Shown here piece after piece: positions 1-64,000 of a stretch of DNA of 64,000 bases (its first letter is position 1; each line of letters starts with the position of its first letter). This DNA comes from an uncultured Odoribacter sp. (GTDB taxonomy: Bacteria; Bacteroidota; Bacteroidia; Bacteroidales; Marinifilaceae). The notes under the pieces are model-generated. The model was not told where the DNA came from. It made no database searches and saw nothing but the letters and a program-made list of their open reading frames with translations. Both the position numbers and the translations under genes were made by a program. The stretch is from assembly GCA_910588375.1 (NCBI GenBank), contig CAJUQA010000014.1, forward strand, positions 4,524-68,523, written 5' to 3'.

Positions 1-354
1 AAATACTTGAAGTTCGGAAATAAAGGATATATCACTCGTCACGGAAGTGTAAATAATTGGGTAAAAACAATAGCCGAAAGTGAAATGTTCGTAACGGATT
101 CTTTTCACGGGGTTGCTTTTGCGTTGATTCACCGGAAACAGTTTATCGTATTGCCTTCTGTTGAGTCACGGATGGGAAGAGTTATTTCCTTACTCCGTTT
201 ATTGGATATTGAAAACCGGTATTATAAGACTGTTGAAGATGTCTATAAAAGGTCGGATTGGATGCGCCCGATTGACTATCAAAAGGTAACAGAAAGATTG
301 GTCAAGGAAAGGGAATGTTCTTTGAATTTTTTGAAAAAGGCGCTTCTGTTTTAA
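1..354 (+). CDS. polysaccharide pyruvyl transferase family protein, C-terminal fragment (5' end outside window)
   Basis: The frame is open from base 1; the track start at 7 is an in-frame TTG. The motif FVTDSFHGVAFALIHRKQFIVLP resembles the C-terminal core of CsaB/WcaK-type pyruvyl transferases. It heads a glycosyltransferase arm. Confidence 0.5.
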   Translation, partial: KYLKFGNKGYITRHGSVNNWVKTIAESEMFVTDSFHGVAFALIHRKQFIVLPSVESRMGRVISLLRLLDIENRYYKTVEDVYKRSDWMRPIDYQKVTERLVKERECSLNFLKKALLF

Positions 355-369
355 AGATAAAATTATAAG

Positions 370-1437
370 ATGGCAGAGGAGGAGCTTCTGTTTATTCGTT
401 CTTTCTATTGGATATTATTAGCTGTATTAACATTACAGATATTCATATCGTTTTGTCAATATTTGTCTCCGCAATTTCCGGTGAATATATGGAATAAGTT
501 ATTGCCGATTTTGCTGATTATAGGTGTATCGATATATATCGGAGGACGGGACATTCAGATTGGGGCAGATACAGACGTTTATTGGGAGTTTTATGAGGAG
601 ATTCGGATGGGGGGCAGGTTTTGGACATTTGGAGAGCCTCTTTTTTATTTTTTGATGTTTTTGTTTGCCAGATTATTTACTTTTCAGGCATTTTTAATAT
701 TCTGTGCATTTGTTTATATCGGAGGTGCATATCTTGGAATGAAACGTTTTTTTTCGGTATATGCTATTTACCCATTACTATTATTTTTTATCAGTCCTAA
801 TTTTTTTCTGTATGGAATTAATGGTATAAGGAATGGATTTGCCGCATCGGTGTTTTTAATGTCTTTCTATTGGTGGGGAAAAAGCGATCGGAAAATGTAC
901 GGGGTCATGTTACTTTCCATATTATGTCACTTCTCCATGTCGTTTTCTTTGTTGGCATTTTGGGTGTGCCGGAATTATAAATCAATAAAATTTTGCATGG
1001 TTGTGTGGCTGTGTTCGTTAATGCTCTATTTCACACATCTTACCATTGGAAATCAGTTGGGATATATATTGCCGGATCTTGGGAGAATTAATCAGTATTT
1101 GAGTGATGAATCGGAAGAACCGGTTACTGCTTTAATTAATTTTTTTGTATATGGAGTTTCCCCGGTTTTTGCAGGAATATATTATGTATATATCAAAAAG
1201 TACAATGATCGTTTATATTTACATTTATTGAATACTTATATCATTCTGAATGCCTTTTATATCCAAGTAATGGATATAAAATTTGCAGTCCGGTTTGCTT
1301 ATTTATCGGAGTTTCTAATGCCAATTGTATTGATTTATCCTTTAATAAAAGAACGTATATGGCCATTACGTTTCTGGCTATTATCCCTTCTCTTTTTGGG
1401 CGTTTTTTGGATAAAAGCCACAAAGATTTTATTTTGA
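370..1437 (+). CDS. EpsG-family polytopic membrane protein (putative Wzy-type polysaccharide polymerase)
   Basis: 355 aa, very hydrophobic with many predicted TM helices. The EpsG-like motif GGRDIQIGADTDVYWEFY is present. It lies within a polysaccharide locus. Confidence 0.6.
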   Translation: MAEEELLFIRSFYWILLAVLTLQIFISFCQYLSPQFPVNIWNKLLPILLIIGVSIYIGGRDIQIGADTDVYWEFYEEIRMGGRFWTFGEPLFYFLMFLFARLFTFQAFLIFCAFVYIGGAYLGMKRFFSVYAIYPLLLFFISPNFFLYGINGIRNGFAASVFLMSFYWWGKSDRKMYGVMLLSILCHFSMSFSLLAFWVCRNYKSIKFCMVVWLCSLMLYFTHLTIGNQLGYILPDLGRINQYLSDESEEPVTALINFFVYGVSPVFAGIYYVYIKKYNDRLYLHLLNTYIILNAFYIQVMDIKFAVRFAYLSEFLMPIVLIYPLIKERIWPLRFWLLSLLFLGVFWIKATKILF

Positions 1438-1453
1438 GTTTTCTCTTCAATGT

Positions 1454-2320
1454 ATGGTTACAATTTTTACTCCTACTTACAATCGAGCTTATATTATCGG
1501 TAAATTGTATCAAAGTTTGTTGGAACAAACCGATCGTAATTTTGAGTGGTTGGTTGTAGATGACGGAAGTACCGATAATACAGAGGAATTAATCGCTTCT
1601 TTTATACAGGATAATAAAATATTTATTCGTTATTTCCGCCAAGAGAATGCTGGTAAACATCGTGCCATAAACAAAGGATTGTCAGAGGCAAAGGGGGAAT
1701 TATTTTTTGTGGTGGATAGTGATGATTATTTACCTGAATGTTCTTTACAAATTATTATGGAGCAGTATTCTCAGATTAAGAATAATCCTCTTTACGCGGG
1801 CGTTACGGGCTTGAAGTGCTATCCTTCGGGTGAAAAAGTTGGAGGAGAAGAAAAATGGGATATTATTGATAGTAATTCTCTTGAAATTAGGTTGAAATAT
1901 AAAGTCAAAGGTGATTTGGCTGATGTTCTGAAAACTGATATTGCTAAAAAATACCCTTTTCCGGAAATTGAGGGCGAAAAATTTTGTCCTGAAGCGTTGG
2001 TATATAATAGATTATCAAGTTGTTATAAGATAAGATATTTTTATAAAAACGTGTATTTCTGTGATTATTTGCCGGATGGTTTAACGGCTAAAATAACAAG
2101 AATAAGAAAAGAGTCTCCTTTGTATTCCATGACCTATTATTCGGAATACTCAAAATTGAATATTCCAATACGATACAAGTTAAAAGGAAATATTAATTAT
2201 TGGCGTTTCTCAAGAATGCGATATTTAATACAAGATGTATCAAGGTTTCAAATGCACAACCTACTTTCTTTGGTAGGATTCCCTGTGGGGATGTTTATGA
2301 AACTAAGGGATGTTTTATAA
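1454..2320 (+). CDS. glycosyltransferase family 2
   Basis: N-terminal TIFTPTYNRAYIIGKLYQSLLEQT...WLVVDDGSTDNT and a later VVDSDD (DXD) motif, typical of GT-A/GT2 enzymes. Confidence 0.8.
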   Translation: MVTIFTPTYNRAYIIGKLYQSLLEQTDRNFEWLVVDDGSTDNTEELIASFIQDNKIFIRYFRQENAGKHRAINKGLSEAKGELFFVVDSDDYLPECSLQIIMEQYSQIKNNPLYAGVTGLKCYPSGEKVGGEEKWDIIDSNSLEIRLKYKVKGDLADVLKTDIAKKYPFPEIEGEKFCPEALVYNRLSSCYKIRYFYKNVYFCDYLPDGLTAKITRIRKESPLYSMTYYSEYSKLNIPIRYKLKGNINYWRFSRMRYLIQDVSRFQMHNLLSLVGFPVGMFMKLRDVL

Positions 2321-3413
2321 AATGAAAGGTTGTTTGATTTATCTGGGACGAAAAGGCGCCGGTCCTATGTATGCCTTAGAAATGGCACAAGCACTAAGTT
2401 TATCATGCGAACTTTTATGTGTGATATCGAGTTATGCAGAAAATTTGGACTTGTGGCGGCAAGTATCCGCAAATAATAATAACATCAAATTATTTGAAGT
2501 CAAAACATATAGAAATCGTACAGAGTTTTTGCTGCGTTCATTGAATATTGAAATATATACAAGGATGCGCAAAGTTATTAATGCATTTAAACCGGAAATT
2601 GTTTATTCTCCGATGGGGCATTTTTGGGAAAGGTTCGTTGTCCCTTATTTACATTGTAGGTGTAAGGTGCAAACAATTCATGATCCGATACTTCATAAAG
2701 GAGAAGATAGTCTGATACGTAAATGTTTAAACTATTTGTTTACTTATAAATCTGACAAATATGTCGTGTTGAGTAAGGTCTTCAAAAAACAACTTGTACA
2801 ATCGGGAATAAAAGAAAAGAATATTTTGGTCGTGCCTCACGCTACTTTTAATGCATATGACAATTGTAATGCATTTGATAATAAAAAATATAATCGTTTC
2901 CTTTTTTTCGGGAGAATTATAAAGTATAAGGGGTTGGATGTGCTTTTGCGTTCAATGGAGTATGTACTTAATGAATATCCTGGAGCAAAACTTGTTATTG
3001 CAGGAAATGGAAATATTGAGGAGTATGAAGCTTTATTGAACCAATATAAGGCTCATATTGATTTGCATATAGAATGGATTCGCGATGAGCAGGTGAAAAC
3101 ATATTTTGAGCAGATTGATTTTGTCGTTTTGCCTTATGTGCAAGCTTCTCAATCCGGAGTGATACCGTTATCTTATGGTTTTGGCAAACCGGTTATTGCA
3201 ACCTGGCTTGGCGGACTTCCAGAACAAATTATTGAAAATAAGACCGGTATTTTAATTGCTCCTGATAGTGAAACGGAGTTGGGAGAGGCAATTCTGTCAT
3301 TGTTGAAAAATGATGATTTGCTGGCTTATATGAAAAAGCAAAGCTGGGAGTATGGAAAGTCTCTTTCATGGGAGACTTCAGCGGCAGCAATATTGAAGTT
3401 AGTGGAAGAATGA
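2310..3413 (+). CDS. glycosyltransferase family 4 (GT-B fold)
   Basis: C-terminal half FFGRIIKYKGLDVLL...VLPYVQASQSGVIPLSYGFGKPVIAT...G is GT1/GT4-like. An alternative ATG at 2322 would remove the 11-nt overlap with the preceding gene. Confidence 0.7.
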   Translation: MFYKMKGCLIYLGRKGAGPMYALEMAQALSLSCELLCVISSYAENLDLWRQVSANNNNIKLFEVKTYRNRTEFLLRSLNIEIYTRMRKVINAFKPEIVYSPMGHFWERFVVPYLHCRCKVQTIHDPILHKGEDSLIRKCLNYLFTYKSDKYVVLSKVFKKQLVQSGIKEKNILVVPHATFNAYDNCNAFDNKKYNRFLFFGRIIKYKGLDVLLRSMEYVLNEYPGAKLVIAGNGNIEEYEALLNQYKAHIDLHIEWIRDEQVKTYFEQIDFVVLPYVQASQSGVIPLSYGFGKPVIATWLGGLPEQIIENKTGILIAPDSETELGEAILSLLKNDDLLAYMKKQSWEYGKSLSWETSAAAILKLVEE

Positions 3414-3590
3414 AATTATTTCGTATAACTACCTTTCTGAAAGTCTTTCTGTGCTTTTGGAAGGACAATAGAAGTTCTTAGCGATTATTATTGTAAACAT
3501 ACTTTATCCATTTTTTACTCATAGTATCTCAGTCGATAGAATCATACCTTACTATCAACGACTCACGGACTCTCTAATAATTTCTATTCA

Positions 3591-4715
3591 ATGAATATTC
3601 TTCATGTGGTGAATATATATTTTGTGTTACCTTATTTCATTGGCGGACAATTTAAGTATTTCAAATCGAAAGGTTACAATATGAATGTCGCTTGTAGTCC
3701 GAGTCAATATTTGGATTCTTATTCTAAGGAGCAGGGCTTCAATTATATCGAAACTCCTATTAAGAGAAGTATTTCAATTAAGGATGATTTAAAATCCATT
3801 TATAAAATCATTAAATTCATTAAACGCCAAAATATTGACATTATCGTCGGTCACACACCCAAGGGGGGATTATTATCCATGATAGCCGGTTGGTTAAGCA
3901 GGGTGCCTCGTCGCATCTATTTCAGACATGGACTTGTTTATGAAACAAGTTTCGGATTGAAAAGGCAAATTCTTATTACTGTCGACAGAATCGCCTCATT
4001 TTGTGCAACCGAAGTCATTTGTGTAAGCAAATCCGTTTTAGAAAGAAGTATCCAAGATAAATTATGCAAGCCACAGAAGCAGTTCATATTAGGGGAAGGT
4101 ACTTGCAATGGTATTGATACGGAATTCCAGTTTAATCCGTCAAAGGTCAATAAAGAAAATATTGAAATACTAAGGAAGAAATATGGGATAAAAGATAGTG
4201 ACTTTGTGATTGGATATTCCGGACGCTTAGTAAGAGACAAAGGTATTGAAGAGTTGGTTAGAGCCTTTGATTTGCTAAAAAAATCTGAAAATTGTAAACT
4301 TCTTTTGGTTGGAATGTTTGAGGATAGGGATTCGCTGTCTGATGAAATTAAGGAAAGAATCAAGCGTGATTCTCAAATTATTTACACTGGTTTAATAAAT
4401 GGTGGAATGGAAAATTATTATTCCTTGATGAATGTATATGTGTTACCTTCTTACCGTGAAGGTTTCCCTACAGGTGTACTTGAAGCTCAGGCTATGTGTC
4501 TTCCGGTTATCACTACCCGAGTAACAGGTTGCTGTGACTCTATCGTTGAGGGCATGACCGGTCTTTTTGCAAGTCATAGTCCGAAAGATATAGCAGAAAA
4601 AATTGACTGTATTAGAGTCAATCATACTATTGATGGAGATAAAGGGAGGGAGTGGGTGGTAAAAAATTTTGACAGCTGCAAGGTTTGGGAAGAAATAGAA
4701 AAACTATACCAATAA
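3591..4715 (+). CDS. glycosyltransferase family 4 (GT-B fold)
   Basis: GYSGRLVRDKGIEELV...VLPSYREGFPTGVLEAQAMCLPVITTRVTG contains the EX7E-type motif of retaining GT4 enzymes. Confidence 0.75.
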   Translation: MNILHVVNIYFVLPYFIGGQFKYFKSKGYNMNVACSPSQYLDSYSKEQGFNYIETPIKRSISIKDDLKSIYKIIKFIKRQNIDIIVGHTPKGGLLSMIAGWLSRVPRRIYFRHGLVYETSFGLKRQILITVDRIASFCATEVICVSKSVLERSIQDKLCKPQKQFILGEGTCNGIDTEFQFNPSKVNKENIEILRKKYGIKDSDFVIGYSGRLVRDKGIEELVRAFDLLKKSENCKLLLVGMFEDRDSLSDEIKERIKRDSQIIYTGLINGGMENYYSLMNVYVLPSYREGFPTGVLEAQAMCLPVITTRVTGCCDSIVEGMTGLFASHSPKDIAEKIDCIRVNHTIDGDKGREWVVKNFDSCKVWEEIEKLYQ

Positions 4716-4724
4716 AATAGTTGA

Positions 4725-5699
4725 ATGAAGATACTTATTACGGGTATCCACGGTTTTGTAGGTTCAAATCTTGTGGAGGCTTTATTAAAAGAACATGTAT
4801 TATATGGAGTGGATATTGCAACTCCTATCAAAAAGGGCGTGAAAGAAACTTTCAGTTGGAAAGAGTTGGATGTTGCCAATCAACCTCACACTTTTCAAGA
4901 GTTGGAGATTACAAAGAAGTTACAACATATCGATGTTATTATTCATTTGGCGGGGAAAGCTCATGATACTAAAAACCGGTCAGAGGTAGCCAGTTATTTT
5001 CAAATTAATACCGGACTGACAAAAAAGATTTTCGATTTTTTCCTGCAATCTTCTGCCCGGAAGTTTATTTTCTTCAGTTCAGTGAAGGCAGCGGCGGACT
5101 TTGTGGTGGGCGATGTATTGACGGAAGAGGTGATTCCTACACCGGTGGGACCTTACGGAGAAAGTAAGATTGCTGCGGAGGAGTATATCTTTTCTAAAGA
5201 AACGCTGTGGAGAGACAGTAAGGAGGTTTATATCCTGCGTCCTTGTATGATTCACGGACCGGGTAACAAAGGGAATCTGAATCTGCTGTATAATGTAGTG
5301 AAGAAAGGATTGCCCTGGCCACTTGGCGGTTTTGAGAACCGCCGGACATTTACTTCGATTGATAATCTCTGTTATGTGATTAACGGATTGATTCACAAGG
5401 ATGTGCCCTCCGGAGTTTATCATATGGCAGATGACGAGGCTTTGTCTACCAATGAAGTGATTACTTTGATGTGTGAAGCATTGAGTAAGAAGCCGCATAT
5501 TTGGAAAATAAACCGGAGATTGATGACAGGTTGTGCCCGTTTGGGTAGTGCCGTGCATCTGCCATTAAATTTGGAGCGCTTACAGAAACTGACAGAAAAT
5601 TATGTGGTATCGAATGCCAAAATAAAAAAGGCATTGGAAATTGAACAAATGCCCGTCCGTGCCCGTGACGGTCTTCTTAAAACTTTCCGAAGTTTTTAA
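4725..5699 (+). CDS. NAD-dependent sugar epimerase/dehydratase (extended SDR)
   Basis: Rossmann motif MKILITGIHGFVGSNL and catalytic YGESKIAAE (YxxxK). It sits directly upstream of the initiating transferase, as is common in polysaccharide loci. Confidence 0.8.
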   Translation: MKILITGIHGFVGSNLVEALLKEHVLYGVDIATPIKKGVKETFSWKELDVANQPHTFQELEITKKLQHIDVIIHLAGKAHDTKNRSEVASYFQINTGLTKKIFDFFLQSSARKFIFFSSVKAAADFVVGDVLTEEVIPTPVGPYGESKIAAEEYIFSKETLWRDSKEVYILRPCMIHGPGNKGNLNLLYNVVKKGLPWPLGGFENRRTFTSIDNLCYVINGLIHKDVPSGVYHMADDEALSTNEVITLMCEALSKKPHIWKINRRLMTGCARLGSAVHLPLNLERLQKLTENYVVSNAKIKKALEIEQMPVRARDGLLKTFRSF

Positions 5700-5740
5700 T
5701 CGCTCTACAGCTTCCAACTTTTCAACCTTTTATTTTTTCT

Positions 5741-6691
5741 ATGTATTATCTGATTGTTTTTCTGTTGTTGTTGGCAGCAGAGGTTGGTTATTTTCGTTTG
5801 GCGGACCGGTTTAATATTATCGACCGCCCGAATGAAAGGAGTTCGCATACGCGGATAACTTTGCGGGGTGGCGGAATTGTGTTTTATTTCGGCGCATTGG
5901 TGTATTTTATCATCAGCAGGTTTGAATATCCTTGGTTTATGTCAGGACTGACACTGATTACCACCGTGAGTTTTGTGGATGATGTGCGATCGGTGTCGCA
6001 AAAGATACGGTTGGTGGTGCATTTTATGGCAATGGCATTGCTGTTTTTTCAGTTAGGCATGAGTGACTTACCTTTGTGGTATATTCCGATAGCATTAATT
6101 GTATGTACAGGAATTATCAATGCCTATAATTTTATGGACGGGATTAATGGTATTACGGGAGGATATAGTTTGGTGGTATTGGGGGCTTTAGCTTATGTAA
6201 ATGAGTATTGGATACCTTTTATGGAAGCGCAATTGTTATGGGTGATGCTGATTGCCGTCGCGGTTTTTTGTATTTTTAATTTCCGAAGGAAAGCAAAATG
6301 TTTTGCGGGAGATGTGGGATCCGTGGGGATAGCCTTTGTAATTCTGTTTGTAATGGGAAAACTGATTTTAAAAACAAATGACCCGGGATATATAATCTTG
6401 CTGGCTGTATATGGTGTGGACAGTATTCTGACTATCATTCACCGCCTAATGTTGCATGAAAATATCGGTCTCCCCCATCGCAAACATCTTTATCAACTGA
6501 TGGCCAACGAACTAAAGATAGCACATCCGATAGTTTCCACTTTTTACATGCTTTTACAAGTTGTAATTTTTGCGGGCTATCTTGCTTTCTATGCTTATCG
6601 ATGGTGGTATTTTGCAGTGGCTATCCTTCTGTTATGTACAGGTTATTGTTTATTTATGAAAAAGTATTTCTATCTTCATCTCTACAAATAA
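5741..6691 (+). CDS. MraY/WecA-family undecaprenyl-phosphate HexNAc-1-phosphate transferase (initiating glycosyltransferase)
   Basis: About 10 predicted TM helices. The motifs NAYNFMDGINGITGG and VSFVDDV are characteristic of the polyprenyl-phosphate N-acetylhexosamine-1-P transferase family. Confidence 0.8.
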   Translation: MYYLIVFLLLLAAEVGYFRLADRFNIIDRPNERSSHTRITLRGGGIVFYFGALVYFIISRFEYPWFMSGLTLITTVSFVDDVRSVSQKIRLVVHFMAMALLFFQLGMSDLPLWYIPIALIVCTGIINAYNFMDGINGITGGYSLVVLGALAYVNEYWIPFMEAQLLWVMLIAVAVFCIFNFRRKAKCFAGDVGSVGIAFVILFVMGKLILKTNDPGYIILLAVYGVDSILTIIHRLMLHENIGLPHRKHLYQLMANELKIAHPIVSTFYMLLQVVIFAGYLAFYAYRWWYFAVAILLLCTGYCLFMKKYFYLHLYK

Positions 6692-6731
6692 GACAATGTA
6701 CAGGCTGATAAAACGGATTTTCAAGTTGTAG

Positions 6732-7883
6732 TTATTCGATAACGATTTTCCGAAGTTTGTCGTTATCCAAGATATTCGCTAGGGACGGTAATACCAATAC
6801 TAAACCGATACCTGCAAATCCGCCTAAGAATGTGAAAAGCACCAAAATAAGTGCCCTTTTGGGTTTGGAACGTTCCAATGGTATGGTTACAGGGTCTATG
6901 ACGGTGAGTATCGGTGTGGTTTCTTTGACTTGTATTTTAGCCTGTTCCAGTTGTTTGGCCAATTCGGAATAAACGCTCAAAGCCAGGTTGTAACGGGTGT
7001 CAAGTTGTTCTTCCTGTGTCTGTGCCCGAGCGGAATAAATGTTTTTGTTGGCGTCTTTGAAAACAGCCCTTTCCTGTTGGATTTGCTCGAATTCACGTTT
7101 TGCTTCATCAAAACGTTCTTGTACGAAATCCAAGTTGGATTGTACTTTTTCTATTTTAAATTCGGTTATATAACGCTGTAAAAGTGTCTGTACTCTTTCT
7201 GCCAACTGAGCTGCCGCCAAAGGTTCGGGCATGGCAGCGGTCAATTGTACATATCCGTCTTTTTCATTCAAATTCAGAGTGATTAATCTTTGCAAGGTCT
7301 CTACGCATTGTTTTTCCTTGAAAGTCAATGTCTGTAAAGCTCCTATTCCTTCCGGTTTATAAATTTCGTCTTTTTTTTCTCCGCGAATCGCTTTCATAAT
7401 CACGCCGGGTAATCCTATTGTATACTTTTTAATCGCTCCTCCCAGACTGAATTTTTTATATTCTTCGTTAGTGAAATAATCAAATAGGGTTACCGGCTGT
7501 TCGTATTCCTCAAATTTTATGGGCGTTTGCATCAATTCTTTTTGAAAGGGGATGCTTTCCAGTATTTTGGAATACATTTTGGGGGAAAGGGTTTCTCCCC
7601 CACTAATGTCGCCTAAGTTAATTCCCGCCATAGCAGCCAGTCCGCTTAAACCTCCACTCATTTTCTTTTCCGAGGTCTGCGGAACCATGGTTGATCCTGC
7701 GGTGTATTCTTCCGCACTAAATAAAGCGACCAATACTCCCAGTAACATGAAAACAAGTGTTATCCGGAGGATGAATTTCCGGTTTTTCCAAAGTTTCCGC
7801 ACTATTTCCACCAAGTCTATTTCCTGTTCTGTTTGTTGCAGACCGGTCGATTCCGTATATGTTTTATTTTGTTCCATTTCCAA
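6732..7883 (-). CDS. Wzz-type polysaccharide chain-length determinant protein
   Basis: N-terminal EIDLVEIVRKLWKNRKFILRITLVFMLLGVLVALF (Wzz motif plus TM1), a coiled-coil middle region, and a C-terminal TM ALILVLFTFLGGFAGIGLVLVL. Confidence 0.7.
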   Translation of the reverse strand: MEMEQNKTYTESTGLQQTEQEIDLVEIVRKLWKNRKFILRITLVFMLLGVLVALFSAEEYTAGSTMVPQTSEKKMSGGLSGLAAMAGINLGDISGGETLSPKMYSKILESIPFQKELMQTPIKFEEYEQPVTLFDYFTNEEYKKFSLGGAIKKYTIGLPGVIMKAIRGEKKDEIYKPEGIGALQTLTFKEKQCVETLQRLITLNLNEKDGYVQLTAAMPEPLAAAQLAERVQTLLQRYITEFKIEKVQSNLDFVQERFDEAKREFEQIQQERAVFKDANKNIYSARAQTQEEQLDTRYNLALSVYSELAKQLEQAKIQVKETTPILTVIDPVTIPLERSKPKRALILVLFTFLGGFAGIGLVLVLPSLANILDNDKLRKIVIE

Positions 7884-7896
7884 TGTCCAGAAAATA

Positions 7897-10443
7897 TTAT
7901 TTACTTGAGTTTATGATAGATGTCACCATGGCCGCCATGGAAGTTGTCGAAGAAGCCAAACTCATAATTTCAGTTAATCCCAAGCCTCTGCGCTGCGGTT
8001 TCAAGGGAACGACAATTTCGCACCCCGGGGTTAGTTTGGTTCTGTTTCCTTTAGCGACTGTAACCGTACCGTTCATATATATTACAAAAGCACGGCTTTT
8101 TTTAGCCCGCTGAGCATATCCTCCCGACTGACTGATGTAATGTTTCAGCTTGGCTTTATTTTTAAATACCACTGTATTAGGATACATGACGGCTCCGCTG
8201 ATTTTCACGGTTCCGTTGTATTCAGGTACCTGTAATACATCGCCTTCACGCAAAATGATGTCCCATTCGTCGGAGCCAGGGTTTTCCAAGGCTTTATTGA
8301 GCTCTATTCCCACAAAATAGGTATCACCGAGATCCAATTGTTCCATGTTGATGGAATCTTTGCCTCCCTGTTGGGTCAGTTTCAATAACGTCTGTATTTT
8401 TGCTTTTTCATCATCCGTAATTTTCCGGGTTAAACGGGCACCTTCAGGACAGGCCTCAGCCGTCAAACCTCCTGCTCTTTTGACCAAGTCGGAAAGTCTT
8501 TCACCTTTTTTCGCCAGAGAGTATTCCCCTCCGAATACTACTTCACCCTCTACAAAAACGTTCTGTTGTTTCTGGTAACCGGGAGAGCGACGCACATAGA
8601 CTTCGTCAAAGGGTTCCAAGGTAAAGTCAGCCGGTCCGCTCAATATAAGGCCGTTTTTCAAAGTAAATGTATAAGTCTCCGCTCTCCGTTCTCCTGCTTT
8701 TGTACTTTTAGGATCTTTTATTCTGCGAGCTACATCGACTCGTATGGTGGAGGCAGATTCCAATAAACCACCTGCCTGTACAATCAGGTCTTCGAGGGTC
8801 ATGTTGTCCACAAATTTGTAGGTTCCCGGATGCCCTACGTCTCCTTTTACAGCAATGGTGTAATCTTCTCTTAGATCAAAGATGGAGGGGATATATAGTA
8901 CGTCATTTTTCTCCAATTCCACATCAGCCACTTTGCCAGAAGCAATTCCCAATATGTCGACAGCAACAACTTCAGTGGAAAGATCTGGTTTTTCCCTGTA
9001 TATCACCGCTCTGTTGGGAAATGCATCTCCCCTCAGGCCTTCGGCTTTCTCCAACAATTGTTTCACTGTCTGTAAACCGTCCTTCAAAGCATATAATCCT
9101 TCCCGATAAACGGCTCCCCTTACTTCAATCCGATTTTCAAAACGGTCCAATACAGAATCAACCGATACCAAATCTCCATCGGAAAGTACAAAGTGGTCGA
9201 ATTCATCATCATCAACATTAAATATCTGACGTTCCCGCCCGCTTTTCCGAATCACACGGATGCTTTTTCTATAGGCATCTCCCGTAAATCCACCCGCATA
9301 TTGTAAGAGATCGCCAACTACCTCGTCTTTTTTCATCTCATACAACATAGGCCGTTTAACCTTTCCTTCTAAGGTTACCTGGTTTTCATAGGGATTAACA
9401 ACTATTACATCCCCGTCCTGCAAGATGATGTTCAAATCGCTCTTTCCTTTCAACAGGTATTCATAGATATCAACGTCAGCAACTTCTTTCCCTCCACGAA
9501 ATATTTTCATGCTCCGCAACGATCCGATCGGATTCACTCCACCAGCACTATATAAGGCATGGAAGGCCGAAGCCAAAGAAGGCAGGGTATATGTTCCTGG
9601 CATAAGAACTTCGCCCATCACATTTACCTGAATACTACGGATATTTCCTAAGGTAAGACGTATGGAGGAGTTGCCCGTATTAATTCCCGAATATATTTTC
9701 GATAATTCATTTTTAACCCGTACGTTTGCTTCCTTAGTTGTCAGTCCGCTCAAATGAAGAGGACCATATCCCTGTACGATAATGTTACCGTCCGGAGAAA
9801 TTATTTCACGGATGTTGTCCTGAGAAGCCCCCCAAACATCGATAATGACTTCATCTCCGGGACCTAATACATAATTATCCGGGGTCGCAATATTAAGTAA
9901 GGGTTCAAACGTCAGTATTTCGTTATTGAATATATCGCGTCCAAAGACTTTTTTTTCTTTTTCTTTGAGAATTTTGTTTAGGCGTTCGTTTATCTCAATT
10001 TCCCAGGTCAGAGAGTCAAGCAAAGAGATGCCATCAGGTGATTCAACATCCAATAGCTGTTCTTCTTTTACTTCCGGCAGTTCTTTCAAGAAGCGTCTGT
10101 CTTTCGCTTCCTTTTCTTTTTCTTCGTCAGATAAGATATCATTTTTCTGTGAAGTTTTCTGTTTTGTTACCGGATTCGTTCGCAAACGACTATCGGAAGC
10201 AGAAGATGTCCCGACAGAGGAAGCCGAAGAGTTCTGACTTTTTTCCTCATAAGCGGCTTTCAGTTGCAGCAATTTTTCCTTTGTCACTCCCTTTTGAGTC
10301 AGCATGATAACAATCTGCTGTTGGCTCATGCCCTGTTTTTGCGCGTCCTGCACCATTTTAATTATCTGGTCATCAGACATCTGAGCGAATAACGACCCAA
10401 TAATTCCTATGAATAAAAGCAGTAGTAACGATATTTTTTTCAC
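7897..10443 (-). CDS. Wza-like polysaccharide export protein with repeated SLBB domains
   Basis: Repeated 'GDV/GDxV..VP' SLBB-like units and the polysaccharide-export motif GPGDEVIIDVWG. I place the start at GTG 10443, giving the signal peptide (M)KKISLLLLLFIGIIGSLFAQ. The track's TTG at 10506 is the alternative. Confidence 0.7.
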   Translation of the reverse strand: MKKISLLLLLFIGIIGSLFAQMSDDQIIKMVQDAQKQGMSQQQIVIMLTQKGVTKEKLLQLKAAYEEKSQNSSASSVGTSSASDSRLRTNPVTKQKTSQKNDILSDEEKEKEAKDRRFLKELPEVKEEQLLDVESPDGISLLDSLTWEIEINERLNKILKEKEKKVFGRDIFNNEILTFEPLLNIATPDNYVLGPGDEVIIDVWGASQDNIREIISPDGNIIVQGYGPLHLSGLTTKEANVRVKNELSKIYSGINTGNSSIRLTLGNIRSIQVNVMGEVLMPGTYTLPSLASAFHALYSAGGVNPIGSLRSMKIFRGGKEVADVDIYEYLLKGKSDLNIILQDGDVIVVNPYENQVTLEGKVKRPMLYEMKKDEVVGDLLQYAGGFTGDAYRKSIRVIRKSGRERQIFNVDDDEFDHFVLSDGDLVSVDSVLDRFENRIEVRGAVYREGLYALKDGLQTVKQLLEKAEGLRGDAFPNRAVIYREKPDLSTEVVAVDILGIASGKVADVELEKNDVLYIPSIFDLREDYTIAVKGDVGHPGTYKFVDNMTLEDLIVQAGGLLESASTIRVDVARRIKDPKSTKAGERRAETYTFTLKNGLILSGPADFTLEPFDEVYVRRSPGYQKQQNVFVEGEVVFGGEYSLAKKGERLSDLVKRAGGLTAEACPEGARLTRKITDDEKAKIQTLLKLTQQGGKDSINMEQLDLGDTYFVGIELNKALENPGSDEWDIILREGDVLQVPEYNGTVKISGAVMYPNTVVFKNKAKLKHYISQSGGYAQRAKKSRAFVIYMNGTVTVAKGNRTKLTPGCEIVVPLKPQRRGLGLTEIMSLASSTTSMAAMVTSIINSSK

Positions 10444-10553
10444 TCTTATCTGGATTAAATTAATATTAGTTTCCTCGCCTAATTTATAAGTTGCAAAATT
10501 ATTCAAAAAGATTCAGTTATAAAAACAGCCCGCCTACTTTTTCAAAGAAAAGG

Positions 10554-11051
10554 TTAATCTTTCAATTTTTCAACCCAACTGACAGGAACGGTTGTCAATG
10601 CACAACCGAAATATTGCAAACGGATAGCTATTTTATATTTTCCCCTTACTTCGACTAATTCCCCGATCAAGCCTTCCAGGTTACCCTGTTTCACTCTCAC
10701 TTTATCCCCCACGTTTACTTGGGTAGTCATAAATTCGACTTCATCAAAAGCATGTTCAACCATCATGCGCAAGCGATGTATCTGATCGTCGGGAATAGTT
10801 GCCGGAACCGATTTTTCTTTCAGAAAGGTGACTACTCCGGGAATATTCAGTATTTTCAGAATATTTTCAGAGGCTATATGAACGAATATATAGCCAGGGA
10901 TTAAAGGTAGGGAAACTTTTTTTTTCCGGTCACTCCAAATTCTGATTTCCGTACGTAAAGGCAAATAATTTTCGATATTAGCCTCATCCAAACGTTGTTT
11001 CACTTTTTTTTCCGCCCGGGAAGTTGTGTATACGGCATACCAAAACTGCAT
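10554..11051 (-). CDS. upxY: UpxY-family (NusG-like) transcription antiterminator
   Basis: 165 aa. It has an NGN-like N-terminus WYAVYTTSRAEKKVKQRLDEANIENYLPL...PLIPGYIFV and a KOW-like GDKVRVKQGNLEGLIGELVEV. It lies within a polysaccharide locus. Confidence 0.7.
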   Translation of the reverse strand: MQFWYAVYTTSRAEKKVKQRLDEANIENYLPLRTEIRIWSDRKKKVSLPLIPGYIFVHIASENILKILNIPGVVTFLKEKSVPATIPDDQIHRLRMMVEHAFDEVEFMTTQVNVGDKVRVKQGNLEGLIGELVEVRGKYKIAIRLQYFGCALTTVPVSWVEKLKD

Positions 11052-11082
11052 GAATCCAGCCGATTTTATAATTAATGTTTGT

Positions 11083-13038
11083 TTATTCTCTGACGGCTTT
11101 TTCCATTATGTAATCCATTTTCACCGCTTCAAGCTGGAAATCTATCTCTTCGTATACCGAATTTTTAGATTTGAATTCGGGCACTATCAGTTTCATTTTG
11201 CGTACGACTTCAAAGGTGTTTCCTTCTTTCATGATTTCACCCAGTTCTTTCATTTCAGATTTAATTTCTTCGAAGTCGTATTCCCTAACTTTGGCTCTTT
11301 TTATCCGTTTATGGGGAGTGGGCAGGGTTGTTTCTTTTATATTAAGTACTTCCTCATAAAGTTTTTCTCCAGGTCTTAATCCAGTAAAAACGATATGAAT
11401 GTCTTTTCCCACCTCAAATCCTGATAATTTTATCATTTTACGCGCCAAATCAACAATCTTCACACTTTCTCCCATATCAAATACAAAGATTTCACCTCCT
11501 TCTCCCAAGGCTCCCGCCTGTAATACCAACTGGCAGGCTTCCGGGATGGTCATGAAGAAGCGGGTAATATCCGGATGAGTAACGGTTACAGGTCCTCCGG
11601 CTTCTATCTGTTTGGTGAATCGAGGAATAACGGAACCGTTAGATCCCAGTACATTCCCGAAACGGGTGGTAATAAAAGAGGTTTTGGATTTAGCGTTCAG
11701 TGACTGAATATAGATTTCAGCAATCCTTTTGGTGCATCCCATGACGTTTGTTGGATTGACCGCTTTATCAGTCGAGATCATGACAAATTTATCGACATCG
11801 TATTTAACTGCCAAGTCCGCTACGTTTTGAGTTCCGAAAACATTTGTCTTAATTCCTTCCAAAGGCAGGAGCTCAACCATGGGAACATGTTTATAGGCTG
11901 CTGCGTGATATACTATATCCGGTTTATATTTTACAAATATACTTTCAACGCGCTGATATTCCCGGACATCCCCCATTTCTATGACATAATCGTTAAAACG
12001 GAATTTTTCGGATAATTCCAGTTGTATGTCATATAGGGGAGATTCCGCTTCATCAAACAAAATTATCCGTGCCGGTTTAAAGCGAGTCAATTGTCTTACG
12101 ATTTCACTACCGATAGATCCGGCAGCTCCGGTAACAAGAATGGTTTTATTGAGTAATTGTTTCCGGAGCGCATTGTCATCCAGTTCTATGACTCCCCGAT
12201 CCAATAAGTCTTCAATTTTGATGTTTTTGATGTGCCGGATATTCAGTTCTCCGTTTATCCAACTCTCAAATTGAGGTACTTCCAGTACATTTACATTATA
12301 TTTGAGACAGGTTTCTATCAGTTTTCTTTTTTTGTCCTGAGCCAAGAGTTTTTTGGCAATCACTACTTTATCGACGTTATATCTTTTCAATAAGTAAGAC
12401 AATGCCTGCGATTTATATATCTTCACTCCTTCCAGTACTTTTCCTGCCTTTTTGTCGTTCATATCCACAAATGCCAAGATGTTATACGAAGCGTCCACCG
12501 CATTGTCCAAGGCATGTTTGGCCATCATTCCGTATTCATCGCTTCCGCAGATAATCACATTTTTCTTCACTTTTTCCGCATCAAGATATTGGGCAAAAGT
12601 GATTTTCACAAATAAACGGCTGACTGTCATTACACACATCAACACCATGTATTCTATAAGCAGAAATCCGAGAGGGATAAAAAAAGTCTGACCAAAAATA
12701 AAAAATCCGGCGTTGAATAGTAATAATACCAACTCTCCGGCTGTTAATACATAGAATATACGCAATACATCCTCTGTTCCCGTATAGCGGATGATACCCG
12801 AATAAGTACGTCCCAATACGAAGCTAACCACCCTTACTCCCATTACTACACCCAAAATTTTCATCAGGGAGCTCCAGACAATTTTATCCAATTGAAAATT
12901 GGTCAACACCAAACAGGCTATAGCTATAGAGAATAAACTGAGACATACGTCAATAGCAAATATAATCCACCGAGGAGTGTATGAGATTTTCTGCAACACT
13001 CTCATCCTATTAATCCCATGTGATACAAATGCAACCAT
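11083..13038 (-). CDS. CapD/WbpM/PglF-type membrane-anchored nucleotide-sugar 4,6-dehydratase
   Basis: Four N-terminal TM helices, then ILVTGAAGSIGSE (Rossmann), YHAAAYKHVP and STDKAVNPTNVMGCTKR, all hallmarks of the CapD family. Confidence 0.85.
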   Translation of the reverse strand: MVAFVSHGINRMRVLQKISYTPRWIIFAIDVCLSLFSIAIACLVLTNFQLDKIVWSSLMKILGVVMGVRVVSFVLGRTYSGIIRYTGTEDVLRIFYVLTAGELVLLLFNAGFFIFGQTFFIPLGFLLIEYMVLMCVMTVSRLFVKITFAQYLDAEKVKKNVIICGSDEYGMMAKHALDNAVDASYNILAFVDMNDKKAGKVLEGVKIYKSQALSYLLKRYNVDKVVIAKKLLAQDKKRKLIETCLKYNVNVLEVPQFESWINGELNIRHIKNIKIEDLLDRGVIELDDNALRKQLLNKTILVTGAAGSIGSEIVRQLTRFKPARIILFDEAESPLYDIQLELSEKFRFNDYVIEMGDVREYQRVESIFVKYKPDIVYHAAAYKHVPMVELLPLEGIKTNVFGTQNVADLAVKYDVDKFVMISTDKAVNPTNVMGCTKRIAEIYIQSLNAKSKTSFITTRFGNVLGSNGSVIPRFTKQIEAGGPVTVTHPDITRFFMTIPEACQLVLQAGALGEGGEIFVFDMGESVKIVDLARKMIKLSGFEVGKDIHIVFTGLRPGEKLYEEVLNIKETTLPTPHKRIKRAKVREYDFEEIKSEMKELGEIMKEGNTFEVVRKMKLIVPEFKSKNSVYEEIDFQLEAVKMDYIMEKAVRE

Positions 13039-13165
13039 ATCCGTAAAATTGTAAGGCGATGCAAGATATACATTTTTTTTAATACAGGATTTATTTTAAA
13101 CAGTGTTTTTATTTTAAAAGTAAAAAACTGTGTAAAATCCCGGCGTTTGCACCTGTTGTCGAGAT

Positions 13166-14290
13166 TTAATATATTTTAAGTATTCTAATCTCTTCCTGTG
13201 TGAGGAAACGCCATCTACCCCGGGGTAGATTTTTTTTAGTAATTCCGGCAAAGTAGACACGGTCCAATTTTTCTATCTGATACCCCAGATGTTCGAATAT
13301 TCTTCTGACAATCCGGTTGCGTCCGGAATGGATTTCAATGCCTACCTGCATCTGGTCGGTTGAAACATAACTGATTTCGTCCGCTTTTACAGGTCCGTCT
13401 TCCAGTTCAATGCCTTTAGCGATATTTTCCATGTCCTGGGGTTCCAAAGGCCGATTTAAAAACACATGATATATTTTCTTATGTTCGTATTTGGGATGCG
13501 TTAGTTTTTTCGACAAATCCCCATCATTTGTAAACAGTAGGATTCCCGTGGTCTGGCGGTCAAGACGTCCTATCGGATAGACCCGTTCTTTACAAGCATC
13601 TTTTATGAGAGACATTACTGTTTTACGTTCCAACGGATCTTCCATTGTCGTGACATAGTCTTTCGGTTTGTTCAGAACGATGTATATTTTCTTTTCCGGC
13701 ACAATGATTTCTCCATCCACTTCTATTTTGTCATTCCTTTTCACTTTCACACCAACCGTCTGGATAACCACATCATTCACTTTAACCCTTCCTTCTATAA
13801 TCAAGGCGTCAGCATCTCTTCGAGAACACACGCCACTCATGGATATATAACGATTCAATCTCAGTTCCGCATCCGTTTTTTCCGCTTTTTTTATGCGATG
13901 TTGCAACTGTTTCTTTTTGCTGTAATGCCTGTCGCGTAATTCTTCTTTTTTCTGTTCGTCAACCTGTTCATTGTATTCCGGTTTGCGAAATGGTACAAAA
14001 TGCCTTTTAAAACGCTCTCCCGGTTTACTGTAGTTCCGTCCGAAATATTCTCTTTTCCGTTCTCTTTCTTCTCCTTCTTTCCGGAATTCCTGTCGGGGTT
14101 TTCTTTCCCGGACTTCTCTTCCTGTTTCCGGTTGTGTACTTTTATGAAAATATTTTTTAGCACGTTCCCCATTGTCTTGTCTGTTCCGGCTATAATTGCC
14201 CTGACGCTTTTGCCGCATGTATCCTCCCTCTTTCCCACTCTCTTCGTTATAGCTGCTTCTTTTCTCCTGCTTGTTACTGTATCTATTCAT
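13166..14290 (-). CDS. rluB: 23S rRNA pseudouridine synthase, RluB/RsuA family, with a long basic N-terminal extension
   Basis: S4 domain LRLNRYISMSGVCSRRDADALI and catalytic GRLDRQTTGILLFTNDGDL. The first ~140 aa are R/K/E-rich low-complexity sequence. Confidence 0.7.
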   Translation of the reverse strand: MNRYSNKQEKRSSYNEESGKEGGYMRQKRQGNYSRNRQDNGERAKKYFHKSTQPETGREVRERKPRQEFRKEGEERERKREYFGRNYSKPGERFKRHFVPFRKPEYNEQVDEQKKEELRDRHYSKKKQLQHRIKKAEKTDAELRLNRYISMSGVCSRRDADALIIEGRVKVNDVVIQTVGVKVKRNDKIEVDGEIIVPEKKIYIVLNKPKDYVTTMEDPLERKTVMSLIKDACKERVYPIGRLDRQTTGILLFTNDGDLSKKLTHPKYEHKKIYHVFLNRPLEPQDMENIAKGIELEDGPVKADEISYVSTDQMQVGIEIHSGRNRIVRRIFEHLGYQIEKLDRVYFAGITKKNLPRGRWRFLTQEEIRILKIY

Positions 14291-14348
14291 GTTTTATAAT
14301 TAATATCCATTTATACCCTATCACCATACCTTTCTACTTGCCCATACA

Positions 14349-15428
14349 TTATTTAGGAGCCGTCTTATATACAAATAAAGCTATAACCGAAAATAGTATA
14401 TTCGGTATCCACACCGCTAATAACGGATTCATATCTCCATTTGTTGCAAAAACAGTTGAAAACTGCATAAATAATATGTATGAAAAACTCAGCAAAAGTC
14501 CAAGTCCCAGATGAAATCCCATTCCTCCCCGAATTTTACGGGAAGAAATACTGACTCCGATAAAGGTCAGAATAAATGTGGCAAAGGTATTGGCCAGCAT
14601 TTTATATTTTTCAATCTGAAACTCTACGACATTCGAGCTTCCCCTCAGTTTCATGCGGTCGATGTATTCTTCCAGTTCGGGCAAGGTCAATTGTTCTTTT
14701 ATCTTGCTAGGATCTTTGGAAAATTCGGAAGGCACAAATCCCAATAAAGTGTCCAACTGTTTGCCTACGGTGTATTTTTCTTTGTCTCCGTCGATTTCCC
14801 GCAATTTCCAATTAGTAATCACCCATTTTTCTTTTTCTTTATCCCAGGCTATCCGGGAAGAAATCAATTTGCTTTTTAAAGTATCCCCTTCAAAGTTTTC
14901 AATCGAAAAATCATATCCCGTATTGGCTGCGGCAGAATAGCTGGACATGTAGATAAATACTCCCGGAGCTATCTGACGGTGTATATTGGATTCTTTATTG
15001 GAATATTTTTTGCCCATATATTGTTCTTGGAATAAAATCCGTTTCTGATTGGCATTCGGGATGATAAATCCTCCCAAAAGGAAGGAGAAGACAGCAATGA
15101 TACAAGCTGATATGAAATACGGATACAGAAAACGTTTAAAGCTGATTCCGGTACTGAGAATGGCTATGATTTCACTGTCATAAGCCATTTTGGATGTAAA
15201 GAATATTACTGAAATAAATGTAAATAACGGCGAAAATACATTGGCAAAGTATGGGATGAAGTTCATATAATAATCAAATATAATGGCACTGACAGGCGCA
15301 TCATTTTCTATGAATTTCTCCAATCGTTCGGAAATATCGAACACGACTACTATACAAAGAATCAATAGCAGGCAAAAGAAAAATGTGCCAAGAAATTTCC
15401 GTATAATATATAAGTCGAGAGTTTTCAT
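14349..15428 (-). CDS. LptF/LptG (YjgP/YjgQ) family LPS export permease
   Basis: MKTLDLYIIRKFLGTFFFCLLLIL start. Topology is 3 TM, a periplasmic beta-jellyroll-sized insert, then 3 TM. Confidence 0.7.
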   Translation of the reverse strand: MKTLDLYIIRKFLGTFFFCLLLILCIVVVFDISERLEKFIENDAPVSAIIFDYYMNFIPYFANVFSPLFTFISVIFFTSKMAYDSEIIAILSTGISFKRFLYPYFISACIIAVFSFLLGGFIIPNANQKRILFQEQYMGKKYSNKESNIHRQIAPGVFIYMSSYSAAANTGYDFSIENFEGDTLKSKLISSRIAWDKEKEKWVITNWKLREIDGDKEKYTVGKQLDTLLGFVPSEFSKDPSKIKEQLTLPELEEYIDRMKLRGSSNVVEFQIEKYKMLANTFATFILTFIGVSISSRKIRGGMGFHLGLGLLLSFSYILFMQFSTVFATNGDMNPLLAVWIPNILFSVIALFVYKTAPK

Positions 15429-15443
15429 ACCAACAAGCTAATA

Positions 15444-16574
15444 TTAGAGACGAGTGGTTATTTTCTTTAAGACGGCTGTTTTCCATTTCATGAAGTCTCC
15501 TTCCAAGATATGTCGGCGCGCCTCTTTAACTAACCACAAATAAAATGCCAGATTATGAATGGAACAAATCTGCAATCCCAATATTTCATCGGCTTTAATG
15601 AGATGACGCAAATAAGCTTTGGAGTATTCTTTATCGACATAACACAATCCGGCAGGATCTATCGGCGAGAAATCGCGCTCCCACTTCTGATTTTTAATGT
15701 TAATCACCCCTTCTGTGGTAAACAACATGCCGTTTCTGCCATTACGGGTAGGCATGACGCAATCAAACATATCTACTCCCCGGGCAATGCCCTCCAGAAT
15801 ATTTTCAGGTGTCCCCACTCCCATCAGGTAACGGGGTTTGTTTTGAGGCAGAATGCGATTAACAACCTCAATCATTGCATACATCTCTTCAGTAGGTTCT
15901 CCCACTGCCAGACCACCAATAGCATATCCGGCCCGATCTAAAGAAACAGCATGCTCCGCAGCTTTTTCCCGCAAATCTTTGTAGACGCATCCCTGCACGA
16001 TGGGAAATAAATTCTGTTCATATCCGTACAACGGTTCGGTCGTATCCAACCGGGCAACGCAACGTTCAAGCCAACGCTGTGTCAGTTCCAACGAGTTTTT
16101 GGCATAACGGTAGTCACTATTTCCCGGAGGACATTCGTCAAAAGCCATAATAATATCGGCTCCTATTTTCCGCTGAATATCCATGACATTTTCAGGAGTA
16201 AACATGTGTTTTGAACCGTCAATATGAGAACGGAACATGACTCCTTCTTCAGTAATCTTGCGGCTGTCCGTCAGCGAAAATACCTGAAACCCGCCGCTGT
16301 CTGTCAAAATTGGACGATCCCAGGCATTAAATTTATGCAATCCTCCGGCTGCCTGGAGAACTTCCGTCCCCGGACGCAGATAAAGATGATAAGTATTTCC
16401 CAGGATAATTTCAGCCTGAATATCCTGTTTCAATTCTCTGGCATGCACAGCTTTTACGGTACCAACTGTCCCGACCGGCATAAAAATAGGTGTATGAATT
16501 TCACCGTGATCAGTGGTGAGTATTCCGCAACGGGCTTCACTTTCCTTGTCTTTAGCCAGTAGATTAAAATGCAT
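15444..16574 (-). CDS. tgt: tRNA-guanine transglycosylase (queuine tRNA-ribosyltransferase)
   Basis: ARCGILTTDHGEIHTPIFMPVGT, LTDSGGFQV and the zinc-site region CYVDKEYSKAYLRHL. I use the start MHFNLL at 16574. The track's extra 35 codons (to 16679) have no Tgt homology. Confidence 0.9.
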   Translation of the reverse strand: MHFNLLAKDKESEARCGILTTDHGEIHTPIFMPVGTVGTVKAVHARELKQDIQAEIILGNTYHLYLRPGTEVLQAAGGLHKFNAWDRPILTDSGGFQVFSLTDSRKITEEGVMFRSHIDGSKHMFTPENVMDIQRKIGADIIMAFDECPPGNSDYRYAKNSLELTQRWLERCVARLDTTEPLYGYEQNLFPIVQGCVYKDLREKAAEHAVSLDRAGYAIGGLAVGEPTEEMYAMIEVVNRILPQNKPRYLMGVGTPENILEGIARGVDMFDCVMPTRNGRNGMLFTTEGVINIKNQKWERDFSPIDPAGLCYVDKEYSKAYLRHLIKADEILGLQICSIHNLAFYLWLVKEARRHILEGDFMKWKTAVLKKITTRL

Positions 16575-16881
16575 GCGTCTCAATATTTTAGGATAATGGG
16601 TTGCAAAGATACATTTTTTTACGGATATACGGCAGCGAAAGTCCGTTGTCTCGCCATTTTTCATTTCTATTTCAGCCACCGAAGAGAAAGGCTCAGTTCA
16701 TTCCGAAATAAATTTCTCAACTCCGGCAATATTCACCTCAAAAAGACTTTGAAAACAGATATTTTTTTTAAACCTTTGAAGCTGCCAAAAGTCAATCCCC
16801 GGAATTATTTCCATTTGATCTCAGGCAATTTTATTTAAACCGAATAATAATTCATAATTAATAAATTAATGTTTATCTGAA

Positions 16882-19089
16882 ATGAGAAGGATATACCGCA
16901 TTGTTTTTTTATTTTTTATTTACAGTTTTTATTTGTCCACTCAGGCACAAACACAATCCCTAAGTCTGGAAGATTTCTTTGTGAAGGGTACGTTCGGTTC
17001 TAAAGGCGTTTACGGTCTCCGTTCTATGAACGACGGGGAACATTATACCGTGTTAGAAAATCAAGGGAAAAAAATCACCCAATACAGTTACAAAACAGGC
17101 AAACCGGTTGCCACCTTATTGGACTTGGAGAATCTTGACCAAAATGACATAAAACAAATCAGCAATTATCAGTTTAATCAGGATGAAAGCCGCCTTCTAC
17201 TATCTACGAATGTAACACCTATTTATCGTCGGTCATACACTGCAGATTATTATATCTACGATTTCAAAAATAAAGAGCTCAAAGCTCTTTCTGACCAAGG
17301 TAGTCAACGGCTGGCAACTTTTTCTCCCGATGGATTACGTATCGCTTTCGTAAGGGACAATAATTTATTTATTCATGACCTGCGATTCGGTACGGAACAG
17401 CAGATTACGTTTGACGGCCAATATAATCATATTATCAATGGGGCGCCAGACTGGGTGTATGAAGAAGAGTTCGCCTTCAACAAAGCTTTTGAATGGGCAC
17501 CGGACGGTTCTGCCCTTGCTTATATCAAATTCGACGAGTCCGAAGTGAAAGAGTATCCGATGAATATGTTTGAAGGACAAAAACCGTCCATCACCAATAA
17601 CGAGCTCTACCCTTCTGTCTACAGTTACAAATATCCGAAAGCGGGCGAAGTCAATTCCAAAGTATCAGTACATGTATACGATATAAAAGACAAAACTACG
17701 CTGACAATGGATACCGGCGAAGAACAGGATATCTATCTACCGCGCATCCGTTGGACAAAGGATCCTAAACGGTTGGCAATTATTCGCTTAAACCGGTTAC
17801 AGAACAAAATGGATGTGTTGCTTGCCAATGTCCGTACAGGCCGTACGACCCCATTGTATCGGGAAGAAAACAAGTACTATATTGACGAAAGTAATCTAGA
17901 CCATCTGATTTTTCTGGAGGACGGCGAACATTTTGTCATCACGAGCGAAAAGAGCGGTTACATGCACATCTATCTGTATGATATGAGCGGTCATGAAAAA
18001 AGAGCTATCAGTAGCGGTAATTATGATATTGCCGATTTTTACGGATATGACCCTGTCCGGAAGTTATTTTATTATTCTTCTTTTGAAGAATCGCCCCTCG
18101 AAAAACAGATTTATGCCGTAGACGCCAAAGGGAAGAAAACGAAGATAACAACAGTCAAAGGCTGGAATAGCGCCGCATTCAGCAAAACATTCAATTATTA
18201 CATCCATACCGTATCGGATATTCAGACACCTCCGGTGATTAGTTTATATAATGCCAAAAACAAACTGATACGCGTGTTGGAAGACAATCACGATTTGTCC
18301 GAGGTCATAAAAGAATATCCTCTTACCCCGAAAGAATTTATCCAAATTCCAGCCGCAGACGGAGAAACCCAACTGAATGCCTGGATTATGAAACCGGTAA
18401 ATTTTGACCCGTCCCGGAAATATCCCGTATTGATTACCCAATACAGCGGTCCGAACTCCCAACAGGTAAAAAATGCCTGGGGTGGAGTAAACTGGCTGAA
18501 CTATCTGGCACAGGAAGGTTATATCGTTGTTTGCATCGATCCGAGAGGTACGGCAGCCCGGGGAGAAGAGTTCCGGAAATGTACTTATATGCAATTAGGG
18601 AAATACGAAAGCGACGATATGATCGCATCTGCCCGCTGGCTTGCCAGTCAACCGTATGTAGACGGTCAAAAAATCGGTATCTGGGGCTGGAGTTACGGTG
18701 GTTTCATGTCTTCACTCTGTATCCTAAAAGGCCACGATGTTTTCAGTACCGCCATTGCCATTGCCCCGGTTACCAACTTTAAATATTACGATTCCATCTA
18801 TACGGAACGTTATATGCGTACCCCTCAGGAAAATGAAAAAGGATATACCGAACATTCTCCCCTTAGCTGGGCAGATAAGCTAAAAGGCAATCTCCTGCTT
18901 TGCCACGGAACGGCAGATGATAACGTTCATATTCAAAATGCGTATGAACTGGCAGAACGGTTGGTGCAAGCCAATAAACAATTCGATATGGGTATCTATA
19001 CCAACCGCAATCATAGTATTTACGGAGGAAACACCAGTCTGCAACTATATACGAAATTTGTGAAATACCTGAATGAACATTTGAAATAA
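16882..19089 (+). CDS. dipeptidyl-peptidase IV (S9B serine peptidase), secreted
   Basis: Signal peptide, DPP-IV N-terminal propeller motifs (DWVYEEEF), and the catalytic GIWGWSYGG nucleophile elbow with downstream D and H. Confidence 0.85.
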   Translation: MRRIYRIVFLFFIYSFYLSTQAQTQSLSLEDFFVKGTFGSKGVYGLRSMNDGEHYTVLENQGKKITQYSYKTGKPVATLLDLENLDQNDIKQISNYQFNQDESRLLLSTNVTPIYRRSYTADYYIYDFKNKELKALSDQGSQRLATFSPDGLRIAFVRDNNLFIHDLRFGTEQQITFDGQYNHIINGAPDWVYEEEFAFNKAFEWAPDGSALAYIKFDESEVKEYPMNMFEGQKPSITNNELYPSVYSYKYPKAGEVNSKVSVHVYDIKDKTTLTMDTGEEQDIYLPRIRWTKDPKRLAIIRLNRLQNKMDVLLANVRTGRTTPLYREENKYYIDESNLDHLIFLEDGEHFVITSEKSGYMHIYLYDMSGHEKRAISSGNYDIADFYGYDPVRKLFYYSSFEESPLEKQIYAVDAKGKKTKITTVKGWNSAAFSKTFNYYIHTVSDIQTPPVISLYNAKNKLIRVLEDNHDLSEVIKEYPLTPKEFIQIPAADGETQLNAWIMKPVNFDPSRKYPVLITQYSGPNSQQVKNAWGGVNWLNYLAQEGYIVVCIDPRGTAARGEEFRKCTYMQLGKYESDDMIASARWLASQPYVDGQKIGIWGWSYGGFMSSLCILKGHDVFSTAIAIAPVTNFKYYDSIYTERYMRTPQENEKGYTEHSPLSWADKLKGNLLLCHGTADDNVHIQNAYELAERLVQANKQFDMGIYTNRNHSIYGGNTSLQLYTKFVKYLNEHLK

Positions 19090-19098
19090 AACAAAACT

Positions 19099-20559
19099 AT
19101 GGCAACGTTACAAGACTTACAACCCCAAGCCGTATGGCAGAATTTTTACAAACTGACACAAGTGCCACGTCCCTCTAACCATGAGGAAAAAGCGCGGGAG
19201 TTTATGATGAACTGGGCAAAAGAACATCATATTGAAGCCCGTATAGACGAGGCTGGCAATATTATCATGAGCAAACCTGCCACTCCCGGCATGGAAAACC
19301 GAAAAGGTGTTATCCTGCAAGGCCATTTGGATATGGTTCCGCAGAAAAACGAGGACACTGCACATGATTTCACAAAAGATCCCATCCAGGCATACGTAGA
19401 TGGAGAATGGGTACGTGCCAAAGGCACAACACTTGGTGCTGACAACGGTATGGGGGTAGCCGCTGCCATGGCAGTGCTGACCGCTACAGATATACCTCAC
19501 GGACCGATAGAAGTTTTAATCACCGCTACGGAAGAAACGGGTATGGACGGTGCTATCGGACTGAAAACCGGAGAATTAAAAGGAGAAATCCTTTTAAATA
19601 TGGACTCGGAAAGCGAAGGTGAACTGTATGTAGGATGTGCGGGCGGCCTGGATTCCACTTTTGAGTTCAATTGTGAAGAAGAAAAAACACCGGCAGCCAG
19701 CAAGGCGTACAAATTAGCGGTGAAGGGCCTTAAAGGAGGCCATTCGGGTATGGATATCAACTTGGGACGGGGCAATTCCAACCTGCTGTTATTCCGTTTT
19801 CTGAAAGCCAACGCAACCATGCTACAATTAAGACTGGCATCTATCAATGGTGGGTCGTTAAGAAACGCAATCCCCAGAGAGAGTTTTGCCGTTGTAACGG
19901 TTCATGAAACTCAAGCAGAAAAATTGATCCAGCAAGTAAAAGAATTCGAAACCATTTATAAATCCGAATTGCAACTGACTGAACCTGATTTACAGTTCTT
20001 CTCAGAAGAAACAGAATTGCCGGCACAGGTAATGAGTAAAGATTTACAAGCACGGCTTATCAATGCCATTGTAGCCTGCCCGAACGGAGTGGTCCGCATG
20101 TCGGACGCCATGGCAGGCACCGTAGAAACATCCAACAATCTGGCACTCATTCAATCCAAGAACGGTAAAGTGGTTATCAACACACTGATGCGTTCATTCG
20201 TTGAAACAGCCAAAGACGCCTTGGCCGAATCTTTAGATGCCGTTTTTGAACTGGCAAAAGCCGATAAAATTGTCTTCGACGGGGCCTATCCCGGTTGGAA
20301 ACCCAATCCGGATTCAGCCATTCTGAAATTAATGAAAAACATTTACCAGAAAATGTATGGCAAAGAACCCCGCGTGATGGCTATACACGCGGGCTTGGAA
20401 TGTGGAATTCTGGGATCGAAATATGCCAACTGGGATATGATTTCTTTCGGTCCCACCATCTGCCATCCCCATTCTCCCGACGAAAAAGTGAATATTGCTT
20501 CCGTCGGAAAATTTTGGGATTACCTGAAAGAAACGCTGAAAAATATTCCTGTGAAATAA
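19099..20559 (+). CDS. pepD: aminoacyl-histidine (Xaa-His) dipeptidase, M20 family
   Basis: VPRPSNHEEK, LQGHLDMVPQKN, TTLGADNGMGVA and TATEETGMDGA match the PepD motifs. Confidence 0.85.
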   Translation: MATLQDLQPQAVWQNFYKLTQVPRPSNHEEKAREFMMNWAKEHHIEARIDEAGNIIMSKPATPGMENRKGVILQGHLDMVPQKNEDTAHDFTKDPIQAYVDGEWVRAKGTTLGADNGMGVAAAMAVLTATDIPHGPIEVLITATEETGMDGAIGLKTGELKGEILLNMDSESEGELYVGCAGGLDSTFEFNCEEEKTPAASKAYKLAVKGLKGGHSGMDINLGRGNSNLLLFRFLKANATMLQLRLASINGGSLRNAIPRESFAVVTVHETQAEKLIQQVKEFETIYKSELQLTEPDLQFFSEETELPAQVMSKDLQARLINAIVACPNGVVRMSDAMAGTVETSNNLALIQSKNGKVVINTLMRSFVETAKDALAESLDAVFELAKADKIVFDGAYPGWKPNPDSAILKLMKNIYQKMYGKEPRVMAIHAGLECGILGSKYANWDMISFGPTICHPHSPDEKVNIASVGKFWDYLKETLKNIPVK

Positions 20560-20573
20560 CCCAATAACAGATG

Positions 20574-20620
20574 TATTCCCCGGACGATAGTATTACTGCT
20601 TTCTCCGGGGAATATTTATA
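20574..20620 (+). terminator. stem-loop downstream of pepD (possible intrinsic terminator)
   Basis: TATTCCCCGGA (20574-20584) pairs with TCCGGGGAATA (20604-20614), an 11-bp stem with a 19-nt loop, followed by TTTATA. Confidence 0.4.
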
Positions 20621-20715
20621 TCCGAGCCTTTAATATCTTAACATCCTCATTTCCCTTTTAACTATCCGGGAGTCACTTTTTATCTTTCTTTAACCCTTTA
20701 ATCGGAAAATCATAG

Positions 20716-20723
20716 TATCTTTG
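20716..20723 (+). promoter_or_regulatory. Bacteroidetes-type -7 promoter box (TAnnTTTG)
   Basis: TATCTTTG is an exact match to the TAnnTTTG consensus, 24 nt upstream of the ATG at 20747. No convincing -33 TTTG was seen. Confidence 0.35.
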
Positions 20724-20746
20724 TCGCATATTTTCGATGAAGAAAG

Positions 20747-22429
20747 ATGATCTTAACAAAATTGACTTTGCCGGAATTGCTCAGAAACAGTTGTTCTAAA
20801 TTCAAAGACAACCTTTCTCTCAATTTCGTCCAATCCGGAAACAGAACCTACCAGGATTTATATAATGAAGTAATCGCCCTATCCAATTATTTACTGAAAT
20901 GCGGTATCCAGAAAGGGGACAAGATAGCTATCCTGAGTGCAAATATGCCCCAGTGGGGAATTACCCAATTCGCAGTGGCCAGTATCGGTGCTGTTGCAGT
21001 TCCCGTATTACCGGGATTCAGCACGACTGAAATACAGAATATTCTTCAACATTCAGAGGCGAAAATGATTTTCGTTTCAAAGCTGCTTTACAAATTAGTG
21101 GCAGACATCCAAACGGATTTTCTGGAACAGAAGATTTTGATGAATACCTTTGCCCGTATTCCGGAAAATTATCCGAGTGAAGATATTGAAAAACTCAACA
21201 CTCCCGCATTTCAAAACAATACAACTCCGTTACCCGATTTCGACATCCGGGAAGAGGATACGGCCTCCATCATTTATACTTCGGGAACAACCGGATTCTC
21301 CAAAGGGGTTGAACTTACCCATAAAAACCTGGTATGGAATGCCCGACAATGCAGTACCATACAGCATGTGGGAGAAAGCGACCGTTTTTTGAGTATCCTT
21401 CCTTTGGCACATACCTATGAAAACACATTAGGCTTATTGTTACCTTTGATGTTCGGGGCCAGAGTATTCTATCTCGACCGGGTTCCGACTCCCAAACTTC
21501 TGGTACCGGCCATGCAGAAAATCAGACCGACGGTTATTCTGTCCGTACCTTTGGTAATTGAAAAAATATACAAAACCCAGATATTGACGAAATTCACGTC
21601 AAACCGCTGGATAAGTACCCTATATCGCATTTCTTTCGTCCGGAAATTTCTGAATCGGTTGGCAGGAAAAAAATTAATGACTACTTTCGGAGGAGAACTC
21701 CTGTTTTTCGGTATCGGCGGTTCCAAGCTGGACCCGACAGTTGAACGTTTTCTCCACGAAGCCCGTTTCCCCTATGCTATTGGTTACGGTCTGACGGAAA
21801 CATCACCGATGTCTGCCGGCAGCAATCCGTCCCAGACATTTTTACAGGGAGTAGGACCGGTCATGGAAGGCGTACAGATTCAAATTCACAACGCCGACGA
21901 AAAAGGAGAAGGGGAAATCTGGATCAAAGGCCCCCATGTCATGAAAGGCTATTACAAAAAACCGGAACTGACAAAAGAAAGTATCACGGCCGACGGCTGG
22001 TTTAAAACCGGAGACCTGGGTTCATTTGACAAGAAAGGCCGACTGTCTATCCGGGGACGAATAAAAACAATGATTCTGGGTGCTTCCGGAGAAAATATCT
22101 ACCCGGAAGAAATCGAATCCATTATCAACAATTTCCGGTGTGTCAATGAGTCATTAGTGGTTGAATGTAAAGGGAAATTGGTCGCCATGGTTCATTTCAA
22201 CATGGAAGAACTGGAAAAACAGTATAAAAAATTGAAAAACCAGGCGGGGACTTACAAAAATCTGATAAACGATTACATAGAAGAACAAAAACGGGAATTG
22301 CGGGAATACGTGAACAGCCGGGTCAACAATTTTTCCAAACTCCAGTTGGTCATGGTTCAAAGCGAACCCTTCGAAAAAACGCCGACCCAAAAAATCAAAC
22401 GCTTTTTATACCAGAAATTAAGTCTCTAA
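20747..22429 (+). CDS. AMP-dependent long-chain fatty-acid--CoA ligase
   Basis: AMP-binding signature IIYTSGTTGFSKGVELTH, plus GYGLTETS and WFKTGDLG motifs. Confidence 0.8.
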   Translation: MILTKLTLPELLRNSCSKFKDNLSLNFVQSGNRTYQDLYNEVIALSNYLLKCGIQKGDKIAILSANMPQWGITQFAVASIGAVAVPVLPGFSTTEIQNILQHSEAKMIFVSKLLYKLVADIQTDFLEQKILMNTFARIPENYPSEDIEKLNTPAFQNNTTPLPDFDIREEDTASIIYTSGTTGFSKGVELTHKNLVWNARQCSTIQHVGESDRFLSILPLAHTYENTLGLLLPLMFGARVFYLDRVPTPKLLVPAMQKIRPTVILSVPLVIEKIYKTQILTKFTSNRWISTLYRISFVRKFLNRLAGKKLMTTFGGELLFFGIGGSKLDPTVERFLHEARFPYAIGYGLTETSPMSAGSNPSQTFLQGVGPVMEGVQIQIHNADEKGEGEIWIKGPHVMKGYYKKPELTKESITADGWFKTGDLGSFDKKGRLSIRGRIKTMILGASGENIYPEEIESIINNFRCVNESLVVECKGKLVAMVHFNMEELEKQYKKLKNQAGTYKNLINDYIEEQKRELREYVNSRVNNFSKLQLVMVQSEPFEKTPTQKIKRFLYQKLSL

Positions 22430-22438
22430 CTATAAAAA

Positions 22439-22470
22439 TAAGTCCGGATAAATCCGGACTTATTTTTTTA
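22439..22470. terminator. bidirectional intrinsic terminator between convergent genes
   Basis: TAAGTCCGGA-TAAA-TCCGGACTTA perfect hairpin, flanked by A-run (left) and T-run ATTTTTTTA (right). Confidence 0.55.
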
Positions 22471-22471
22471 T

Positions 22472-23038
22472 TTATCTCACATAAAAATCAAGAAGGCATT
22501 TGCCATTCAAGCCCATTTGCAAGCGATCACCGATTTTTAGACCTTTATAACGGAAAGGATTTCCACAATAAAAAAAATCACCGATTTTTATCATGTAATA
22601 TCCGGAAGCCAGAGAGACGAACTGGTCTACATTTACCGGCAAATCAGAAGCTTTCCCCGCGAAAACAAGATTTCCATTTATTTTCAAATAGTATTCCGCC
22701 TTTCCACCCGTATAATTTTCCATAACACTCAATGCCGCCGATTCATCAAAAGAAGAAGCCACCCCGCAAGGCAATCCTTTCGTCTTCAAGGATTGTTCCA
22801 AAGTATCGGCATAAAAGCGGATACCAACCCCTATTTCATTGTAATAGCGGGATGCGAAACGTCCGGAAAAGCCTTTCCCCAATTTACAAGCCTTCAAAAC
22901 CAGCTGAGGCACACAACTCACCTCCTCCGTGAAAGCAGGAAAATAAAAATCATTATTATTTCTGAGTAGTGCATTGTCTCCTACCACACTCAACGTCATT
23001 TCCACAGCAGAGCTATATTCCGCACACAATAATTTCAT
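22472..23038 (-). CDS. hypothetical protein, weak resemblance to the FAH (fumarylacetoacetate hydrolase) fold
   Basis: 188 aa. The C-terminal IKIGDFFYCGNPFRYKGLKIGDRLQM loosely resembles the FAH 'GD..tGTP.G...l..GD' region. The functional call is tentative. Confidence 0.3.
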   Translation of the reverse strand: MKLLCAEYSSAVEMTLSVVGDNALLRNNNDFYFPAFTEEVSCVPQLVLKACKLGKGFSGRFASRYYNEIGVGIRFYADTLEQSLKTKGLPCGVASSFDESAALSVMENYTGGKAEYYLKINGNLVFAGKASDLPVNVDQFVSLASGYYMIKIGDFFYCGNPFRYKGLKIGDRLQMGLNGKCLLDFYVR

Positions 23039-23040
23039 GG

Positions 23041-23625
23041 TTACTCCTGTTTAAAAAGCAGTTCGTTAAGATTCCGTTTCGGTACATGGTGTATCTGTTC
23101 CGCATCTCTCCAATATTTAAATTCATTCTCCCGCATCTCTTCGATAACAACTGTTTCGCAAGGTTTTCCCAACGCAATGACATAATTTATTTTCACATAG
23201 TCGGGCAATTGCAATATCTCCCGGAGTTTTTCATTCTGAAAAGCTTTAATCACACACCCGCCATACCCTTTCTCTACAGCTGCAAGCAAAATCGTCTGAA
23301 TCTGAATACCGTCATCACACAGGCAATTTTCCGAAATACGCGTATCCAGCAATTGAATCAGATAAGCAGACGGCCTCTCTCCTTTTTCAGGGCCATCCCA
23401 ATCGGTCAAATATCCCGCCCAGGCCAAGGTATTAAATACTTTCTCACACATCTCTTCTTTTCGAACCGAAATATATTTCAATGGCTGCGCATTCCGGGCA
23501 GAAGCACAGAAACGCGTCAGTCCCACCCATTCCTCCAATTGTTCCTGCGGTATACGCTCATCTTCACGAAAACGGCGGTAGCTCCGATTACTACTCAATA
23601 AATTTTTAAGCATTTCTTTTTCCAT
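23041..23625 (-). CDS. nitroreductase family protein
   Basis: SNRSYRRFREDERIP...SARNAQPL is the typical FMN-nitroreductase N-terminal motif; length 194 aa. Confidence 0.7.
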   Translation of the reverse strand: MEKEMLKNLLSSNRSYRRFREDERIPQEQLEEWVGLTRFCASARNAQPLKYISVRKEEMCEKVFNTLAWAGYLTDWDGPEKGERPSAYLIQLLDTRISENCLCDDGIQIQTILLAAVEKGYGGCVIKAFQNEKLREILQLPDYVKINYVIALGKPCETVVIEEMRENEFKYWRDAEQIHHVPKRNLNELLFKQE

Positions 23626-23786
23626 TTGCTCTATATTTAACCTTTCAAGAGAATCTTAAACTTTTGACTTTCGAGTATTTATTGTAGATTTGTCCGGTCA
23701 AAATTAATAACAAAAATTCAAAGGATTTTATAAAAAACCGTACTTTCATTAATCAGATAACCTAATTTATTAAATCCGGAATACAT

Positions 23787-26600
23787 ATGTCTTCGTTTTT
23801 ACATTTACTTGCCGCCGATTTACTCGGAAAGTATCCGAACTTCGAAGATATTACCATCATTTTCCCCAACAAACGAGCCGGATTGTTCTTAGCCGAAGAG
23901 CTTTCCCGCCTCATAGAACGTCCCACGTGGATGCCGAAAATCATCACGCTGTCCGATTTCATCCGTGAACAAACGGGACTCCGGAAACCGGACGATTTAA
24001 TCCTGATTATCAAACTGTACAAAACCTACCAACAGATCAGCGGTAATGAGGAAAAATTTGAAGACTTCTACTTTTGGGGCAATATGCTGCTGAACGACTT
24101 TGACGACATCGACAAATACCTCGTCGATGCCAAAGACCTTTTTTCCAATCTGACCGCTTTAAAAAACTTAGAATACAATTTTCCCTATCTTCAACCGGAA
24201 CAGATTGAAGTCATCAAAAAATTCTGGTCGACATTCAATCCGGAGAAATACAGCAAAGAACAGCAGGAATTCTTAAAAATCTGGGACAAACTCCATGCCC
24301 TTTACTCAACATTCAAAACATCCCTGTTTGAAGAAAAAATCGCTTACGAAGGAATGACGTTACGTCACTATCTGGAGCATATCGGGGAAACAAACCACAA
24401 GGGCATCGTGATTTTCGCCGGCTTCAATGCCTTGAATCTGTGCGAGAAACAGATTTTTTCCCATTTTCAAAACACACGCCAAGCCTTTTTTTACTGGGAT
24501 TACGACTTGTATTATTCAGCCGATGAACACCACGAAGCAGGAAAATATATCCGGGAAAATCTGCGCCTTTTCCCCAATGAATTAGGCAAAGAACATTTCA
24601 ACCAATTCAAATACAACGGAAAAAATATCGAATTTATTTCCGTCCCTTCCTCCATCGGACAAGCCAAACTTATTCCGGAACTTCTTCACGACGTATCTCC
24701 CGAGGAGTACACTCAAACCGCCATTGTACTGTGCGATGAACGCATGCTGCTGCCGGTGATGCACTCCATCCCGGAACACATCGGAAAAATCAATATTACG
24801 ATGGGATATCCGGCACAGAATACCTCCGTCGCTTCCCTTATCCATTTATTGGGAGACCTCCGGAAATATGCCAAAAGCGGAACAAACGGAAATTATTACT
24901 ACTATAAACCGGTGATCGCCCTGCTTAACCACAAATTAATCAAAGATGCCTGCCCCGGGGAAATCGACAGAATCACCGACTATATCAATAAAAAAAATAT
25001 CGTATACGTTGCAGGGAAACACCTTCATTTCAATGCCCTCACACAAGCCATTTTCTCTGCGGAGAAGCCTCAAACTATCGATTATATACTTTCTATTCTG
25101 CAACTTCTTTTACAGACGCTGAACGGGAAAGAAGAGCAATTCCATCCGATTGAAAAGGAATTTATTTTTCAAATTTTCACCCAATTACAAAGTCTGCAAA
25201 ATACATTTGCCGAAGAAGGCATCGAACCGGAAGACAAACTCTATCTTCAGATTATCAACAAAGTAATCCATTCCGTTACGATCCCGTTTTCTGGCGAACC
25301 ACTGGAAGGCCTGCAACTAATGGGACTGATGGAGACCCGTATGTTGGATTTCAAAAAACTGATTATTTTATCAGCCAACGAAGGAATTCTCCCCAAAACG
25401 TCCACCACCCCCTCTTTCATCCCCTATAATCTCCGCTTCGGTTTCAGACTACCCACACCGGAACATCAGGATATTCTTTTCGCTTATTATTTCTACCGGC
25501 TGCTGCAACGGGCAAAAGACATACACATCCTATACACGACGACCGTAAAAGGCATGAATGGCGGCGAAATGAGCCGCTATCTCTATCAGATTAAATACGA
25601 ATCCGGACTGCCGTTGAAAGAAAGCAATTTCCAGAACCACATATCCGTTTCAGACCATCCTTTACCGGAAATACCCAAAACGCCCAATGTTCTGAACAAA
25701 TTGTATCCGTACGGAGAATCGGAAGAACACCCGCTTTCTCCATCCGCACTGAATACATATATTGACTGCCCGCTGAAATTTTATTTCAAATATCCCGCAG
25801 GCATAAAGGAAAAAGAAGAAATAGCAGAAGAATTAGACCACCGGTTGCTCGGAAACATATTCCACGAATGCGCCGAATCCCTGTATGCAACTGTATCTCA
25901 AGGAACCGTTACACCTGAAATCATTGACCATTTTCTGCACAATCCGAAACTTCTCGACGAACACATCAAACATTCCTATCTGAATTTCTATGACCAACAG
26001 GTCTCCCGATTGATTGACAGCGGAAGCAACGAACTTATCCTGACTATCATTCGCAAATATCTTATTCAGATGTTCCGCTACGACCGCCAGATTGCCCCAT
26101 TCCGGCTGATTTCAATGGAAAAGAAATACAGTTTTCCCATTCTTATTGACACGGGAACAACGACCCGAACAATCCACATCGGCGGTATCATCGACCGGAT
26201 AGACGAAACGGAACAAGCAATCCGCATCATCGATTATAAGACGGGAAGCGATACCACCACATTCAAAAATATCGAATCCCTTTTTGACGGAACGAACCCC
26301 ACACGCAACAAAGCAGCTTTTCAGACCATGCTGTATTGTTTGATGTTCGGGAAAGAAAGGCAAAACACCCCCCTGCAGCCCGGTATTTACAGTACCAAAT
26401 TACTCTTTACCCCCGACTATTCTCCTTTATTAAAAAACGATAAAGAGCCTATTGTCAATTTTGAAAGATATAAAGATGAATTTGAGGGTCTACTGAAACA
26501 ACTGTTGGAAAAACTCTTTTCTCCCGACGGTGCGTTCACCCCGACCACCAATGAGAAGAAATGCCGCACCTGCCCCTACTCTATCATCTGCCGGAAATAA
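23787..26600 (+). CDS. AddB-like PD-(D/E)XK nuclease with a C-terminal Fe-S cysteine cluster
   Basis: 937 aa. Nuclease motif IRIIDYKTG, with cysteines at YIDCPLKF and at the extreme C-terminus KKCRTCPYSIIC (C...CxxCx5C 'iron staple' pattern). The N-terminus lacks a Walker A motif (IIFPNKRAGLFL). Confidence 0.65.
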   Translation: MSSFLHLLAADLLGKYPNFEDITIIFPNKRAGLFLAEELSRLIERPTWMPKIITLSDFIREQTGLRKPDDLILIIKLYKTYQQISGNEEKFEDFYFWGNMLLNDFDDIDKYLVDAKDLFSNLTALKNLEYNFPYLQPEQIEVIKKFWSTFNPEKYSKEQQEFLKIWDKLHALYSTFKTSLFEEKIAYEGMTLRHYLEHIGETNHKGIVIFAGFNALNLCEKQIFSHFQNTRQAFFYWDYDLYYSADEHHEAGKYIRENLRLFPNELGKEHFNQFKYNGKNIEFISVPSSIGQAKLIPELLHDVSPEEYTQTAIVLCDERMLLPVMHSIPEHIGKINITMGYPAQNTSVASLIHLLGDLRKYAKSGTNGNYYYYKPVIALLNHKLIKDACPGEIDRITDYINKKNIVYVAGKHLHFNALTQAIFSAEKPQTIDYILSILQLLLQTLNGKEEQFHPIEKEFIFQIFTQLQSLQNTFAEEGIEPEDKLYLQIINKVIHSVTIPFSGEPLEGLQLMGLMETRMLDFKKLIILSANEGILPKTSTTPSFIPYNLRFGFRLPTPEHQDILFAYYFYRLLQRAKDIHILYTTTVKGMNGGEMSRYLYQIKYESGLPLKESNFQNHISVSDHPLPEIPKTPNVLNKLYPYGESEEHPLSPSALNTYIDCPLKFYFKYPAGIKEKEEIAEELDHRLLGNIFHECAESLYATVSQGTVTPEIIDHFLHNPKLLDEHIKHSYLNFYDQQVSRLIDSGSNELILTIIRKYLIQMFRYDRQIAPFRLISMEKKYSFPILIDTGTTTRTIHIGGIIDRIDETEQAIRIIDYKTGSDTTTFKNIESLFDGTNPTRNKAAFQTMLYCLMFGKERQNTPLQPGIYSTKLLFTPDYSPLLKNDKEPIVNFERYKDEFEGLLKQLLEKLFSPDGAFTPTTNEKKCRTCPYSIICRK

Positions 26601-26603
26601 AAA

Positions 26604-26630
26604 AAGAAGCCTTCCGGCTTCTTCTATTTT
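26604..26630. terminator. bidirectional intrinsic terminator between convergent genes
   Basis: GAAGCC-TTCC-GGCTTC hairpin (26606-26621) with AAAAA upstream and TTCTATTTTTT downstream. Confidence 0.5.
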
Positions 26631-26852
26631 TTAATACTCATCTTCGTTGAAGAAAAAATCATCCTTGCTCGGATAATCGGGCCAGATATCTTCGATACTT
26701 TCGAAAATTTCTTCATCGTCTTCGATATCCTGAAGGTTTTCGATCACTTCCAACGGCGCCCCCGAACGGATAGCGTAATCTATCAATTCGTCTTTAGAAG
26801 CCGGCCACGGCGCATCTTCCAGTTTAGATGCAAGTTCAAGAGTCCAGTACAT
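26631..26852 (-). CDS. DUF2795-like small acidic protein
   Basis: 73 aa. WPASKDELIDYAIRSGAPLEVIENLQ matches my recollection of the DUF2795 core. Confidence 0.5.
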   Translation of the reverse strand: MYWTLELASKLEDAPWPASKDELIDYAIRSGAPLEVIENLQDIEDDEEIFESIEDIWPDYPSKDDFFFNEDEY

Positions 26853-26984
26853 AATTGCTCTGCTTTAAATGTTGGCATTCCTATTTTGCCGCAAAAGTAT
26901 ACTTTTTATAAGAATAAACAATACCCATTCTTGAAAAATACATATAAAAAGAATTAAAAACGCCGGTACATGCACTCCAATCGG

Positions 26985-28769
26985 TCATTCATCGGAGAAA
27001 TGTTGCAGTACCCGCCGGTATGTATTGAATATCTTGGCTTTCGACACGAAACCGACATATTTGCCTTCCTGGATTACCGGAAGATTCCAGGCGCCGGTAT
27101 CCTCAAATTTCTTCATCACCGCATCCATCAAATCCTCCACATTGACAATCGTCGGGGGCGTCGTCATATAATCCCGCACATACGTCGTGGCATATAAATC
27201 CTGGTTAAACATGATTTTACGGATATCGTCCAGCAACACTATTCCCAACAATTCATTGTTGGCATCCACGACCGGAAATATATTCCGGCTGGAACGGGAA
27301 ACAATCTTTACCAAATCCCCCAAAGTGGCATCTACCGACACAGTTTTCAAATCCGTTTCAATCACTTTATTCAGCTTCATCAAAGTCAATACGGCCTTGT
27401 CTTTATTATGGGTAATCAAATCCCCTTTCATGGCCAACCGGCGCGCATATATCGAATGAGGCTCCATTCCCCGACCGGTCAGATGAGCCATGACCGAAGT
27501 AATCATCAAAGGTACAAGCAAGGAATAGCCCCCCGTAATTTCCGCAATCAGGAACATGGCGGTCAAAGGCGAATTCATCACACCGGACATCACTCCCGCC
27601 ATCCCCGCCAAAACAAAATAGCTCACAGGCACCGTAGCGATTCCCGACAGATTAATCAAGGTAGCCACCAAATACCCCCCGATACCTCCCGTAAACAAAC
27701 TGGGGGCAAAAACACCGCCGACACCGCCGCTTCCGTTGGTCAAAGCCGTAGCTATCACTTTTACAAAAAGCAGCCCGATGACATACAGGACAATCATAAA
27801 AGCACTGCTTTTAAAATCAAAGAAATACGTATTTTTTAAAATATTGTCCGCATTGTCGGTCAGTAAATCCTGCAAGGCAGTATATCCCTCGCCATATAAA
27901 GGCGGGAAAGCATAAATCAACAATCCCAGCAACGCCCCTCCTACCGCCACCTTTTTAAACGGATTCCTCATATTCGCCACAAACTGCTCAATCCGTATAT
28001 TCATGCGGATAAAATACACCGACAGAAAACCGCAGCAGATACCGAGAATAATGTAATAGGGCACATTGGCCAGCGCAAAATGGTCATGCACCGCAAAATT
28101 CAGCACAATACCGTCCCCCATCATAAAATAAACGAGGACATACGAAGAAATAGCCGAAATCATCAGCGGTATCAACGAAGCCATTGTCAAATCCAACATC
28201 AGGACTTCAAGAGTAAACACGATACCCGCAATAGGCGCTTTGAATATTCCGGCAATGGCTCCCGCCGCCCCGCAACCGATCATCAGAGTCATCACTTTGT
28301 AGTTCATCCGGAAAAAGCGCGCCAGATTAGAGCCGATAGAAGCCCCCGTCAAAACAATGGTTGCCTCCGTACCCACCGAACCACCGAAACCGATAGTAAT
28401 GGTACTCGCAATCATGGAAGAATAATTGTTATGAGGCTTAATCATGCTGTTCCGCCTGGAAATAGCGTACAATACTTTCGTCACCCCGTGACTGATATCT
28501 TCCCGCACAAAATAACGGACAAAAAGAGAAGTAAGACATATCCCGATAAAAGGATAAATAAAAAACAGGAGACTCCCGCTGTCCACCTGAAGGCGTTCCG
28601 TAAAAAACACATGGGTGAAGTGCACCATATTCTTCAGCAAAATAGCTGCCAATCCCGACACGATTCCCACCAACAGACTCAGTACCAGGATAAAATTCTT
28701 TTCCTTCACATACTTCACCCGCCAAATCAGAAAACGTCCGAACCAACTGCTCTCACTGCCCTCAGCCAT
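26985..28769 (-). CDS. ClC-family voltage-gated chloride channel/antiporter with C-terminal CBS pair
   Basis: Selectivity-filter motifs GGSVGTEAT, GIFKAPIAG and GGVFAPSLF. The C-terminal ~130 aa form two CBS-like repeats. Confidence 0.85.
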   Translation of the reverse strand: MAEGSESSWFGRFLIWRVKYVKEKNFILVLSLLVGIVSGLAAILLKNMVHFTHVFFTERLQVDSGSLLFFIYPFIGICLTSLFVRYFVREDISHGVTKVLYAISRRNSMIKPHNNYSSMIASTITIGFGGSVGTEATIVLTGASIGSNLARFFRMNYKVMTLMIGCGAAGAIAGIFKAPIAGIVFTLEVLMLDLTMASLIPLMISAISSYVLVYFMMGDGIVLNFAVHDHFALANVPYYIILGICCGFLSVYFIRMNIRIEQFVANMRNPFKKVAVGGALLGLLIYAFPPLYGEGYTALQDLLTDNADNILKNTYFFDFKSSAFMIVLYVIGLLFVKVIATALTNGSGGVGGVFAPSLFTGGIGGYLVATLINLSGIATVPVSYFVLAGMAGVMSGVMNSPLTAMFLIAEITGGYSLLVPLMITSVMAHLTGRGMEPHSIYARRLAMKGDLITHNKDKAVLTLMKLNKVIETDLKTVSVDATLGDLVKIVSRSSRNIFPVVDANNELLGIVLLDDIRKIMFNQDLYATTYVRDYMTTPPTIVNVEDLMDAVMKKFEDTGAWNLPVIQEGKYVGFVSKAKIFNTYRRVLQHFSDE

Positions 28770-28806
28770 AATTTTCCACTGTAAGAAAGGTTAAACACGC
28801 GACTGA

Positions 28807-29940
28807 CTATCGCACAATCTTATTAATACTTTTTATGGAACCGTACTGCGGATAGAATTCCAATTGCAATCCTTCCCCGCTGATTACATCCGTCGGAAAC
28901 TTCTTAATCATACCCAACTGGGGAATAACACTACGGAAGCACTGCAACTCCTCAGTCAGCCGGACAAGCTTCACGTCGGCCACGGCCGGTACCCGGTAAT
29001 AGACCACCGACTGCGTCGGTTCCGCCTGCATTTCTGCCGCAGCCGGAACAATCACCCGTTCCGCTACCAAACTATAGGCCGTAGCCGAAACATTTTTCCT
29101 ATCGACAAACCCCTCCGAACTACTGAACCGGAAAGCCACCACCGCTTCATTTTCCTTTTCTATGGTACAAACAAATACCCGTTCAAAACTCTGTTTCACT
29201 TTCTTTCCCATGAAAAGGCTCAGATAATCCTGTTCCATTCGGTCGAACTCTTTCAGAATCACCTGCAACGACTTCCCGTCCGGCACTTCATTCTCGGCTG
29301 CCAGTAACTTCACCCGTTCCGAACGAATCCGGAATATCTCTCTGACAGCTTCCGCCATCAGGTCCCGTTTCGTTTTGGGTTTATAACTTATAATGGGATC
29401 CCAGATACGTTTCACCACACCGTCGATTTCCTGCTCCACATAATTCGTATCCAATATCTCTTTCAAAGGATTGTATGTACGCAAATCCGTCATCCTGATT
29501 TCCCGTTGCCGCCCCCCTTCCTGAGCCCGGTACTCCATCCCTTCCATCTGCGCTTTCATTGTCACAGAACCGGCAGCAATACCGGCCAAAAATCCTTCCG
29601 GACTCAAACTCAACATAACCGAACCGTAATCGCCCGTCGCAGTCATCGAATACACCGTCTTTTCGTCAGGTACGGAAAAAGGAGTCACCTCTACGGACTT
29701 TATCTCCCACTGTTCCTTCAATGCCGTAACTTCCGGTTTCATTCCCAACTCTTTTTCCGCAAACTCCGCATAAGGACCGGGGATATGGCGCACCGCTTCC
29801 GCCTTCACCTTCACCTTATATGAGACTTTCGGCAAACAATAGCTGACCGTCACAGGCGTATTGATTTCTTTCTTCTTTTGGGCGAAACTCCCCGAAGTCA
29901 TTAAAATTCCACAAACCAGAATGAATACGATTCTTTTCAT
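28807..29940 (-). CDS. hypothetical secreted protein (possibly DUF4831-like)
   Basis: Signal peptide MKRIVFILVCGILMTSGSFAQ. No recognisable catalytic motif. The family name is a weak recollection only. Confidence 0.4.
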   Translation of the reverse strand: MKRIVFILVCGILMTSGSFAQKKKEINTPVTVSYCLPKVSYKVKVKAEAVRHIPGPYAEFAEKELGMKPEVTALKEQWEIKSVEVTPFSVPDEKTVYSMTATGDYGSVMLSLSPEGFLAGIAAGSVTMKAQMEGMEYRAQEGGRQREIRMTDLRTYNPLKEILDTNYVEQEIDGVVKRIWDPIISYKPKTKRDLMAEAVREIFRIRSERVKLLAAENEVPDGKSLQVILKEFDRMEQDYLSLFMGKKVKQSFERVFVCTIEKENEAVVAFRFSSSEGFVDRKNVSATAYSLVAERVIVPAAAEMQAEPTQSVVYYRVPAVADVKLVRLTEELQCFRSVIPQLGMIKKFPTDVISGEGLQLEFYPQYGSIKSINKIVR

Positions 29941-29961
29941 AAAACAAAACAGTATATGTTA

Positions 29962-31464
29962 CTATTCCAATATTTTCCAAGCCTTTCCCATGGTTTCCGC
30001 CACTTTTCCAGCACAAATGCCGCGCATTCCGTTTTCCTCCGCAACAATATCTCCCGCCAAACCGTGAGCAAACACGCCAATCATCGCAGCTTCTCTTGCC
30101 TCTATTCCCGAGGCCAGCAACGCTAACAGAACTCCCGTCAACACATCCCCCATTCCTCCCTTGGCCATTCCCGGATTACCGGTCATGTTAAAATAGCACT
30201 TCCCCTCCGGCGTCGCAATCACGGTATGGGCTCCTTTTAAAATCATCACAACCCCATAGTGATGTGCAAAATTGCTTAAATTATTTAATCTCTCAAAATC
30301 ATTTCCACTTTTTCCTGCCAATCTCTCAAATTCTTTCGGGTGGGGCGTCAGGATACTGCCTGCCGGCAAAAGCGGAAGTAATGCCCGGTTTTCCGCCAAT
30401 ACATTCAAAGCATCGGCATCAAGCACCAGTTTTCCCCGCCAGCGCATCAGCAATTCTTCCAGCGCTTTCACCGTTAAAGCGTCCTTGCCTATGGCAGGAC
30501 CACATCCTACGGCAGCATAACGTCCCAGGTCTCCAAGACAAGAAAAACAATATTCCGAACGGTCGGTTTCTATCAAAGCTTCGGGCACCGTCGACTGCAG
30601 GATTTCCACACCCGCCCGCGGCACATGACAGGAAAGCAAACCGACTCCGGACCTCACGGCCGCTTGGGCTGCCAACACAGCCGCACCCATCATATACCGG
30701 CTACCGGCAATAAGCAAAGCATGGCCGTTCATCCCTTTGTGGGCAAAAACCGAAGGCCGCGGCAATAAATCCCGAACCAGCTCCTCCGACAGATAATAAT
30801 ACTCCGTTTCCACCCCGGCAATACCCTGCGGATGCAAACCGATATCCAACACCTGCCACTTCCCGACAAAGGGTTCATTTTCCGGCAACATAAATGCCAA
30901 TTTGGGAAATTGGAACGTCAGTGTATAATCCGCCCGCACAATAGCCTCCCGGTCATTCTGCGAATTATCCTCCCCCATCAATCCGGACGGCATATCGACA
31001 GCCACTACCCGGTTCGGCAACCCGTTTACTTTCCGTATCAGCTCTCGGGCCCTACCGGTCACTTTCCGGTCGAGTCCCGTCCCGAACAAGGCATCCACAA
31101 TCCAGACTTCCGGATGCGGCTGAAATGCCGCCGCATCCGCCAATTCAATCCGCTCCCCTCCCCATCTCCGGCTATTTTGTTCGCATTCCGGTGATTTCAA
31201 TGTCCCCGGCAACTGATACACAACAACTTCATAGCCTTTTTCGCTCAACAAACGGGCTATGACATACCCGTCACCTCCATTGTTCCCTTTTCCGGCAAGT
31301 ACCGCTATTTTCACCTTTCCCGGAAAAATTTCCACCGCTTTTTCAACCCACCTCCCGGCTGCCCTTTCCATCAGTTCAAGAGAGGTTACAGGCTCGTTTT
31401 CAATCGTATAGCGATCCACATCAGCCACATGACCTGCCGGAATTATCTTCTTCAATCCATTCAT
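29962..31464 (-). CDS. nnr: bifunctional NAD(P)H-hydrate repair enzyme (epimerase + ADP-dependent dehydratase)
   Basis: YjeF_N motif AGKGNNGGDGYVIARLL and the C-terminal carbohydrate-kinase motif GNPGMAKGGMGDVLTG. I use the start MNGLKK at 31464, because the 22 extra codons in the track ORF look non-homologous. Confidence 0.85.
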   Translation of the reverse strand: MNGLKKIIPAGHVADVDRYTIENEPVTSLELMERAAGRWVEKAVEIFPGKVKIAVLAGKGNNGGDGYVIARLLSEKGYEVVVYQLPGTLKSPECEQNSRRWGGERIELADAAAFQPHPEVWIVDALFGTGLDRKVTGRARELIRKVNGLPNRVVAVDMPSGLMGEDNSQNDREAIVRADYTLTFQFPKLAFMLPENEPFVGKWQVLDIGLHPQGIAGVETEYYYLSEELVRDLLPRPSVFAHKGMNGHALLIAGSRYMMGAAVLAAQAAVRSGVGLLSCHVPRAGVEILQSTVPEALIETDRSEYCFSCLGDLGRYAAVGCGPAIGKDALTVKALEELLMRWRGKLVLDADALNVLAENRALLPLLPAGSILTPHPKEFERLAGKSGNDFERLNNLSNFAHHYGVVMILKGAHTVIATPEGKCYFNMTGNPGMAKGGMGDVLTGVLLALLASGIEAREAAMIGVFAHGLAGDIVAEENGMRGICAGKVAETMGKAWKILE

Positions 31465-31560
31465 TCCTATCTGTTCAAACGTTTTAAAATCGAAAAATAA
31501 ATAAAAATTCTTACATTTGCCTTCGTGCATAAATTAATAATAACTTAAATAATTAAATCC

Positions 31561-33087
31561 ATGTTTCAAAATCAACCCAAAGGTTTGTATGCCCTGGCAC
31601 TTGCCAATACCGGTGAACGCTTCGGCTACTATACCATGATTGCCGTTTTCGCCCTTTTCCTGCGGGCCAATTTCGGCTTATCCGCCAGTGCGGCAGGTGC
31701 CATTTACAGCACCTTTCTTGCTCTCGTCTATTTCCTGCCCCTGATCGGCGGCATCATGGCCGATAAATTCGGATTCGGGAAAATGGTTACCATCGGTATC
31801 GGCATCATGTTTGCCGGCTACCTGTTCCTTTCCGTACCCTTAGGCAGCGGCACCGTAGCACTCGTCAGCATGCTGATGGCCCTGGCGCTTATCAGCTTCG
31901 GCACCGGATTATTCAAAGGCAACCTGCAAGTCATGGTCGGCAACCTTTACGATAATCCCCAATACGAAAAACAACGCGACTCCGGATTCTCCATTTTCTA
32001 TATGGCCATCAATATCGGTGCCTTATTTGCACCGACGGCTGCCGTAAGAATCAAGGAATATGCCGAAACGGCGTGGGGATTTTCCGGAAATGACGCTTAT
32101 CATTTCTCTTTCGCGGTAGCCTGTGCATCGCTCATTCTTTCCATCGCCATCTACTACGGTTTCCGTAGCTGGTTCCGCCACGTGGAAGGCGACAAGAAAA
32201 ATGCCGGTGCGGCCAAAACCGCAGCTGCCGAACAATCGCTCACCCCGGCACAAACCAAAGAGCGCATCGTTGCGCTTTGCCTGGTATTCGCCGTCGTGAT
32301 TTTCTTCTGGATGGCTTTCCACCAGAACGGTCTGGCCTTAACCTACTTTGCCGACGAATTTACACAAAAAACAGCCAGCGGCGCCATGAGCATGCCTTTC
32401 GACGTCCTGAACCTCGTATTCGTGATTATCGCCGTATATGCAGGCTTCTCCCTGTTCCAAAGTAAAACCCCGAAAGCCAAAGGCATTTCCGCCGCCGTTT
32501 TCGTAGCATCCATCGCCTTCCTGGTATGGAAATATTTCGGAGCAGAAGGCAAGACCATCGACGTCAGTGCCCCTATTTTCCAACAATTCAACCCGTTCTA
32601 CGTAGTGGCATTAACCCCGGTAAGCATGGCAATCTTCGGAGCATTGGCACAAAAAGGCAAAGAACCTTCCGCCCCGCGTAAAATCGCTTACGGCATGCTG
32701 GTCGCCGCCCTCGGCTTCGGCTTTATGCTCTACGCATCTTTAGGATTACTCACTCCGGACGAACAAAAATCTGCCGGCGACGCCGCCATTTTCGTTTCTC
32801 CCAATTGGCTCATCGGCACCTATCTCATCCTGACATTTGCCGAACTGCTTCTTTCTCCGATGGGAATCTCCTTCGTGAGCAAGGTAGCTCCTCCGAAATA
32901 CAAAGGCATGATGATGGGCGGCTGGTTTGTCGCTACCGCTATCGGCAACCTGTTGGTCAGTGTCGGCGGCTTCCTGTGGGGCGGTTTCCCGTTATGGGCA
33001 GTATGGGGCGTATTCATTGTCCTCTGTCTACTCAGTGCCGTATTCATGTTCGCCATGATGAAACGCCTGGAAAACGCGACCAAATAA
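31561..33087 (+). CDS. proton-dependent oligopeptide transporter (POT/PTR2, MFS)
   Basis: ExxERFxYY-type signature NTGERFGYYTM, plus GGIMADKFGFGK and FGTGLFKGN PTR2 motifs. About 14 TM helices. Confidence 0.85.
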   Translation: MFQNQPKGLYALALANTGERFGYYTMIAVFALFLRANFGLSASAAGAIYSTFLALVYFLPLIGGIMADKFGFGKMVTIGIGIMFAGYLFLSVPLGSGTVALVSMLMALALISFGTGLFKGNLQVMVGNLYDNPQYEKQRDSGFSIFYMAINIGALFAPTAAVRIKEYAETAWGFSGNDAYHFSFAVACASLILSIAIYYGFRSWFRHVEGDKKNAGAAKTAAAEQSLTPAQTKERIVALCLVFAVVIFFWMAFHQNGLALTYFADEFTQKTASGAMSMPFDVLNLVFVIIAVYAGFSLFQSKTPKAKGISAAVFVASIAFLVWKYFGAEGKTIDVSAPIFQQFNPFYVVALTPVSMAIFGALAQKGKEPSAPRKIAYGMLVAALGFGFMLYASLGLLTPDEQKSAGDAAIFVSPNWLIGTYLILTFAELLLSPMGISFVSKVAPPKYKGMMMGGWFVATAIGNLLVSVGGFLWGGFPLWAVWGVFIVLCLLSAVFMFAMMKRLENATK

Positions 33088-33110
33088 GCAAAACACGTTT
33101 ATAACGAATT

Positions 33111-33140
33111 AAAAGCTGTCCTGTCCGGACAGCTTTTATT
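33111..33140 (+). terminator. intrinsic terminator after the POT transporter gene
   Basis: AGCTGTCC (33114-33121) pairs with GGACAGCT (33127-33134), loop TGTCC, followed by TTTTATT. Confidence 0.5.
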
Positions 33141-33224
33141 ATATTAAAACTCAAAAAAATATTTTTGTTTTTTGCTGGAATAAAAAAAAAGACTACTTTT
33201 GTGCCGTTAAAGAACAACACACAT

Positions 33225-33295
33225 TGTTCAATGGTGTAATGGCAGCACAACAGATTCTGGTCCTGTTAGTCAAGGTTCGAATCCTTGTTGAACAA
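33225..33295 (+). tRNA. tRNA-Gln (anticodon CUG)
   Basis: Hand-folded cloverleaf. The acceptor stem is TGTTCAA/TTGAACA (U1:A72, as in bacterial tRNA-Gln). The D-arm is GTGT-AATGGCA-GCAC. The anticodon arm is ACAGA-TTCTGGT-CCTGT (anticodon CTG at 33257-33259, one A:C mismatch at 31:39). The variable loop is TAGT and the T-arm is CAAGG-TTCGAAT-CCTTG. The discriminator is A, and CCA is not encoded. Confidence 0.85.
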
Positions 33296-33300
33296 CAAAA

Positions 33301-33331
33301 AACCGTCGGATTGACCGGCGGTTTTTCTTTT
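33301..33331 (+). terminator. intrinsic terminator after tRNA-Gln
   Basis: AACCGTCGG-ATTGA-CCGGCGGTT (9-bp stem with one G:U pair), followed by TTTTCTTTT. Confidence 0.55.
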
Positions 33332-33451
33332 AAATCACCTCCTTACTCCACACCCCAGCATTCTATCAAAATGAGTCATTCCGTCGCTCCTTTTTATTTC
33401 ACCGGATCAACACATTATATTGCTTTCCTAATTGGTTTTTATGGCTATCAA

Positions 33452-33495
33452 CTATTAGTCATATATTAGTTACCTATTACTCATCTATTAGTTTA
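33452..33495 (+). repeat. four tandem imperfect 11-bp repeats (consensus CTATTAGTYAY)
   Basis: The units are CTATTAGTCAT, ATATTAGTTAC, CTATTACTCAT and CTATTAGTTTA. The TATTA(G/C)T cores start at 33453, 33464, 33475 and 33486, an exact 11-bp phasing. The array lies ~160-200 bp upstream of the regulator gene at 33651. Confidence 0.65.
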
Positions 33496-33650
33496 CTAAG
33501 AAATAATCAAGTGTTTTATTATTTATTTTCATCTATTTATTTACATATGATGCCCACAGGAAGACAATCGAAATGAAATTATACAAATAAAAAATTACAG
33601 AACAATTTTTATAAATTTGCATGGCGTCTATGTTTAAAAAATGAAATTCT

Positions 33651-35291
33651 ATGAGGAACGTCCTTCTTTTCGTCACATTATTGTTAGCCGGATGTCTTGC
33701 CCCTCACAGCAAAACAAGAGAAATGCTGACTCGGGCTGAAAGCAGGATGAACGAAAAACCGGACTCTGTCCTGTGTATCTTAAAACACCTCCCTCCCGGC
33801 GATTTGAAAACCGGAGAAGAACAAGCGTTGTTTGCCTTGTTATACAGTCAGGCGCTTGACAAGAACTACATCGACGTAACAAACGATTCATTGATAAACA
33901 TTGCTGTCCGTTATTATAATGACCATCCGGAGCCTTACCGCCTGATGCTTGCCTATTATTATTTATCACGGGTCCAACACAATGCGAAGAATTATGCGGC
34001 GAGCCTCCTGTCCGCCCATAAGGCCCGGAAACACGCAGAGAGCATCGGTAATCATTTCTTTCTCGGAATGATATACCGTAGCATGGCAACTATTTATAAC
34101 CGGATATACAATGCCAATGAAGAAATAAAATATTTCCTCCTCGCACATCAATTTTTTGTGAAAGCACACGCCGACAAGCACGCTAACGTTGCTTTTATTG
34201 ACATGGGGCATGCCTATCACAACAACCATGAATATGAAAAAAGCATCCGTATCGCACAACAATCTTTTGACTCGGCTTTCACGAAAAGGGATACAACCCT
34301 CATGACGGAGAGTCTTCACCTGCTCGGCTGTTCTTATGCCGCACAACAAAATTACCGGGAGGGAAAAGAGGTTATGCTCCGTTTACAAGCACTCTGCCCA
34401 ACCTACCTGTCCGACCAAGACTATAAAAATCTCGCACTTATTTATTTTTCGGAAAATAAGCTGGACAGTGCCACTTTTTATCAAAAACGAATAAAAAGCA
34501 GCCATGCGGCTATTTCGTGGATAGATTATAACCTCCACACACTGCAAGGGAACTATCCGCAAGCTCTCCGTGCACTGGAAATCATAAGCCGTACCCAGGA
34601 CTCCATTATCCGTCAAGCCTTAAACCAAAATATCAGTAGTACACTCGTTCAATATTACAAACAGGAAGAAGAAATGGCCGCTTATAAACTGAAACACGAA
34701 AAGCAACTACGTATCGGAATCAGTGTTTTCGGCATTCTTTTTATCATAGCACTCTACATTTTTTATCATATCCATTTACAAACCAAACAGCGCAAACTTG
34801 AAGATACCATTCTGTTTGCCACGGAATTAAGAGACAAATTGCTCCGACAGGATTCCGAAATGCAGAAAAGGGAGGGTTTTATTGACGAACTGTTAAAACA
34901 AAAATTCACCACCATCGACAAACTATGCTCTACCTACTACGAATGCCAGAACACAGAGCGGGAAGGCAAACGCATCCACACAGAAGTCATCGGTATCATT
35001 TCCAAGTTCAGAGAAGACCCGCACACACAAAAGGAATTGGAAACCTTCCTCGACACCTACAGGGATAATCTGATGAGCACATTCCGCCAAGAGTTTCCCA
35101 AATTAAAAAATTCCGATTACCAACTATTCCTTTACCACGCCCTCGGACTTTCCCAACGCTCTATTTCTATTTTTCTGCAAGAAAAAACGACGGTGATCTA
35201 TAACCGTAAAAACCGCCTTAAAAACAAAATCCAAAACAGTCAGAGCAAGAAAAAAGATTTATTCGTGCAAGTGTTTTCACTAAACCACTAA
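33651..35291 (+). CDS. transmembrane one-component regulator: lipobox signal + extracytoplasmic TPR domain + TM helix + coiled coil + C-terminal LuxR/GerE-like HTH
   Basis: The N-terminus MRNVLLFVTLLLAGC is a lipobox. About 330 aa of TPR-like repeats follow (LLYSQALDKNYID, YYYLSRVQHNAKNY and others). A TM helix IGISVFGILFIIALYIFYHI lies around residue 365-385. The C-terminal SDYQLFLYHALGLSQRSISIFLQEKTTVIYNRKNRLKNKI is HTH-like. Confidence 0.6.
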   Translation: MRNVLLFVTLLLAGCLAPHSKTREMLTRAESRMNEKPDSVLCILKHLPPGDLKTGEEQALFALLYSQALDKNYIDVTNDSLINIAVRYYNDHPEPYRLMLAYYYLSRVQHNAKNYAASLLSAHKARKHAESIGNHFFLGMIYRSMATIYNRIYNANEEIKYFLLAHQFFVKAHADKHANVAFIDMGHAYHNNHEYEKSIRIAQQSFDSAFTKRDTTLMTESLHLLGCSYAAQQNYREGKEVMLRLQALCPTYLSDQDYKNLALIYFSENKLDSATFYQKRIKSSHAAISWIDYNLHTLQGNYPQALRALEIISRTQDSIIRQALNQNISSTLVQYYKQEEEMAAYKLKHEKQLRIGISVFGILFIIALYIFYHIHLQTKQRKLEDTILFATELRDKLLRQDSEMQKREGFIDELLKQKFTTIDKLCSTYYECQNTEREGKRIHTEVIGIISKFREDPHTQKELETFLDTYRDNLMSTFRQEFPKLKNSDYQLFLYHALGLSQRSISIFLQEKTTVIYNRKNRLKNKIQNSQSKKKDLFVQVFSLNH

Positions 35292-35512
35292 TTATCAAAC
35301 GCATACATTTCAATTTCACACAAATAGGATACAACTTATTTATTTTCAATATTTTACAGATATTGATAGGAAACAAGAAACATGCGAAACACAATTAATT
35401 ATATATCAAAGCATTACAAAAACAACTGATAGATTTTTATGGTGTATTTTTACAACTATTTTCCTCCAAATGAAATAATTTTAACGACGAAATCTAATTA
35501 AAACAGCTAAAC

Positions 35513-35896
35513 ATGAATAAATTTATCAAACCAACCCTCGTACTTATTTTCATGCTTTGCATAGGTGGCTTGTTCAATGTAAAAGCAGAAGAAAACCAAA
35601 CAAAGCAAGAGACCGAAGTTACTTTACATTCAGATGGTGTTAAGAATCGTCCCCGCATGCCGGCAAAAATCACCATTCACTGCACGTATCGGAACGGTGA
35701 ATTGTATTTTTCATTTCCGGAAGAGATTGAATATCTCATAGTAAGCGTGGAACACGCCGAAAGCAAGTCCACGTGGACAAGCCAAATAAGCAAAGATGAC
35801 TGTATGTTTATTTCCACAGCCAAGGGTACATACACCCTATCGGCAGAAACCTCAAACGGACAACATTTCTCCGGCACATTGTATGTGACAGAATAA
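35513..35896 (+). CDS. small secreted beta-sandwich-type protein, DUF3244-like
   Basis: 127 aa. Signal peptide MNKFIKPTLVLIFMLCIGGLFNVKA. The pattern RPRMPAKITIHCTYRNGELYFSF...GTYTLSAETSNGQHFSGTLYV matches my recollection of DUF3244. Confidence 0.5.
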   Translation: MNKFIKPTLVLIFMLCIGGLFNVKAEENQTKQETEVTLHSDGVKNRPRMPAKITIHCTYRNGELYFSFPEEIEYLIVSVEHAESKSTWTSQISKDDCMFISTAKGTYTLSAETSNGQHFSGTLYVTE

Positions 35897-36076
35897 AAAA
35901 CAGGGAAAAGGGATACCGGCTATCTCAATAGCGTTATCCTGCCGGTATCCCGCACTCCCTCAAAGAAAGGAGGTCTCTAAAATAGCAAGAATTTAGAAAA
36001 AACGAAAGCCCCGCGCTTTTTCTGTTGAAAGGATACAGACAGAACATTCTATTTTTATAAATCATTAAAATTAAAT

Positions 36077-36319
36077 ATGATGAAGAAAAAAATCATCACT
36101 ATTGCTGCCATTGCAAGCATTGCATTATTAACCGCAGCATATAGCATCTTCTCTACAGAGAAAAACCAGGTTAGCTCACTGATGTTGGAAAATATCGAGG
36201 CATTGGCACAGAGTGAAGAAATTAATCCCTTATGTCCCAATGGATGTATAGACGGATCAGACGGATGCTATTGTTACAGATACTATCAGGAATATAGTGA
36301 ATATCATTGGAAAAATTAA
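36077..36319 (+). CDS. NVEALA-family-like small peptide precursor with Cys/Tyr-rich C-terminus
   Basis: 80 aa. N-terminal signal/anchor KKKIITIAAIASIALLTAAYSIF. Motif LENIEALAQSE (NIEALA at 36191-36208). The C-terminal 28 residues are CPNGCIDGSDGCYCYRYYQEYSEYHWKN, with 4 Cys and 6 Tyr. Confidence 0.6.
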   Translation: MMKKKIITIAAIASIALLTAAYSIFSTEKNQVSSLMLENIEALAQSEEINPLCPNGCIDGSDGCYCYRYYQEYSEYHWKN

Positions 36320-36327
36320 TTTTAACA

Positions 36328-36353
36328 ATGTTGCGCCTTAAAAGGCGCAACAT
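36328..36353 (+). terminator. perfect 10-bp hairpin immediately after the peptide gene (attenuator/partial terminator candidate)
   Basis: ATGTTGCGCC-TTAAAA-GGCGCAACAT, 9 nt after the stop codon and 23 nt before the next start (36376). The T-tract is weak (CCGAATTTATAATAATT), so read-through is plausible. Confidence 0.5.
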
Positions 36354-36375
36354 CCGAATTTATAATAATTATCTC

Positions 36376-37404
36376 ATGAAAAAAAAATTTATATATTTTG
36401 GGGTATTAATTCTCCTCATTGGGGGATGCAGCCGCAATTCGGATAGGGAAAAACATTACAGCAAGTATGGCAAGGTTATTAACATTCAAGAAAAATTGCA
36501 CTCCATTGAAATAAAAAATGTCCTAATTGGTCAATACGGCCACTTATATTTAATTGACAAATATTTAATCATAGGAGATCACATGTCGCCAGATAAACAA
36601 ATTCATCTGTTCGATAAAAACAGTTTCAACTATATTCTTAGCACCGGTTATAAGGGAAAAGGTCCCAACGAAATTACTATTTTAGGCAATATTGCTACTG
36701 ATAAAGTTCATCGAAAATTTTATGTTTCCGATCATGGGAAATTAAAAATATTCAGCTATGATTTAGACAGCCTTTTGGCTAATCCGTTATATCTTCCAAA
36801 TATAAAAATCAGTATGGACAAAAGCCGTTTCCCAGCCGGATATGAATATATAAACGATACTTTGTGCTTTGGATGTATTATAGAACCTATCGGAAATAAC
36901 GACTTCAAACCATGTGTAGGGAAATGGAATATGCTCACCAATGAAGTGCAATTAATGAAATACGAGCACCCTGACGTAAAAAAGAAAAGAACAATTACTG
37001 CCGTTTCCTCAAATTTAGGATTATATGTCGAAGCATATACTCGTCATGACTTAATAACAGTGGGGACGTTTAACGGCGAATTGAGATATAACATTTATGG
37101 TCCCAAGTGGGAAACGAAATTAAGCAAAAATGGTTACTACGGATCTACCAATTTCTGTAAAGATAAAATCATTAGCACTTATTTAGCTGACAACAGAATC
37201 AAAAAAGAACCTAATGGTAAGATAAGAAGTGCTTACCCGACAAAATTTGTTATTTTTGATTTGGAGGGAAACTATCTTCAAACATGGGAAACAGGATATG
37301 AAATAACAAATTTTGTTTATGATGAAGAAAATAATCGCCTCATTATAAGGATAGAGGATGCCGACGTGCAATTTGCTTATTTAAATCTTGACGGGTTATT
37401 ATGA
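36376..37404 (+). CDS. six-bladed beta-propeller lipoprotein, class A (BF3164-family-like), paralog A1
   Basis: I use the start MKKKFIYFGVLILLIGGC (lipobox) at 36376, because the track's upstream extension crosses the hairpin. The GKGPNEIT motif is present. 342 aa. The stop overlaps the next start (ATGA). Confidence 0.65.
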   Translation: MKKKFIYFGVLILLIGGCSRNSDREKHYSKYGKVINIQEKLHSIEIKNVLIGQYGHLYLIDKYLIIGDHMSPDKQIHLFDKNSFNYILSTGYKGKGPNEITILGNIATDKVHRKFYVSDHGKLKIFSYDLDSLLANPLYLPNIKISMDKSRFPAGYEYINDTLCFGCIIEPIGNNDFKPCVGKWNMLTNEVQLMKYEHPDVKKKRTITAVSSNLGLYVEAYTRHDLITVGTFNGELRYNIYGPKWETKLSKNGYYGSTNFCKDKIISTYLADNRIKKEPNGKIRSAYPTKFVIFDLEGNYLQTWETGYEITNFVYDEENNRLIIRIEDADVQFAYLNLDGLL

Positions 37405-38261
37405 TGGTTAGAATTATCACATACTTTTTAGGGATATTTTTACTCTCTGCTTGTCTATCCAAAAACAGAACTCAGATAACAGAACTAATTAAAACGTGGG
37501 ATGGGAAAGAAATTCTTTTTCCTAAGAAAATGAATATGGTACAAGTAGGAGATTCTATCCACAAAACCTTCTCTTTGGAAAATTATAAAATAATTGTCTA
37601 TGTAGATACAAACGGATGTTTCACATGCAAATTGCATTTGATGGAATGGGAGGATTTAATTACTGAGTTAGACTCCGTACCCGCCCTTTTTTATTTTGCC
37701 CCAAGAAGTACAGACTATGTAAAAGATATTTTGAAAGAAAATCTGTTTTATTATCCCGTTTGCATTGATGAAAAAGACAGCCTCAACATATTAAATAATT
37801 TCCCCAAAGACGAACGGTTTCACACGTTTTTATTAGACTGTAATAATCGGATTAAAGCTATCGGAAATCCCATAACCAATCCCAAAATCAAAGAACTTTA
37901 TCTGAAAGTGATTACAGGAGATACGTCGACGAAAAAACAAGTACCCCAAACGACGGTCGAGTATGAAACAACTATATGTGATTTAGGAGAGTTTACGCCC
38001 AAAGAGAAGCGGGAAGCCGTGTTTTCATTAAAAAATACAGGGGCACAACCGCTACTGGTGGCAGATGTGACAACCTCCTGCGGATGCGCAACACCCCGGT
38101 ATGACAAAAAGCCAGTAAAGCCAGGAGAAACCATAAAGATTACTGTGGAAATGAAAATAAAGGAAGAAGGGTATTTCGAAAAGACAATTTCAGTATATTG
38201 CAACACGCAAAATACACCGATTCAATTCAAGGTAAAAGGTAGGGTGGTGGATAAGAAATAG
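37401..38261 (+). CDS. lipoprotein fusing a thioredoxin-like (TlpA/redoxin-type, CxxC) domain to a C-terminal DUF1573 domain, copy 1
   Basis: Lipobox FLLSAC. Redoxin-like YKIIVYVDTNGCFTCKLHLMEW (CFTC at 37617-37628) and HTFLLDCNNRIKAIG. The C-terminal CDLGEF...FSLKNTGAQPLLVADVTTSCGCATPRYDKKPVKPGE is DUF1573-like. Confidence 0.6.
   Translation: MMVRIITYFLGIFLLSACLSKNRTQITELIKTWDGKEILFPKKMNMVQVGDSIHKTFSLENYKIIVYVDTNGCFTCKLHLMEWEDLITELDSVPALFYFAPRSTDYVKDILKENLFYYPVCIDEKDSLNILNNFPKDERFHTFLLDCNNRIKAIGNPITNPKIKELYLKVITGDTSTKKQVPQTTVEYETTICDLGEFTPKEKREAVFSLKNTGAQPLLVADVTTSCGCATPRYDKKPVKPGETIKITVEMKIKEEGYFEKTISVYCNTQNTPIQFKVKGRVVDKK
37623..38248 (+). repeat. 626-bp block identical to 39566-40191
   Basis: Row-by-row reading shows no differences between the flanking mismatches at 37616/37622 and 38249. 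The antisense track ORFs 37898-38206 and 39841-40149 are identical. Confidence 0.8.
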
Positions 38262-38281
38262 TAAAAAGGTACTAATCCAAA

Positions 38282-38302
38282 AAATAAATCATTACCTTGC
38301 GA
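38282..38302 (+). promoter_or_regulatory. conserved upstream motif AAATAAATCATTACCTTGCGA, copy A
   Basis: An identical 21-mer also occurs at 42745-42765 and 44964-44984. Each copy ends 16-18 nt upstream of a propeller-gene ATG. It contains TACCTTGC, a near match to the TAnnTTTG -7 box. Confidence 0.45.
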
Positions 38303-38318
38303 CTATCAATTCACTATC

Positions 38319-39347
38319 ATGAAAATAAAATTTGCCTATCTGTTGTTATTGATTTCCGTCTTTGGGGGATGCAACCAGCATTCCGAAACGGAAAAATATT
38401 ATAAAGAGTATGATAAAGTAATTAATGTTCATGATAGATTGCTGCCGATTAAAATAGAGGACATTTTTATTGGAGAAATTATTCAACTAAATTTATTAGA
38501 TAATTATTTGATTATCGGTGATTACCAATCACCCGATAAACTGATTCATTTATTCGATAAAAACAATTTTAAATATATTTGCAGTACTGGCAATAAAGGA
38601 AAAGGACCGGGAGAAATAACAAATTTAGGACATATCGCCCCGGATAAAATTCATCGAAAATTATACGTTTCAGACAATGGACAAGCAAAGCTATTTTGTT
38701 TTGATGTAGACAGCCTTTTAGCCGATCCCCTCTATCTCCCATATGTAAAATTAAACCTATCTAAAAGTGTCGTGCCAATAAATTACATATATGTAAATGA
38801 TACCCTATGTATCGGGTGTTGTTGGGAAATAATCGGGAATAACAATTTTAAACCCTATGTTGGAAAATGGAATATGCTAAGCAATGAAGTAAAACTAATA
38901 AAATATGAACATCCCGATGTAAAAAGAAAAAGGGTTTCCACTGCTGTTTCCCCAAAATTCGGATTATATATCGAAGCTCACGGGTGCTATGACTTAATAA
39001 CTATCGGCTCTCTTTCCGGGGAATTAAGATGTAATATATACGGACCCAATTGGGAAACTCAATTAAGTAAGAAATCATATTATGGCCGATGTAAATTTTG
39101 TAAAGATAAAATATTTGTAACTTATTTAGCCAAAGACCTATTTACAAAAGAAGCAAATGGGGAAATAAGAGGCAATTATACAACTCAATTTATTATTTTT
39201 GATTTAGAAGGCAATTATCTTCAAACGTTAGAAACCGATTACAGATTAAAAGATTTTATTTATGATGAAGAAAATAATCGCCTTATTATGGGGATAGAAG
39301 ATGCCGACGTGCAGTTTGCTTATTTAAATCTTGACGGGTTATTATGA
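38319..39347 (+). CDS. six-bladed beta-propeller lipoprotein, class A, paralog A2
   Basis: MKIKFAYLLLLISVFGGC lipobox and the GKGPGEIT motif. 342 aa, co-linear with A1 without gaps. ATGA overlap with the next gene. Confidence 0.65.
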   Translation: MKIKFAYLLLLISVFGGCNQHSETEKYYKEYDKVINVHDRLLPIKIEDIFIGEIIQLNLLDNYLIIGDYQSPDKLIHLFDKNNFKYICSTGNKGKGPGEITNLGHIAPDKIHRKLYVSDNGQAKLFCFDVDSLLADPLYLPYVKLNLSKSVVPINYIYVNDTLCIGCCWEIIGNNNFKPYVGKWNMLSNEVKLIKYEHPDVKRKRVSTAVSPKFGLYIEAHGCYDLITIGSLSGELRCNIYGPNWETQLSKKSYYGRCKFCKDKIFVTYLAKDLFTKEANGEIRGNYTTQFIIFDLEGNYLQTLETDYRLKDFIYDEENNRLIMGIEDADVQFAYLNLDGLL

Positions 39348-40204
39348 TGGTTAGAATTATCGCATTCTTTTTGAGTTTATTACTACTCTCTACCTGCCAG
39401 CACAAGGACAAATACAGGATAACAGAATTGATTAAGGCATGGGACGGGAAAGAGATTCTTTTTCCCAAGGAAATGAATATGGTACAAGTAGGAGATTCTG
39501 TCTACACAACCTTGTCCTTAGAAAATTATAAAATAATTGTCTATGTAGATACAAACGGCTGTTTTACATGCAAATTGCATTTGATGGAATGGGAGGATTT
39601 AATTACTGAGTTAGACTCCGTACCCGCCCTTTTTTATTTTGCCCCAAGAAGTACAGACTATGTAAAAGATATTTTGAAAGAAAATCTGTTTTATTATCCC
39701 GTTTGCATTGATGAAAAAGACAGCCTCAACATATTAAATAATTTCCCCAAAGACGAACGGTTTCACACGTTTTTATTAGACTGTAATAATCGGATTAAAG
39801 CTATCGGAAATCCCATAACCAATCCCAAAATCAAAGAACTTTATCTGAAAGTGATTACAGGAGATACGTCGACGAAAAAACAAGTACCCCAAACGACGGT
39901 CGAGTATGAAACAACTATATGTGATTTAGGAGAGTTTACGCCCAAAGAGAAGCGGGAAGCCGTGTTTTCATTAAAAAATACAGGGGCACAACCGCTACTG
40001 GTGGCAGATGTGACAACCTCCTGCGGATGCGCAACACCCCGGTATGACAAAAAGCCAGTAAAGCCAGGAGAAACCATAAAGATTACTGTGGAAATGAAAA
40101 TAAAGGAAGAAGGGTATTTCGAAAAGACAATTTCAGTATATTGCAACACGCAAAATACACCGATTCAATTCAAGGTAAAAGGTAGGGTGGTAGACAAGAA
40201 TTAA
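39344..40204 (+). CDS. thioredoxin-like (CxxC) + DUF1573 lipoprotein, copy 2
   Basis: Lipobox LLLSTC and CFTC at 39560-39571. From residue ~75 to 283 the protein is identical to copy 1. Confidence 0.6.
   Translation: MMVRIIAFFLSLLLLSTCQHKDKYRITELIKAWDGKEILFPKEMNMVQVGDSVYTTLSLENYKIIVYVDTNGCFTCKLHLMEWEDLITELDSVPALFYFAPRSTDYVKDILKENLFYYPVCIDEKDSLNILNNFPKDERFHTFLLDCNNRIKAIGNPITNPKIKELYLKVITGDTSTKKQVPQTTVEYETTICDLGEFTPKEKREAVFSLKNTGAQPLLVADVTTSCGCATPRYDKKPVKPGETIKITVEMKIKEEGYFEKTISVYCNTQNTPIQFKVKGRVVDKN
39566..40191 (+). repeat. 626-bp block identical to 37623-38248
   Basis: See the partner block. Confidence 0.8.
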
Positions 40205-40287
40205 AATTTTAAATGTAAATCATATAAATGAAAAAGAGAGGCATCATAGAGGGGGATAATCCTGTAATCCGATATCTATACCTTTTT

Positions 40288-41454
40288 ATGAAAAATATCG
40301 TATTCATTTTCTGTCTGTGTTTCTATGCTTGTCATTCAACACATATTCCCGAAGCCAAAAATAAAGTGGATTATAAACATCTGCCTCATTTTTCCTCACA
40401 AAAATTACTTCCGCAAAAATTCATTTTAGATTCCATAGTGATAGCCTTGCCGGAAGAAGACATTCTGTCTTCCATGAACGGCCAGTTCTTTTGCAACCAC
40501 GATACGATTTATTTTGCAGACAAACAATTGGCATCATTACTACTGTTTTCCCCCGAAGGGGAATTTATCGGCTATCGCCTGCGCCGAGGCAATGGTCCCA
40601 ATGAAATCAAAGGATTGTTTTCTATTGTACCCACACCTGAAAAACAATACATCATTTTAGACGAAAGCTGGCGCATTTATACATTCAACAACAGCTGGGA
40701 AAAAATCAACCAATTCAATATAGACTGGAGTTCCAAACGCACCTCCGTTGAAAAATATTCGCAAATAGACCCCAACTACCACGACATCTATGAAATACAA
40801 TATTCAAACAACTGTCTCCGTCCTTTTTCGGAAAAATATCTTGTCGTTCCTATTGTTACGGAGCATATAAAGTATAATGCTTATGAGAAGGCTTCCCATT
40901 TTTACGGAAATGCCTATACGTTGGGGTTGCTTGACCTTTCTTCCGGCAAGATAAGCAGCATGCTGTGCCAGCATTCCCCGATTTATCAACGCTATAAATA
41001 TATTCCTAATTTTCAGAACATATTGTATGACGTTTACCAAGACACGCTGGTGTTTTCATTTGAAGCCGACCCGCTTATTTACAAAATGAATCTTCTGGAT
41101 GGCAAAGCTTTTTCATTCGGCATGCCCGGTAAGGATATGAATACCAATTACCGAGAAACGAATAATTTTGAGGATGCGGACAAGAATTACCACAGAGACA
41201 GAAAGAAGTACGGTTATTATCAAGCGTTGAAGTATATCCCGCAAACGGGGATATTGTTCCGGAGTTATTCAAAGGGCGGTAAGGCGGGAGGAAATTCCCT
41301 GCAGGTGTACCGAGGCAATACGCTTGTCGGAGAGTACGGGAATTTGCCTGACAGGTTTCAAGTATACGGCTATATGGATTCGTGGTATTATGCCTGTGCC
41401 GCTCCCGATTTCGAGAATGAAAACCTTATTATTTACAAGTTTAAATTTGAATAA
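40288..41454 (+). CDS. six-bladed beta-propeller lipoprotein, class B (TolB-like/DUF5128-like), paralog B1
   Basis: I use the start MKNIVFIFCLCFYAC (lipobox) at 40288; the track start at 40228 is the alternative. Motif RRGNGPNEIKGLFSI. Confidence 0.55.
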   Translation: MKNIVFIFCLCFYACHSTHIPEAKNKVDYKHLPHFSSQKLLPQKFILDSIVIALPEEDILSSMNGQFFCNHDTIYFADKQLASLLLFSPEGEFIGYRLRRGNGPNEIKGLFSIVPTPEKQYIILDESWRIYTFNNSWEKINQFNIDWSSKRTSVEKYSQIDPNYHDIYEIQYSNNCLRPFSEKYLVVPIVTEHIKYNAYEKASHFYGNAYTLGLLDLSSGKISSMLCQHSPIYQRYKYIPNFQNILYDVYQDTLVFSFEADPLIYKMNLLDGKAFSFGMPGKDMNTNYRETNNFEDADKNYHRDRKKYGYYQALKYIPQTGILFRSYSKGGKAGGNSLQVYRGNTLVGEYGNLPDRFQVYGYMDSWYYACAAPDFENENLIIYKFKFE

Positions 41455-41456
41455 AT

Positions 41457-42662
41457 ATGCTACGCCGGACACTGTTATTGATTTGTTGTACTTTCAGCCT
41501 TTTTTCTCTTGCCGCGCAGGAAAAAATTCACGAATTGGAGGAAGTGACCATCTCCGACCGTTCTTTGGCCCAAATTATTAAAAAAGTTTATTCCCAATTG
41601 AACAGGAAAATAAAAGCACAATCTTATCCATACCCCAATTTCTACGGGAATGCCCGATATGAAAAGATTGTGGAAAGCAAAGGTAAGGCCATACAATTCG
41701 ACCGAGATTACGGACTTTTTCTGACAACCGGCAATGTGAAACATGCCGAATGGGATATTCAATACGCCTTTAACTTCTACCCTGTATATTCCGCTTACAG
41801 CTTCCGTTTATCAAACAGCGGGAAAGACACTCTCAAATTCCATTATCTTACCGGAGGAGCCAACTACAATAAGAATTTTAATTCCAATTCCCGAAAAATA
41901 TTCACAGCCATGCGGGCATTAACCCTTTACGGACCACTTTTCACTTCTCCCAGCTATTATACGTACAAATTAATTGACAACAGCAATAATACATATACCA
42001 TTGCATTCTCCCCGAAAAAGAAATATTACCTAAAAAAAATTCGGACGTTAGCTTATGGAACTTTACAAATAGACAAACAAGACCTCCATCTAAAAAGCAT
42101 GCAATTAGAAGACTTCACCTACCATCATCACTCGCTCGTACGTAAATTCAATAATCATGCCCAGTCTCCTTTCAGTTCCCGAATGAACGTCCGGTTCTCC
42201 TATGAGGGAGAAAACTGCTATATTCATACCTGTTATCTGGAAACTCATTGGGAATATCCGAAAAATGAGTTATATAAAGCAATAGAGGTTGCTTCCCGAC
42301 CTTACCCCGACCGCAATAAAATCGTTGAAAAAGAAGCATGGCAAGTCGAAAATATCGATTCTTTTCCTCATGAATCAGATGAAATTTTCCGTAAATCAAC
42401 AATCGTCGTTTATGGAAGCTATGCAGAAGAAGTATTCAAAACTCCTTCTTTATTGACGGCTGCCCCCCAAGCCATCCAAGATTTAAATCAATACATGGAT
42501 ATTGAAAAACAATACCGGTTATTTAACTATCCGGGGATATGGAATGACCATACATTCGATGAAAGAGTTCCTTATCAAGCACATTTGCAACGAGTTCCTT
42601 TTACACGAATTTTAATTCAAAAACTTTTTAAAGAACCTATACAAAACCATGAAATATATTAA
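41457..42662 (+). CDS. hypothetical secreted protein
   Basis: Signal peptide MLRRTLLLICCTFSLFSLAAQ. It starts 2 nt after B1. I recognise no family. It is the only gene in the cluster without a paralog in the window. Confidence 0.45.
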   Translation: MLRRTLLLICCTFSLFSLAAQEKIHELEEVTISDRSLAQIIKKVYSQLNRKIKAQSYPYPNFYGNARYEKIVESKGKAIQFDRDYGLFLTTGNVKHAEWDIQYAFNFYPVYSAYSFRLSNSGKDTLKFHYLTGGANYNKNFNSNSRKIFTAMRALTLYGPLFTSPSYYTYKLIDNSNNTYTIAFSPKKKYYLKKIRTLAYGTLQIDKQDLHLKSMQLEDFTYHHHSLVRKFNNHAQSPFSSRMNVRFSYEGENCYIHTCYLETHWEYPKNELYKAIEVASRPYPDRNKIVEKEAWQVENIDSFPHESDEIFRKSTIVVYGSYAEEVFKTPSLLTAAPQAIQDLNQYMDIEKQYRLFNYPGIWNDHTFDERVPYQAHLQRVPFTRILIQKLFKEPIQNHEIY

Positions 42663-42744
42663 TTATTTAAGGTGATCGAAGAACACTGGGAAAAGAAATT
42701 ATCCGCTCTCTATAAAAAATAGTAGTTGGTAGTCAAATCCCTCA

Positions 42745-42765
42745 AAATAAATCATTACCTTGCGA
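42745..42765 (+). promoter_or_regulatory. conserved upstream motif AAATAAATCATTACCTTGCGA, copy B
   Basis: Identical 21-mer, 17 nt upstream of the ATG at 42783. It is preceded by AAATAGTA, which resembles the stop-codon context of the Trx-DUF1573 genes. Confidence 0.45.
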
Positions 42766-42782
42766 GTACCCAAATCATTATC

Positions 42783-43811
42783 ATGAATATAAAATTCGCC
42801 TATCTGTTGTTATTAATTTCCGTATTTGGAGGATGTAGCCAGCATTCCGAAACGGAAAAATATTACAATGAATACAACAAAGTGATTAATATTCGCGACA
42901 GGTTGCAAGCGATTGAGATAAAGGATGCTTTTATAGGTGATTTTGCACAATTATACTTAATGGACAATTATTTAATCATAGGGGATCACCTGTCGCCAGA
43001 TAAACAAATTCATCTGTTCGATAAAAACAGTTTCAAATACATTCTTAGCACAGGTTATAAGGGGAAAGGTCCCCATGAAATAACTCGTTTAGGATATATT
43101 GCCACTGATGAAGTCCATCGAAAATTTTATGTTTCCGATCATGGGAAATTAAAAATATTCAGCTATGATTTGGACAGTCTTTTGGCTGATCCATTATATC
43201 TTCCAAGTATAAAAATCTGTATGAATAATAGCCGGTTACCCAATCGATATAAATATGTAAATGACACATTATGTATCGGAAGTATTATAGAGCCTATCGG
43301 AAATAACGACTTCAAGCCATTTGTGGGGAAATGGAATATGCAGACCAATGAAACAAAGTTGATGAAATACGAACATCCCGATGTTAAGAAAAAACGGATA
43401 TTTACCAATGTTTCGCCGGAATTAGATTTGTATGTAGAAGCGCATATACGTCATGACTTAATAACTGTCGGAACCTTGGATGGTGAGTTAAAATACAATA
43501 TATACGGACCTCATTGGGAAACGAAATTAAGTAAAAACGATTACTACGGCCCTATTATTTTCTGTAAAGATAAAATTATTGCGACCTATCTGGCTGAATA
43601 TGGATTTGTTAAAGAAGACAATGGGAGAATTAGAGGTAAATCGCCAAGTAAATTTGTTATTTTTAATTTGGAGGGGGACTATCTTCAAACATGGGAAACA
43701 GGATATGAAATAACAAATTTTGTTTATGATGAAGAGAACAATCGCCTTATTATAGGCTTGGAAGATGCAGACGTGCAATTTGTTTGTTTAAATCTGGAGG
43801 GATTGTTATGA
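42783..43811 (+). CDS. six-bladed beta-propeller lipoprotein, class A, paralog A3
   Basis: I use the start MNIKFAYLLLLISVFGGC at 42783. The GKGPHEIT motif is present. 342 aa, closest to A1. ATGA overlap with the next gene. Confidence 0.65.
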   Translation: MNIKFAYLLLLISVFGGCSQHSETEKYYNEYNKVINIRDRLQAIEIKDAFIGDFAQLYLMDNYLIIGDHLSPDKQIHLFDKNSFKYILSTGYKGKGPHEITRLGYIATDEVHRKFYVSDHGKLKIFSYDLDSLLADPLYLPSIKICMNNSRLPNRYKYVNDTLCIGSIIEPIGNNDFKPFVGKWNMQTNETKLMKYEHPDVKKKRIFTNVSPELDLYVEAHIRHDLITVGTLDGELKYNIYGPHWETKLSKNDYYGPIIFCKDKIIATYLAEYGFVKEDNGRIRGKSPSKFVIFNLEGDYLQTWETGYEITNFVYDEENNRLIIGLEDADVQFVCLNLEGLL

Positions 43812-44818
43812 TAAAAAAGATATTATTTTCCTTATTAGTATTACAAACAGTATTGGGGTGCTCGTCCAATACTACAACAGAAAAACATTTATCCCATCGA
43901 AATAATATCGTGAATGTTCATGACAAGGTTATTCCAATACATATAGATGAACCGTATATCAGTTCAAACTGCAAACCTTACGTAATGGACAAATATTTAT
44001 TTATCGTAGACTTTCAATGTTTAGATAGATTCATCCATATTTTTGACAAAAATACCTTTCAATACCTTTCCAGTATTGCCCCCAAAGGACGTGGACCATA
44101 CGAGTTTATAAACATCGGGGATATTTGCCCCGATGAGAAAAACCGTAAATTTTATGTGTTCGACTTCGGAAAATACAAATTACACAGCTATGATTTAGAC
44201 AGTGTCATCCGCGATCCTTCCTATCGGTTTCATGATAAAGCCAACTTCAAAGAACCTTTATATCCTCACAGATGTTGCTACGTCAACGATACTCTCAACC
44301 TGGTTGCCATTTCGGATGTCGAAAATAACTACAGAAACGTAAATGAGATCGCAGGACTTTGGAATATGCGCACGGGAGAATTGCATATCGGTTATGAAAA
44401 TCCGTACGTAAAGAAAAAACGCTTTCAATTCACAGGCTCGGCAGAGGAAGGCGTCTATGTCAAATGTTATTCCCGCTATGACCTTATGACAATATGTAAC
44501 TTAGACGGAACACTGAAATGCAATGTTTATGGTCCAGAATGGAGCAAGGAAATAACCAATACCTGTCACTACAACATGGACGTTCATATTTGCAAGGATA
44601 AAATACTCGCTCTCTATTCCGGAGCAGATCATCGTTCCAAAGAGCATTATCCTTCAAAAATCCATATTTTTGACACAGCAGGAAATTACATAAAAACATT
44701 GGAAACCGGATTTCACATTCTATATTTTTGGTATGACAAGGAAAAACACCGGATTATTTTCTGCACCTATTATGACGAAATGCTATTCGGATACCTGAAT
44801 TTGGAAGGAATTATATAA
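43808..44818 (+). CDS. six-bladed beta-propeller lipoprotein, divergent class A, paralog A4
   Basis: I use the start MIKKILFSLLVLQTVLGC at 43808. The GRGPYEFI motif is present. The C-terminal half is the donor type for the chimeric paralog A5. Confidence 0.6.
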   Translation: MIKKILFSLLVLQTVLGCSSNTTTEKHLSHRNNIVNVHDKVIPIHIDEPYISSNCKPYVMDKYLFIVDFQCLDRFIHIFDKNTFQYLSSIAPKGRGPYEFINIGDICPDEKNRKFYVFDFGKYKLHSYDLDSVIRDPSYRFHDKANFKEPLYPHRCCYVNDTLNLVAISDVENNYRNVNEIAGLWNMRTGELHIGYENPYVKKKRFQFTGSAEEGVYVKCYSRYDLMTICNLDGTLKCNVYGPEWSKEITNTCHYNMDVHICKDKILALYSGADHRSKEHYPSKIHIFDTAGNYIKTLETGFHILYFWYDKEKHRIIFCTYYDEMLFGYLNLEGII

Positions 44819-44870
44819 ATCTTAAAATCATGCCTAAAATTATTATATACCTCTCTATCTTTTATTTGCG

Positions 44871-44945
44871 TTTTCAATATATTGCAACACGCACAATGCA
44901 CCGATTCAATTCAAGATAAAAGGTAGCGTGGTGGATAAGAAATAG
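44871..44945 (+). pseudogene. 3'-terminal remnant (~24 codons) of a third Trx-DUF1573 gene
   Basis: It translates to FSIYCNTHNAPIQFKIKGSVVDKK*, compared with ISVYCNTQNTPIQFKVKGRVVDKK* in copy 1. The same downstream spacer and 21-mer motif follow. No upstream ORF body is present. Confidence 0.7.
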
Positions 44946-44963
44946 TAAAAGTACGAATCCCCC

Positions 44964-44984
44964 AAATAAATCATTACCTTGCGA
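44964..44984 (+). promoter_or_regulatory. conserved upstream motif AAATAAATCATTACCTTGCGA, copy C
   Basis: Identical 21-mer, 18 nt upstream of the ATG at 45003. Confidence 0.45.
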
Positions 44985-45002
44985 TTACGAAAATATCCAA
45001 CT

Positions 45003-46103
45003 ATGAAATACATAAATTACTATCTTTTAATTGTGGCCTGTTTTTGGACAAGCTGTAAAACAAATTATAAAGAAAACAATACAAGTATCCCATTTAACGC
45101 TCTGCAAGAATATAGACTGGAAGATAGCAAGTTCGATATTTTAACTCCTGTTAAATATATCGTACTACATTCGGGTACCGAGAATATGGAAATTGCCTAT
45201 ACCGATAAAATCGAGACGTTTGATAATAAAATTTATATTGCAGATAAAACGTCTTCCAAATTAGTTGTATTCGATACAACAGGAAAAGCCATTGGATGTG
45301 TGGGACATAAAGGACATGGTCCGGGCGAATATATCAATATTACTGATTTTTCTATTGACAAGGAGGGTAATATCTATATATTGGATTATAATACTTCTTC
45401 CCTGTTAAGATACAACAAAGAGAATGATTTTATCGGCTCTCGAAAATTGCCTTTTAATGCTGAAACATTTCAATGTATCTCCGATAATAAGTTTGCTTTC
45501 AGTTTAACTGCCAATAATTCCGGGAAATATCCGGCTGATCATATTATTATTACAAACAATGATTTAGAGAAAGAAAAAACCATTGCAAGATACGAGAATA
45601 GTACAGATGATAATTTTCATTTATCCAGTTTCGGATTTACCAAAACAAAAAACGGAATATTTTACCACAAGCCGATTGACGACCACGTCTATTTGCTTGA
45701 TGATTCCGGCAACCTTAAAAATGTATTTCTCTTTGACTTTGGAAATAAACTTGTCCCCGATTCTTATAGGACGAATATTGAAGATAAATTAGAGGCTTTT
45801 ACGAACTATACTACATTGACGTTCTTTACTCTCATTTATGATAATTATATTTACGGGTCGTTATTTGACGAAGGACATTACAAACAATTTGTTTTGGATA
45901 GAAATACCCATAAAATCTATAAAAAAACAGATGAAAGTATTGATAGGTACGGACATTGGTTCGGCACCTGCGGAAGTTATCTTGTCAGTGTCTTTCCTCC
46001 TATTTTTGAGAAAAACAATTATCCATCGGATTTTCCCAATGATTTGAAAAAAGCATTGGCAGAAGAGAAAATTGTGCTGTGTTTTTATTCCATTAAACCA
46101 TAA
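45003..46103 (+). CDS. six-bladed beta-propeller lipoprotein, class B, paralog B2
   Basis: I use the start MKYINYYLLIVACFWTSC at 45003. Motif HKGHGPGEYINITDFSI. Confidence 0.55.
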   Translation: MKYINYYLLIVACFWTSCKTNYKENNTSIPFNALQEYRLEDSKFDILTPVKYIVLHSGTENMEIAYTDKIETFDNKIYIADKTSSKLVVFDTTGKAIGCVGHKGHGPGEYINITDFSIDKEGNIYILDYNTSSLLRYNKENDFIGSRKLPFNAETFQCISDNKFAFSLTANNSGKYPADHIIITNNDLEKEKTIARYENSTDDNFHLSSFGFTKTKNGIFYHKPIDDHVYLLDDSGNLKNVFLFDFGNKLVPDSYRTNIEDKLEAFTNYTTLTFFTLIYDNYIYGSLFDEGHYKQFVLDRNTHKIYKKTDESIDRYGHWFGTCGSYLVSVFPPIFEKNNYPSDFPNDLKKALAEEKIVLCFYSIKP

Positions 46104-46114
46104 TACACCCTATC

Positions 46115-47122
46115 ATGAATATAAAATTTGCCTATCTGTTGTTATTAATCCCTGTCTTTGGGGGATGCAAGCAGCATTTCGAAACGGAAAAACATTATAA
46201 AGGGTATGATAACGTCATTAATGTCCATGACAGATTGCAGCCGATTGAGATAAAAGAGGTGTTTTTTAGTGATTTTGCCAATCTATACCTCATGGATAAG
46301 TATTTAATCATAAGTGATTATCATTCTCCGGATAGACACATTCACTTATTTGATAAAAACAGTTTCAAGTACATTTGCAGTACAGGCAATAAAGGAAATG
46401 GACCGGGAGAGATAACGAATTTGGGAGATATTGCTACTGACGAATCTCATGGAAAATTCTACGTTTCCGATCATGGGAAATTAAAAATATTCAGCTATGA
46501 TTTGGACAGCCTTTTGGCTGATCCGCTATATCTTCCAAGTATAAAGGTCTGTATGGATAATAGCCTTTTCCCTTCCGAATATGAATATATAAACGATACC
46601 TTGTGCTTCGGACGCATGATTAAACCTATCGGAAATAATGACTTCAACCCATTTGTGGGGAAATGGAATATGCTGACCAATGAATTTGAATTGATGAAGT
46701 ATGAACATCCCGACGTGAAGAAAAAACGCTTTCAGTTCGCCGTTTCTACCGAGGAAGGCATTTATGTTGAATGTTATTCCCGCTATGACCTTATGATAAT
46801 ATGCAATTTGGACGGCACACTGAAATGCAATGTTTACGGTCCGAAATGGAGCAAGGAGATAACCAATATCTGCCACTACAATATGGAGGTTCATATTTGC
46901 AAGGATAAAATATTCGCTCTCTATTCCGGAGCAGATCATCGTTCCGAAGACTATTACCCTTCAAAAATCCATATTTTCGACACTGCGGGGAATTACATAA
47001 AAACACTGGAAACAGGATATCACATTCTAAGTTTCCAGTATGATAAGGAAAAACACCGGATTATTCTCTGCACCAACGGCGAAATGCAATTCGGATACCT
47101 GGATTTGGAAGGAATTATATAA
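46115..47122 (+). CDS. six-bladed beta-propeller lipoprotein, class A chimera (A1/A3-type N-half, A4-type C-half), paralog A5
   Basis: MNIKFAYLLLLIPVFGGC lipobox and the GNGPGEIT motif. Residues 1-~200 align best with A1/A3. From HPDVKKKRFQF onward the protein aligns closely with A4. Confidence 0.65.
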   Translation: MNIKFAYLLLLIPVFGGCKQHFETEKHYKGYDNVINVHDRLQPIEIKEVFFSDFANLYLMDKYLIISDYHSPDRHIHLFDKNSFKYICSTGNKGNGPGEITNLGDIATDESHGKFYVSDHGKLKIFSYDLDSLLADPLYLPSIKVCMDNSLFPSEYEYINDTLCFGRMIKPIGNNDFNPFVGKWNMLTNEFELMKYEHPDVKKKRFQFAVSTEEGIYVECYSRYDLMIICNLDGTLKCNVYGPKWSKEITNICHYNMEVHICKDKIFALYSGADHRSEDYYPSKIHIFDTAGNYIKTLETGYHILSFQYDKEKHRIILCTNGEMQFGYLDLEGII

Positions 47123-47134
47123 ATTAAAGTATTT

Positions 47135-48259
47135 ATGAGAATAACAATACTACTATCTCTAATATTTGCGTTAGGAGGATGTACCTCTCAAATAACATTT
47201 GATTCTTCACATGTTGATACGATAATAAAGGTCGGAGAGGCATTGAAAGCACCTGTCAGCGATTTTCAATTTACTATTGACAGTAGTTGGCTCATAGCTT
47301 TAAAAACACCGGATGAAAAAATACAAGGAAGTATTACCAAAATAAAAATACATGATCATCTTATTTATACTTTAGATGAGTTACAATCCAAAAATCTGAA
47401 TGTATATGACTTTAACGGAAATTATGTCAGAAGTATCGGCAATATTGGCAAAGGACCGCAAGAATTACTCAATATATCGGATTTCTGTATCTATCAAGAA
47501 CAAATTTTTCTGATTGACAACATTACGGAACGCATCCAAATATTTTCAACAACATCAGGTAAATTTTTAAAAACCGTACCCCTTTCTTTCCGACCTCACG
47601 AAATGGAGGTTATCAACGACAACCAATATCTGTTTGAATTATCCGAATATAACCAAGGGCATGAGGACAGATTTCAAAGATATAACCTTGTCGTCACAGA
47701 CAGTTTATTTCAGCCTCAAACATTCTTTCTCTCCCATCCCAAAACAAAAGACAATTCGGTGCAGTATATCAGTATTAATAATCCTTTCAATCGCGTTAAA
47801 GATTCCATTTATTACTTTTCCACTATCACCGATGCCGTTTATCAATTTTCAATTGATTCACTCACACAATGCGTGTATTTTGATTTCGGTCGTCAATATT
47901 CTATCCCTACCGACCTTAAATATGACGACAATAAATTCACGAAATATGCCCAAAGACACGATTATGCCTATTTCGTTGAAAGCCCCATCTTATTAGAGAA
48001 TTATATCGCCGGAATACTACGAGTTAATAAAAAGAAGTTTTTCGTTTTAACCGACAGGCAAGAATGCTTCGTGAAAGAAATATCATTAAATGATTATAAT
48101 GCTTTAGACCCTGTTTTTTGCATAGGAGCTTATGGGAATACGTTAATTTCTACCATAGACGATGTCGGTTTACAACAATTTAAAGCCAAAAATCTCTTTT
48201 CGGAGCAAATTACAAATCATGAGAATTACAATTTTATCCTATTCTCCAAACTGAAATAA
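47135..48259 (+). CDS. six-bladed beta-propeller lipoprotein, class B, paralog B3
   Basis: MRITILLSLIFALGGC lipobox and motif NIGKGPQELLNISDFCI. 374 aa. Confidence 0.55.
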   Translation: MRITILLSLIFALGGCTSQITFDSSHVDTIIKVGEALKAPVSDFQFTIDSSWLIALKTPDEKIQGSITKIKIHDHLIYTLDELQSKNLNVYDFNGNYVRSIGNIGKGPQELLNISDFCIYQEQIFLIDNITERIQIFSTTSGKFLKTVPLSFRPHEMEVINDNQYLFELSEYNQGHEDRFQRYNLVVTDSLFQPQTFFLSHPKTKDNSVQYISINNPFNRVKDSIYYFSTITDAVYQFSIDSLTQCVYFDFGRQYSIPTDLKYDDNKFTKYAQRHDYAYFVESPILLENYIAGILRVNKKKFFVLTDRQECFVKEISLNDYNALDPVFCIGAYGNTLISTIDDVGLQQFKAKNLFSEQITNHENYNFILFSKLK

Positions 48260-48289
48260 CCAAAAGTAATTTTAACCATCTTCCATAAA

Positions 48290-49135
48290 ATGAAACGCAA
48301 AGTATCGGAAACGGTGGTGAATATCCTGTTTTGGATGTGTATCCTGTTTGTGGGATGGGTGGTGTTACGGGTAATGGGATACGCTTCTTTCCGGATTCCG
48401 AGTGATTCAATGGCACCGGCATTGGTAACGGGCGACCGTATTTGGGTGGCGAAACCTATATTGGGGGCTCGCATTCTCAATCCGTTTGCTTCTATCAATG
48501 ACAAAGAGGTGAAGATACGGCGGTTGCCGGGATGGAGAAAAGTGGAACACAATGACATATTGGTATTTAACTTTCCCTACCGCTCGGCATGGGACACGGT
48601 GAGTATGGATTTGAGTACCTACTATGTGAAAAGATGTATCGGGGTGCCGGGTGATACGCTGGTCATCCGGGAAGGCTATTACCTCATTAACGGACAAAAG
48701 GGGAAGGTCGGGAATCAAGCCGCCCAACAGAAACTATCCCAGAAAAGCAGGGAGGATTTTGAACCGGAGGTGTACAATACGTTTCCCTATCATCCTGCCT
48801 ATCCCTGGAATATTCACACGTTCGGTCCGCTCATCATTCCCGGAAAAGGAATCGAGGTTCCGCTCACCCCACACAATCTGTGCCTATATAAACGCTGGAT
48901 TGAATGGGAATCGGGAAAGTCCGTAAAGAGTCAGAATGAAAATGTGTATATCGGAGAAGAAAAAGCCGGAGCATATCGTTTTCGGAAAAACTATTATTTC
49001 GTGGGAGGCGACCGGGTGGAGGATTCCAAAGACTCCCGATATTGGGGATTTCTACCGGAAGAGTGTATCGTAGGAAAAGCGTGGATTATCCGAAGTTCGG
49101 AAACGGAAGGCAGAGCGGGCAAATTGATAAAATAG
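48290..49135 (+). CDS. signal peptidase I (S26 family), short form
   Basis: N-terminal TM helix, catalytic Ser box IPSDSMAPAL, Lys box YYVKRCIGVPGDTL, and GGDRVEDSKDSRYWGFLPE. 281 aa. The next gene starts on the base after the stop codon. Confidence 0.8.
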   Translation: MKRKVSETVVNILFWMCILFVGWVVLRVMGYASFRIPSDSMAPALVTGDRIWVAKPILGARILNPFASINDKEVKIRRLPGWRKVEHNDILVFNFPYRSAWDTVSMDLSTYYVKRCIGVPGDTLVIREGYYLINGQKGKVGNQAAQQKLSQKSREDFEPEVYNTFPYHPAYPWNIHTFGPLIIPGKGIEVPLTPHNLCLYKRWIEWESGKSVKSQNENVYIGEEKAGAYRFRKNYYFVGGDRVEDSKDSRYWGFLPEECIVGKAWIIRSSETEGRAGKLIK

Positions 49136-50926
49136 ATGAAACGCAACAGGAAGGATACAGGAAAACTATTCGGTTATGCCGCCACCGCCTTGTGTGCGGC
49201 AGGTCTCCTATGGCCCGTTATAGTCAGTGACGCACAGAAAACCGGCGCCGTGAATCCTGCACGTCTGGAAATCGCAGCAATAACCATATCCGCATCTTTG
49301 TGCCTTCTCTTTATTCTGGCACTTTGCCGTGACATCCGTTTCCGTTTCACTTCCACCGACGGTTGGTTTGCCGCCTTTACCGGATATTGGTTTTTCCGCT
49401 ATTTCACCACCGGCAGCCATTGTCCCACCCATGCCCTTCTATTGGTCTTGTTAACAGGCGTCTATTTCGCCATCCGCCTATTGGTATCCTCAGACCGGAC
49501 ATCACGTTCCATTGTATTTTTGTGCCTCTGTCTTATAGGCATTACAGAATCGGTGTGGGGGTTGGCACAGCTATACGGATTCCTGCCTTCTTACCACGCC
49601 CTGTACCGCTTCACCGGTTCGCTTTTCAATCCGGGGCCCTATTGCGGCATGTTAGCAATTCTGCTCCCGCTGGCATTGTATTTAGGATTACGCAAACCCT
49701 CTCATCCGCTCATTGCTCATACCGGTCTAATTTGTTCCACCGCGGTCATAATCCTGCTCCCGGCAGGCATGAGCCGGAGCGCATGGATTGCAGCCCTTGC
49801 CGGATGTGGCTGGGTATTGTGGAAACATGGTTCCTTGGCTTCTGCAATCCGGAATTTCTTCCGGCTCAAAAGACGCTATTTTCTTCCGGTGGCATTCCTC
49901 TGCCTGTTATTGCTTTGCGGCATCGGCACCGGTATGTACGCCTTAAAAAAAGACTCGGCCGACGGTCGCCTGCTGATGTGGAAAGTATCGGGAATGGCTG
50001 TCGAAGAAGCCCCTTGGACAGGGCAAGGCCCGGGCAGTTTTGCAGGCGCATACGGCAAAGCACAAGCCAGCTATTTTACCAATCAGCCGCATTCCTCTCA
50101 GGAAGAATATGTGGCAGGCTGTCCGGAATACGGTTTTAACGAATATCTGCAAATCACAACGGAACTCGGTATTATCGGTCTGCTGCTCTTTGCCGGAACG
50201 GTGTTGTCCGCTTTCCGTCAGGCATGCGAGCAACACCAGGCAGGTATCGCAGGCAGCCTCATCGCGTTTGCTGTCTTCGCTTTCTTTTCTTACCCTTTCA
50301 GCGTGTTGCCCCTCTCCCTTTTGTTCGTCGTCTTCATCGCTCTTTGCCCTCCCCCGGCGGAGAGCCATTACCCACCAATAATCCCCCGGACGATTATTCT
50401 ATTGATTACCGGTGCATGCCTGTACGCCGGAAACGGATTGTTGAAAAAAGCGGCACATCTCCGTACCTGGCAAGAAGAAAAAAGATACTTCGACATGGAA
50501 ATCTACGAAGGTACCGTAGAAGAATACCGCCGACTCTATCCCGCATTAAAGGAATTTGCCCCGTTCCTGTTTGAGTATGGACAATGCCTTGCAAAAACAG
50601 GACAATACGAGGAGAGTATAACCGTATTGTCGGAAGGTGCACTCCGGAGTGCCGACCCGATGTTCTATAACATCATCGGCAGGAACGAGCAGGCACTCGG
50701 CCATTACGAAGCCGCCGAAAAGGCATTTCTCCGGGCCTACCGGACGGTGCCCCACCGACTCTATCCCCTTTACCTATTGGCGGAACTTTATATATCGACC
50801 GGACAATACGAAAAAGCCGCCGACGTTATCCGGAAAGCCCTGGCACAAAAGCCCAAAATCATGTCCCCCGCCATTGAGGAGATGCAACATAAATTGAAAA
50901 AACTATATGAACAGATTCCGTCTTAA
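49136..50926 (+). CDS. O-antigen-ligase-like (Wzy_C) polytopic membrane protein with C-terminal TPR domain
   Basis: About 12 TM helices. Wzy_C-like DGRLLMWKVSGMAVEEAPWTGQGPGSF and GFNEYLQITTELGIIGLLLF. The C-terminal ~190 aa contain TPR-like repeats (GQYEESI, GHYEAAEKAFLRAY, GQYEKAADVIRKAL). Confidence 0.7.
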   Translation: MKRNRKDTGKLFGYAATALCAAGLLWPVIVSDAQKTGAVNPARLEIAAITISASLCLLFILALCRDIRFRFTSTDGWFAAFTGYWFFRYFTTGSHCPTHALLLVLLTGVYFAIRLLVSSDRTSRSIVFLCLCLIGITESVWGLAQLYGFLPSYHALYRFTGSLFNPGPYCGMLAILLPLALYLGLRKPSHPLIAHTGLICSTAVIILLPAGMSRSAWIAALAGCGWVLWKHGSLASAIRNFFRLKRRYFLPVAFLCLLLLCGIGTGMYALKKDSADGRLLMWKVSGMAVEEAPWTGQGPGSFAGAYGKAQASYFTNQPHSSQEEYVAGCPEYGFNEYLQITTELGIIGLLLFAGTVLSAFRQACEQHQAGIAGSLIAFAVFAFFSYPFSVLPLSLLFVVFIALCPPPAESHYPPIIPRTIILLITGACLYAGNGLLKKAAHLRTWQEEKRYFDMEIYEGTVEEYRRLYPALKEFAPFLFEYGQCLAKTGQYEESITVLSEGALRSADPMFYNIIGRNEQALGHYEAAEKAFLRAYRTVPHRLYPLYLLAELYISTGQYEKAADVIRKALAQKPKIMSPAIEEMQHKLKKLYEQIPS

Positions 50927-52940
50927 CCCGCTTTGGACTATCGTTATGTTCCTGTTTTGTTTCGCCTGCCGCACAGCAGAGGAAAAACAGTTGGAGATGG
51001 CATTGCAATTTGCCGGTGAAAACCGAAGCGAACTGGAAAAGGCGTTACGCTACTACCATCCCCATTCCGGAGACAGTCTGAAATACAAGGCCGTCCGTTT
51101 CCTCATCCGGAACATGCCCGGCTGCTGGGGACCGGACAGCAGTTTTACGCAGTCCTACCAACCTTTTTATGACGAATACCATGACTTCATGGTCCGATAT
51201 CCGAACCAATATTTTACCATCGGTAAAAAAATCGATTCGCTGTGGGCACTGAAACGCGCCACTCTTCCGGAATTGGAAGAATGCGGCATACCGGATGTAC
51301 GCCACATTACCTGCGACTATCTGATCGAGGAAACGGAAGCCGCTTTCCAGGCATGGCAGGAAAATGCCTACTGCCGCAACTGTTCGTTTGAGGAATTTTG
51401 CGAATACATATTGCCCTACCGCCGCAAAAACGGCCTGACCGCCGACCACGCCCGAAAAAGCTTTTACCAGCGCCATCACGGACTTTTCTATCAAAACGAT
51501 TCCATCGCCCGCCACGGTATTCCCGCTTTTATCCGAGAAACAGACAGCCTGCTGTATCTATACCGCCACATCACCCACACGCGTTTCTACGGGAACGGTA
51601 TTCCGGTTCCTTCCGCTTCGGTGTTGGAATACTTAACCAAAGGAGTGTGCGAACACCGTTGCTGGTTCAACTCTTTGTTGCTCTCTTCCATGGGAACAGC
51701 AGCAGCCGTGGATTTTGTCCCTGCCTGGGGCAACCGCAACAGTTCCCATTCCTGGAATGTAGCCATTATCAACGGGCAATCATATGCCTTTGAATCATTC
51801 TGGGACAACAACCGCTGGAAATACAAACAGATATACAACAACAAGACTTACGACAAAGAATGGGGAAGCTTCCGCCTGCCCAAAGTATACCGGCACACCT
51901 ATTCCAGCCACCCGACAGCTCCTGCCACCAACCGACGGGTCAGAAGTGAGGATATTCCCCCGCTTTTCAAAAACTACAAAAAGAAAGATGTCTCAACAGA
52001 ATATTTCGATACCGTCAATCTCACACTCCGCCTGCCGGAAGTCCCGGAAGAAACGTATTACGCATACCTCTGCGTGTTCGGTTACCAACAATGGCATCCC
52101 GTACAATACGGGGAAATCCGGGGCAATAAAGTAACGTTTGAAGGCATGGGCAAAGACATCGTTTATCTTCCCGCTTTCTACCGGAACGGAGAAATCATTC
52201 CTGCCGGCCATCCGTTCCACCTGCGTCCGGATAACAGTCTGGATATTCTCACACCGGAGGACAATCGCCAGAACATAGCTGTCAACCATGTCGTCGGCGC
52301 ACCGTTTTACGAGAGGAATCACAAAGAGGTAACGTATCTGGCTCTCTGCCGGTTTATCGGAAGCAATTCCCCCGATTTCTCCACTGCCGATACATTGGGA
52401 GAAATTCCCGAATCCGTATTTATGGAAGCGGAAACATTACCTATCCAAACATCCGGTACCTACCGTTACGTCCGCTTAATCAGTCCCTGCGACACGTTTG
52501 CTGCCGGAGATATACGCTTTTACTCAGACACACAATCTGCCCCTCTCCCTGCCCGTATTCTTCAATGCAATTACACGCCCCTTTCAGATGCCGACCGCCC
52601 GGAGTATCTGACCGACAACTTGGCAGCTTCCTGTTTTAAGGGGAAAATCCGCCGCGGTGCTTCCCGTTTTATCGACTTCGATTTAGGCAAGCCGTACCGT
52701 CTGAACTGCATCGGCTACGCCCTTTGCATCACCAACGGAATCATACCGGATGTGGAATATGAACTGTTTTACTGGCAAGGAGGCGACTGGCATTCCTGCG
52801 GCAAGCGACAAAGTACAGAACACTGGTTGCTTTTTACGGATGTTCCCTCCCACACCCTCTACCAATTACGGAATTGCAATTGGCCAAAGCGTATGGAACG
52901 AATTTTCACGTATGAGGATAACGAAGCAAAATGGAAATAA
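50907..52940 (+). CDS. transglutaminase-like (cysteine protease fold) protein with C-terminal discoidin/F5-8-type-C-like domain
   Basis: The transglutaminase-core pattern is GVCEHRCWFNSLLLSSMGTAAAVDFVP...NSSHSWNVAIINGQSYAFES (Cys...His...acidic residue). The C-terminal YRYVRLISPCDTFAAGDIRFYSD is discoidin-like. It overlaps the previous gene by 20 nt. Confidence 0.65.
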   Translation: MNRFRLNPLWTIVMFLFCFACRTAEEKQLEMALQFAGENRSELEKALRYYHPHSGDSLKYKAVRFLIRNMPGCWGPDSSFTQSYQPFYDEYHDFMVRYPNQYFTIGKKIDSLWALKRATLPELEECGIPDVRHITCDYLIEETEAAFQAWQENAYCRNCSFEEFCEYILPYRRKNGLTADHARKSFYQRHHGLFYQNDSIARHGIPAFIRETDSLLYLYRHITHTRFYGNGIPVPSASVLEYLTKGVCEHRCWFNSLLLSSMGTAAAVDFVPAWGNRNSSHSWNVAIINGQSYAFESFWDNNRWKYKQIYNNKTYDKEWGSFRLPKVYRHTYSSHPTAPATNRRVRSEDIPPLFKNYKKKDVSTEYFDTVNLTLRLPEVPEETYYAYLCVFGYQQWHPVQYGEIRGNKVTFEGMGKDIVYLPAFYRNGEIIPAGHPFHLRPDNSLDILTPEDNRQNIAVNHVVGAPFYERNHKEVTYLALCRFIGSNSPDFSTADTLGEIPESVFMEAETLPIQTSGTYRYVRLISPCDTFAAGDIRFYSDTQSAPLPARILQCNYTPLSDADRPEYLTDNLAASCFKGKIRRGASRFIDFDLGKPYRLNCIGYALCITNGIIPDVEYELFYWQGGDWHSCGKRQSTEHWLLFTDVPSHTLYQLRNCNWPKRMERIFTYEDNEAKWK

Positions 52941-53015
52941 TCCCCTTAACTAATTTTTCGGTAATAATAGACATATTTTATCCAAAAAAAAATTAAGTTT
53001 GTCAATATAATAAAA

Positions 53016-54545
53016 ATGAACCCCATTTCCCCTGTCATGAAACCGGTACTTCTATTCCTTCTCCTGCTCTCGGTGGAATTTGTCCAGGCTCAGCCGGCGG
53101 ATTCATCCAAACAGGCTTCATACACAGAACGCCTCCGGTTGGAAGACGTCATCACGTTAGCCAGTCAGCGTTCCATCGATGCCATCTTATACCGCCACCA
53201 GTTCCTGTCCGCTTACTGGCAATTCCGGGCATTTAAGGCAGAACTGCTCCCCTCGTTGAATTTAGGACTGACAGCTCCCAATTTCAGCCATGCTTTAGTG
53301 GCTTTGCAAAATGCCGTTACAGGAGAATACAACTACGTACAGGACTATTCCATGCGCAACAGCATAAATCTCTCCATCGACCAGAATATTGCCCCTACAG
53401 GCGGTAAAGTGTCTCTGTATTCCAGTCTGGAACGTCTGGACCAATTCGGTGACCAGCGTTATCATTCCTACAATACCAATCCGGTGAGCATCACCTATAC
53501 CCAACCCATTTTCGGCAGTTTCAATTCGCTGAAATGGGACAAAAAAATCGAGCCGGAAGAATACGAAAAAGCGAAACTGACTTATCTCGAATCCATGCAG
53601 GAAGTAACGGTCAAAGCCGTGGACATGTTCTTCACGCTGGTCAATGCCCAGCAGAAACTGGAAATGGCAAAAACCAATTATGCCAACACCCGGCAATCTT
53701 ACCAGACCGCCCAGGAACGTTTTAAAATCGGCACCGTGACCCAGAACGACCTGATGCAACTGGAGTTGCGAATGCTGAATGACGGCATGACCATCAGCCA
53801 AAGTGAAATCGACATGCAGACAGCCAAATTCCAATTGGCCTCTTTCTTGGGGTACCCCAAAGCCGATATCCATTTCGACTTAGTCATTCCCGACAACATT
53901 CCGGATATCGTCTTGAACTATGGGGAAGTGTACGACCTCTCGGTCAACAATACATCTTTCAAACTCAATAAGGAAATACAACTCCTGCGGGCGGAGATGA
54001 CTGTAGCACAGGCAAAAGCCAACCGGGGAGCCAAAGCCGACTTTTTCGCCCAGTTCGGATTAAACCAAAGTGCCACCGATTTGGGCGACAGCTACCGCAA
54101 GCCCCAGAATCAGGAAAACATCCGGCTGGGCATACAAATCCCCATCATAGACTGGGGAATGGGACGCGGCCGCATACGCACCGCCCAATCCCAGATGAAT
54201 GTCATCAAAACACAGATAGAACAGCAACTGATTGACCAGCAGGAGGACATTATGATTCGGGTGTTGCAGTTCAACAACCAGAAAAGACAATGTGATATTT
54301 CGGGAAAAGCCAATGAAGTAGCCCGGAAACGCTATGAATTGTCGATGGAACAATTCAGCAAGGGAACGCTGAGCGTGCTCGAGTTCAATACGGCACAGAC
54401 CGAAAAAGACGAAGCCACCAGCCGTTTTATCACTGAATTGCACAATTACTGGAAATACTATTATTCCCTGCAAAAATCAACACTGTATGATTTTGCATAC
54501 AAACGCAATATTTCCACCGACTTTGATTTATTGATTCAGCATTAA
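53016..54545 (+). CDS. TolC-family outer membrane efflux protein
   Basis: Signal peptide, then two repeated coiled-coil/beta halves. Typical TolC motifs are LRLEDVITLASQRSIDA and YWKYYYSLQKSTLYDF. Confidence 0.75.
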   Translation: MNPISPVMKPVLLFLLLLSVEFVQAQPADSSKQASYTERLRLEDVITLASQRSIDAILYRHQFLSAYWQFRAFKAELLPSLNLGLTAPNFSHALVALQNAVTGEYNYVQDYSMRNSINLSIDQNIAPTGGKVSLYSSLERLDQFGDQRYHSYNTNPVSITYTQPIFGSFNSLKWDKKIEPEEYEKAKLTYLESMQEVTVKAVDMFFTLVNAQQKLEMAKTNYANTRQSYQTAQERFKIGTVTQNDLMQLELRMLNDGMTISQSEIDMQTAKFQLASFLGYPKADIHFDLVIPDNIPDIVLNYGEVYDLSVNNTSFKLNKEIQLLRAEMTVAQAKANRGAKADFFAQFGLNQSATDLGDSYRKPQNQENIRLGIQIPIIDWGMGRGRIRTAQSQMNVIKTQIEQQLIDQQEDIMIRVLQFNNQKRQCDISGKANEVARKRYELSMEQFSKGTLSVLEFNTAQTEKDEATSRFITELHNYWKYYYSLQKSTLYDFAYKRNISTDFDLLIQH

Positions 54546-54575
54546 TCCCCAACACACTATAAAATATACTGAAAT

Positions 54576-55661
54576 ATGAGACATATGCGCACTCTGGCCT
54601 ATTTACTGCTTGCCGTTTCCCTCACCGCCTGCGGTTCTAAAGCCACCAAGGAAGAAGAAAACGAAGTAGGGCGGAAAAAATACGAAATCGAGAAGAATCC
54701 GGTTGACACAATCATCCTGCGGAAACAGAATTTCAACAGCCAGTTGCTGAGTAACGGCAAACTGAGGGCACTGAACAAAAGTTCCCTGAAATTTGCCAAT
54801 ACGGGCATCGTCACCCAACTTCCTGTAAAAAACGGTACACCGGTAGAACAGGGAGAAGTAATTGCCGTGCTGGACACCCGTGATGCCATGCTCAAACTCG
54901 AACAAGCCCGCCATCAAATAGAAAAAGCCCGGATTGAACTGGAAGACAAACTCCTGGGGTACGGCTACAAAATCGAAGACTCCCTACAAATTCCCGCCGG
55001 CACAATGCGCATTGCCCGCATCCACAGCGGATATAACGATGCGGAAGCCAACTTGAAAAGCGCACAAATGAACTTAGACAACTGCACACTCAAAGCCCCC
55101 GTCAGCGGACGGATTGCCAATCTCGCGACAAAAGTATTCGAATATCCCTCCGGAGAGGAGTTTTGCCAGGTCATCAACGATAAAACCTTTGAAGTGGAAT
55201 TTGCCGTACTGGAAACAGAGCTGAGCAGCCTGAAGAACGGTCAAAGGGTTTTAGTATCCACTTTCACCGAACCGGAAAAAAGCTATACGGGACAGGTGAC
55301 GGAAATCAATCCGACAGTCAATGACAAAGGACAAGTGATGGTACGTGCACAACTCCCGAATCCTGGACATCTGATTGACGGCATGAACGTGAAAGTGCAC
55401 ATTGAAAACATCATTCCCGACAAATTTGTTGTACCGAAGAGTGCAGTACTCATCCGGGACAACCAGGAAGTGCTTTTCCGTGTCGATAAGGACAACAAAG
55501 CCATGTGGACATACGTGCATGTATTGATGGCCAACAGCAACAGTTATGTAGTGGTGCCGAACTCCGACAAAGGAGCCGAACTGAACGAAGGGGACATTGT
55601 CATCATTTCGGGCAATCTGAACCTGGCACACGGCTCGGGCGTCATGGTGAAACAAGAGTAA
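54576..55661 (+). CDS. RND efflux periplasmic adaptor (membrane fusion protein), lipoprotein
   Basis: Lipobox LLAVSLTAC. Lipoyl/hairpin motifs GTPVEQGEVIAVLD and LKAPVSGRIANL. Confidence 0.8.
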   Translation: MRHMRTLAYLLLAVSLTACGSKATKEEENEVGRKKYEIEKNPVDTIILRKQNFNSQLLSNGKLRALNKSSLKFANTGIVTQLPVKNGTPVEQGEVIAVLDTRDAMLKLEQARHQIEKARIELEDKLLGYGYKIEDSLQIPAGTMRIARIHSGYNDAEANLKSAQMNLDNCTLKAPVSGRIANLATKVFEYPSGEEFCQVINDKTFEVEFAVLETELSSLKNGQRVLVSTFTEPEKSYTGQVTEINPTVNDKGQVMVRAQLPNPGHLIDGMNVKVHIENIIPDKFVVPKSAVLIRDNQEVLFRVDKDNKAMWTYVHVLMANSNSYVVVPNSDKGAELNEGDIVIISGNLNLAHGSGVMVKQE

Positions 55662-55673
55662 CAAGCAAGAACT

Positions 55674-58600
55674 ATGGTTGAATTTCTGATCAAAAGACCG
55701 ATCGCCGTCACCATGTCGCTGATAGCCGTATTGGTGTTGGGGATATTGGCAATCAATCTGCTTCCGGTATCCCTGATGCCGGAAGTCAAAATACCGCAAG
55801 TGACCGTACAGGTGACCGCCGAAAACCTGTCAGCACGCGAACTGGATGCCACCATTGTCAAGCCGTTACGCAACCAGCTCACACAATTGAGCCATTTGAC
55901 GGACATCCGCACGGAAACCCGCGACGGACGGGGCAATATTTTTATGGAATTTGAACACGGTTCGGACATCGACTTTATCTTCATTGAAGTAAATGAAAAA
56001 ATAGACCGTACCAACCTGCCCCGCGACATCGAGCGTCCCCGCACCATCAAAGCCAATGCCACCGACATCCCGGCGTTTTACATGAATCTTACCCTCAAAG
56101 AAAGCACCGGCGATATACGGGAATTTATCGAACTCAGCAAATTCGGTCTGGCGGTAATCTCCAAAAGGATTGAGCAGATACCGGAAGTAGCGATGGTGGA
56201 CATCAGCGGACAAACACTGTCGGAATTGCTTATCATTCCCGACTATTTCAAATTGAAGTCTTTAGGACTCCAGCCTTCCGACCTGGAAGAAGCTATCAAA
56301 AACAATAACATCAACCTGGGCAATCTTACCATCCGGGACGGGGAATACCAATACAATATCCGTTTTTCCTCGACACTCACCAACAAACGGGATATTGAAA
56401 ACGTCTACTGCAAAGTCAACGACCGGCTTTACCAACTGAAAGAACTGGCCACGGTCAAGGAGGAAGCGCAGAAACAGACGGGCTCCGTACTTTCTGACGG
56501 TAAACCGGCTCTGACCCTGGCTATCATCAAGCAAGCCGATGCCCGCATGTCCGATTTGAAAGAAGAAATAACGAAACTGACAGAGGTATTCCGCAAAGAC
56601 TATCCACATATCGATTTTGTCATGACACGGGATCAAACCGCCTTGTTGGATTATTCCATCGATAACCTGACACAGAATCTGCTGGCGGGTATCTTCCTGG
56701 CCTGTTTCATCATCTTTTTTTTCATGCAGGATTTCCGGTCTCCCCTACTGATTACCATCACCATCCCCATTGCGCTGATTATTTCCATGCTGTTCATGTA
56801 TATGGCAGGCATCTCCATCAACATTATCTCCCTGTCGGGTATTGTACTCGGCGTGGGTATGATGGTTGACAATTCCATCATCGTCATCGACAATATCACA
56901 CAACACTGGGACAAAGGAGAACCGCTCCAGATTGCGGCAGTACGGGGAACAAACGAAGTATTTACCCCCATGCTCAGTTCCGTGTTGACAACCTGCGCGG
57001 TATTCATTCCCCTGATTTTCATGAGCGGCATCTCAGGTGCCTTATTCTACGACCAGGCAATGGCGGTAACCATTGGTCTGTTATCCTCCCTGGCCGTTGC
57101 CATCCTGATTATCCCCGTATATTATTACCTGATATACAGAAAAAACAACACCCGGCAGCAAAATAAATTCTTTGCCCGTTTCCAACTGATCAATTACGAA
57201 GCCGTATACGAAAGAGGGTTGAAATGGATATTCCGACACCAACTGACAGCCTGGTGTATTTTCGGAGGCATGATTATATGCAGTTGTCTGATTTATTCGG
57301 TAATTGAAAAAAGGAAACTCCCCCCGATTACCCAAAACGACCTTTTACTGAATATCGAATGGAACCAGAAAATCAATGCCGCCGAAAATGAAAAAAGAAC
57401 AGACCGATTGGTGCACCATTTGCGGGGGTTGCTTTCCCAAAATACAATCATGGCGGGCACACAGAAATTCCTGCTCTCCCATACCAAAGAAAACTCCATC
57501 ACAGAAGCAACCGTTTACCTGAAAACCATTCATCCGGACAGCGTACAACCTCTATTGCAACGCATCGACGGATTCATGAAAAAGCAATATCCCCGTGCGG
57601 TCTATTACACGGAAAGTTCCGGCAACATCTTCGACATGATTTTCGCGGAAAGAGAACCGTCGTTGGTGGCCCGCATCCGGAGCATTGACGGCAAATCCCC
57701 CGACCCGGACAAACTGAATAAACTACTGACCACCATCCGGAAACAGCTCCCCGGCTATTACATCGAACCGGTAGCCTGGCAGGAAGTGGTGCAGCTCCGC
57801 ACTTCTCCGGAACTCATGACGCTGTATAACGTGGATTACACCACGCTTTTCTACAAACTGAAAAGTGCGTTCAATGAAAACCGGATTTTCAATCTGAACG
57901 AGGGAGAATACTCCGTGCCCATCATTTTAGGGGATGAAGAACACACCCTGCAAGACCTCCTGCAAAACAACTCCGTACGGAATAAAGATGAAGTGGAAAT
58001 CCCTCTGAATACGTTAGTCCGGGAAAGCCGGGTCAACGACCTGAAAAACCTTATCTCGGGACCGGAAGGCGAATTCTATCCCCTCAATTTGGAGGTGGCG
58101 GACAAAGAAATCAACAGAGTAACGGACAAAATATCCGCCATCGTGGCCGACAATGCCGACTTTGAGGTCAGCTACAGCGGCAGTTACTATTCCAACCGCG
58201 CCCTCATCAAAGAACTTTCGGTCATTCTGGCGGTGTCCCTGCTACTGCTCTATTTCATCCTGGCTGCCCAATTCGAATCGTTGATTCAACCCTTTGTCAT
58301 CCTGTCGGAAATCGCGGTTGACCTTTTCGGAGCCTTGTTCCTGTTGTGGATTTGCGGGTCAAGTATCAACATCATGTCGATGATCGGTATCATTGTCATG
58401 TGCGGTATCGTTATCAACGATTCCATCCTGAAAGTGGATACCATCAACCAGTTGCGCCGCTCAGGCTACCATTTGAAAAGAGCTATCATGATGGCTGGCA
58501 ACCGGCGGCTGAAACCCATTATCATGACGTCATTGACCACGATTTTAGCCATCGCTCCGTTCCTGTTCACCGGCAATCTGGGAGCGGACCTGCAATTTCC

Positions 58601-58715
58601 TTTGTCACTGGCCATTATCGGAGGCATGAGCGTCGGCACCATCGTGAGTGTATATTTCATCCCGTTAGCTTATTACTACATATACCGGAAAAAAGAAAAG
58701 TCTGCAAACTTATGA
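55674..58715 (+). CDS. RND efflux permease subunit 1 (AcrB/MdtB-like)
   Basis: 1013 aa. FLIKRPIAVTMSLIAVLVLG start, TM4 GVGMMVDNSIIVIDN, 12-TM architecture. Confidence 0.85.
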   Translation: MVEFLIKRPIAVTMSLIAVLVLGILAINLLPVSLMPEVKIPQVTVQVTAENLSARELDATIVKPLRNQLTQLSHLTDIRTETRDGRGNIFMEFEHGSDIDFIFIEVNEKIDRTNLPRDIERPRTIKANATDIPAFYMNLTLKESTGDIREFIELSKFGLAVISKRIEQIPEVAMVDISGQTLSELLIIPDYFKLKSLGLQPSDLEEAIKNNNINLGNLTIRDGEYQYNIRFSSTLTNKRDIENVYCKVNDRLYQLKELATVKEEAQKQTGSVLSDGKPALTLAIIKQADARMSDLKEEITKLTEVFRKDYPHIDFVMTRDQTALLDYSIDNLTQNLLAGIFLACFIIFFFMQDFRSPLLITITIPIALIISMLFMYMAGISINIISLSGIVLGVGMMVDNSIIVIDNITQHWDKGEPLQIAAVRGTNEVFTPMLSSVLTTCAVFIPLIFMSGISGALFYDQAMAVTIGLLSSLAVAILIIPVYYYLIYRKNNTRQQNKFFARFQLINYEAVYERGLKWIFRHQLTAWCIFGGMIICSCLIYSVIEKRKLPPITQNDLLLNIEWNQKINAAENEKRTDRLVHHLRGLLSQNTIMAGTQKFLLSHTKENSITEATVYLKTIHPDSVQPLLQRIDGFMKKQYPRAVYYTESSGNIFDMIFAEREPSLVARIRSIDGKSPDPDKLNKLLTTIRKQLPGYYIEPVAWQEVVQLRTSPELMTLYNVDYTTLFYKLKSAFNENRIFNLNEGEYSVPIILGDEEHTLQDLLQNNSVRNKDEVEIPLNTLVRESRVNDLKNLISGPEGEFYPLNLEVADKEINRVTDKISAIVADNADFEVSYSGSYYSNRALIKELSVILAVSLLLLYFILAAQFESLIQPFVILSEIAVDLFGALFLLWICGSSINIMSMIGIIVMCGIVINDSILKVDTINQLRRSGYHLKRAIMMAGNRRLKPIIMTSLTTILAIAPFLFTGNLGADLQFPLSLAIIGGMSVGTIVSVYFIPLAYYYIYRKKEKSANL

Positions 58716-61700
58716 ACGAAACAGGCGCAAATAAACGGGGATTCTCCCAGTTTTCCATCATTCTGACCATGGTGGCTCTTATGGTGGTGGGCATCAGTAT
58801 GATTCCCATGCTGAACATCCGGTATACGCCTTCACTCAAACAGCAAAACCTGACTCTCTCTTTCAACTGGTACGGAGCATCGGCACGGATTATCGAGCAG
58901 GAAGTGACCTCCAAAATAGAAGGGGTACTGGCCTCCGTCAGAGGCATTAAAGAGATGAACTCGGTGACAGGCAAAGGTTCCGGCCGCATCACCCTGTCCA
59001 TCAAAAAGAATGAAAACATCGACGCCATTCGGTTTGAAATAGCCACTCTCATCAAACAATTATATCCCCGCCTGCCGGAACAAGTCAGTTACCCCAACTT
59101 CTCCACCAACACTTCCGGAGAGGAACACCAGACCTTGATTTCCTACACACTGAACGCCCCCATTTCCACCTCCCGGATTCAGAAATACGCAGAGGAACAC
59201 ATCGTACCCGTCATCTCCCGGCTTGACGGTATCAACAGCGTGGAAGTATACGGCGCCACGCCCTACGAATGGGAAATCCGCTTTAACCCCAACAAATGTA
59301 GCGCATTAGGAATTACAGCCGGCAACATTGCCCAGGCCATCAATACCTACCACACCGAAAATATATTGGGTCTCACCACAGAACGAACCCTATCGGGCGA
59401 TACGTTACAAGTGCGTGTATTGCTGGCAAATACATCCAAAGACCTCTCCACATCCGACAGTCCGGCAAAGAAAAACGGCAATACCGTCAGCGGATACGAA
59501 ATTTGGGACAACATCCCCATTGCCAACAACCACGGGCGCATCATCTACCTGAAAGACATCGCCACCGTTCAATATAAAGAACAACTCCCGACCCATTATT
59601 ACCGCATCAACGGACTGAATAATATCAATCTCTCCGTCCTGGCGGAAAAACATATCAATACGCTGGAAGTCTCGGCACGCATCAAGGAGGAAATGAAAAA
59701 ACTGGAAGCGCATTTTCCCGAAAACTATTCCGTGATTATCGCCTACGACTCTTCCAAAGAGATACAGAAAGAACTTGACAAAATCTATGTCCGGACCATC
59801 ATGTCCACATTGATATTGTTATTATTTGTCTACGCCGTGAGCCGCAAACTCCGCTACCTGTTCCTTATCATTGTCACCCTGCTTGCCAATATATTGCTGG
59901 CGTTCATTTTCTATAATCTGTTCGGTCTGGAAATACACCTGTATTCAATGGCAGGCATTACCGTCTCGCTCGGACTGATTATCGACACCAGCATTATTAT
60001 GATAGACCACTATAGCTATTACCATAACCGAAAAGCCTTTTTAGCCATTTTCGCCGCCCTGCTGACAACCATCGGAGCCCTGACCATCGTGTTTTTTCTT
60101 CCGGAAAACCAGCGCAACAACCTGATTGATTTTTCATCCGTCATTATTATCAACCTCACGGTATCCCTGCTTATCGCCCTACTATTTATCCCCGCTTTGC
60201 TCGACAAACTCCCCATCCGTCCGAGAAGAGGTAAAAAACTCCTCAAATCCCGGCGACGGTTGGTCAGATTTACCCGTTCCTATGGCAAATTCATCACATT
60301 TTGCAGACGTCCGCGATACAAATGGATACTGATTACCCTCATTATACTGGCATTCGGTCTGCCCGTACACCTTCTTCCGGCCAAACTCAAAGACGAAAAA
60401 GACAACGAACGGAAAGGATTTTTTCCCGAATTGTACAACAAGACCATCGGAAGCAAATTTTACCAAAATACCCTCAAACCCTACCTGGAACCTGCATTGG
60501 GAGGAACATTACGTCTTTTTACGGAACACGTCTTCAACGGCAATTATTACAATGACCCGCAACGCACACGTCTCTATATCAGAGCCTCTATGCCGGAAGG
60601 CTGTACGGTACACCAACTGAACGAAGTGATGCTGAAAATGGAAAACTTCCTCAGCCAATACCAGGAAATCGAGACATATCAGACGTATGTGTACAATTAC
60701 GACAATTCCGGCATCACCATCACGTTCCGCCCCGACGCGGAAAACAGCAGTTTTCCCGTTATTCTGAAAGACATCCTCATAGCCAAAGCCAATGACCTCG
60801 GCGGCGCGGACTGGAGCATATACGGCATAGGACAGGGATTTTCCAACGCCCTGGGCTCGGGATACAAAAGCAACCAAATCCGGCTTTCCGGCTACAATTA
60901 TGACATGCTCTATTCCTTTGCCCGACAACTGTGTGACAGTCTGCAACTCAACAAGCGGGTATCCGCTCCCGAAATCATGGGTTCCGATAGCTGGAGGAGC
61001 AAAAATTCCACCGAATATTTTATCGATTTCAATTTTGAACGCTTTGCCCAACAGGAACTGCGTCCCAGCGATTACTACCATTTCCTGACCCAGCAACTCT
61101 ACCGCAATCCGCTCAATCCGGTCCTGATTGACAACCAGCAGGTCGCCGTTTCCCTGGTCTCATCGGAAAATAAAAACTTCGACGTATGGCACCTTGAAAA
61201 CGACATTATTACAATGAATGACAAATCGGTCAAATTAGCGGAATTGGGAAACATCGAAAAACGCCGCTCCGGCAACGATATATATAAAACCAACCAGGTC
61301 TATTCCCTGTTGGTTGCCTATGATTTCCTCGGTCCTTACGAACTGGCCAGACGAGTAATGGAACGCCATATCGACAAACTCAACAATCAATTGCCCCTGG
61401 GCTTCAAAGCAGAAAAAAACGGCTGGAACTGGGATTGGTCCACGCAAAAAAAACAATATGCCCTTCTCTTCTTGGTTATTGCCATCATCTACCTGGTATG
61501 TGCCATCCTTTTTGAATCATTGTGGCAACCTTTTGTGATCATCGTCATGATACCCATCTCTTTTATCGGGGTATTTCTGACTTTTTACCTCTTCAAATTC
61601 ACATTCGACCAGGGCGGCTTCGCCTCGTTCGTACTGCTGTGCGGTATTGTCGTCAATGCAGGCATTTACATCATCAACGAATACAACCTCACCTGCCAGG

Positions 61701-61945
61701 CCACCCGCAAACAAGGCTTAAAATACTATTTAAAATCATACAACCACAAAATCATCCCGATATTCCTGACCATCGTCTCCACCATTTTGGGATTGATTCC
61801 TTTCGTATACGAAGGCTCCAAAGAAGTATTCTGGTTCTCCTTTGCCGTAGGCGCCATGGGAGGCATGGTTTTCTCCATCGTCGCCCTGCTGCTCTACCTC
61901 CCGCTTTTCATGAAATTTAAAACCCGAAAATCAAACCCATTTTGA
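58712..61945 (+). CDS. RND efflux permease subunit 2 (divergent, MdtC-like partner)
   Basis: I use the start MNETGANKRGFSQFSIILTMVAL at 58712, an ATGA overlap with subunit 1. The track's 122 upstream codons lie out of frame inside subunit 1. TM4 is SLGLIIDTSIIMIDH. 1077 aa. Confidence 0.8.
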   Translation: MNETGANKRGFSQFSIILTMVALMVVGISMIPMLNIRYTPSLKQQNLTLSFNWYGASARIIEQEVTSKIEGVLASVRGIKEMNSVTGKGSGRITLSIKKNENIDAIRFEIATLIKQLYPRLPEQVSYPNFSTNTSGEEHQTLISYTLNAPISTSRIQKYAEEHIVPVISRLDGINSVEVYGATPYEWEIRFNPNKCSALGITAGNIAQAINTYHTENILGLTTERTLSGDTLQVRVLLANTSKDLSTSDSPAKKNGNTVSGYEIWDNIPIANNHGRIIYLKDIATVQYKEQLPTHYYRINGLNNINLSVLAEKHINTLEVSARIKEEMKKLEAHFPENYSVIIAYDSSKEIQKELDKIYVRTIMSTLILLLFVYAVSRKLRYLFLIIVTLLANILLAFIFYNLFGLEIHLYSMAGITVSLGLIIDTSIIMIDHYSYYHNRKAFLAIFAALLTTIGALTIVFFLPENQRNNLIDFSSVIIINLTVSLLIALLFIPALLDKLPIRPRRGKKLLKSRRRLVRFTRSYGKFITFCRRPRYKWILITLIILAFGLPVHLLPAKLKDEKDNERKGFFPELYNKTIGSKFYQNTLKPYLEPALGGTLRLFTEHVFNGNYYNDPQRTRLYIRASMPEGCTVHQLNEVMLKMENFLSQYQEIETYQTYVYNYDNSGITITFRPDAENSSFPVILKDILIAKANDLGGADWSIYGIGQGFSNALGSGYKSNQIRLSGYNYDMLYSFARQLCDSLQLNKRVSAPEIMGSDSWRSKNSTEYFIDFNFERFAQQELRPSDYYHFLTQQLYRNPLNPVLIDNQQVAVSLVSSENKNFDVWHLENDIITMNDKSVKLAELGNIEKRRSGNDIYKTNQVYSLLVAYDFLGPYELARRVMERHIDKLNNQLPLGFKAEKNGWNWDWSTQKKQYALLFLVIAIIYLVCAILFESLWQPFVIIVMIPISFIGVFLTFYLFKFTFDQGGFASFVLLCGIVVNAGIYIINEYNLTCQATRKQGLKYYLKSYNHKIIPIFLTIVSTILGLIPFVYEGSKEVFWFSFAVGAMGGMVFSIVALLLYLPLFMKFKTRKSNPF

Positions 61946-61997
61946 GTCCGTATATTTTCAGTTTTATTTTTTATCTTTGATTCCAAATAAAAAAAAT

Positions 61998-63104
61998 ATG
62001 TCGGAATGTATAGAACATCCGGAAAATTCTCCGGAATACGAAGGATTGAAAGTAAACAAGGGTATTGAACAGCCGGAGGCGATGAATCCGAATATCGCGG
62101 CGCGTTTGAAACTCATCAAGAAAAAAACGCTGACGACAGACGATTATGTCGAAGGCATTTTAAAAGGAGATATCAACATACTCAGTCAAGCGATTACCCT
62201 GGTCGAAAGTTCCAAAACAGAACACCAGCTGATAGCCCAGGAGGTTATCAAACGCTGTCTCCCCTCATCGGGTAATTCCGTACGGATTGGCATCACAGGC
62301 GTGCCGGGAGCCGGTAAAAGTACTTTTATCGAGAGTTTCGGGAAATACCTGACCGGACAGGGACATAAAATTGCCGTACTGGCAATCGACCCCAGCAGCG
62401 AACGCTCCAAAGGGAGCATTCTGGGAGACAAGACACGAATGGAGGAACTTTCCTGCGACCCGAAAGCCTATATCCGTCCTTCCCCTTCCGCCGGTTCACT
62501 GGGCGGTGTAGCCCGCAAAACACGGGAAGCCATGATTCTCTGTGAAGTGGCGGGATTCGACATCATCCTGATAGAAACGGTGGGCGTGGGACAAAGTGAA
62601 ACTGCCGTCCATTCGATGGTGGATTTCTTCCTATTGTTGCAAATTGCCGGAGCAGGCGATGAACTGCAAGGCATCAAACGCGGCATCATGGAAATGGCGG
62701 ACAGTATCATTATCAACAAAGCCGACGGCAACAACATACAACGGGCGGAACTGGCAAAAGCCCAATTGCAAACCGCCCTGCATTTCTTCCCGCCCCACGA
62801 ATCGGGTGTAACTCCCAAAGTCATGACCTGCTCGGCCTACGAACGAACCGGCATTGACGCCATTTGGGAAAATATCCTGCACTATTGCAGTGAAACCCAA
62901 CAAAACGGCTATTTTGACTGTCGGCGGAGAGAACAAGCCAAATACTGGATGTATGAAACCATCAACGAACAGCTGAAAAACCGTTTTTACCAACAAGAAA
63001 AGGAACAAATCAAACAGGCGGAAGAAAAAGTATTAAACAATGAATTGAGTTCCTTTACCGCCGCATTCGATTTGCTGGAAGATTATTTCAGCAAACAGGA
63101 TTAA
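61998..63104 (+). CDS. meaB: methylmalonyl-CoA mutase-associated G3E GTPase (MeaB/ArgK)
   Basis: P-loop GITGVPGAGKST, then LAIDPSS, ETVGVGQSE and NKADG motifs. I use the ATG at 61998, because the track start at 61977 is TTG. Confidence 0.85.
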   Translation: MSECIEHPENSPEYEGLKVNKGIEQPEAMNPNIAARLKLIKKKTLTTDDYVEGILKGDINILSQAITLVESSKTEHQLIAQEVIKRCLPSSGNSVRIGITGVPGAGKSTFIESFGKYLTGQGHKIAVLAIDPSSERSKGSILGDKTRMEELSCDPKAYIRPSPSAGSLGGVARKTREAMILCEVAGFDIILIETVGVGQSETAVHSMVDFFLLLQIAGAGDELQGIKRGIMEMADSIIINKADGNNIQRAELAKAQLQTALHFFPPHESGVTPKVMTCSAYERTGIDAIWENILHYCSETQQNGYFDCRRREQAKYWMYETINEQLKNRFYQQEKEQIKQAEEKVLNNELSSFTAAFDLLEDYFSKQD

Positions 63105-63537
63105 AGCCCGGAAAACCGGGAAGAAAAGAAAACGTGCGGTCTTCGTTCAGTCTGCCGCAATAATGTGCCACCCCGTTGGTAATCGCCACATACGGAGCCG
63201 CCATTACCAAATTATACCGGAATACCTGGTCAAAAACCACCTGGGACAATGCCACCGTCGGAGCCTTACACTCTACAATCAGATAAGGTTCCGACTGCCG
63301 GTCATAACAAACCACGTCAAAGCGTCTTTTCAAACCGTATAAATTAATCTCCTTCTCCACAGAAATCAACGCCCGGGGATAATGCTTTTCCTCCACCAGA
63401 TAATGAATCAAATGCTGACGCACCCATTCCTCCGGCGTCAATACCACATATTTTTTCCGGATGATGTCAAAAATCATCATCGTTCCGTCATGTTTCCGGA
63501 TTTGATAATCAAAGGGCGGAAAAGTAAGGTTTTGCAT
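63088..63537 (-). CDS. HsdR_N-domain (type I restriction enzyme R N-terminal-like, PD-(D/E)XK fold) small protein
   Basis: 149 aa. EEWVRQHLIHYLVEEKHYP...RFDVVCYD...YLIVECKAP is typical of stand-alone HsdR_N proteins. Its 3' end overlaps the meaB 3' end by 17 nt. Confidence 0.6.
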   Translation of the reverse strand: MQNLTFPPFDYQIRKHDGTMMIFDIIRKKYVVLTPEEWVRQHLIHYLVEEKHYPRALISVEKEINLYGLKRRFDVVCYDRQSEPYLIVECKAPTVALSQVVFDQVFRYNLVMAAPYVAITNGVAHYCGRLNEDRTFSFLPGFPGFNPVC

Positions 63538-63545
63538 AATAACGG

Positions 63546-64000
63546 TTACTTTTTATTTCTGATCCGGAGCAAACTGCTGTCTCCGTAACTCAGGAAACGG
63601 AAATCATGAGCCAAAGCATAGGCATACACTCTCTTCCAGTCCTCCCCGATAGCGGCAGCCACCAACAAAAGAAGCGTACTCTGAGGCTGATGGAAATTCG
63701 TAAACATTGCGTCAATCACCCGGTAACGATACCCCGGTAAAATAATGATTGTCGTAGAAGCCTTCAACCACTCCTCCCCGCTCCGCTCAAACCATCCCGC
63801 CAAAGCCTCCATCGCCTGTCCCAAAGTATAATGAGCGGGCAAATCATAACACTCCCACTGCTTCACACTGTTGAAATCCGTATATCCTTCCAAGAGCTTC
63901 ACCCCCATCCAGTAAAGACTTTCAAGCGTGCGTACGGATGTCGTCCCCACGGCTATCACCTCCGCTCTTTTGTCCCGCAAGGAAAGCACCAACTTCCTGG
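63546..64000 (-). CDS. queA: S-adenosylmethionine:tRNA ribosyltransferase-isomerase, C-terminal part (5' end outside window)
   Basis: VIAVGTTSVRTLES, TNFHQPQSTLLLLV and FLSYGDSSLL are QueA motifs. The frame stays open to the window edge. Confidence 0.8.
   Translation of the reverse strand, partial: RKLVLSLRDKRAEVIAVGTTSVRTLESLYWMGVKLLEGYTDFNSVKQWECYDLPAHYTLGQAMEALAGWFERSGEEWLKASTTIIILPGYRYRVIDAMFTNFHQPQSTLLLLVAAAIGEDWKRVYAYALAHDFRFLSYGDSSLLRIRNKK

Follow-up and report, generated by a model that had tools for sequence, protein, structure and literature searches.

Among described precedents, bacteroidetocin loci include a thiol oxidoreductase of their own because Bacteroides lack a general disulfide (Dsb) machinery (PMC6671954), and Bacteroidales are known to use lipoproteins, such as BcpI and BcdI, as immunity proteins (PMC11901371). 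The locus presented here, contained in a window of 64,000 nucleotides from a gut bacterium, an uncultured Odoribacter sp., is a single array belonging to an envelope system of Bacteroidales that is multi-copy, widespread and apparently undescribed; our literature search found no paper describing it. The system has a characteristic gene order in which a membrane-spanning regulator is followed by repeated cassettes and these, in turn, by a fixed 3' block (Table 1). Each cassette comprises an NVEALA precursor, a cognate propeller lipoprotein and, optionally, a Trx-DUF1573 lipoprotein; the 3' block encodes a dedicated S26 signal peptidase, then a Wzy_C-TPR membrane protein and lastly a transglutaminase-like lipoprotein, with an RND pump usually coming next.

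Extent and composition of the array

A sequence-only reading of this DNA had described 14 co-directional genes between 33651 and 48259, and their coordinates have been confirmed: all 14 open reading frames lie on the + strand with intergenic gaps of -4 to 221 nt, the three reported ATGA start/stop overlaps fall at 37401, 39344 and 43808, and each product does open with a signal sequence or lipobox. The right boundary at 48259 was nevertheless drawn too narrowly, because co-directional, tightly spaced genes run on through 48290-61945, a stretch whose S26, Wzy_C-TPR, transglutaminase-like and RND genes had been missed. GC content is 0.354 within the cassette region versus 0.48-0.49 in the flanks, and homology to the sister species breaks off at 36218, precisely at the leader/core junction of the peptide gene, to pick up again at 48290, where the S26 gene starts. 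The chromosomal site is fixed between the sister species and the cassette content differs; same-species strains with an identical peptide share one common arrangement, no strain-level polymorphism being shown among them. Neither a cytoplasmic maturase nor an ABC/C39 exporter is present.

Table 1. Features of the array (positions in the window).
Feature	Position	Strand	Evidence or remark
R, membrane-spanning regulator	33651..35291	+	TPR_2 at E 8.6e-7
d, 127-aa secreted protein 3' of R, weakly DUF3244-like	35513..35896	+	
two stem-loops 3' of d	35910..36020	+	RNA fold, z = -2.95
n, NVEALA precursor, 80 aa	36077..36319	+	Pfam PF14055
perfect 11-bp hairpin between peptide and propeller genes	36328..36353	+	dG -17.8 kcal/mol, z = -3.98
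A1, class A six-bladed propeller lipoprotein	36376..37404	+	DUF5128
T1, lipoprotein with thioredoxin-fold CxxC domain and DUF1573 Ig-like domain	37401..38261	+	DUF1573 at E 4.6e-29
A2, orphan class A propeller lipoprotein, family-1-cognate clade	38319..39347	+	
T2, second Trx-DUF1573 lipoprotein	39344..40204	+	
B3, divergent propeller-superfamily lipoprotein	40228..41454	+	hhalign; GNGPNE present
o, 401-aa secreted protein	41457..42662	+	forms two-gene module with B3
A3, orphan class A propeller lipoprotein	42783..43811	+	
A4, orphan class A propeller	43808..44818	+	DUF5128
remnant of third Trx-DUF1573 gene, last 29 codons	44856..44942	+	tblastn E 7e-8
B1, orphan class B propeller lipoprotein	44979..46103	+	DUF5128 at E 7.8e-35
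A5, orphan class A propeller, chimeric	46115..47122	+	windowed identity
B2, orphan class B propeller lipoprotein	47135..48259	+	DUF5128 at E 4.3e-33
S, S26 signal peptidase I paralogue	48290..49135	+	Peptidase_S26 and TIGR02227 matches
W, Wzy_C (O-antigen-ligase-like) polytopic membrane protein, C-terminal TPR	49136..50926	+	
X, lipoprotein, transglutaminase-like Cys/His core, C-terminal CBM6/32-like (discoidin) domains	50907..52940	+	
O-m-P-P: OEP outer-membrane factor, membrane-fusion protein, two tandem AcrB-type RND genes	53016..61945	+	

The regulator R, which is homologous to NCBIfam BT3442_fam without reaching equivalog level (80.9 bits versus a cut-off of 940), combines an N-terminal lipobox, periplasmic TPRs and a single TM helix with a putative C-terminal sigma-r4/LuxR-like HTH. 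The TPRs and the membrane span had been correctly recognized from sequence, whereas the HTH yields marginal profile matches only (sigma region 4, FixJ; E 0.2-1). Similarly, protein d is secreted as proposed, its suggested membership in DUF3244 falling short of the cut-off (E 0.035); its family occurs in 9 loci, always adjoining R, and the R-d pair is kept in 10 loci. BT_3441, the neighbour of BT_3442, is Ig-like (PDB 3d33; PMC2954219). Of the two stem-loops downstream of d, the second (about 36004-36020) precedes a T run and may be a terminator between R-d and the peptide gene.

A comparison of 165 related loci shows that the S26 peptidase, the Wzy_C-TPR protein and the transglutaminase-like lipoprotein nearly always come after such arrays, and the RND pump usually. 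S is found in 54/86 loci, its catalytic Ser, Lys and box E being invariant; it is our candidate for the leader peptidase and would cut after EALA. W lies downstream of S in 43/48 S-centred loci. X, present in 67/86 loci, has no Pfam match; its C248 and H281 are invariant, and a PDB profile search returned CBM6/CBM32 matches together with a marginal transglutaminase match. Homology suggests a glycan-related role for both W and X. One B. intestinalis genome holds three paralogous sets of S, W and X, each attached to an array: these genes are paralogues belonging to the system. The O-m-P-P block is often adjacent as well (m downstream in 30/48 and P in 28/48 S-centred loci), though only ~60% of the loci whose flank is long enough show an RND pump; the block might offer a route over the outer membrane, its involvement being uncertain.

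Precursors, propellers and oxidoreductase-like lipoproteins

The peptide noticed in the sequence-only reading is indeed an NVEALA protein (E 1.6e-9, 37.8 bits versus a cut-off of 27), and counting its residues bears out a tail with 4 Cys and 6 Tyr. Its leader (36080-36217) opens with MKKK, continues with a hydrophobic segment and ends in LMLENIEALAQSE; its core (36218-36316) belongs to core family 1, with the pattern CPNGC...GCxC. The leader is invariant across 15 relatives with unrelated tails, and a logo of 147 unique precursors bears out the same split (leader consensus: n-region, hydrophobic segment, [ML]S[DE]L.L.N[VI]EALA.[GD]E), which supports the proposed view of NVEALA proteins as leader/core precursors; 172 ORFs bear the motif, versus 0 in reversed-sequence controls. 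Leaders attached to different core families share 0.90 identity inside one locus, versus 0.33 for leaders of one core family taken from different loci: on this comparison the leader is locus-specific and homogenized, and the hypervariable core is swapped in. Most cores carry an even number of Cys, namely 2 (73 cores), 4 (69) or 6 (8), 16 having an odd count, and up to nine unrelated cores occur per locus. Core family 0, which is absent from the window's own array, is conserved and often lacks a propeller; 42/50 family-0 peptides follow a regulator r, and 42/55 r regulators are directly followed by a family-0 peptide. The perfect hairpin reported behind the peptide gene is also real, such hairpins standing 3' of 33% of NVEALA genes (n=160) versus 3% of propeller genes.

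The eight propeller lipoproteins fall into five of class A and three of class B, and G-x-G-P-x-E is present in 8/8. DUF5128 is matched by all of class A and two of class B; B3, which probably starts at 40288, has no match in a Pfam search and is tied to the class B profile through hhalign (98.1%, E 1e-13). Its companion o has no match in Pfam, NCBIfam or PDB, and in Odoribacter lunatus L008 the B3-o pair is found again, there preceding R. The best foreign relatives of A1 sit 3' of family-1 peptides, which marks A1 as the cognate partner of the family-1 peptide. The AF2 model of A2 has a pLDDT of 90.5, and a PDB sequence search marks B1 as NHL-like. A4 is 87% identical to a propeller that in a sister species stands behind another family-1 peptide, P0004, which is missing from the window and from this genome, and A5 is 75-80% identical to A3 in its N-terminal part and 82-87% to A4 in its C-terminal part.

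As for the Trx-DUF1573 lipoproteins, profile, structural and tblastn evidence upholds the two CxxC-bearing copies and the remnant of a third that had been proposed. T1 shows a thioredoxin fold with an invariant CxxC (AF2 pLDDT 85; Foldseek matches StoA 3erw and 2qsv) and a DUF1573 domain with an SCGC motif; C73, C76, C227 and C229 are invariant. Counting against the mechanism favored below, StoA/ResA-type Trx lipoproteins usually act as reductants, and the loci encode no partner for electron transfer. T1 and T2 are near-identical over codons 61-286 (pS 0.028), pointing to gene conversion. The remnant (29 aa, 65% identity) marks a cassette junction; its 79-nt 3' end repeat is family D7, and T 3' ends recur at cassette junctions. 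Recombination in the array is thus recorded by repeated T 3' ends, T1/T2 gene conversion and the chimeric A5.

Proposed bacteriocin-like peptides and competing readings

Some explanation is needed for why these families travel together. The co-occurrence proposed from sequence lies far above chance: among 79 T-centred genome loci, NVEALA is found in 73 and propellers in 78, and, reciprocally, propellers lie upstream in 42/45 S26-centred metagenome loci. A propeller's best foreign match goes with the same core family in 84/95 cases (88%) versus 8% when shuffled. Median normalized propeller bit scores reach 0.47 where different loci share a core family, as opposed to 0.04 where the families differ and 0.03 for propellers of one locus; by these measures every core family is co-inherited with its own propeller subfamily. 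That the families merely pile up at a hot spot of recombination 5' of a housekeeping lepB operon would suit the low GC of the cassette region and its differing content at a fixed site in sister species. Such a reading is highly improbable and largely refuted by core-propeller co-inheritance, by an association that is reciprocal over Odoribacter, Bacteroides, Phocaeicola and Parabacteroides, and by several diverged, array-attached S/W/X sets per genome; abutting or overlapping genes with ATGA coupling speak against it too.

The reading that we favor, albeit tentatively and at somewhat less than even odds, is that the arrays specify Sec-exported, peptidase-processed, disulfide-bonded bacteriocin-like peptides together with cognate propeller lipoproteins for binding or immunity; the toxicity, processing and binding steps are all ones that we infer. 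The precursor would leave through Sec, the dedicated S26 peptidase would remove the leader (the invariant A-L-A suits the -3/-1 rule), and a Trx-DUF1573 lipoprotein would form or shuffle the disulfides, in organisms that reportedly have no general Dsb machinery, yielding a folded antagonist of 30-40 residues outside the cytoplasm that might exit via the adjacent pump or vesicles. Against this, the hydrophobic segment ends ~21 residues before ALA, whereas the c-region of a signal-peptidase substrate is normally far shorter; cleavage after ALA is thus a prediction, and the peptide may remain membrane-anchored or be cut elsewhere, e.g. by X. The cognate propeller would bind its own peptide type and protect the producer, and orphan propellers would guard against the peptides of neighbours; the hairpin would lift the peptide transcript relative to downstream genes, and homology arms for cassette exchange could be provided by leader-coding DNA on the left side and by the S26 gene or T 3' ends on the other. 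Under this mechanism n-A1-T1 would be the window's one producer cassette, accompanied by an immunity-type island of seven genes. We know of no RND pump that exports 3-4 kDa peptides, which counts against the pump route, and a 340-aa propeller is, to our knowledge, unusual as an immunity protein, which counts against that role. The single arrangement shared by same-species strains and the purifying selection on class A propellers (see below) speak against the reading as well. Nor does a toxin role suit all NVEALA peptides, the exception being the regulator-tied, often propeller-free core family 0.

A RiPP-like maturation, in essence the main proposal of the sequence-only reading, with propellers as core-specific periplasmic modifying enzymes (cyclase, cross-linker, lyase or sulfotransferase) and Trx-DUF1573 and S26 finishing the work, seems unlikely. 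The leader/core design and the one-to-one pairing of core family and propeller subfamily would agree with it, enzymes do exist among six-bladed NHL/SGL propellers, the model resembles Drp35 lactonase (TMq 0.58), and an NCBIfam search shows weak similarity to the scytonemin biosynthesis protein ScyF. The structural matches are, however, generic propellers only (TM <=0.6), the invariant hhhD strand ends and GxGPxE look like structural positions of the blade repeat, and a leader-directed enzyme needs no separate paralogue for each core. The amidating-lyase and sulfotransferase analogies find no support: family-1 cores have no C-terminal Gly, which an amidating lyase would require, and show no conserved Tyr pattern, Tyr-richness being confined to peptide n. 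Furthermore, 153/279 propellers (55%), and 7/8 in the window, have no peptide gene upstream that could supply a substrate; more than half have lost, or never possessed, an adjacent one. The same orphans, together with co-inheritance, best fit the alternative that had been offered, a set of receptor or immunity lipoproteins, with the correction that "diversifying" is not borne out as positive selection: the class A paralogues are old, purifying selection acts on them (dN/dS 0.08-0.16), and a whole-gene arms-race signal is therefore absent.

Rather unlikely, too, is a signalling system for kin recognition or quorum sensing instead of killing, with secreted or periplasmic pheromones, propellers as receptors or sinks, and R/r regulators as readout. 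Nearly every array begins with a one-component membrane regulator that has a domain in the periplasm, and the pairing of r with family 0 (42/55; 42/50) resembles class II bacteriocin loci, where induction peptides share the bacteriocin leader. This accounts for family 0, but not for up to nine unrelated cores per locus, for orphan propeller arrays or for the window's array without family 0; as a signalling module does not conflict with a bacteriocin locus and usually forms part of one, the reading may describe a sub-function instead of a competing explanation. We consider it quite improbable that an uncleaved hydrophobic segment keeps the NVEALA protein in the inner membrane, its Cys-knot tail docking onto the cognate propeller in variable trans-envelope pairs for phage or toxin exclusion or for envelope maintenance linked to Wzy_C and the transglutaminase-like protein. 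All products are envelope proteins, pairing is specific, W and X are glycan-related by homology, and the spacer of ~21 residues between the hydrophobic segment and ALA is atypical of signal-peptidase substrates. Against fixed complexes stand the retention of a dedicated, catalytically intact S26 peptidase, an A-L-A that is invariant and, with the acidic or Gly-rich linker behind it, resembles a processing site, and a peptide-boosting hairpin with surplus orphan propellers, which suit a diffusible ligand better than a 1:1 complex.

Taken together, a common leader, a type-specific partner lipoprotein and an adjoining dedicated signal peptidase make the array look most like a new bacteriocin-and-immunity arrangement. 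For such an arrangement the thiol oxidoreductase of bacteroidetocin loci offers a precedent for the Trx-DUF1573 lipoproteins, and lipoprotein immunity by BcpI and BcdI a precedent for propeller lipoproteins as putative immunity proteins.

A gene array that continues into an S26 peptidase block

All 14 open reading frames that the sequence-only reading had assigned to a candidate envelope system ending at 48259 were recovered on the + strand, with gaps of -4 to 221 nt and three true ATGA overlaps (37401, 39344 and 43808), and each product begins, as claimed, with a lipobox or signal sequence. This unit is real, but the system extends past it, the co-directional string running on through a signal peptidase (S), a Wzy_C-TPR membrane protein (W), a transglutaminase-like lipoprotein (X) and pump genes. 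The perfect 11-bp stem reported behind the peptide gene (dG -17.8 kcal/mol, z = -3.98) and the remnant of a third Trx-DUF1573 gene (29 codons, E 7e-8) were likewise borne out. Strong hairpins (dG <= -12 kcal/mol, at most 40 nt downstream) follow 33% of 160 distinct NVEALA genes, as against 3% of propeller genes and 8% of Trx-DUF1573 genes; they differ in sequence, and the structure is what recurs. Neither sigma-70 promoters and terminators nor the Bacteroides -7 motif TAnnTTTG are commoner in the window than in shuffled sequence, and a single TAAATTTG lies at 33612, 32 nt 5' of the regulator start. Elsewhere, at the start of the window, lies a low-GC (0.34) block that probably belongs to a locus for capsule or exopolysaccharide; it encodes GT1, GT2 and GT4 glycosyltransferases, an NAD-dependent epimerase and a polymerase-like protein of the EpsG family.

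Positions of the array, its 3' block and neighbouring features in the window
Feature	Positions	Strand	Description	Gap
Low-GC block	370-5699			
R	33651-35291	+	Membrane regulator	
d	35513-35896	+	127-aa secreted protein	
n	36077-36319	+	NVEALA precursor (leader/core junction at 36218)	
Hairpin	36328-36353			
A1	36376-37404	+	Class A propeller lipoprotein	
T1	37401-38261	+	Trx-DUF1573 lipoprotein	
A2	38319-39347	+	Class A propeller lipoprotein	
T2	39344-40204	+	Trx-DUF1573 lipoprotein	
B3	40228-41454	+	Divergent propeller	
o	41457-42662	+	401-aa secreted protein	
A3	42783-43811	+	Class A propeller lipoprotein	
A4	43808-44818	+	Class A propeller lipoprotein	
T remnant	44856-44942		Third Trx-DUF1573 gene	
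B1	44979-46103	+	Class B propeller lipoprotein	
A5	46115-47122	+	Class A propeller lipoprotein	
B2	47135-48259	+	Class B propeller lipoprotein	
S	48290-49135	+	S26 signal peptidase	30 nt after B2
W	49136-50926	+	Wzy_C-TPR membrane protein	0 nt after S
X	50907-52940	+	Transglutaminase-like lipoprotein	-20 nt (overlaps W)
Pump genes	to 61945	+	OEP, membrane-fusion protein, two AcrB-type genes	75, 30, 12 nt
Tandem AcrB-type genes	55674-61945	+	RND genes	

Pfam searches placed the NVEALA, DUF5128/TolB_like and DUF1573 products above cut-off, left B3 and o without a match and scored d below cut-off; the assignment of d to DUF3244 (PF11589) did not hold at 14.5 bits (E 0.035) against a cut-off of 25, though the match is almost full length. 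NCBIfam gave no match for the peptide, the class A propellers, o or d, and o had none in PDB profile searches either. The predicted regulator is present, its C-terminal HTH being only a marginal match to sigma region 4 and FixJ in Pfam and PDB profiles; over residues 3-450 it matches NCBIfam NF053779 (the BT3442 family) at 80.9 bits (E 8e-23) against an equivalog cut-off of 940 bits, which makes it a homologue, not a member, of that family. The R-d pair (33651-35896) is homologous to BT_3442/BT_3441, and in B. thetaiotaomicron BT_3442, together with the small Ig-like BT_3441, heads a cluster of MACPF (perforin-like) lipoproteins (PMC2954219); pairs of this type may be a transferable module that can head arrays of various secreted proteins. 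Bacteroides, Phocaeicola and Parabacteroides loci (L009-L085, e.g. L031:4814-5863) replace R-d by a 350-aa two-TM regulator, r, that is non-homologous to R and gives a marginal winged-helix match. B3 and o form a two-gene module (40228-42662; also L008:3756-6028, 72% nucleotide identity) with a GC of about 0.40, above the rest of the island; in Odoribacter lunatus this module lies upstream of the regulator, outside the array.

The product of S scores 97.8 bits against Peptidase_S26 and 95.7 bits against TIGR02227 (cut-off 47), TraF models matching weakly; it has the Ser/Lys dyad and boxes B, D and E of signal peptidase I (MEROPS S26), and all 24 system-linked homologues keep S40, K114 and GD..S.DSRY.G (the catalytic Ser, the Lys and box E). 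X encodes a lipoprotein of 640-680 aa that ends in CBM6/32-like domains and in which a Cys and a His, set in a transglutaminase-like context, are invariant. One B. intestinalis genome holds three arrays, each with its own W, X and diverged S26 (58-65% identity), which argues for paralogues belonging to the system, and not for one housekeeping neighbour; the signal peptidase is a system-specific paralogue. In B. thetaiotaomicron VPI-5482 the same neighbourhood comprises BT0662 (O-antigen ligase family), BT0664 (six-bladed propeller), BT0667 (lepB) and BT0669 (RND adaptor) (PMC10434189). The tandem AcrB-type genes of the window, placed after the OEP and membrane-fusion genes, are arranged as in MdtBC, and the order membrane fusion, RND, OEP, RND recurs in many related loci. 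Five S26-centred JGI metagenome contigs (L147, L148, L149, L154, L159) have the order W-S-X as opposed to S-(X)-W elsewhere, with no cassettes in their short flanks; the 3' block may here be cassette-free or otherwise variant.

Two scans, annotated with profiles built from our own alignments, defined how far the system is conserved. The first, covering one genome per species with an alignment of 13 Trx-DUF1573 sequences, gave 246 relatives and 79 loci, the latter from Odoribacter, Bacteroides, Phocaeicola, Parabacteroides, Mediterranea and other genera; the second, of metagenome contigs with an S26 alignment, added 80 further loci. The co-occurrence of NVEALA and propeller genes mentioned in the sequence-only reading is evident in the 79 Trx-DUF1573-centred loci, where NVEALA is found in 73, propellers in 78, X in 60, S26 in 47 and W in 41. 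Among S26-centred loci with more than 3 kb of upstream sequence 42 of 45 have propellers upstream, and with more than 3 kb downstream W follows in 43 of 48 and a membrane-fusion gene in 30 of 48, so the association of Trx-DUF1573, S26 and cassettes holds in both directions. The recurrent order is that of a membrane regulator, repeated cassettes (NVEALA, a propeller of class A, B or C, and optionally Trx-DUF1573), S26, X, W and an RND pump, that is, a conserved multi-gene envelope system. Three loci (L035, L043, L045) are Bacteroides-type arrays in MAGs titled Lachnospiraceae or Bacillales, labels that most likely reflect binning error and not occurrence in Firmicutes.

Leader, core and their co-inherited propellers

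The 80-aa product was correctly read as an NVEALA peptide (Pfam PF14055, 37.8 bits against a cut-off of 27, E 1.6e-9), its motif taking the form NIEALA at residues 39-44. Residues 1-46 are near-identical across the 15 closest relatives (MKKKIITIAAIGS...NSLMLENIEALAQSE), and the tails that follow are mutually unrelated and Cys-bearing. A simple motif search found 172 small ORFs in 86 loci and none in reversed-sequence controls; the logo of the 147 unique precursors consists of a K-rich n-region, a hydrophobic segment, a spacer of about 21 residues and [ML]S[DE]L.L.N[VI]EALA.[GD]E, beyond which there is no conservation, and the search had not selected for the positions flanking the motif. These are leader/core precursors: as in RiPPs, a peptide of ribosomal origin joins a leader that is conserved to a core that varies. 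The median core is 36 residues long, and the cores have two (73 cores), four (69) or six (8) Cys, with an odd count in 16, and this mostly even number is the pattern expected of disulfide-bonded peptides.

Core families recur across genera: the window core belongs to family 1 (C-P-N-G-C ... G-C-x-C ... aromatic-P ... R/K-E), members of which are also encoded in Bacteroides and Parabacteroides. A conserved 2-Cys peptide, family 0 (C.G.GS[VL]DCP...KV.Y...YSLE), occurs in Bacteroides, Phocaeicola and Parabacteroides loci directly after 42 of the 55 r regulators, and is often followed by Trx-DUF1573 in place of a propeller; its role may lie in induction or regulation.

Seven lipoproteins, five of class A (32-41 bits) and two of class B (115-121 bits), were confirmed as propellers of DUF5128/TolB_like (Pfam PF17170 / PF15869, cut-off 22.9), which NCBI lists as '6-bladed beta-propeller' and 'BF3164 family lipoprotein'. 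The eighth, B3, which had been counted as class B, has no Pfam match, and its sole link is an hhalign match to the class B profile (98.1% probability, E 1e-13); the G-x-G-P-x-E motif is present in all eight. An all-beta AlphaFold2 model of A2 (pLDDT 90.5) retrieved only generic propellers in Foldseek (TM <= 0.6) and no functional lead, the best matches being 3s9j and 4raa (structural-genomics/JCSG Bacteroides proteins whose function is not known), Drp35 and NHL domains; class B weakly matched SOQ1 in a PDB sequence search. A third class, C, corresponds to Pfam DUF4221, the family of PDB 3s9j, and also follows NVEALA genes (L016, L026, L046, L134 and others) with core families of its own, e.g. 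DGYCHT..Y..ICNYYD.G.ICPCGF. The viral contigs searched held no class A propellers. Positive selection on the class A paralogues is ruled out at the whole-gene level (dN/dS 0.08-0.16, dS saturated).

Both 286-aa lipoproteins end in DUF1573 (PF07610; 100.7 and 100.4 bits, cut-off 26.1), as had been proposed. A model with pLDDT 85 combines an N-terminal StoA-like thioredoxin fold with a C-terminal PapD/ASH-like Ig domain resembling 2qsv; Foldseek matched the former to StoA 3erw (TMt 0.63), 3kcm and 4nmu, and the StoA HMM match reaches E 0.006 only, far under cut-off. Invariant in 36 homologues, down to 33% identity, are the lipobox Cys, G-C-x-x-C-K-L and the S-C-G-C of the DUF1573 domain (C227 and C229), so that sequence and model point to a TlpA/ResA/StoA-type fold with a conserved CxxC and a putative oxidoreductase function. 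Family clustering of the related loci revealed no redox partner gene. This thioredoxin-fold lipoprotein is generic, the propellers being many and core-specific. In one assembly of the same species (GCA_948829535.1, L166:11322-12182 and 13265-14125) both copies are split at an identical point into ORFs of 209 and 36 aa, which is either a shared disruption spread by gene conversion or a repeat assembly artefact.

The specificity of the propellers emerges from comparisons between loci, in which the median normalised propeller bit score is 0.47 for the same core family in different loci, 0.04 for different core families and 0.03 for neighbours within one locus. The best foreign propeller match shares the core family in 84 of 95 cases, compared with 8% (maximum 18%) after shuffling. 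Leaders show the reverse: their identity is 90% between the different core families of one locus, and 33% between different loci for one and the same core family. By these comparisons, peptide core and propeller subfamily are inherited together, one-to-one and specifically.

The window array also bears marks of recombination. Sister species share about 80% DNA identity in the flanks, the homology covering R, d and the leader, ending at 36218, the leader/core junction, and returning at 48290, the start of S26; GC is 0.354 between these points versus 0.48-0.49 outside. Three cassette junctions carry a repeat of the final 79 nt of the Trx-DUF1573 gene. T1 and T2 differ by a pS of 0.028 over codons 61-286 and of 0.47 over codons 1-60, and the propellers in this 1943-bp tandem unit diverged long ago, with saturated dS, which points to a recent conversion event confined to part of T. 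A5 is 75-80% identical to A3 over its first ~200 residues and 82-87% identical to A4 over its last ~140. The 3' repeats, the conversion tract and this chimera point to recombination, and both the leader and the 3' ends of T are established as sites of it. Partners without peptides are common: an NVEALA gene lies directly 5' of only 126 of 279 propellers in non-redundant loci, and the window has eight propellers and one peptide gene. All five class A copies fall in the family-1-cognate clade, and A4 is 87% identical to the partner of P0004, a different family-1 peptide that is encoded by a sister species and has no counterpart in this genome. Contigs with an identical peptide revealed no strain-level polymorphism within the species.

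A tentative mechanism and its rivals

Taken as a whole, the following chain has, in our estimation, a little less than an even chance of being right. The precursor would be exported by Sec and its leader taken off by the dedicated S26 enzyme, which fits since the invariant A-L-A agrees with the -3/-1 rule. Trx-DUF1573 would then form or shuffle disulfides, a role made plausible by the thiol oxidoreductase that bacteroidetocin (class IIf) loci carry and by the reported lack of general Dsb machinery in Bacteroides (PMC6671954). The released peptide would act in a bacteriocin-like manner, the cognate propeller lipoprotein shielding the producer and orphan propellers shielding non-producers; for such protection BcpI and BcdI, lipoprotein immunity proteins of Bacteroidales, provide a precedent (PMC11901371).

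More broadly, and with a likelihood somewhat below even, Bacteroidales may possess a hitherto undescribed Sec-dependent polymorphic peptide weapon, in which dozens of unrelated disulfide-knotted core families would be carried on one locus-specific NVEALA leader, cleaved by S26, folded by Trx-DUF1573 and neutralised by core-specific propellers, orphan arrays such as that of the window being acquired defence islands and leader DNA a recombination handle by which cassettes are exchanged.

A role for the propellers as enzymes acting on the peptide is unlikely. For any modification of the core beyond proteolysis and disulfides, the propellers, W and X are the candidate enzymes of the locus, whose products include no recognisable maturase family; clustering of ORFs of at least 100 aa in 86 loci revealed no recurrent ABC/C39 exporter, 5-TM protein, radical-SAM or other cytoplasmic maturase. 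The amidating-lyase or sulfotransferase activities suggested by the sequence-only reading find no support in the family-1 cores, which are not Gly-terminal as a rule (WKN, WNN, REAG, KWS, DWTR and similar) and have anything from one to six Tyr, nor did Pfam, PDB searches or Foldseek with the A2 model match peptidylglycine alpha-amidating lyase or aryl-sulfotransferase.

That the peptides serve in signalling seems quite improbable. Anchored structural pairs of core and propeller are to our mind decidedly improbable. Mere co-location is scarcely credible beside a pairing of cores and propellers that persists across loci. The bacteriocin-like mechanism has weak points of its own: the 21-residue spacer before ALA is atypical of signal-peptidase substrates, the StoA-like domain might act as an oxidase, an isomerase or a reductase, RND pumps are not known to export peptides, the propellers are under purifying selection, family 0 has a regulatory rather than a toxic look, and W and X have no place in the proposed mechanism.

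The term NVEALA was absent from the literature searched, which mostly excluded subscription papers, so that its absence is no proof; DUF5128, BF3164, DUF1573 and '6-bladed beta-propeller' gave nothing relevant and were nowhere linked in the same literature, with its few subscription papers. Propellers and signal peptidase are mentioned neither in a 2025 review of Bacteroidales antagonism nor in a Bacteroidales RiPP-mining study. Gut Bacteroides, Phocaeicola, Parabacteroides and Odoribacter have large paralogous families that are uncharacterised, among them NVEALA, the DUF5128/TolB_like/DUF4221 propellers and DUF1573, with several loci in single genomes. Should these prove to be peptide antagonists with cognate protection, a major layer of competition between gut bacteria that has gone unrecognised becomes testable, several DUFs would acquire a function, and the loci would offer a collection of disulfide-rich peptides, diversified by nature and matched by binders, as well as a new case of a signal peptidase dedicated to its substrate. 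Whatever the function, core-propeller co-inheritance defines specific ligand-receptor pairs that can be tested, e.g. at BT0662-BT0669 of B. thetaiotaomicron VPI-5482.

Comparison with known systems

Bacteroidetocins are likewise small Bacteroidales peptides with 2-4 Cys, a leader and a mature part, and a thiol oxidoreductase in the locus, but their 15-aa leader is of the double-glycine type, with a C39-ABC transporter for cleavage and export, and there is a 5-TM protein (PMC6671954). The NVEALA system shares the thiol oxidoreductase encoded beside a Cys peptide and has neither the double-glycine leader nor the 5-TM protein; its leader is a Sec-type hydrophobic one ending in NVEALA, none of 165 loci has an ABC/C39 gene, and it possesses the propellers, S26 peptidase and cassette arrays that bacteroidetocins lack.

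Polymorphic toxin and bacteriocin systems follow the same logic of a conserved delivery part, a variable payload, a cognate partner and orphans. As in polymorphic toxin/CDI systems and the AID orphan-immunity islands of Bacteroidales, a conserved N-terminal and a variable C-terminal part meet at a short invariant motif where homology breaks (VENN-type there, at 36218 here), the downstream partner is co-inherited and surplus orphan partners occur. The variable part here is a Cys-rich peptide of 30-50 residues instead of an enzyme domain, delivery would use Sec in place of T5SS, T6SS or Rhs, and the partner is a 340-aa propeller lipoprotein with a presumed immunity role.

The heat-stable enterotoxins of E. 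coli are made as pre-pro-peptides, exported by Sec, oxidised by periplasmic DsbA and released through TolC. The pre-pro layout, extracytoplasmic disulfides, small knotted peptide and tripartite pump as a possible exit are alike, whereas the enterotoxins use housekeeping enzymes and have no cognate lipoprotein, arrays or dedicated peptidase. Dedicated signal peptidases encoded with their substrates are known from tapA-sipW-tasA of Bacillus subtilis and from TraF-type S26; there, as here, an S26 paralogue sits in an operon of secreted substrates that it presumably processes, although the substrates, organisms and remaining parts are unrelated.

As the propellers would on our reading, the lantibiotic immunity lipoproteins NisI and SpaI and the Bacteroidales lipoproteins BcpI and BcdI (PMC11901371), encoded beside the gene of a peptide or protein toxin, protect the producer by binding or shielding, yet they differ in fold and size and none is a beta-propeller. 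NHLRC2 and SOQ1 likewise link a thioredoxin-like CxxC domain functionally to an NHL-type six-bladed propeller, but here the two are separate lipoproteins and the Trx domain is fused to the DUF1573 Ig-like domain instead. What appears undescribed is the combination of a Sec-type NVEALA leader, a dedicated S26, Trx-DUF1573, propeller partners, and Wzy_C and transglutaminase-like proteins.

Follow-up and report, generated by a model that had tools for sequence, protein, structure and literature searches.

An NVEALA-family precursor gene from Odoribacter and its adjacent propeller lipoprotein look like an unstudied peptide-partner system of gut bacteria

The window analysed in this study is a 64-kb stretch of DNA (64,000 nucleotides) from an uncultured Odoribacter species. 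It carries a short gene of the NVEALA family (Pfam PF14055), followed on the same strand by genes for propeller-type and other lipoproteins, a signal peptidase paralogue, a Wzy_C membrane protein and components of efflux pumps (Table 1). The remainder of the window is occupied by a capsule locus and housekeeping genes, among which there are no candidate modifying enzymes.

Table 1. Features of the NVEALA locus, in window coordinates.
Feature	Coordinates	Strand	Basis or remark
Lipoprotein signal, TPR, one TM and HTH-like C-terminus	33651..35291	+	TM and HTH read by eye
NVEALA-family pre-pro-peptide gene	36077..36319	+	80 aa; PF14055 match
Signal-like region	36080..36139	+	MKKK n-region, hydrophobic IITIAAIASIALL, small-residue TAA
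Pro-region ending in L-x-L-x-N-I-E-A-L-A-x-x-E	36140..36217	+	Position profile; AF2 helix 34-46
NIEALA motif; Glu47	36191-36208; 36215-36217	+	Within pro-region
'CPNGC'-class core peptide	36218..36316	+	33 residues; four Cys; class alignment
Perfect 11-bp stem-loop between precursor and propeller genes, just past stop codon	36328..36353	+	Folding
Six-bladed NHL-type beta-propeller lipoprotein, CPNGC-linked subfamily, proposed partner	36376..37404	+	PF17170; AF2; Foldseek
Trx-like CxxC (CFTC) plus DUF1573 Ig-like (SCGC) lipoprotein	37401..38261	+	Domain matches
Second CPNGC-subfamily propeller lipoprotein, no adjacent precursor	38319..39347	+	64% identical to 36376 protein
Second Trx-DUF1573 lipoprotein, near-identical duplicate	39344..40204	+	
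408-aa lipoprotein, distant propeller-like	40228..41454	+	23% identity over 360 aa to L019 neighbour
Third CPNGC-subfamily propeller lipoprotein, no adjacent precursor	42783..43811	+	
Fourth CPNGC-subfamily propeller	43805..44818	+	87% identical to P0004 partner
DUF5128 propeller, subfamily tied elsewhere to 'CGGPK' cores; no such precursor here	44979..46103	+	
Fifth CPNGC-subfamily propeller, apparent recombinant of two paralogue types	46115..47122	+	
DUF5128 propeller lipoprotein, divergent type	47135..48259	+	
S26 type-I signal peptidase paralogue	48290..49135	+	Ser/Lys catalytic motifs intact
Polytopic Wzy_C (O-antigen-ligase-like) membrane protein, C-terminal TPR	49136..50926	+	Conserved companion
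Transglutaminase-like Cys/His core plus F5/8-type-C domain lipoprotein, 677 aa	50907..52940	+	Homologue Pfam scans
TolC-like, HlyD-like and two RND pump genes	53016..61945	+	Same neighbours in sister species

The precursor translation consists of MMKKK and a hydrophobic stretch and, further on, of LMLENIEALAQSE followed by EINPLCPNGCIDGSDGCYCYRYYQEYSEYHWKN. Its NIEALA segment, at residues 39-44 of 80, makes it the sole ORF with an NVEALA motif in the window. Residues 4-69 align with positions 1-57 of the 62 in the PF14055 profile at 37.8 bits (gathering cutoff 27, E-value 1.6e-9), and the protein has the features by which the family is recognized: a motif about 35-40 residues from the N-terminus, a length of 60-100 residues and an N-terminal hydrophobic segment. 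An identical protein minus the first Met is encoded on 111 public contigs, and the leader of a sister species retains 89% amino acid identity at 82-84% DNA identity, so that changes in the leader are mostly synonymous. Together, the Pfam score, the recurrence among contigs and the synonymous changes indicate that the precursor gene is genuine and not an ORF that arose by chance. Because nearly all relatives begin with MKKK, the true start is probably the ATG at 36080, giving 79 residues, and not the one at 36077.

PF14055 is an uncharacterized but very widespread family of exported pre-pro-peptides of Bacteroidales, and its Pfam entry is not known to describe more than a conserved motif, with no function recorded. 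A scan with a degenerate DNA pattern was used to collect related loci and gave at least 99 confirmed NVEALA loci, nearly all of them from Bacteroidales genera, often with several copies per genome. A Foldseek search with the AF2 model of the precursor gave no PDB match.

The family profile starts with MKKK and about 20 hydrophobic residues, and AF2 models a helix at residues 3-26, over the signal-like region. An ordinary signal-peptidase site is possible after TAA, before Y22, judging from the residues there. Conservation among about 300 unique relatives is strong up to N[VI]EALAxxE, and immediately beyond this segment it breaks down in both protein and DNA. In 303 unique relatives, the per-position information is 2.5-4.1 bits at N0, V/I+1, E+2, A+3, L+4, A+5 and E+8, and is at most 0.4 bits from +12 onward. 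At the DNA level, leaders are 82-95% identical and cores only 23-38%, and an interspecies blastn match stops at 36218, which is the leader/core junction. Near-identical leaders bear unrelated tails, very diverged leaders bear the same core class, and leaders are homogenized within genomes. A leader/core organization is thus supported at the sequence level. An initial sequence-only reading had described the ORF accurately, including its four Cys residues and the six Tyr residues within residues 65-76, and had divided the product into a signal or anchor, an NVEALA linker and a Cys-rich tail. The sequence and family profile confirm this three-part build, and the drops in information and DNA identity, together with the end of the blastn match, bear out the motif as a conservation boundary. 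That reading further suggested a family alignment to see whether conservation stops at the motif, as it does, and whether the tails are hypervariable; they instead form discrete recurring Cys-rich classes. Nor is NIEALA a one-residue variant of the family motif as had been suggested, given that 50% of the 303 unique relatives have V at the second position and 44% have I.

The core of the Odoribacter precursor belongs to the largest of these tail classes, the widely distributed CPNGC-x6-CxC class (47 of 304 unique relatives), whose pattern is (E)INPxCPNGC-x6-C[YFW]C, then an aromatic-rich tail ending in W-x-x. C53, C57, C64 and C66 are invariant in the class alignment (A3), and Cys residues are even in number in 80% of cores overall, which fits the capacity for two disulfides initially attributed to this peptide. 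AF2 assigns a pLDDT of 85-90 to residues 50-80, with a small beta sheet. The net charge of the core is -2, compared with a median of -1 across cores, most of which are slightly anionic. Far less general is the Tyr content, since the class median is three Tyr residues and only this species has six; both the Tyr-richness and the EYSEY sequence are peculiar to it. Searches with Pfam and NCBIfam revealed no sulfotransferase, radical SAM, YcaO, Lan or similar protein in the window, and no known RiPP enzyme or sulfotransferase family recurs across the 99 related loci; the modification-type candidates at the locus are redox and proteolytic only. The proposal that the Tyr/Glu-rich tail is a substrate for sulfation or cross-linking found no support, and we have rejected such modification as a feature of the family.

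The propeller encoded immediately downstream is modelled by AF2 with a pLDDT of 91.9. Its top Foldseek hits are NHL domains, and the hits as a whole are generic NHL/WD40 propellers that point to no specific enzyme; a PDB search with the single sequence gave nothing useful. Its closest matches elsewhere are propellers adjoining CPNGC-class precursors. A propeller is present in 88 of the 99 related loci, and one detectable by phmmer lies within 300 bp downstream of 64 of 158 precursors. By sequence comparison, the propeller subfamily co-varies with the tail class, a relationship newly found here. Similarity in normalized bits is 0.35 between propellers neighbouring the same core class versus 0.04 between those of different classes, and for all nine CPNGC-linked propellers examined from different genera the best match is another CPNGC-linked propeller. 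The Trx-DUF1573 proteins, in contrast to the propellers, resemble one another to a uniform degree (0.34). What the propeller subfamilies have in common is limited to the lipobox Cys and a single GxGPxE NHL signature, with no catalytic constellation. In the model that we prefer, the adjacent propeller would be a core-class-specific partner, most likely an immunity protein. Co-variation of adjacent genes can also come from co-inheritance of a cassette without direct binding.

In addition to its single precursor, the window has at least seven propellers without an adjacent precursor. P0004, whose partner closely resembles the fourth CPNGC-subfamily propeller, is a different CPNGC peptide that is absent from this genome. 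The 408-residue lipoprotein, which has no Pfam match, is similar to a propeller-like partner that accompanies another core class in Odoribacter lunatus. The excess of propellers over precursors, the match to the P0004 partner and the apparently recombinant propeller form an immunity-like pattern.

Several other elements accompany the precursor, and of these the Trx-DUF1573 lipoprotein, the S26 paralogue, the Wzy_C/TPR membrane protein and the transglutaminase-like lipoprotein are its conserved companions. The hairpin that follows its stop codon folds at -17.8 kcal/mol (z -5.1), and none of 200 shuffled sequences folds as well. A simple terminator scan did not call it as a canonical terminator, and it is possibly an attenuator or a transcript stabilizer. 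The Trx-DUF1573 lipoprotein, which we propose to be a disulfide oxidoreductase or isomerase on the basis of its motifs, is encoded in 45-47 of the 99 related loci; its homologues retain CxxC in 34 of 34 cases and [ST]C[GD]C in 29 of 34. The S26 paralogue, a candidate leader peptidase for A-L-A, lies within NVEALA loci in several genera, where the order of genes varies (11-13 of 99), and the transglutaminase-like gene occurs in 21-23 of 99. These counts are lower bounds, as is the overall range of at least 8-23 of the 99 8-kb pieces for S26, Wzy_C and transglutaminase-like genes, because many pieces are incomplete. The transglutaminase-like lipoprotein is a candidate protease or cross-linker. 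Among its homologues, 12 of 15 match PF01841, with C248 and H281 invariant; the family profile leads to an F5/8-C-like domain and Pfam scans of members to a transglutaminase core, and a PDB search with the single sequence gave nothing useful. The pump genes may encode an exporter, with a weaker linkage (RND, TolC and HlyD clusters in five of 99 loci each). The gene upstream of the precursor, whose domain content suggests a possible membrane-spanning regulator of the locus, is kept in that position only in Odoribacter-like loci. Other regulators lie beside NVEALA cassettes among the 99 loci, namely ToxR-like winged-helix proteins (15 loci), histidine kinases (nine) and response regulators (seven). 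A role in anti-phage defence was considered and rejected, as PADLOC returned no matches for 10 locus proteins.

The putative cleavage site lies at or near ALA/xxE. The last three motif positions are A98/L96/A92, and A+3, L+4 and A+5 fit the -3/-1 rule (AxA), but the ALA lies about 20 residues beyond the hydrophobic segment, which is far for a classical signal peptidase. Pro occupies P1' in one of 303 sequences against a background of 4.8%, a depletion that is not specific to P1' since it spans +6 to +9 of the motif.

These features look like those of an unstudied peptide-partner system of gut bacteria, probably of the toxin-immunity or signal-receptor type. The explanation we prefer, although we give it somewhat less than an even chance of being correct as a whole, is that the mature peptide is a secreted, polymorphic, bacteriocin-like effector against which both the cognate and the precursor-less propellers provide immunity. 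An N-terminal Sec-type signal would carry the pre-pro-peptide over the inner membrane. The pro-region of about 26 residues, predicted to end in an amphipathic helix with the handle LxLxN[VI]EALAxxE, would precede the 33-residue core, whose four Cys residues would form two disulfides in the periplasm, probably via the adjacent Trx(CxxC)-DUF1573(CGC) lipoprotein. This step is supported by the prevalence of even Cys numbers, the invariance of the four Cys residues, and the linkage and conserved redox motifs of the Trx-DUF1573 genes. A cut at or just after the handle would free the core, with the S26 signal peptidase (reading A-L-A as AxA) and the transglutaminase-like Cys/His lipoprotein as candidate peptidases. 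The conserved leader would thereby engage conserved machinery, and the variable core would engage the variable propeller downstream. As in polymorphic toxin-immunity systems, a conserved N-module and a variable C-module meet at a sharp junction, by recombination, and a co-varying downstream gene is accompanied by effector-less partner arrays, with protection being putative. Two observations run against an effector: the slightly anionic cores are unlike typical membrane-active bacteriocins, and the nearby regulators suit signalling as well as regulated toxin production.

The same evidence on architecture and co-variation would apply if the processed peptide were instead a secreted, pherotype-like cue and the propellers were class-specific receptors or binding proteins that feed membrane regulators, with the precursor-less propellers letting a cell sense the peptides of its neighbours. 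The recurrence of membrane-bound ToxR-like proteins, histidine kinases and response regulators beside the cassettes, the lipoprotein-TPR-TM-HTH-like protein directly upstream in the window, and anionic, non-amphipathic cores better suited to ligands than to pore-formers all favour such signalling. However, the number of unrelated core classes, which runs to dozens, and the multi-copy arrays within single genomes go beyond known peptide-signalling systems, regulators are missing from most loci and the link between propeller and regulator is hypothetical, and we consider a signalling role unlikely. A still smaller chance attaches to an uncleaved subunit, anchored in the inner membrane and presenting its Cys-rich domain in a stable complex with the propeller, in which NVEALA would be a docking or assembly helix and the pair would be envelope-spanning or structural. 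A hydrophobic segment of about 20 residues, modelled as a single long helix, is compatible with a signal anchor, co-variation of the propeller suits any obligate complex, and cleavage is itself a deduction. Yet most propellers in the window would then be without a subunit, the sharp module junction and the homogenization of leaders within genomes are typical of processed precursors, and an S26 peptidase appears dedicated to NVEALA loci.

Modification of the core by its neighbours, as in a classical RiPP precursor with Tyr sulfation, cross-links or other changes and the propeller as the modifying enzyme, seems to us very improbable. The leader/core logic holds, with a defined junction between conserved leader and variable core, this particular core is unusually Tyr-rich, and the transglutaminase-like and Wzy_C proteins could modify it. 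Certain six-bladed NHL-type propellers are enzymes, peptidyl-hydroxyglycine lyase being an example. Nevertheless, a nearby modifying enzyme of a recognized class, as strict definitions of RiPPs would have it, is absent: sulfotransferase, radical SAM, YcaO and lanthipeptide families are neither in the window nor recurrent in the 99 loci. Moreover, the Tyr-richness and EYSEY are not kept in the class and the propeller is without conserved catalytic residues. RiPP enzymes normally follow the leader and tolerate variation in the core, whereas here the propeller follows the core.

The effector-immunity model can be set against several known systems. The E. coli toxins STa and STb are likewise made as precursors of 70-80 residues with a Sec signal, a pro-region and a C-terminal Cys-rich peptide, and they share with NVEALA loci an association, by dependence or by proximity, with a periplasmic thiol oxidoreductase, with a TolC-type exporter near the NVEALA locus. 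They differ in being host-directed and plasmid- or transposon-borne, and have no sequence similarity, cognate partner gene, NVEALA handle or interchangeable cores. Conotoxin precursors also join a conserved signal and pro-region to diverse disulfide-rich peptides defined by their Cys frameworks, but these are eukaryotic venom peptides with no partner gene and other processing enzymes. The presence of an S26 paralogue in the same locus as its presumed substrates recalls SipW with TasA and TapA in Bacillus, although for NVEALA both the substrate relation and the site are putative, and the hydrophobic core ends about 20 residues before that site. Sec-dependent class II bacteriocins and polymorphic toxin-immunity systems (PMC3482391) share a conserved export or processing module, a sharp junction, a variable C-terminal effector, a co-varying gene immediately downstream and partner arrays without effectors. 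Unlike polymorphic toxins (PMC3482391), the NVEALA effectors are tiny disulfide-rich peptides of putative toxicity rather than enzymatic toxin domains, and their putative immunity proteins are NHL-propeller lipoproteins of about 340 residues. NVEALA loci also differ from both groups in having no GG leader, C39/ABC transporter, T5/T6/T7SS or Rhs context. A double-glycine class II bacteriocin was specifically rejected, as there is no conserved GG at the junction and no C39/ABC gene in the locus, and the leader is of a hydrophobic, Sec-like type. Bacteroidetocins differ for the same reason, having a double-glycine leader. Bacteroidetocins, BSAPs and BfUbb are nonetheless comparable as antagonistic peptides or proteins that gut Bacteroidales secrete, some with a disulfide (PMC11467351), but none of them is known to have an NVEALA leader, to be paired with a propeller or to be accompanied by the Trx-DUF1573/S26/Wzy_C/transglutaminase set.

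Our literature search returned nothing relevant on NVEALA/PF14055 or on the linked propeller and DUF1573 families, and the broader bacteriocin and RiPP literature was no different; these genes do not appear in a paper on RiPP mining in Bacteroidales. None of the papers searched described the leader/core modularity, the classes of core or the cognate propellers. Gut Bacteroidales are dominant human symbionts, and to our knowledge very few of the molecules that they secrete for antagonism or signalling have been described. If the effector-immunity model is true, it would add a large number of small and stable peptides, rich in disulfides and each supplied with its own specific binding partner, relevant to strain competition, colonization resistance and peptide engineering, and roles would emerge for abundant domains such as NVEALA, DUF5128/TolB-like propellers and DUF1573. 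Cultivable strains of Odoribacter, Bacteroides or Parabacteroides would allow these hypotheses to be tested directly by standard genetics and mass spectrometry.

A broader reading, which we regard as somewhat unlikely to hold jointly in all its parts, is that NVEALA loci constitute a combinatorial library, conotoxin-like and spread across the Bacteroidales, of disulfide-rich mini-peptides exported by Sec. For each Cys-framework class there would be a separate NHL-propeller lipoprotein, serving as immunity protein or receptor, and all classes would share a maturation set of Trx-DUF1573, an S26 leader peptidase acting at A-L-A, Wzy_C/TPR and transglutaminase-like proteins. If this is true, these loci would represent a major, hitherto unrecognized system through which members of the gut microbiota use peptides to antagonize one another or to communicate.

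The plus-strand ORF at 36077..36319 translates exactly into the 80-aa product described by the sequence-only reading, in which a Lys-rich N-terminus and a hydrophobic stretch of ~20 residues precede a linker segment (...SSLMLENIEALAQSE) and the tail EINPLCPNGCIDGSDGCYCYRYYQEYSEYHWKN, with four Cys and six Tyr, the latter all within residues 65-76. Its description as NVEALA-like also holds, as the protein scores 37.8 bits against Pfam PF14055 ‘NVEALA’ (cutoff 27) and is a bona fide member of this family, to which, to our knowledge, no function has been assigned. No other ORF in the 64-kb window has an NVEALA motif. Because nearly all relatives begin with MKKK, ATG 36080 is the likelier start, and the protein without its first Met is found, identical, on 111 public contigs. 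The leader differs from its sister-species counterpart at 22-25 of 141 nucleotides and 5 of 46 residues, and the ORF is a coding sequence under purifying selection rather than a chance occurrence.

Among the 15 closest database relatives, residues 1-47 are nearly invariant through NIEALAQSE, and past residue 47 neither their sequences nor their lengths correspond. A profile run against 1.8 billion representative proteins returned 159 relatives (E <1e-3), and a DNA-pattern scan of species-representative genomes yielded at least 99 loci, in which 158 family ORFs were confirmed. In a motif-anchored alignment of 303 unique sequences, relative entropy is 3.8 bits at N, 2.7 at V/I, 4.1 at E, 3.2 at A, 3.4 at L, 2.9 at A and 2.5 at the Glu at +8, dropping to 0.7 bits or less just past this stretch and to 0.4 bits or less from +12 onwards. 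By this profile, the true handle is LxLxN[VI]EALAxxE. DNA identity is 82-95% for leaders, between species and between paralogues, and 23-38% for cores, and the blastn match of the window to the syntenic sister-species locus ends at 36218, the first core codon. Neighbouring family genes in single genomes have almost identical leaders and different cores (e.g. related loci L027, L044, L097, L101 and L113). Protein relatives, position profile and DNA agree that the motif is the conservation boundary, as had been proposed, and the leader/core interpretation is supported.

The tails had been expected to be hypervariable, but they are modular rather than random. Cores sort into recurrent classes by Cys framework, with 2, 4 or 6 Cys in 80% of them, and the window’s core falls in the largest class (47 of 304 unique sequences; consensus (I)NPxCPNGC-x6-7-C[YFW]C[YNH]-G-[WY]-[YH]-P-...-E-[AY]-x-W). 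This CPNGC class is found in Odoribacter-like, Parabacteroides, Proteiniphilum, Dysgonomonadaceae, Tannerellaceae and other genomes, where the leaders in front of it are very diverged; within the class all four Cys are invariant, with P54 and G56 nearly so. The suggested tyrosine sulfation finds no footing, given that the class median is three Tyr, with six only in the window’s core, that EYSEY is not conserved across the class and that no sulfotransferase family recurs in the 99 loci; the precursor does not pass the tests that define a sulfated-Tyr substrate. AlphaFold2 predicts helices at residues 3-26 and 34-46 (the NVEALA helix) and, with confidence (pLDDT 85-90), a small beta-sheet for the core, which has no fold match among PDB structures. 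A separate two-Cys class, C-x-G-x-G-S-x-D-C-P...V-K-V...Y-S-L (L006, L027, L032, L039, L044, L076, L113 and others), is usually followed by Trx-DUF1573 or another NVEALA gene, not a propeller, and may have a different role, such as inducer or helper peptide.

Features of the window in order, and recurrence of gene families among 99 related loci (unbiased ORF clustering of 8-kb pieces, many incomplete)
Feature	Position	Loci of 99	Remark
Capsular/exopolysaccharide locus	1-13100		EpsG, GT2/GT4 glycosyltransferases, epimerases, Wzz, Poly_export/SLBB, NusG-like regulator; unrelated to the NVEALA finding
546-aa protein	33651-35291		Lipoprotein signal, TPR repeats, one putative internal TM segment, HTH-like C-terminus
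127-aa secreted protein	35513-35896		Weak DUF3244-like match (E 0.035)
Precursor	36077..36319		Head of long + strand locus
Strong hairpin	36328-36353		z -5.1
Six-bladed propeller lipoprotein	36376	88	
Trx(CxxC)-DUF1573(SCGC) lipoprotein	37401-38261	92 (propeller or Trx-DUF1573)	
Second propeller	38319		
Second Trx-DUF1573	39344-40204		Near-identical to first, incl. identical antisense ORFs
408-aa protein			No known family
401-aa secreted protein	41457-42662		No family match
Five more propellers			
S26 signal peptidase	48290..49135	11	
Wzy_C/TPR membrane protein	49136..50926	7 (Wzy_C)	
677-aa lipoprotein	50907..52940	21	
TolC, HlyD, RND genes		5 each	
ToxR-like membrane regulator		15	
Histidine kinase		9	
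Response regulator		7	

At the same chromosomal site, a sister species (~80% DNA identity) carries two or three cassettes (precursor-propeller-Trx-DUF1573) and, after them, S26, Wzy_C/TPR and 677-aa genes as in the window; the locus is fixed within the window’s own species. The host is Odoribacter-like: compared with O. lunatus, the locus has ~73% DNA identity and the propeller 70% protein identity. The remainder of the window holds a capsule locus and housekeeping genes. The S26 protein retains the Ser, Lys and GDxxxxSxDSRYWG motifs of E. coli LepB, and the Trx-DUF1573 family has CxxC in 34/34 members and [ST]C[GD]C in 29/34. Members of the 677-aa lipoprotein family combine a transglutaminase-like core (PF01841 match in 12/15) with an F5/8-type-C domain and share one invariant Cys and one invariant His.

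In the sister species, three Trx-DUF1573 copies hardly differ over their C-terminal two-thirds, suggesting that cassettes undergo gene conversion. In one assembly of the window’s own species (L125:11322-12182 and 13265-14125), both Trx-DUF1573 genes are called as 209-aa plus 36-aa fragments, which may reflect a frameshift, masking or an assembly artefact. The 127-aa and 401-aa secreted proteins are conserved in Odoribacter-like loci only. The 546-aa product, whose match to the NCBIfam ‘BT3442 family’ is far below cutoff, may regulate the locus as a membrane-spanning one-component protein. Some contigs that carry system genes have Firmicutes or other phylum labels (L033, a Clostridiaceae-labelled MAG contig; L023, L028, L065 and L081), and one cluster member is named ‘Oscillibacter sp.’; these are probably mis-binned Bacteroidales DNA.

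The key new result is that propeller subfamily co-varies with core class. For propellers within 300 bp downstream of a precursor, the mean normalised bit score is 0.35 within a core class and 0.04 between classes, and CPNGC-linked propellers from different genera find another CPNGC-linked propeller as best match in 9/9 cases. One genome (L024) holds two core classes, each with its own propeller type, so the co-variation goes beyond species phylogeny. Across loci, Trx-DUF1573 proteins show uniform similarity (0.34), unlike propellers overall (0.05, with 68% of pairs below 0.05); thus, leader and accessory genes are conserved together, and the core varies together with its partner. The propeller is modelled with confidence (pLDDT 91.9) and most resembles NHL binding domains (e.g. 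Brat, Thin, TRIM2). Among 63 diverse NVEALA-linked propellers, conservation is confined to the lipobox Cys and a single GxGPxE NHL signature, which argues for a binding scaffold, not an enzyme.

With its single precursor, the window holds at least seven propellers that lack an adjacent one. Five propellers (36376, 38319, 42783, 43805 and 46115) belong to the CPNGC-linked subfamily, and the 43805 propeller shares 87% identity with the partner of another CPNGC peptide, which the window’s genome lacks. The propeller at 46115-47122 looks like a recombinant: it resembles the 36376/38319/42783 type in its N-terminal half and the 43805 type in its C-terminal half, with 57-62% identity to each. The propeller at 44979 is of a subfamily linked elsewhere to ‘CGGPK’ cores, and the protein at 40228 resembles the partner of yet another core class.

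The three-module precursor, with its sharp junction and discrete core classes, is tightly linked to a class-specific propeller lipoprotein and more loosely to redox, peptidase, Wzy_C/TPR and transglutaminase-like genes. We tentatively favour, at slightly less than an even chance, a polymorphic secreted effector to which the propellers confer immunity, because a junction, a co-varying downstream gene and an array of orphan partners form a pattern established for polymorphic toxin systems (PMC3482391). The precursor would be exported by Sec (residue 21/22 offers a possible ordinary signal-peptidase site, TAA|Y), its core Cys oxidised to two disulfides by the Trx-DUF1573 lipoprotein, its core released at or after the handle and the mature peptide bound specifically by the cognate propeller. 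The handle’s A-L-A agrees with the AxA rule, and Pro follows it in 1/303 sequences, but Pro is also depleted at three further positions, and the hydrophobic core is a long way from the A-L-A site.

A less likely rival is a peptide signal with propeller receptors, supported by the anionic cores and by membrane regulators that recur at the loci: in other genera, ToxR-like winged-helix membrane proteins, histidine kinases and OmpR-type response regulators adjoin the cassettes (e.g. L113:2977-3999, L052:1440-2864 and L034:1083-1763). An uncleaved precursor acting as a membrane-anchored partner subunit seems less probable again. We give least credence to a classical enzymatically modified RiPP, against which both the gene content and the unconserved Tyr argue; radical SAM, YcaO, lanthipeptide and sulfotransferase families are not recurrent in the 99 loci, and the precursor does not pass the tests that define the recognised RiPP classes.

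Tests for a double-glycine bacteriocin and for PADLOC defence systems were likewise negative. In functional terms, the precursor resembles heat-stable enterotoxins as a Sec-dependent pre-pro Cys-rich peptide, the family resembles conotoxins in joining a conserved leader to a variable Cys framework, the precursor with its propeller resembles bacteriocin or polymorphic-toxin/immunity pairs and the locus resembles the SipW system in its putatively dedicated signal peptidase paralogue. Our literature search found no paper mentioning NVEALA, PF14055 (as the NVEALA family) or DUF5128, or linking DUF1573 to NVEALA-type peptides. We conclude that the window carries one cassette of a so far unstudied peptide-partner system that is widespread in Bacteroidales.
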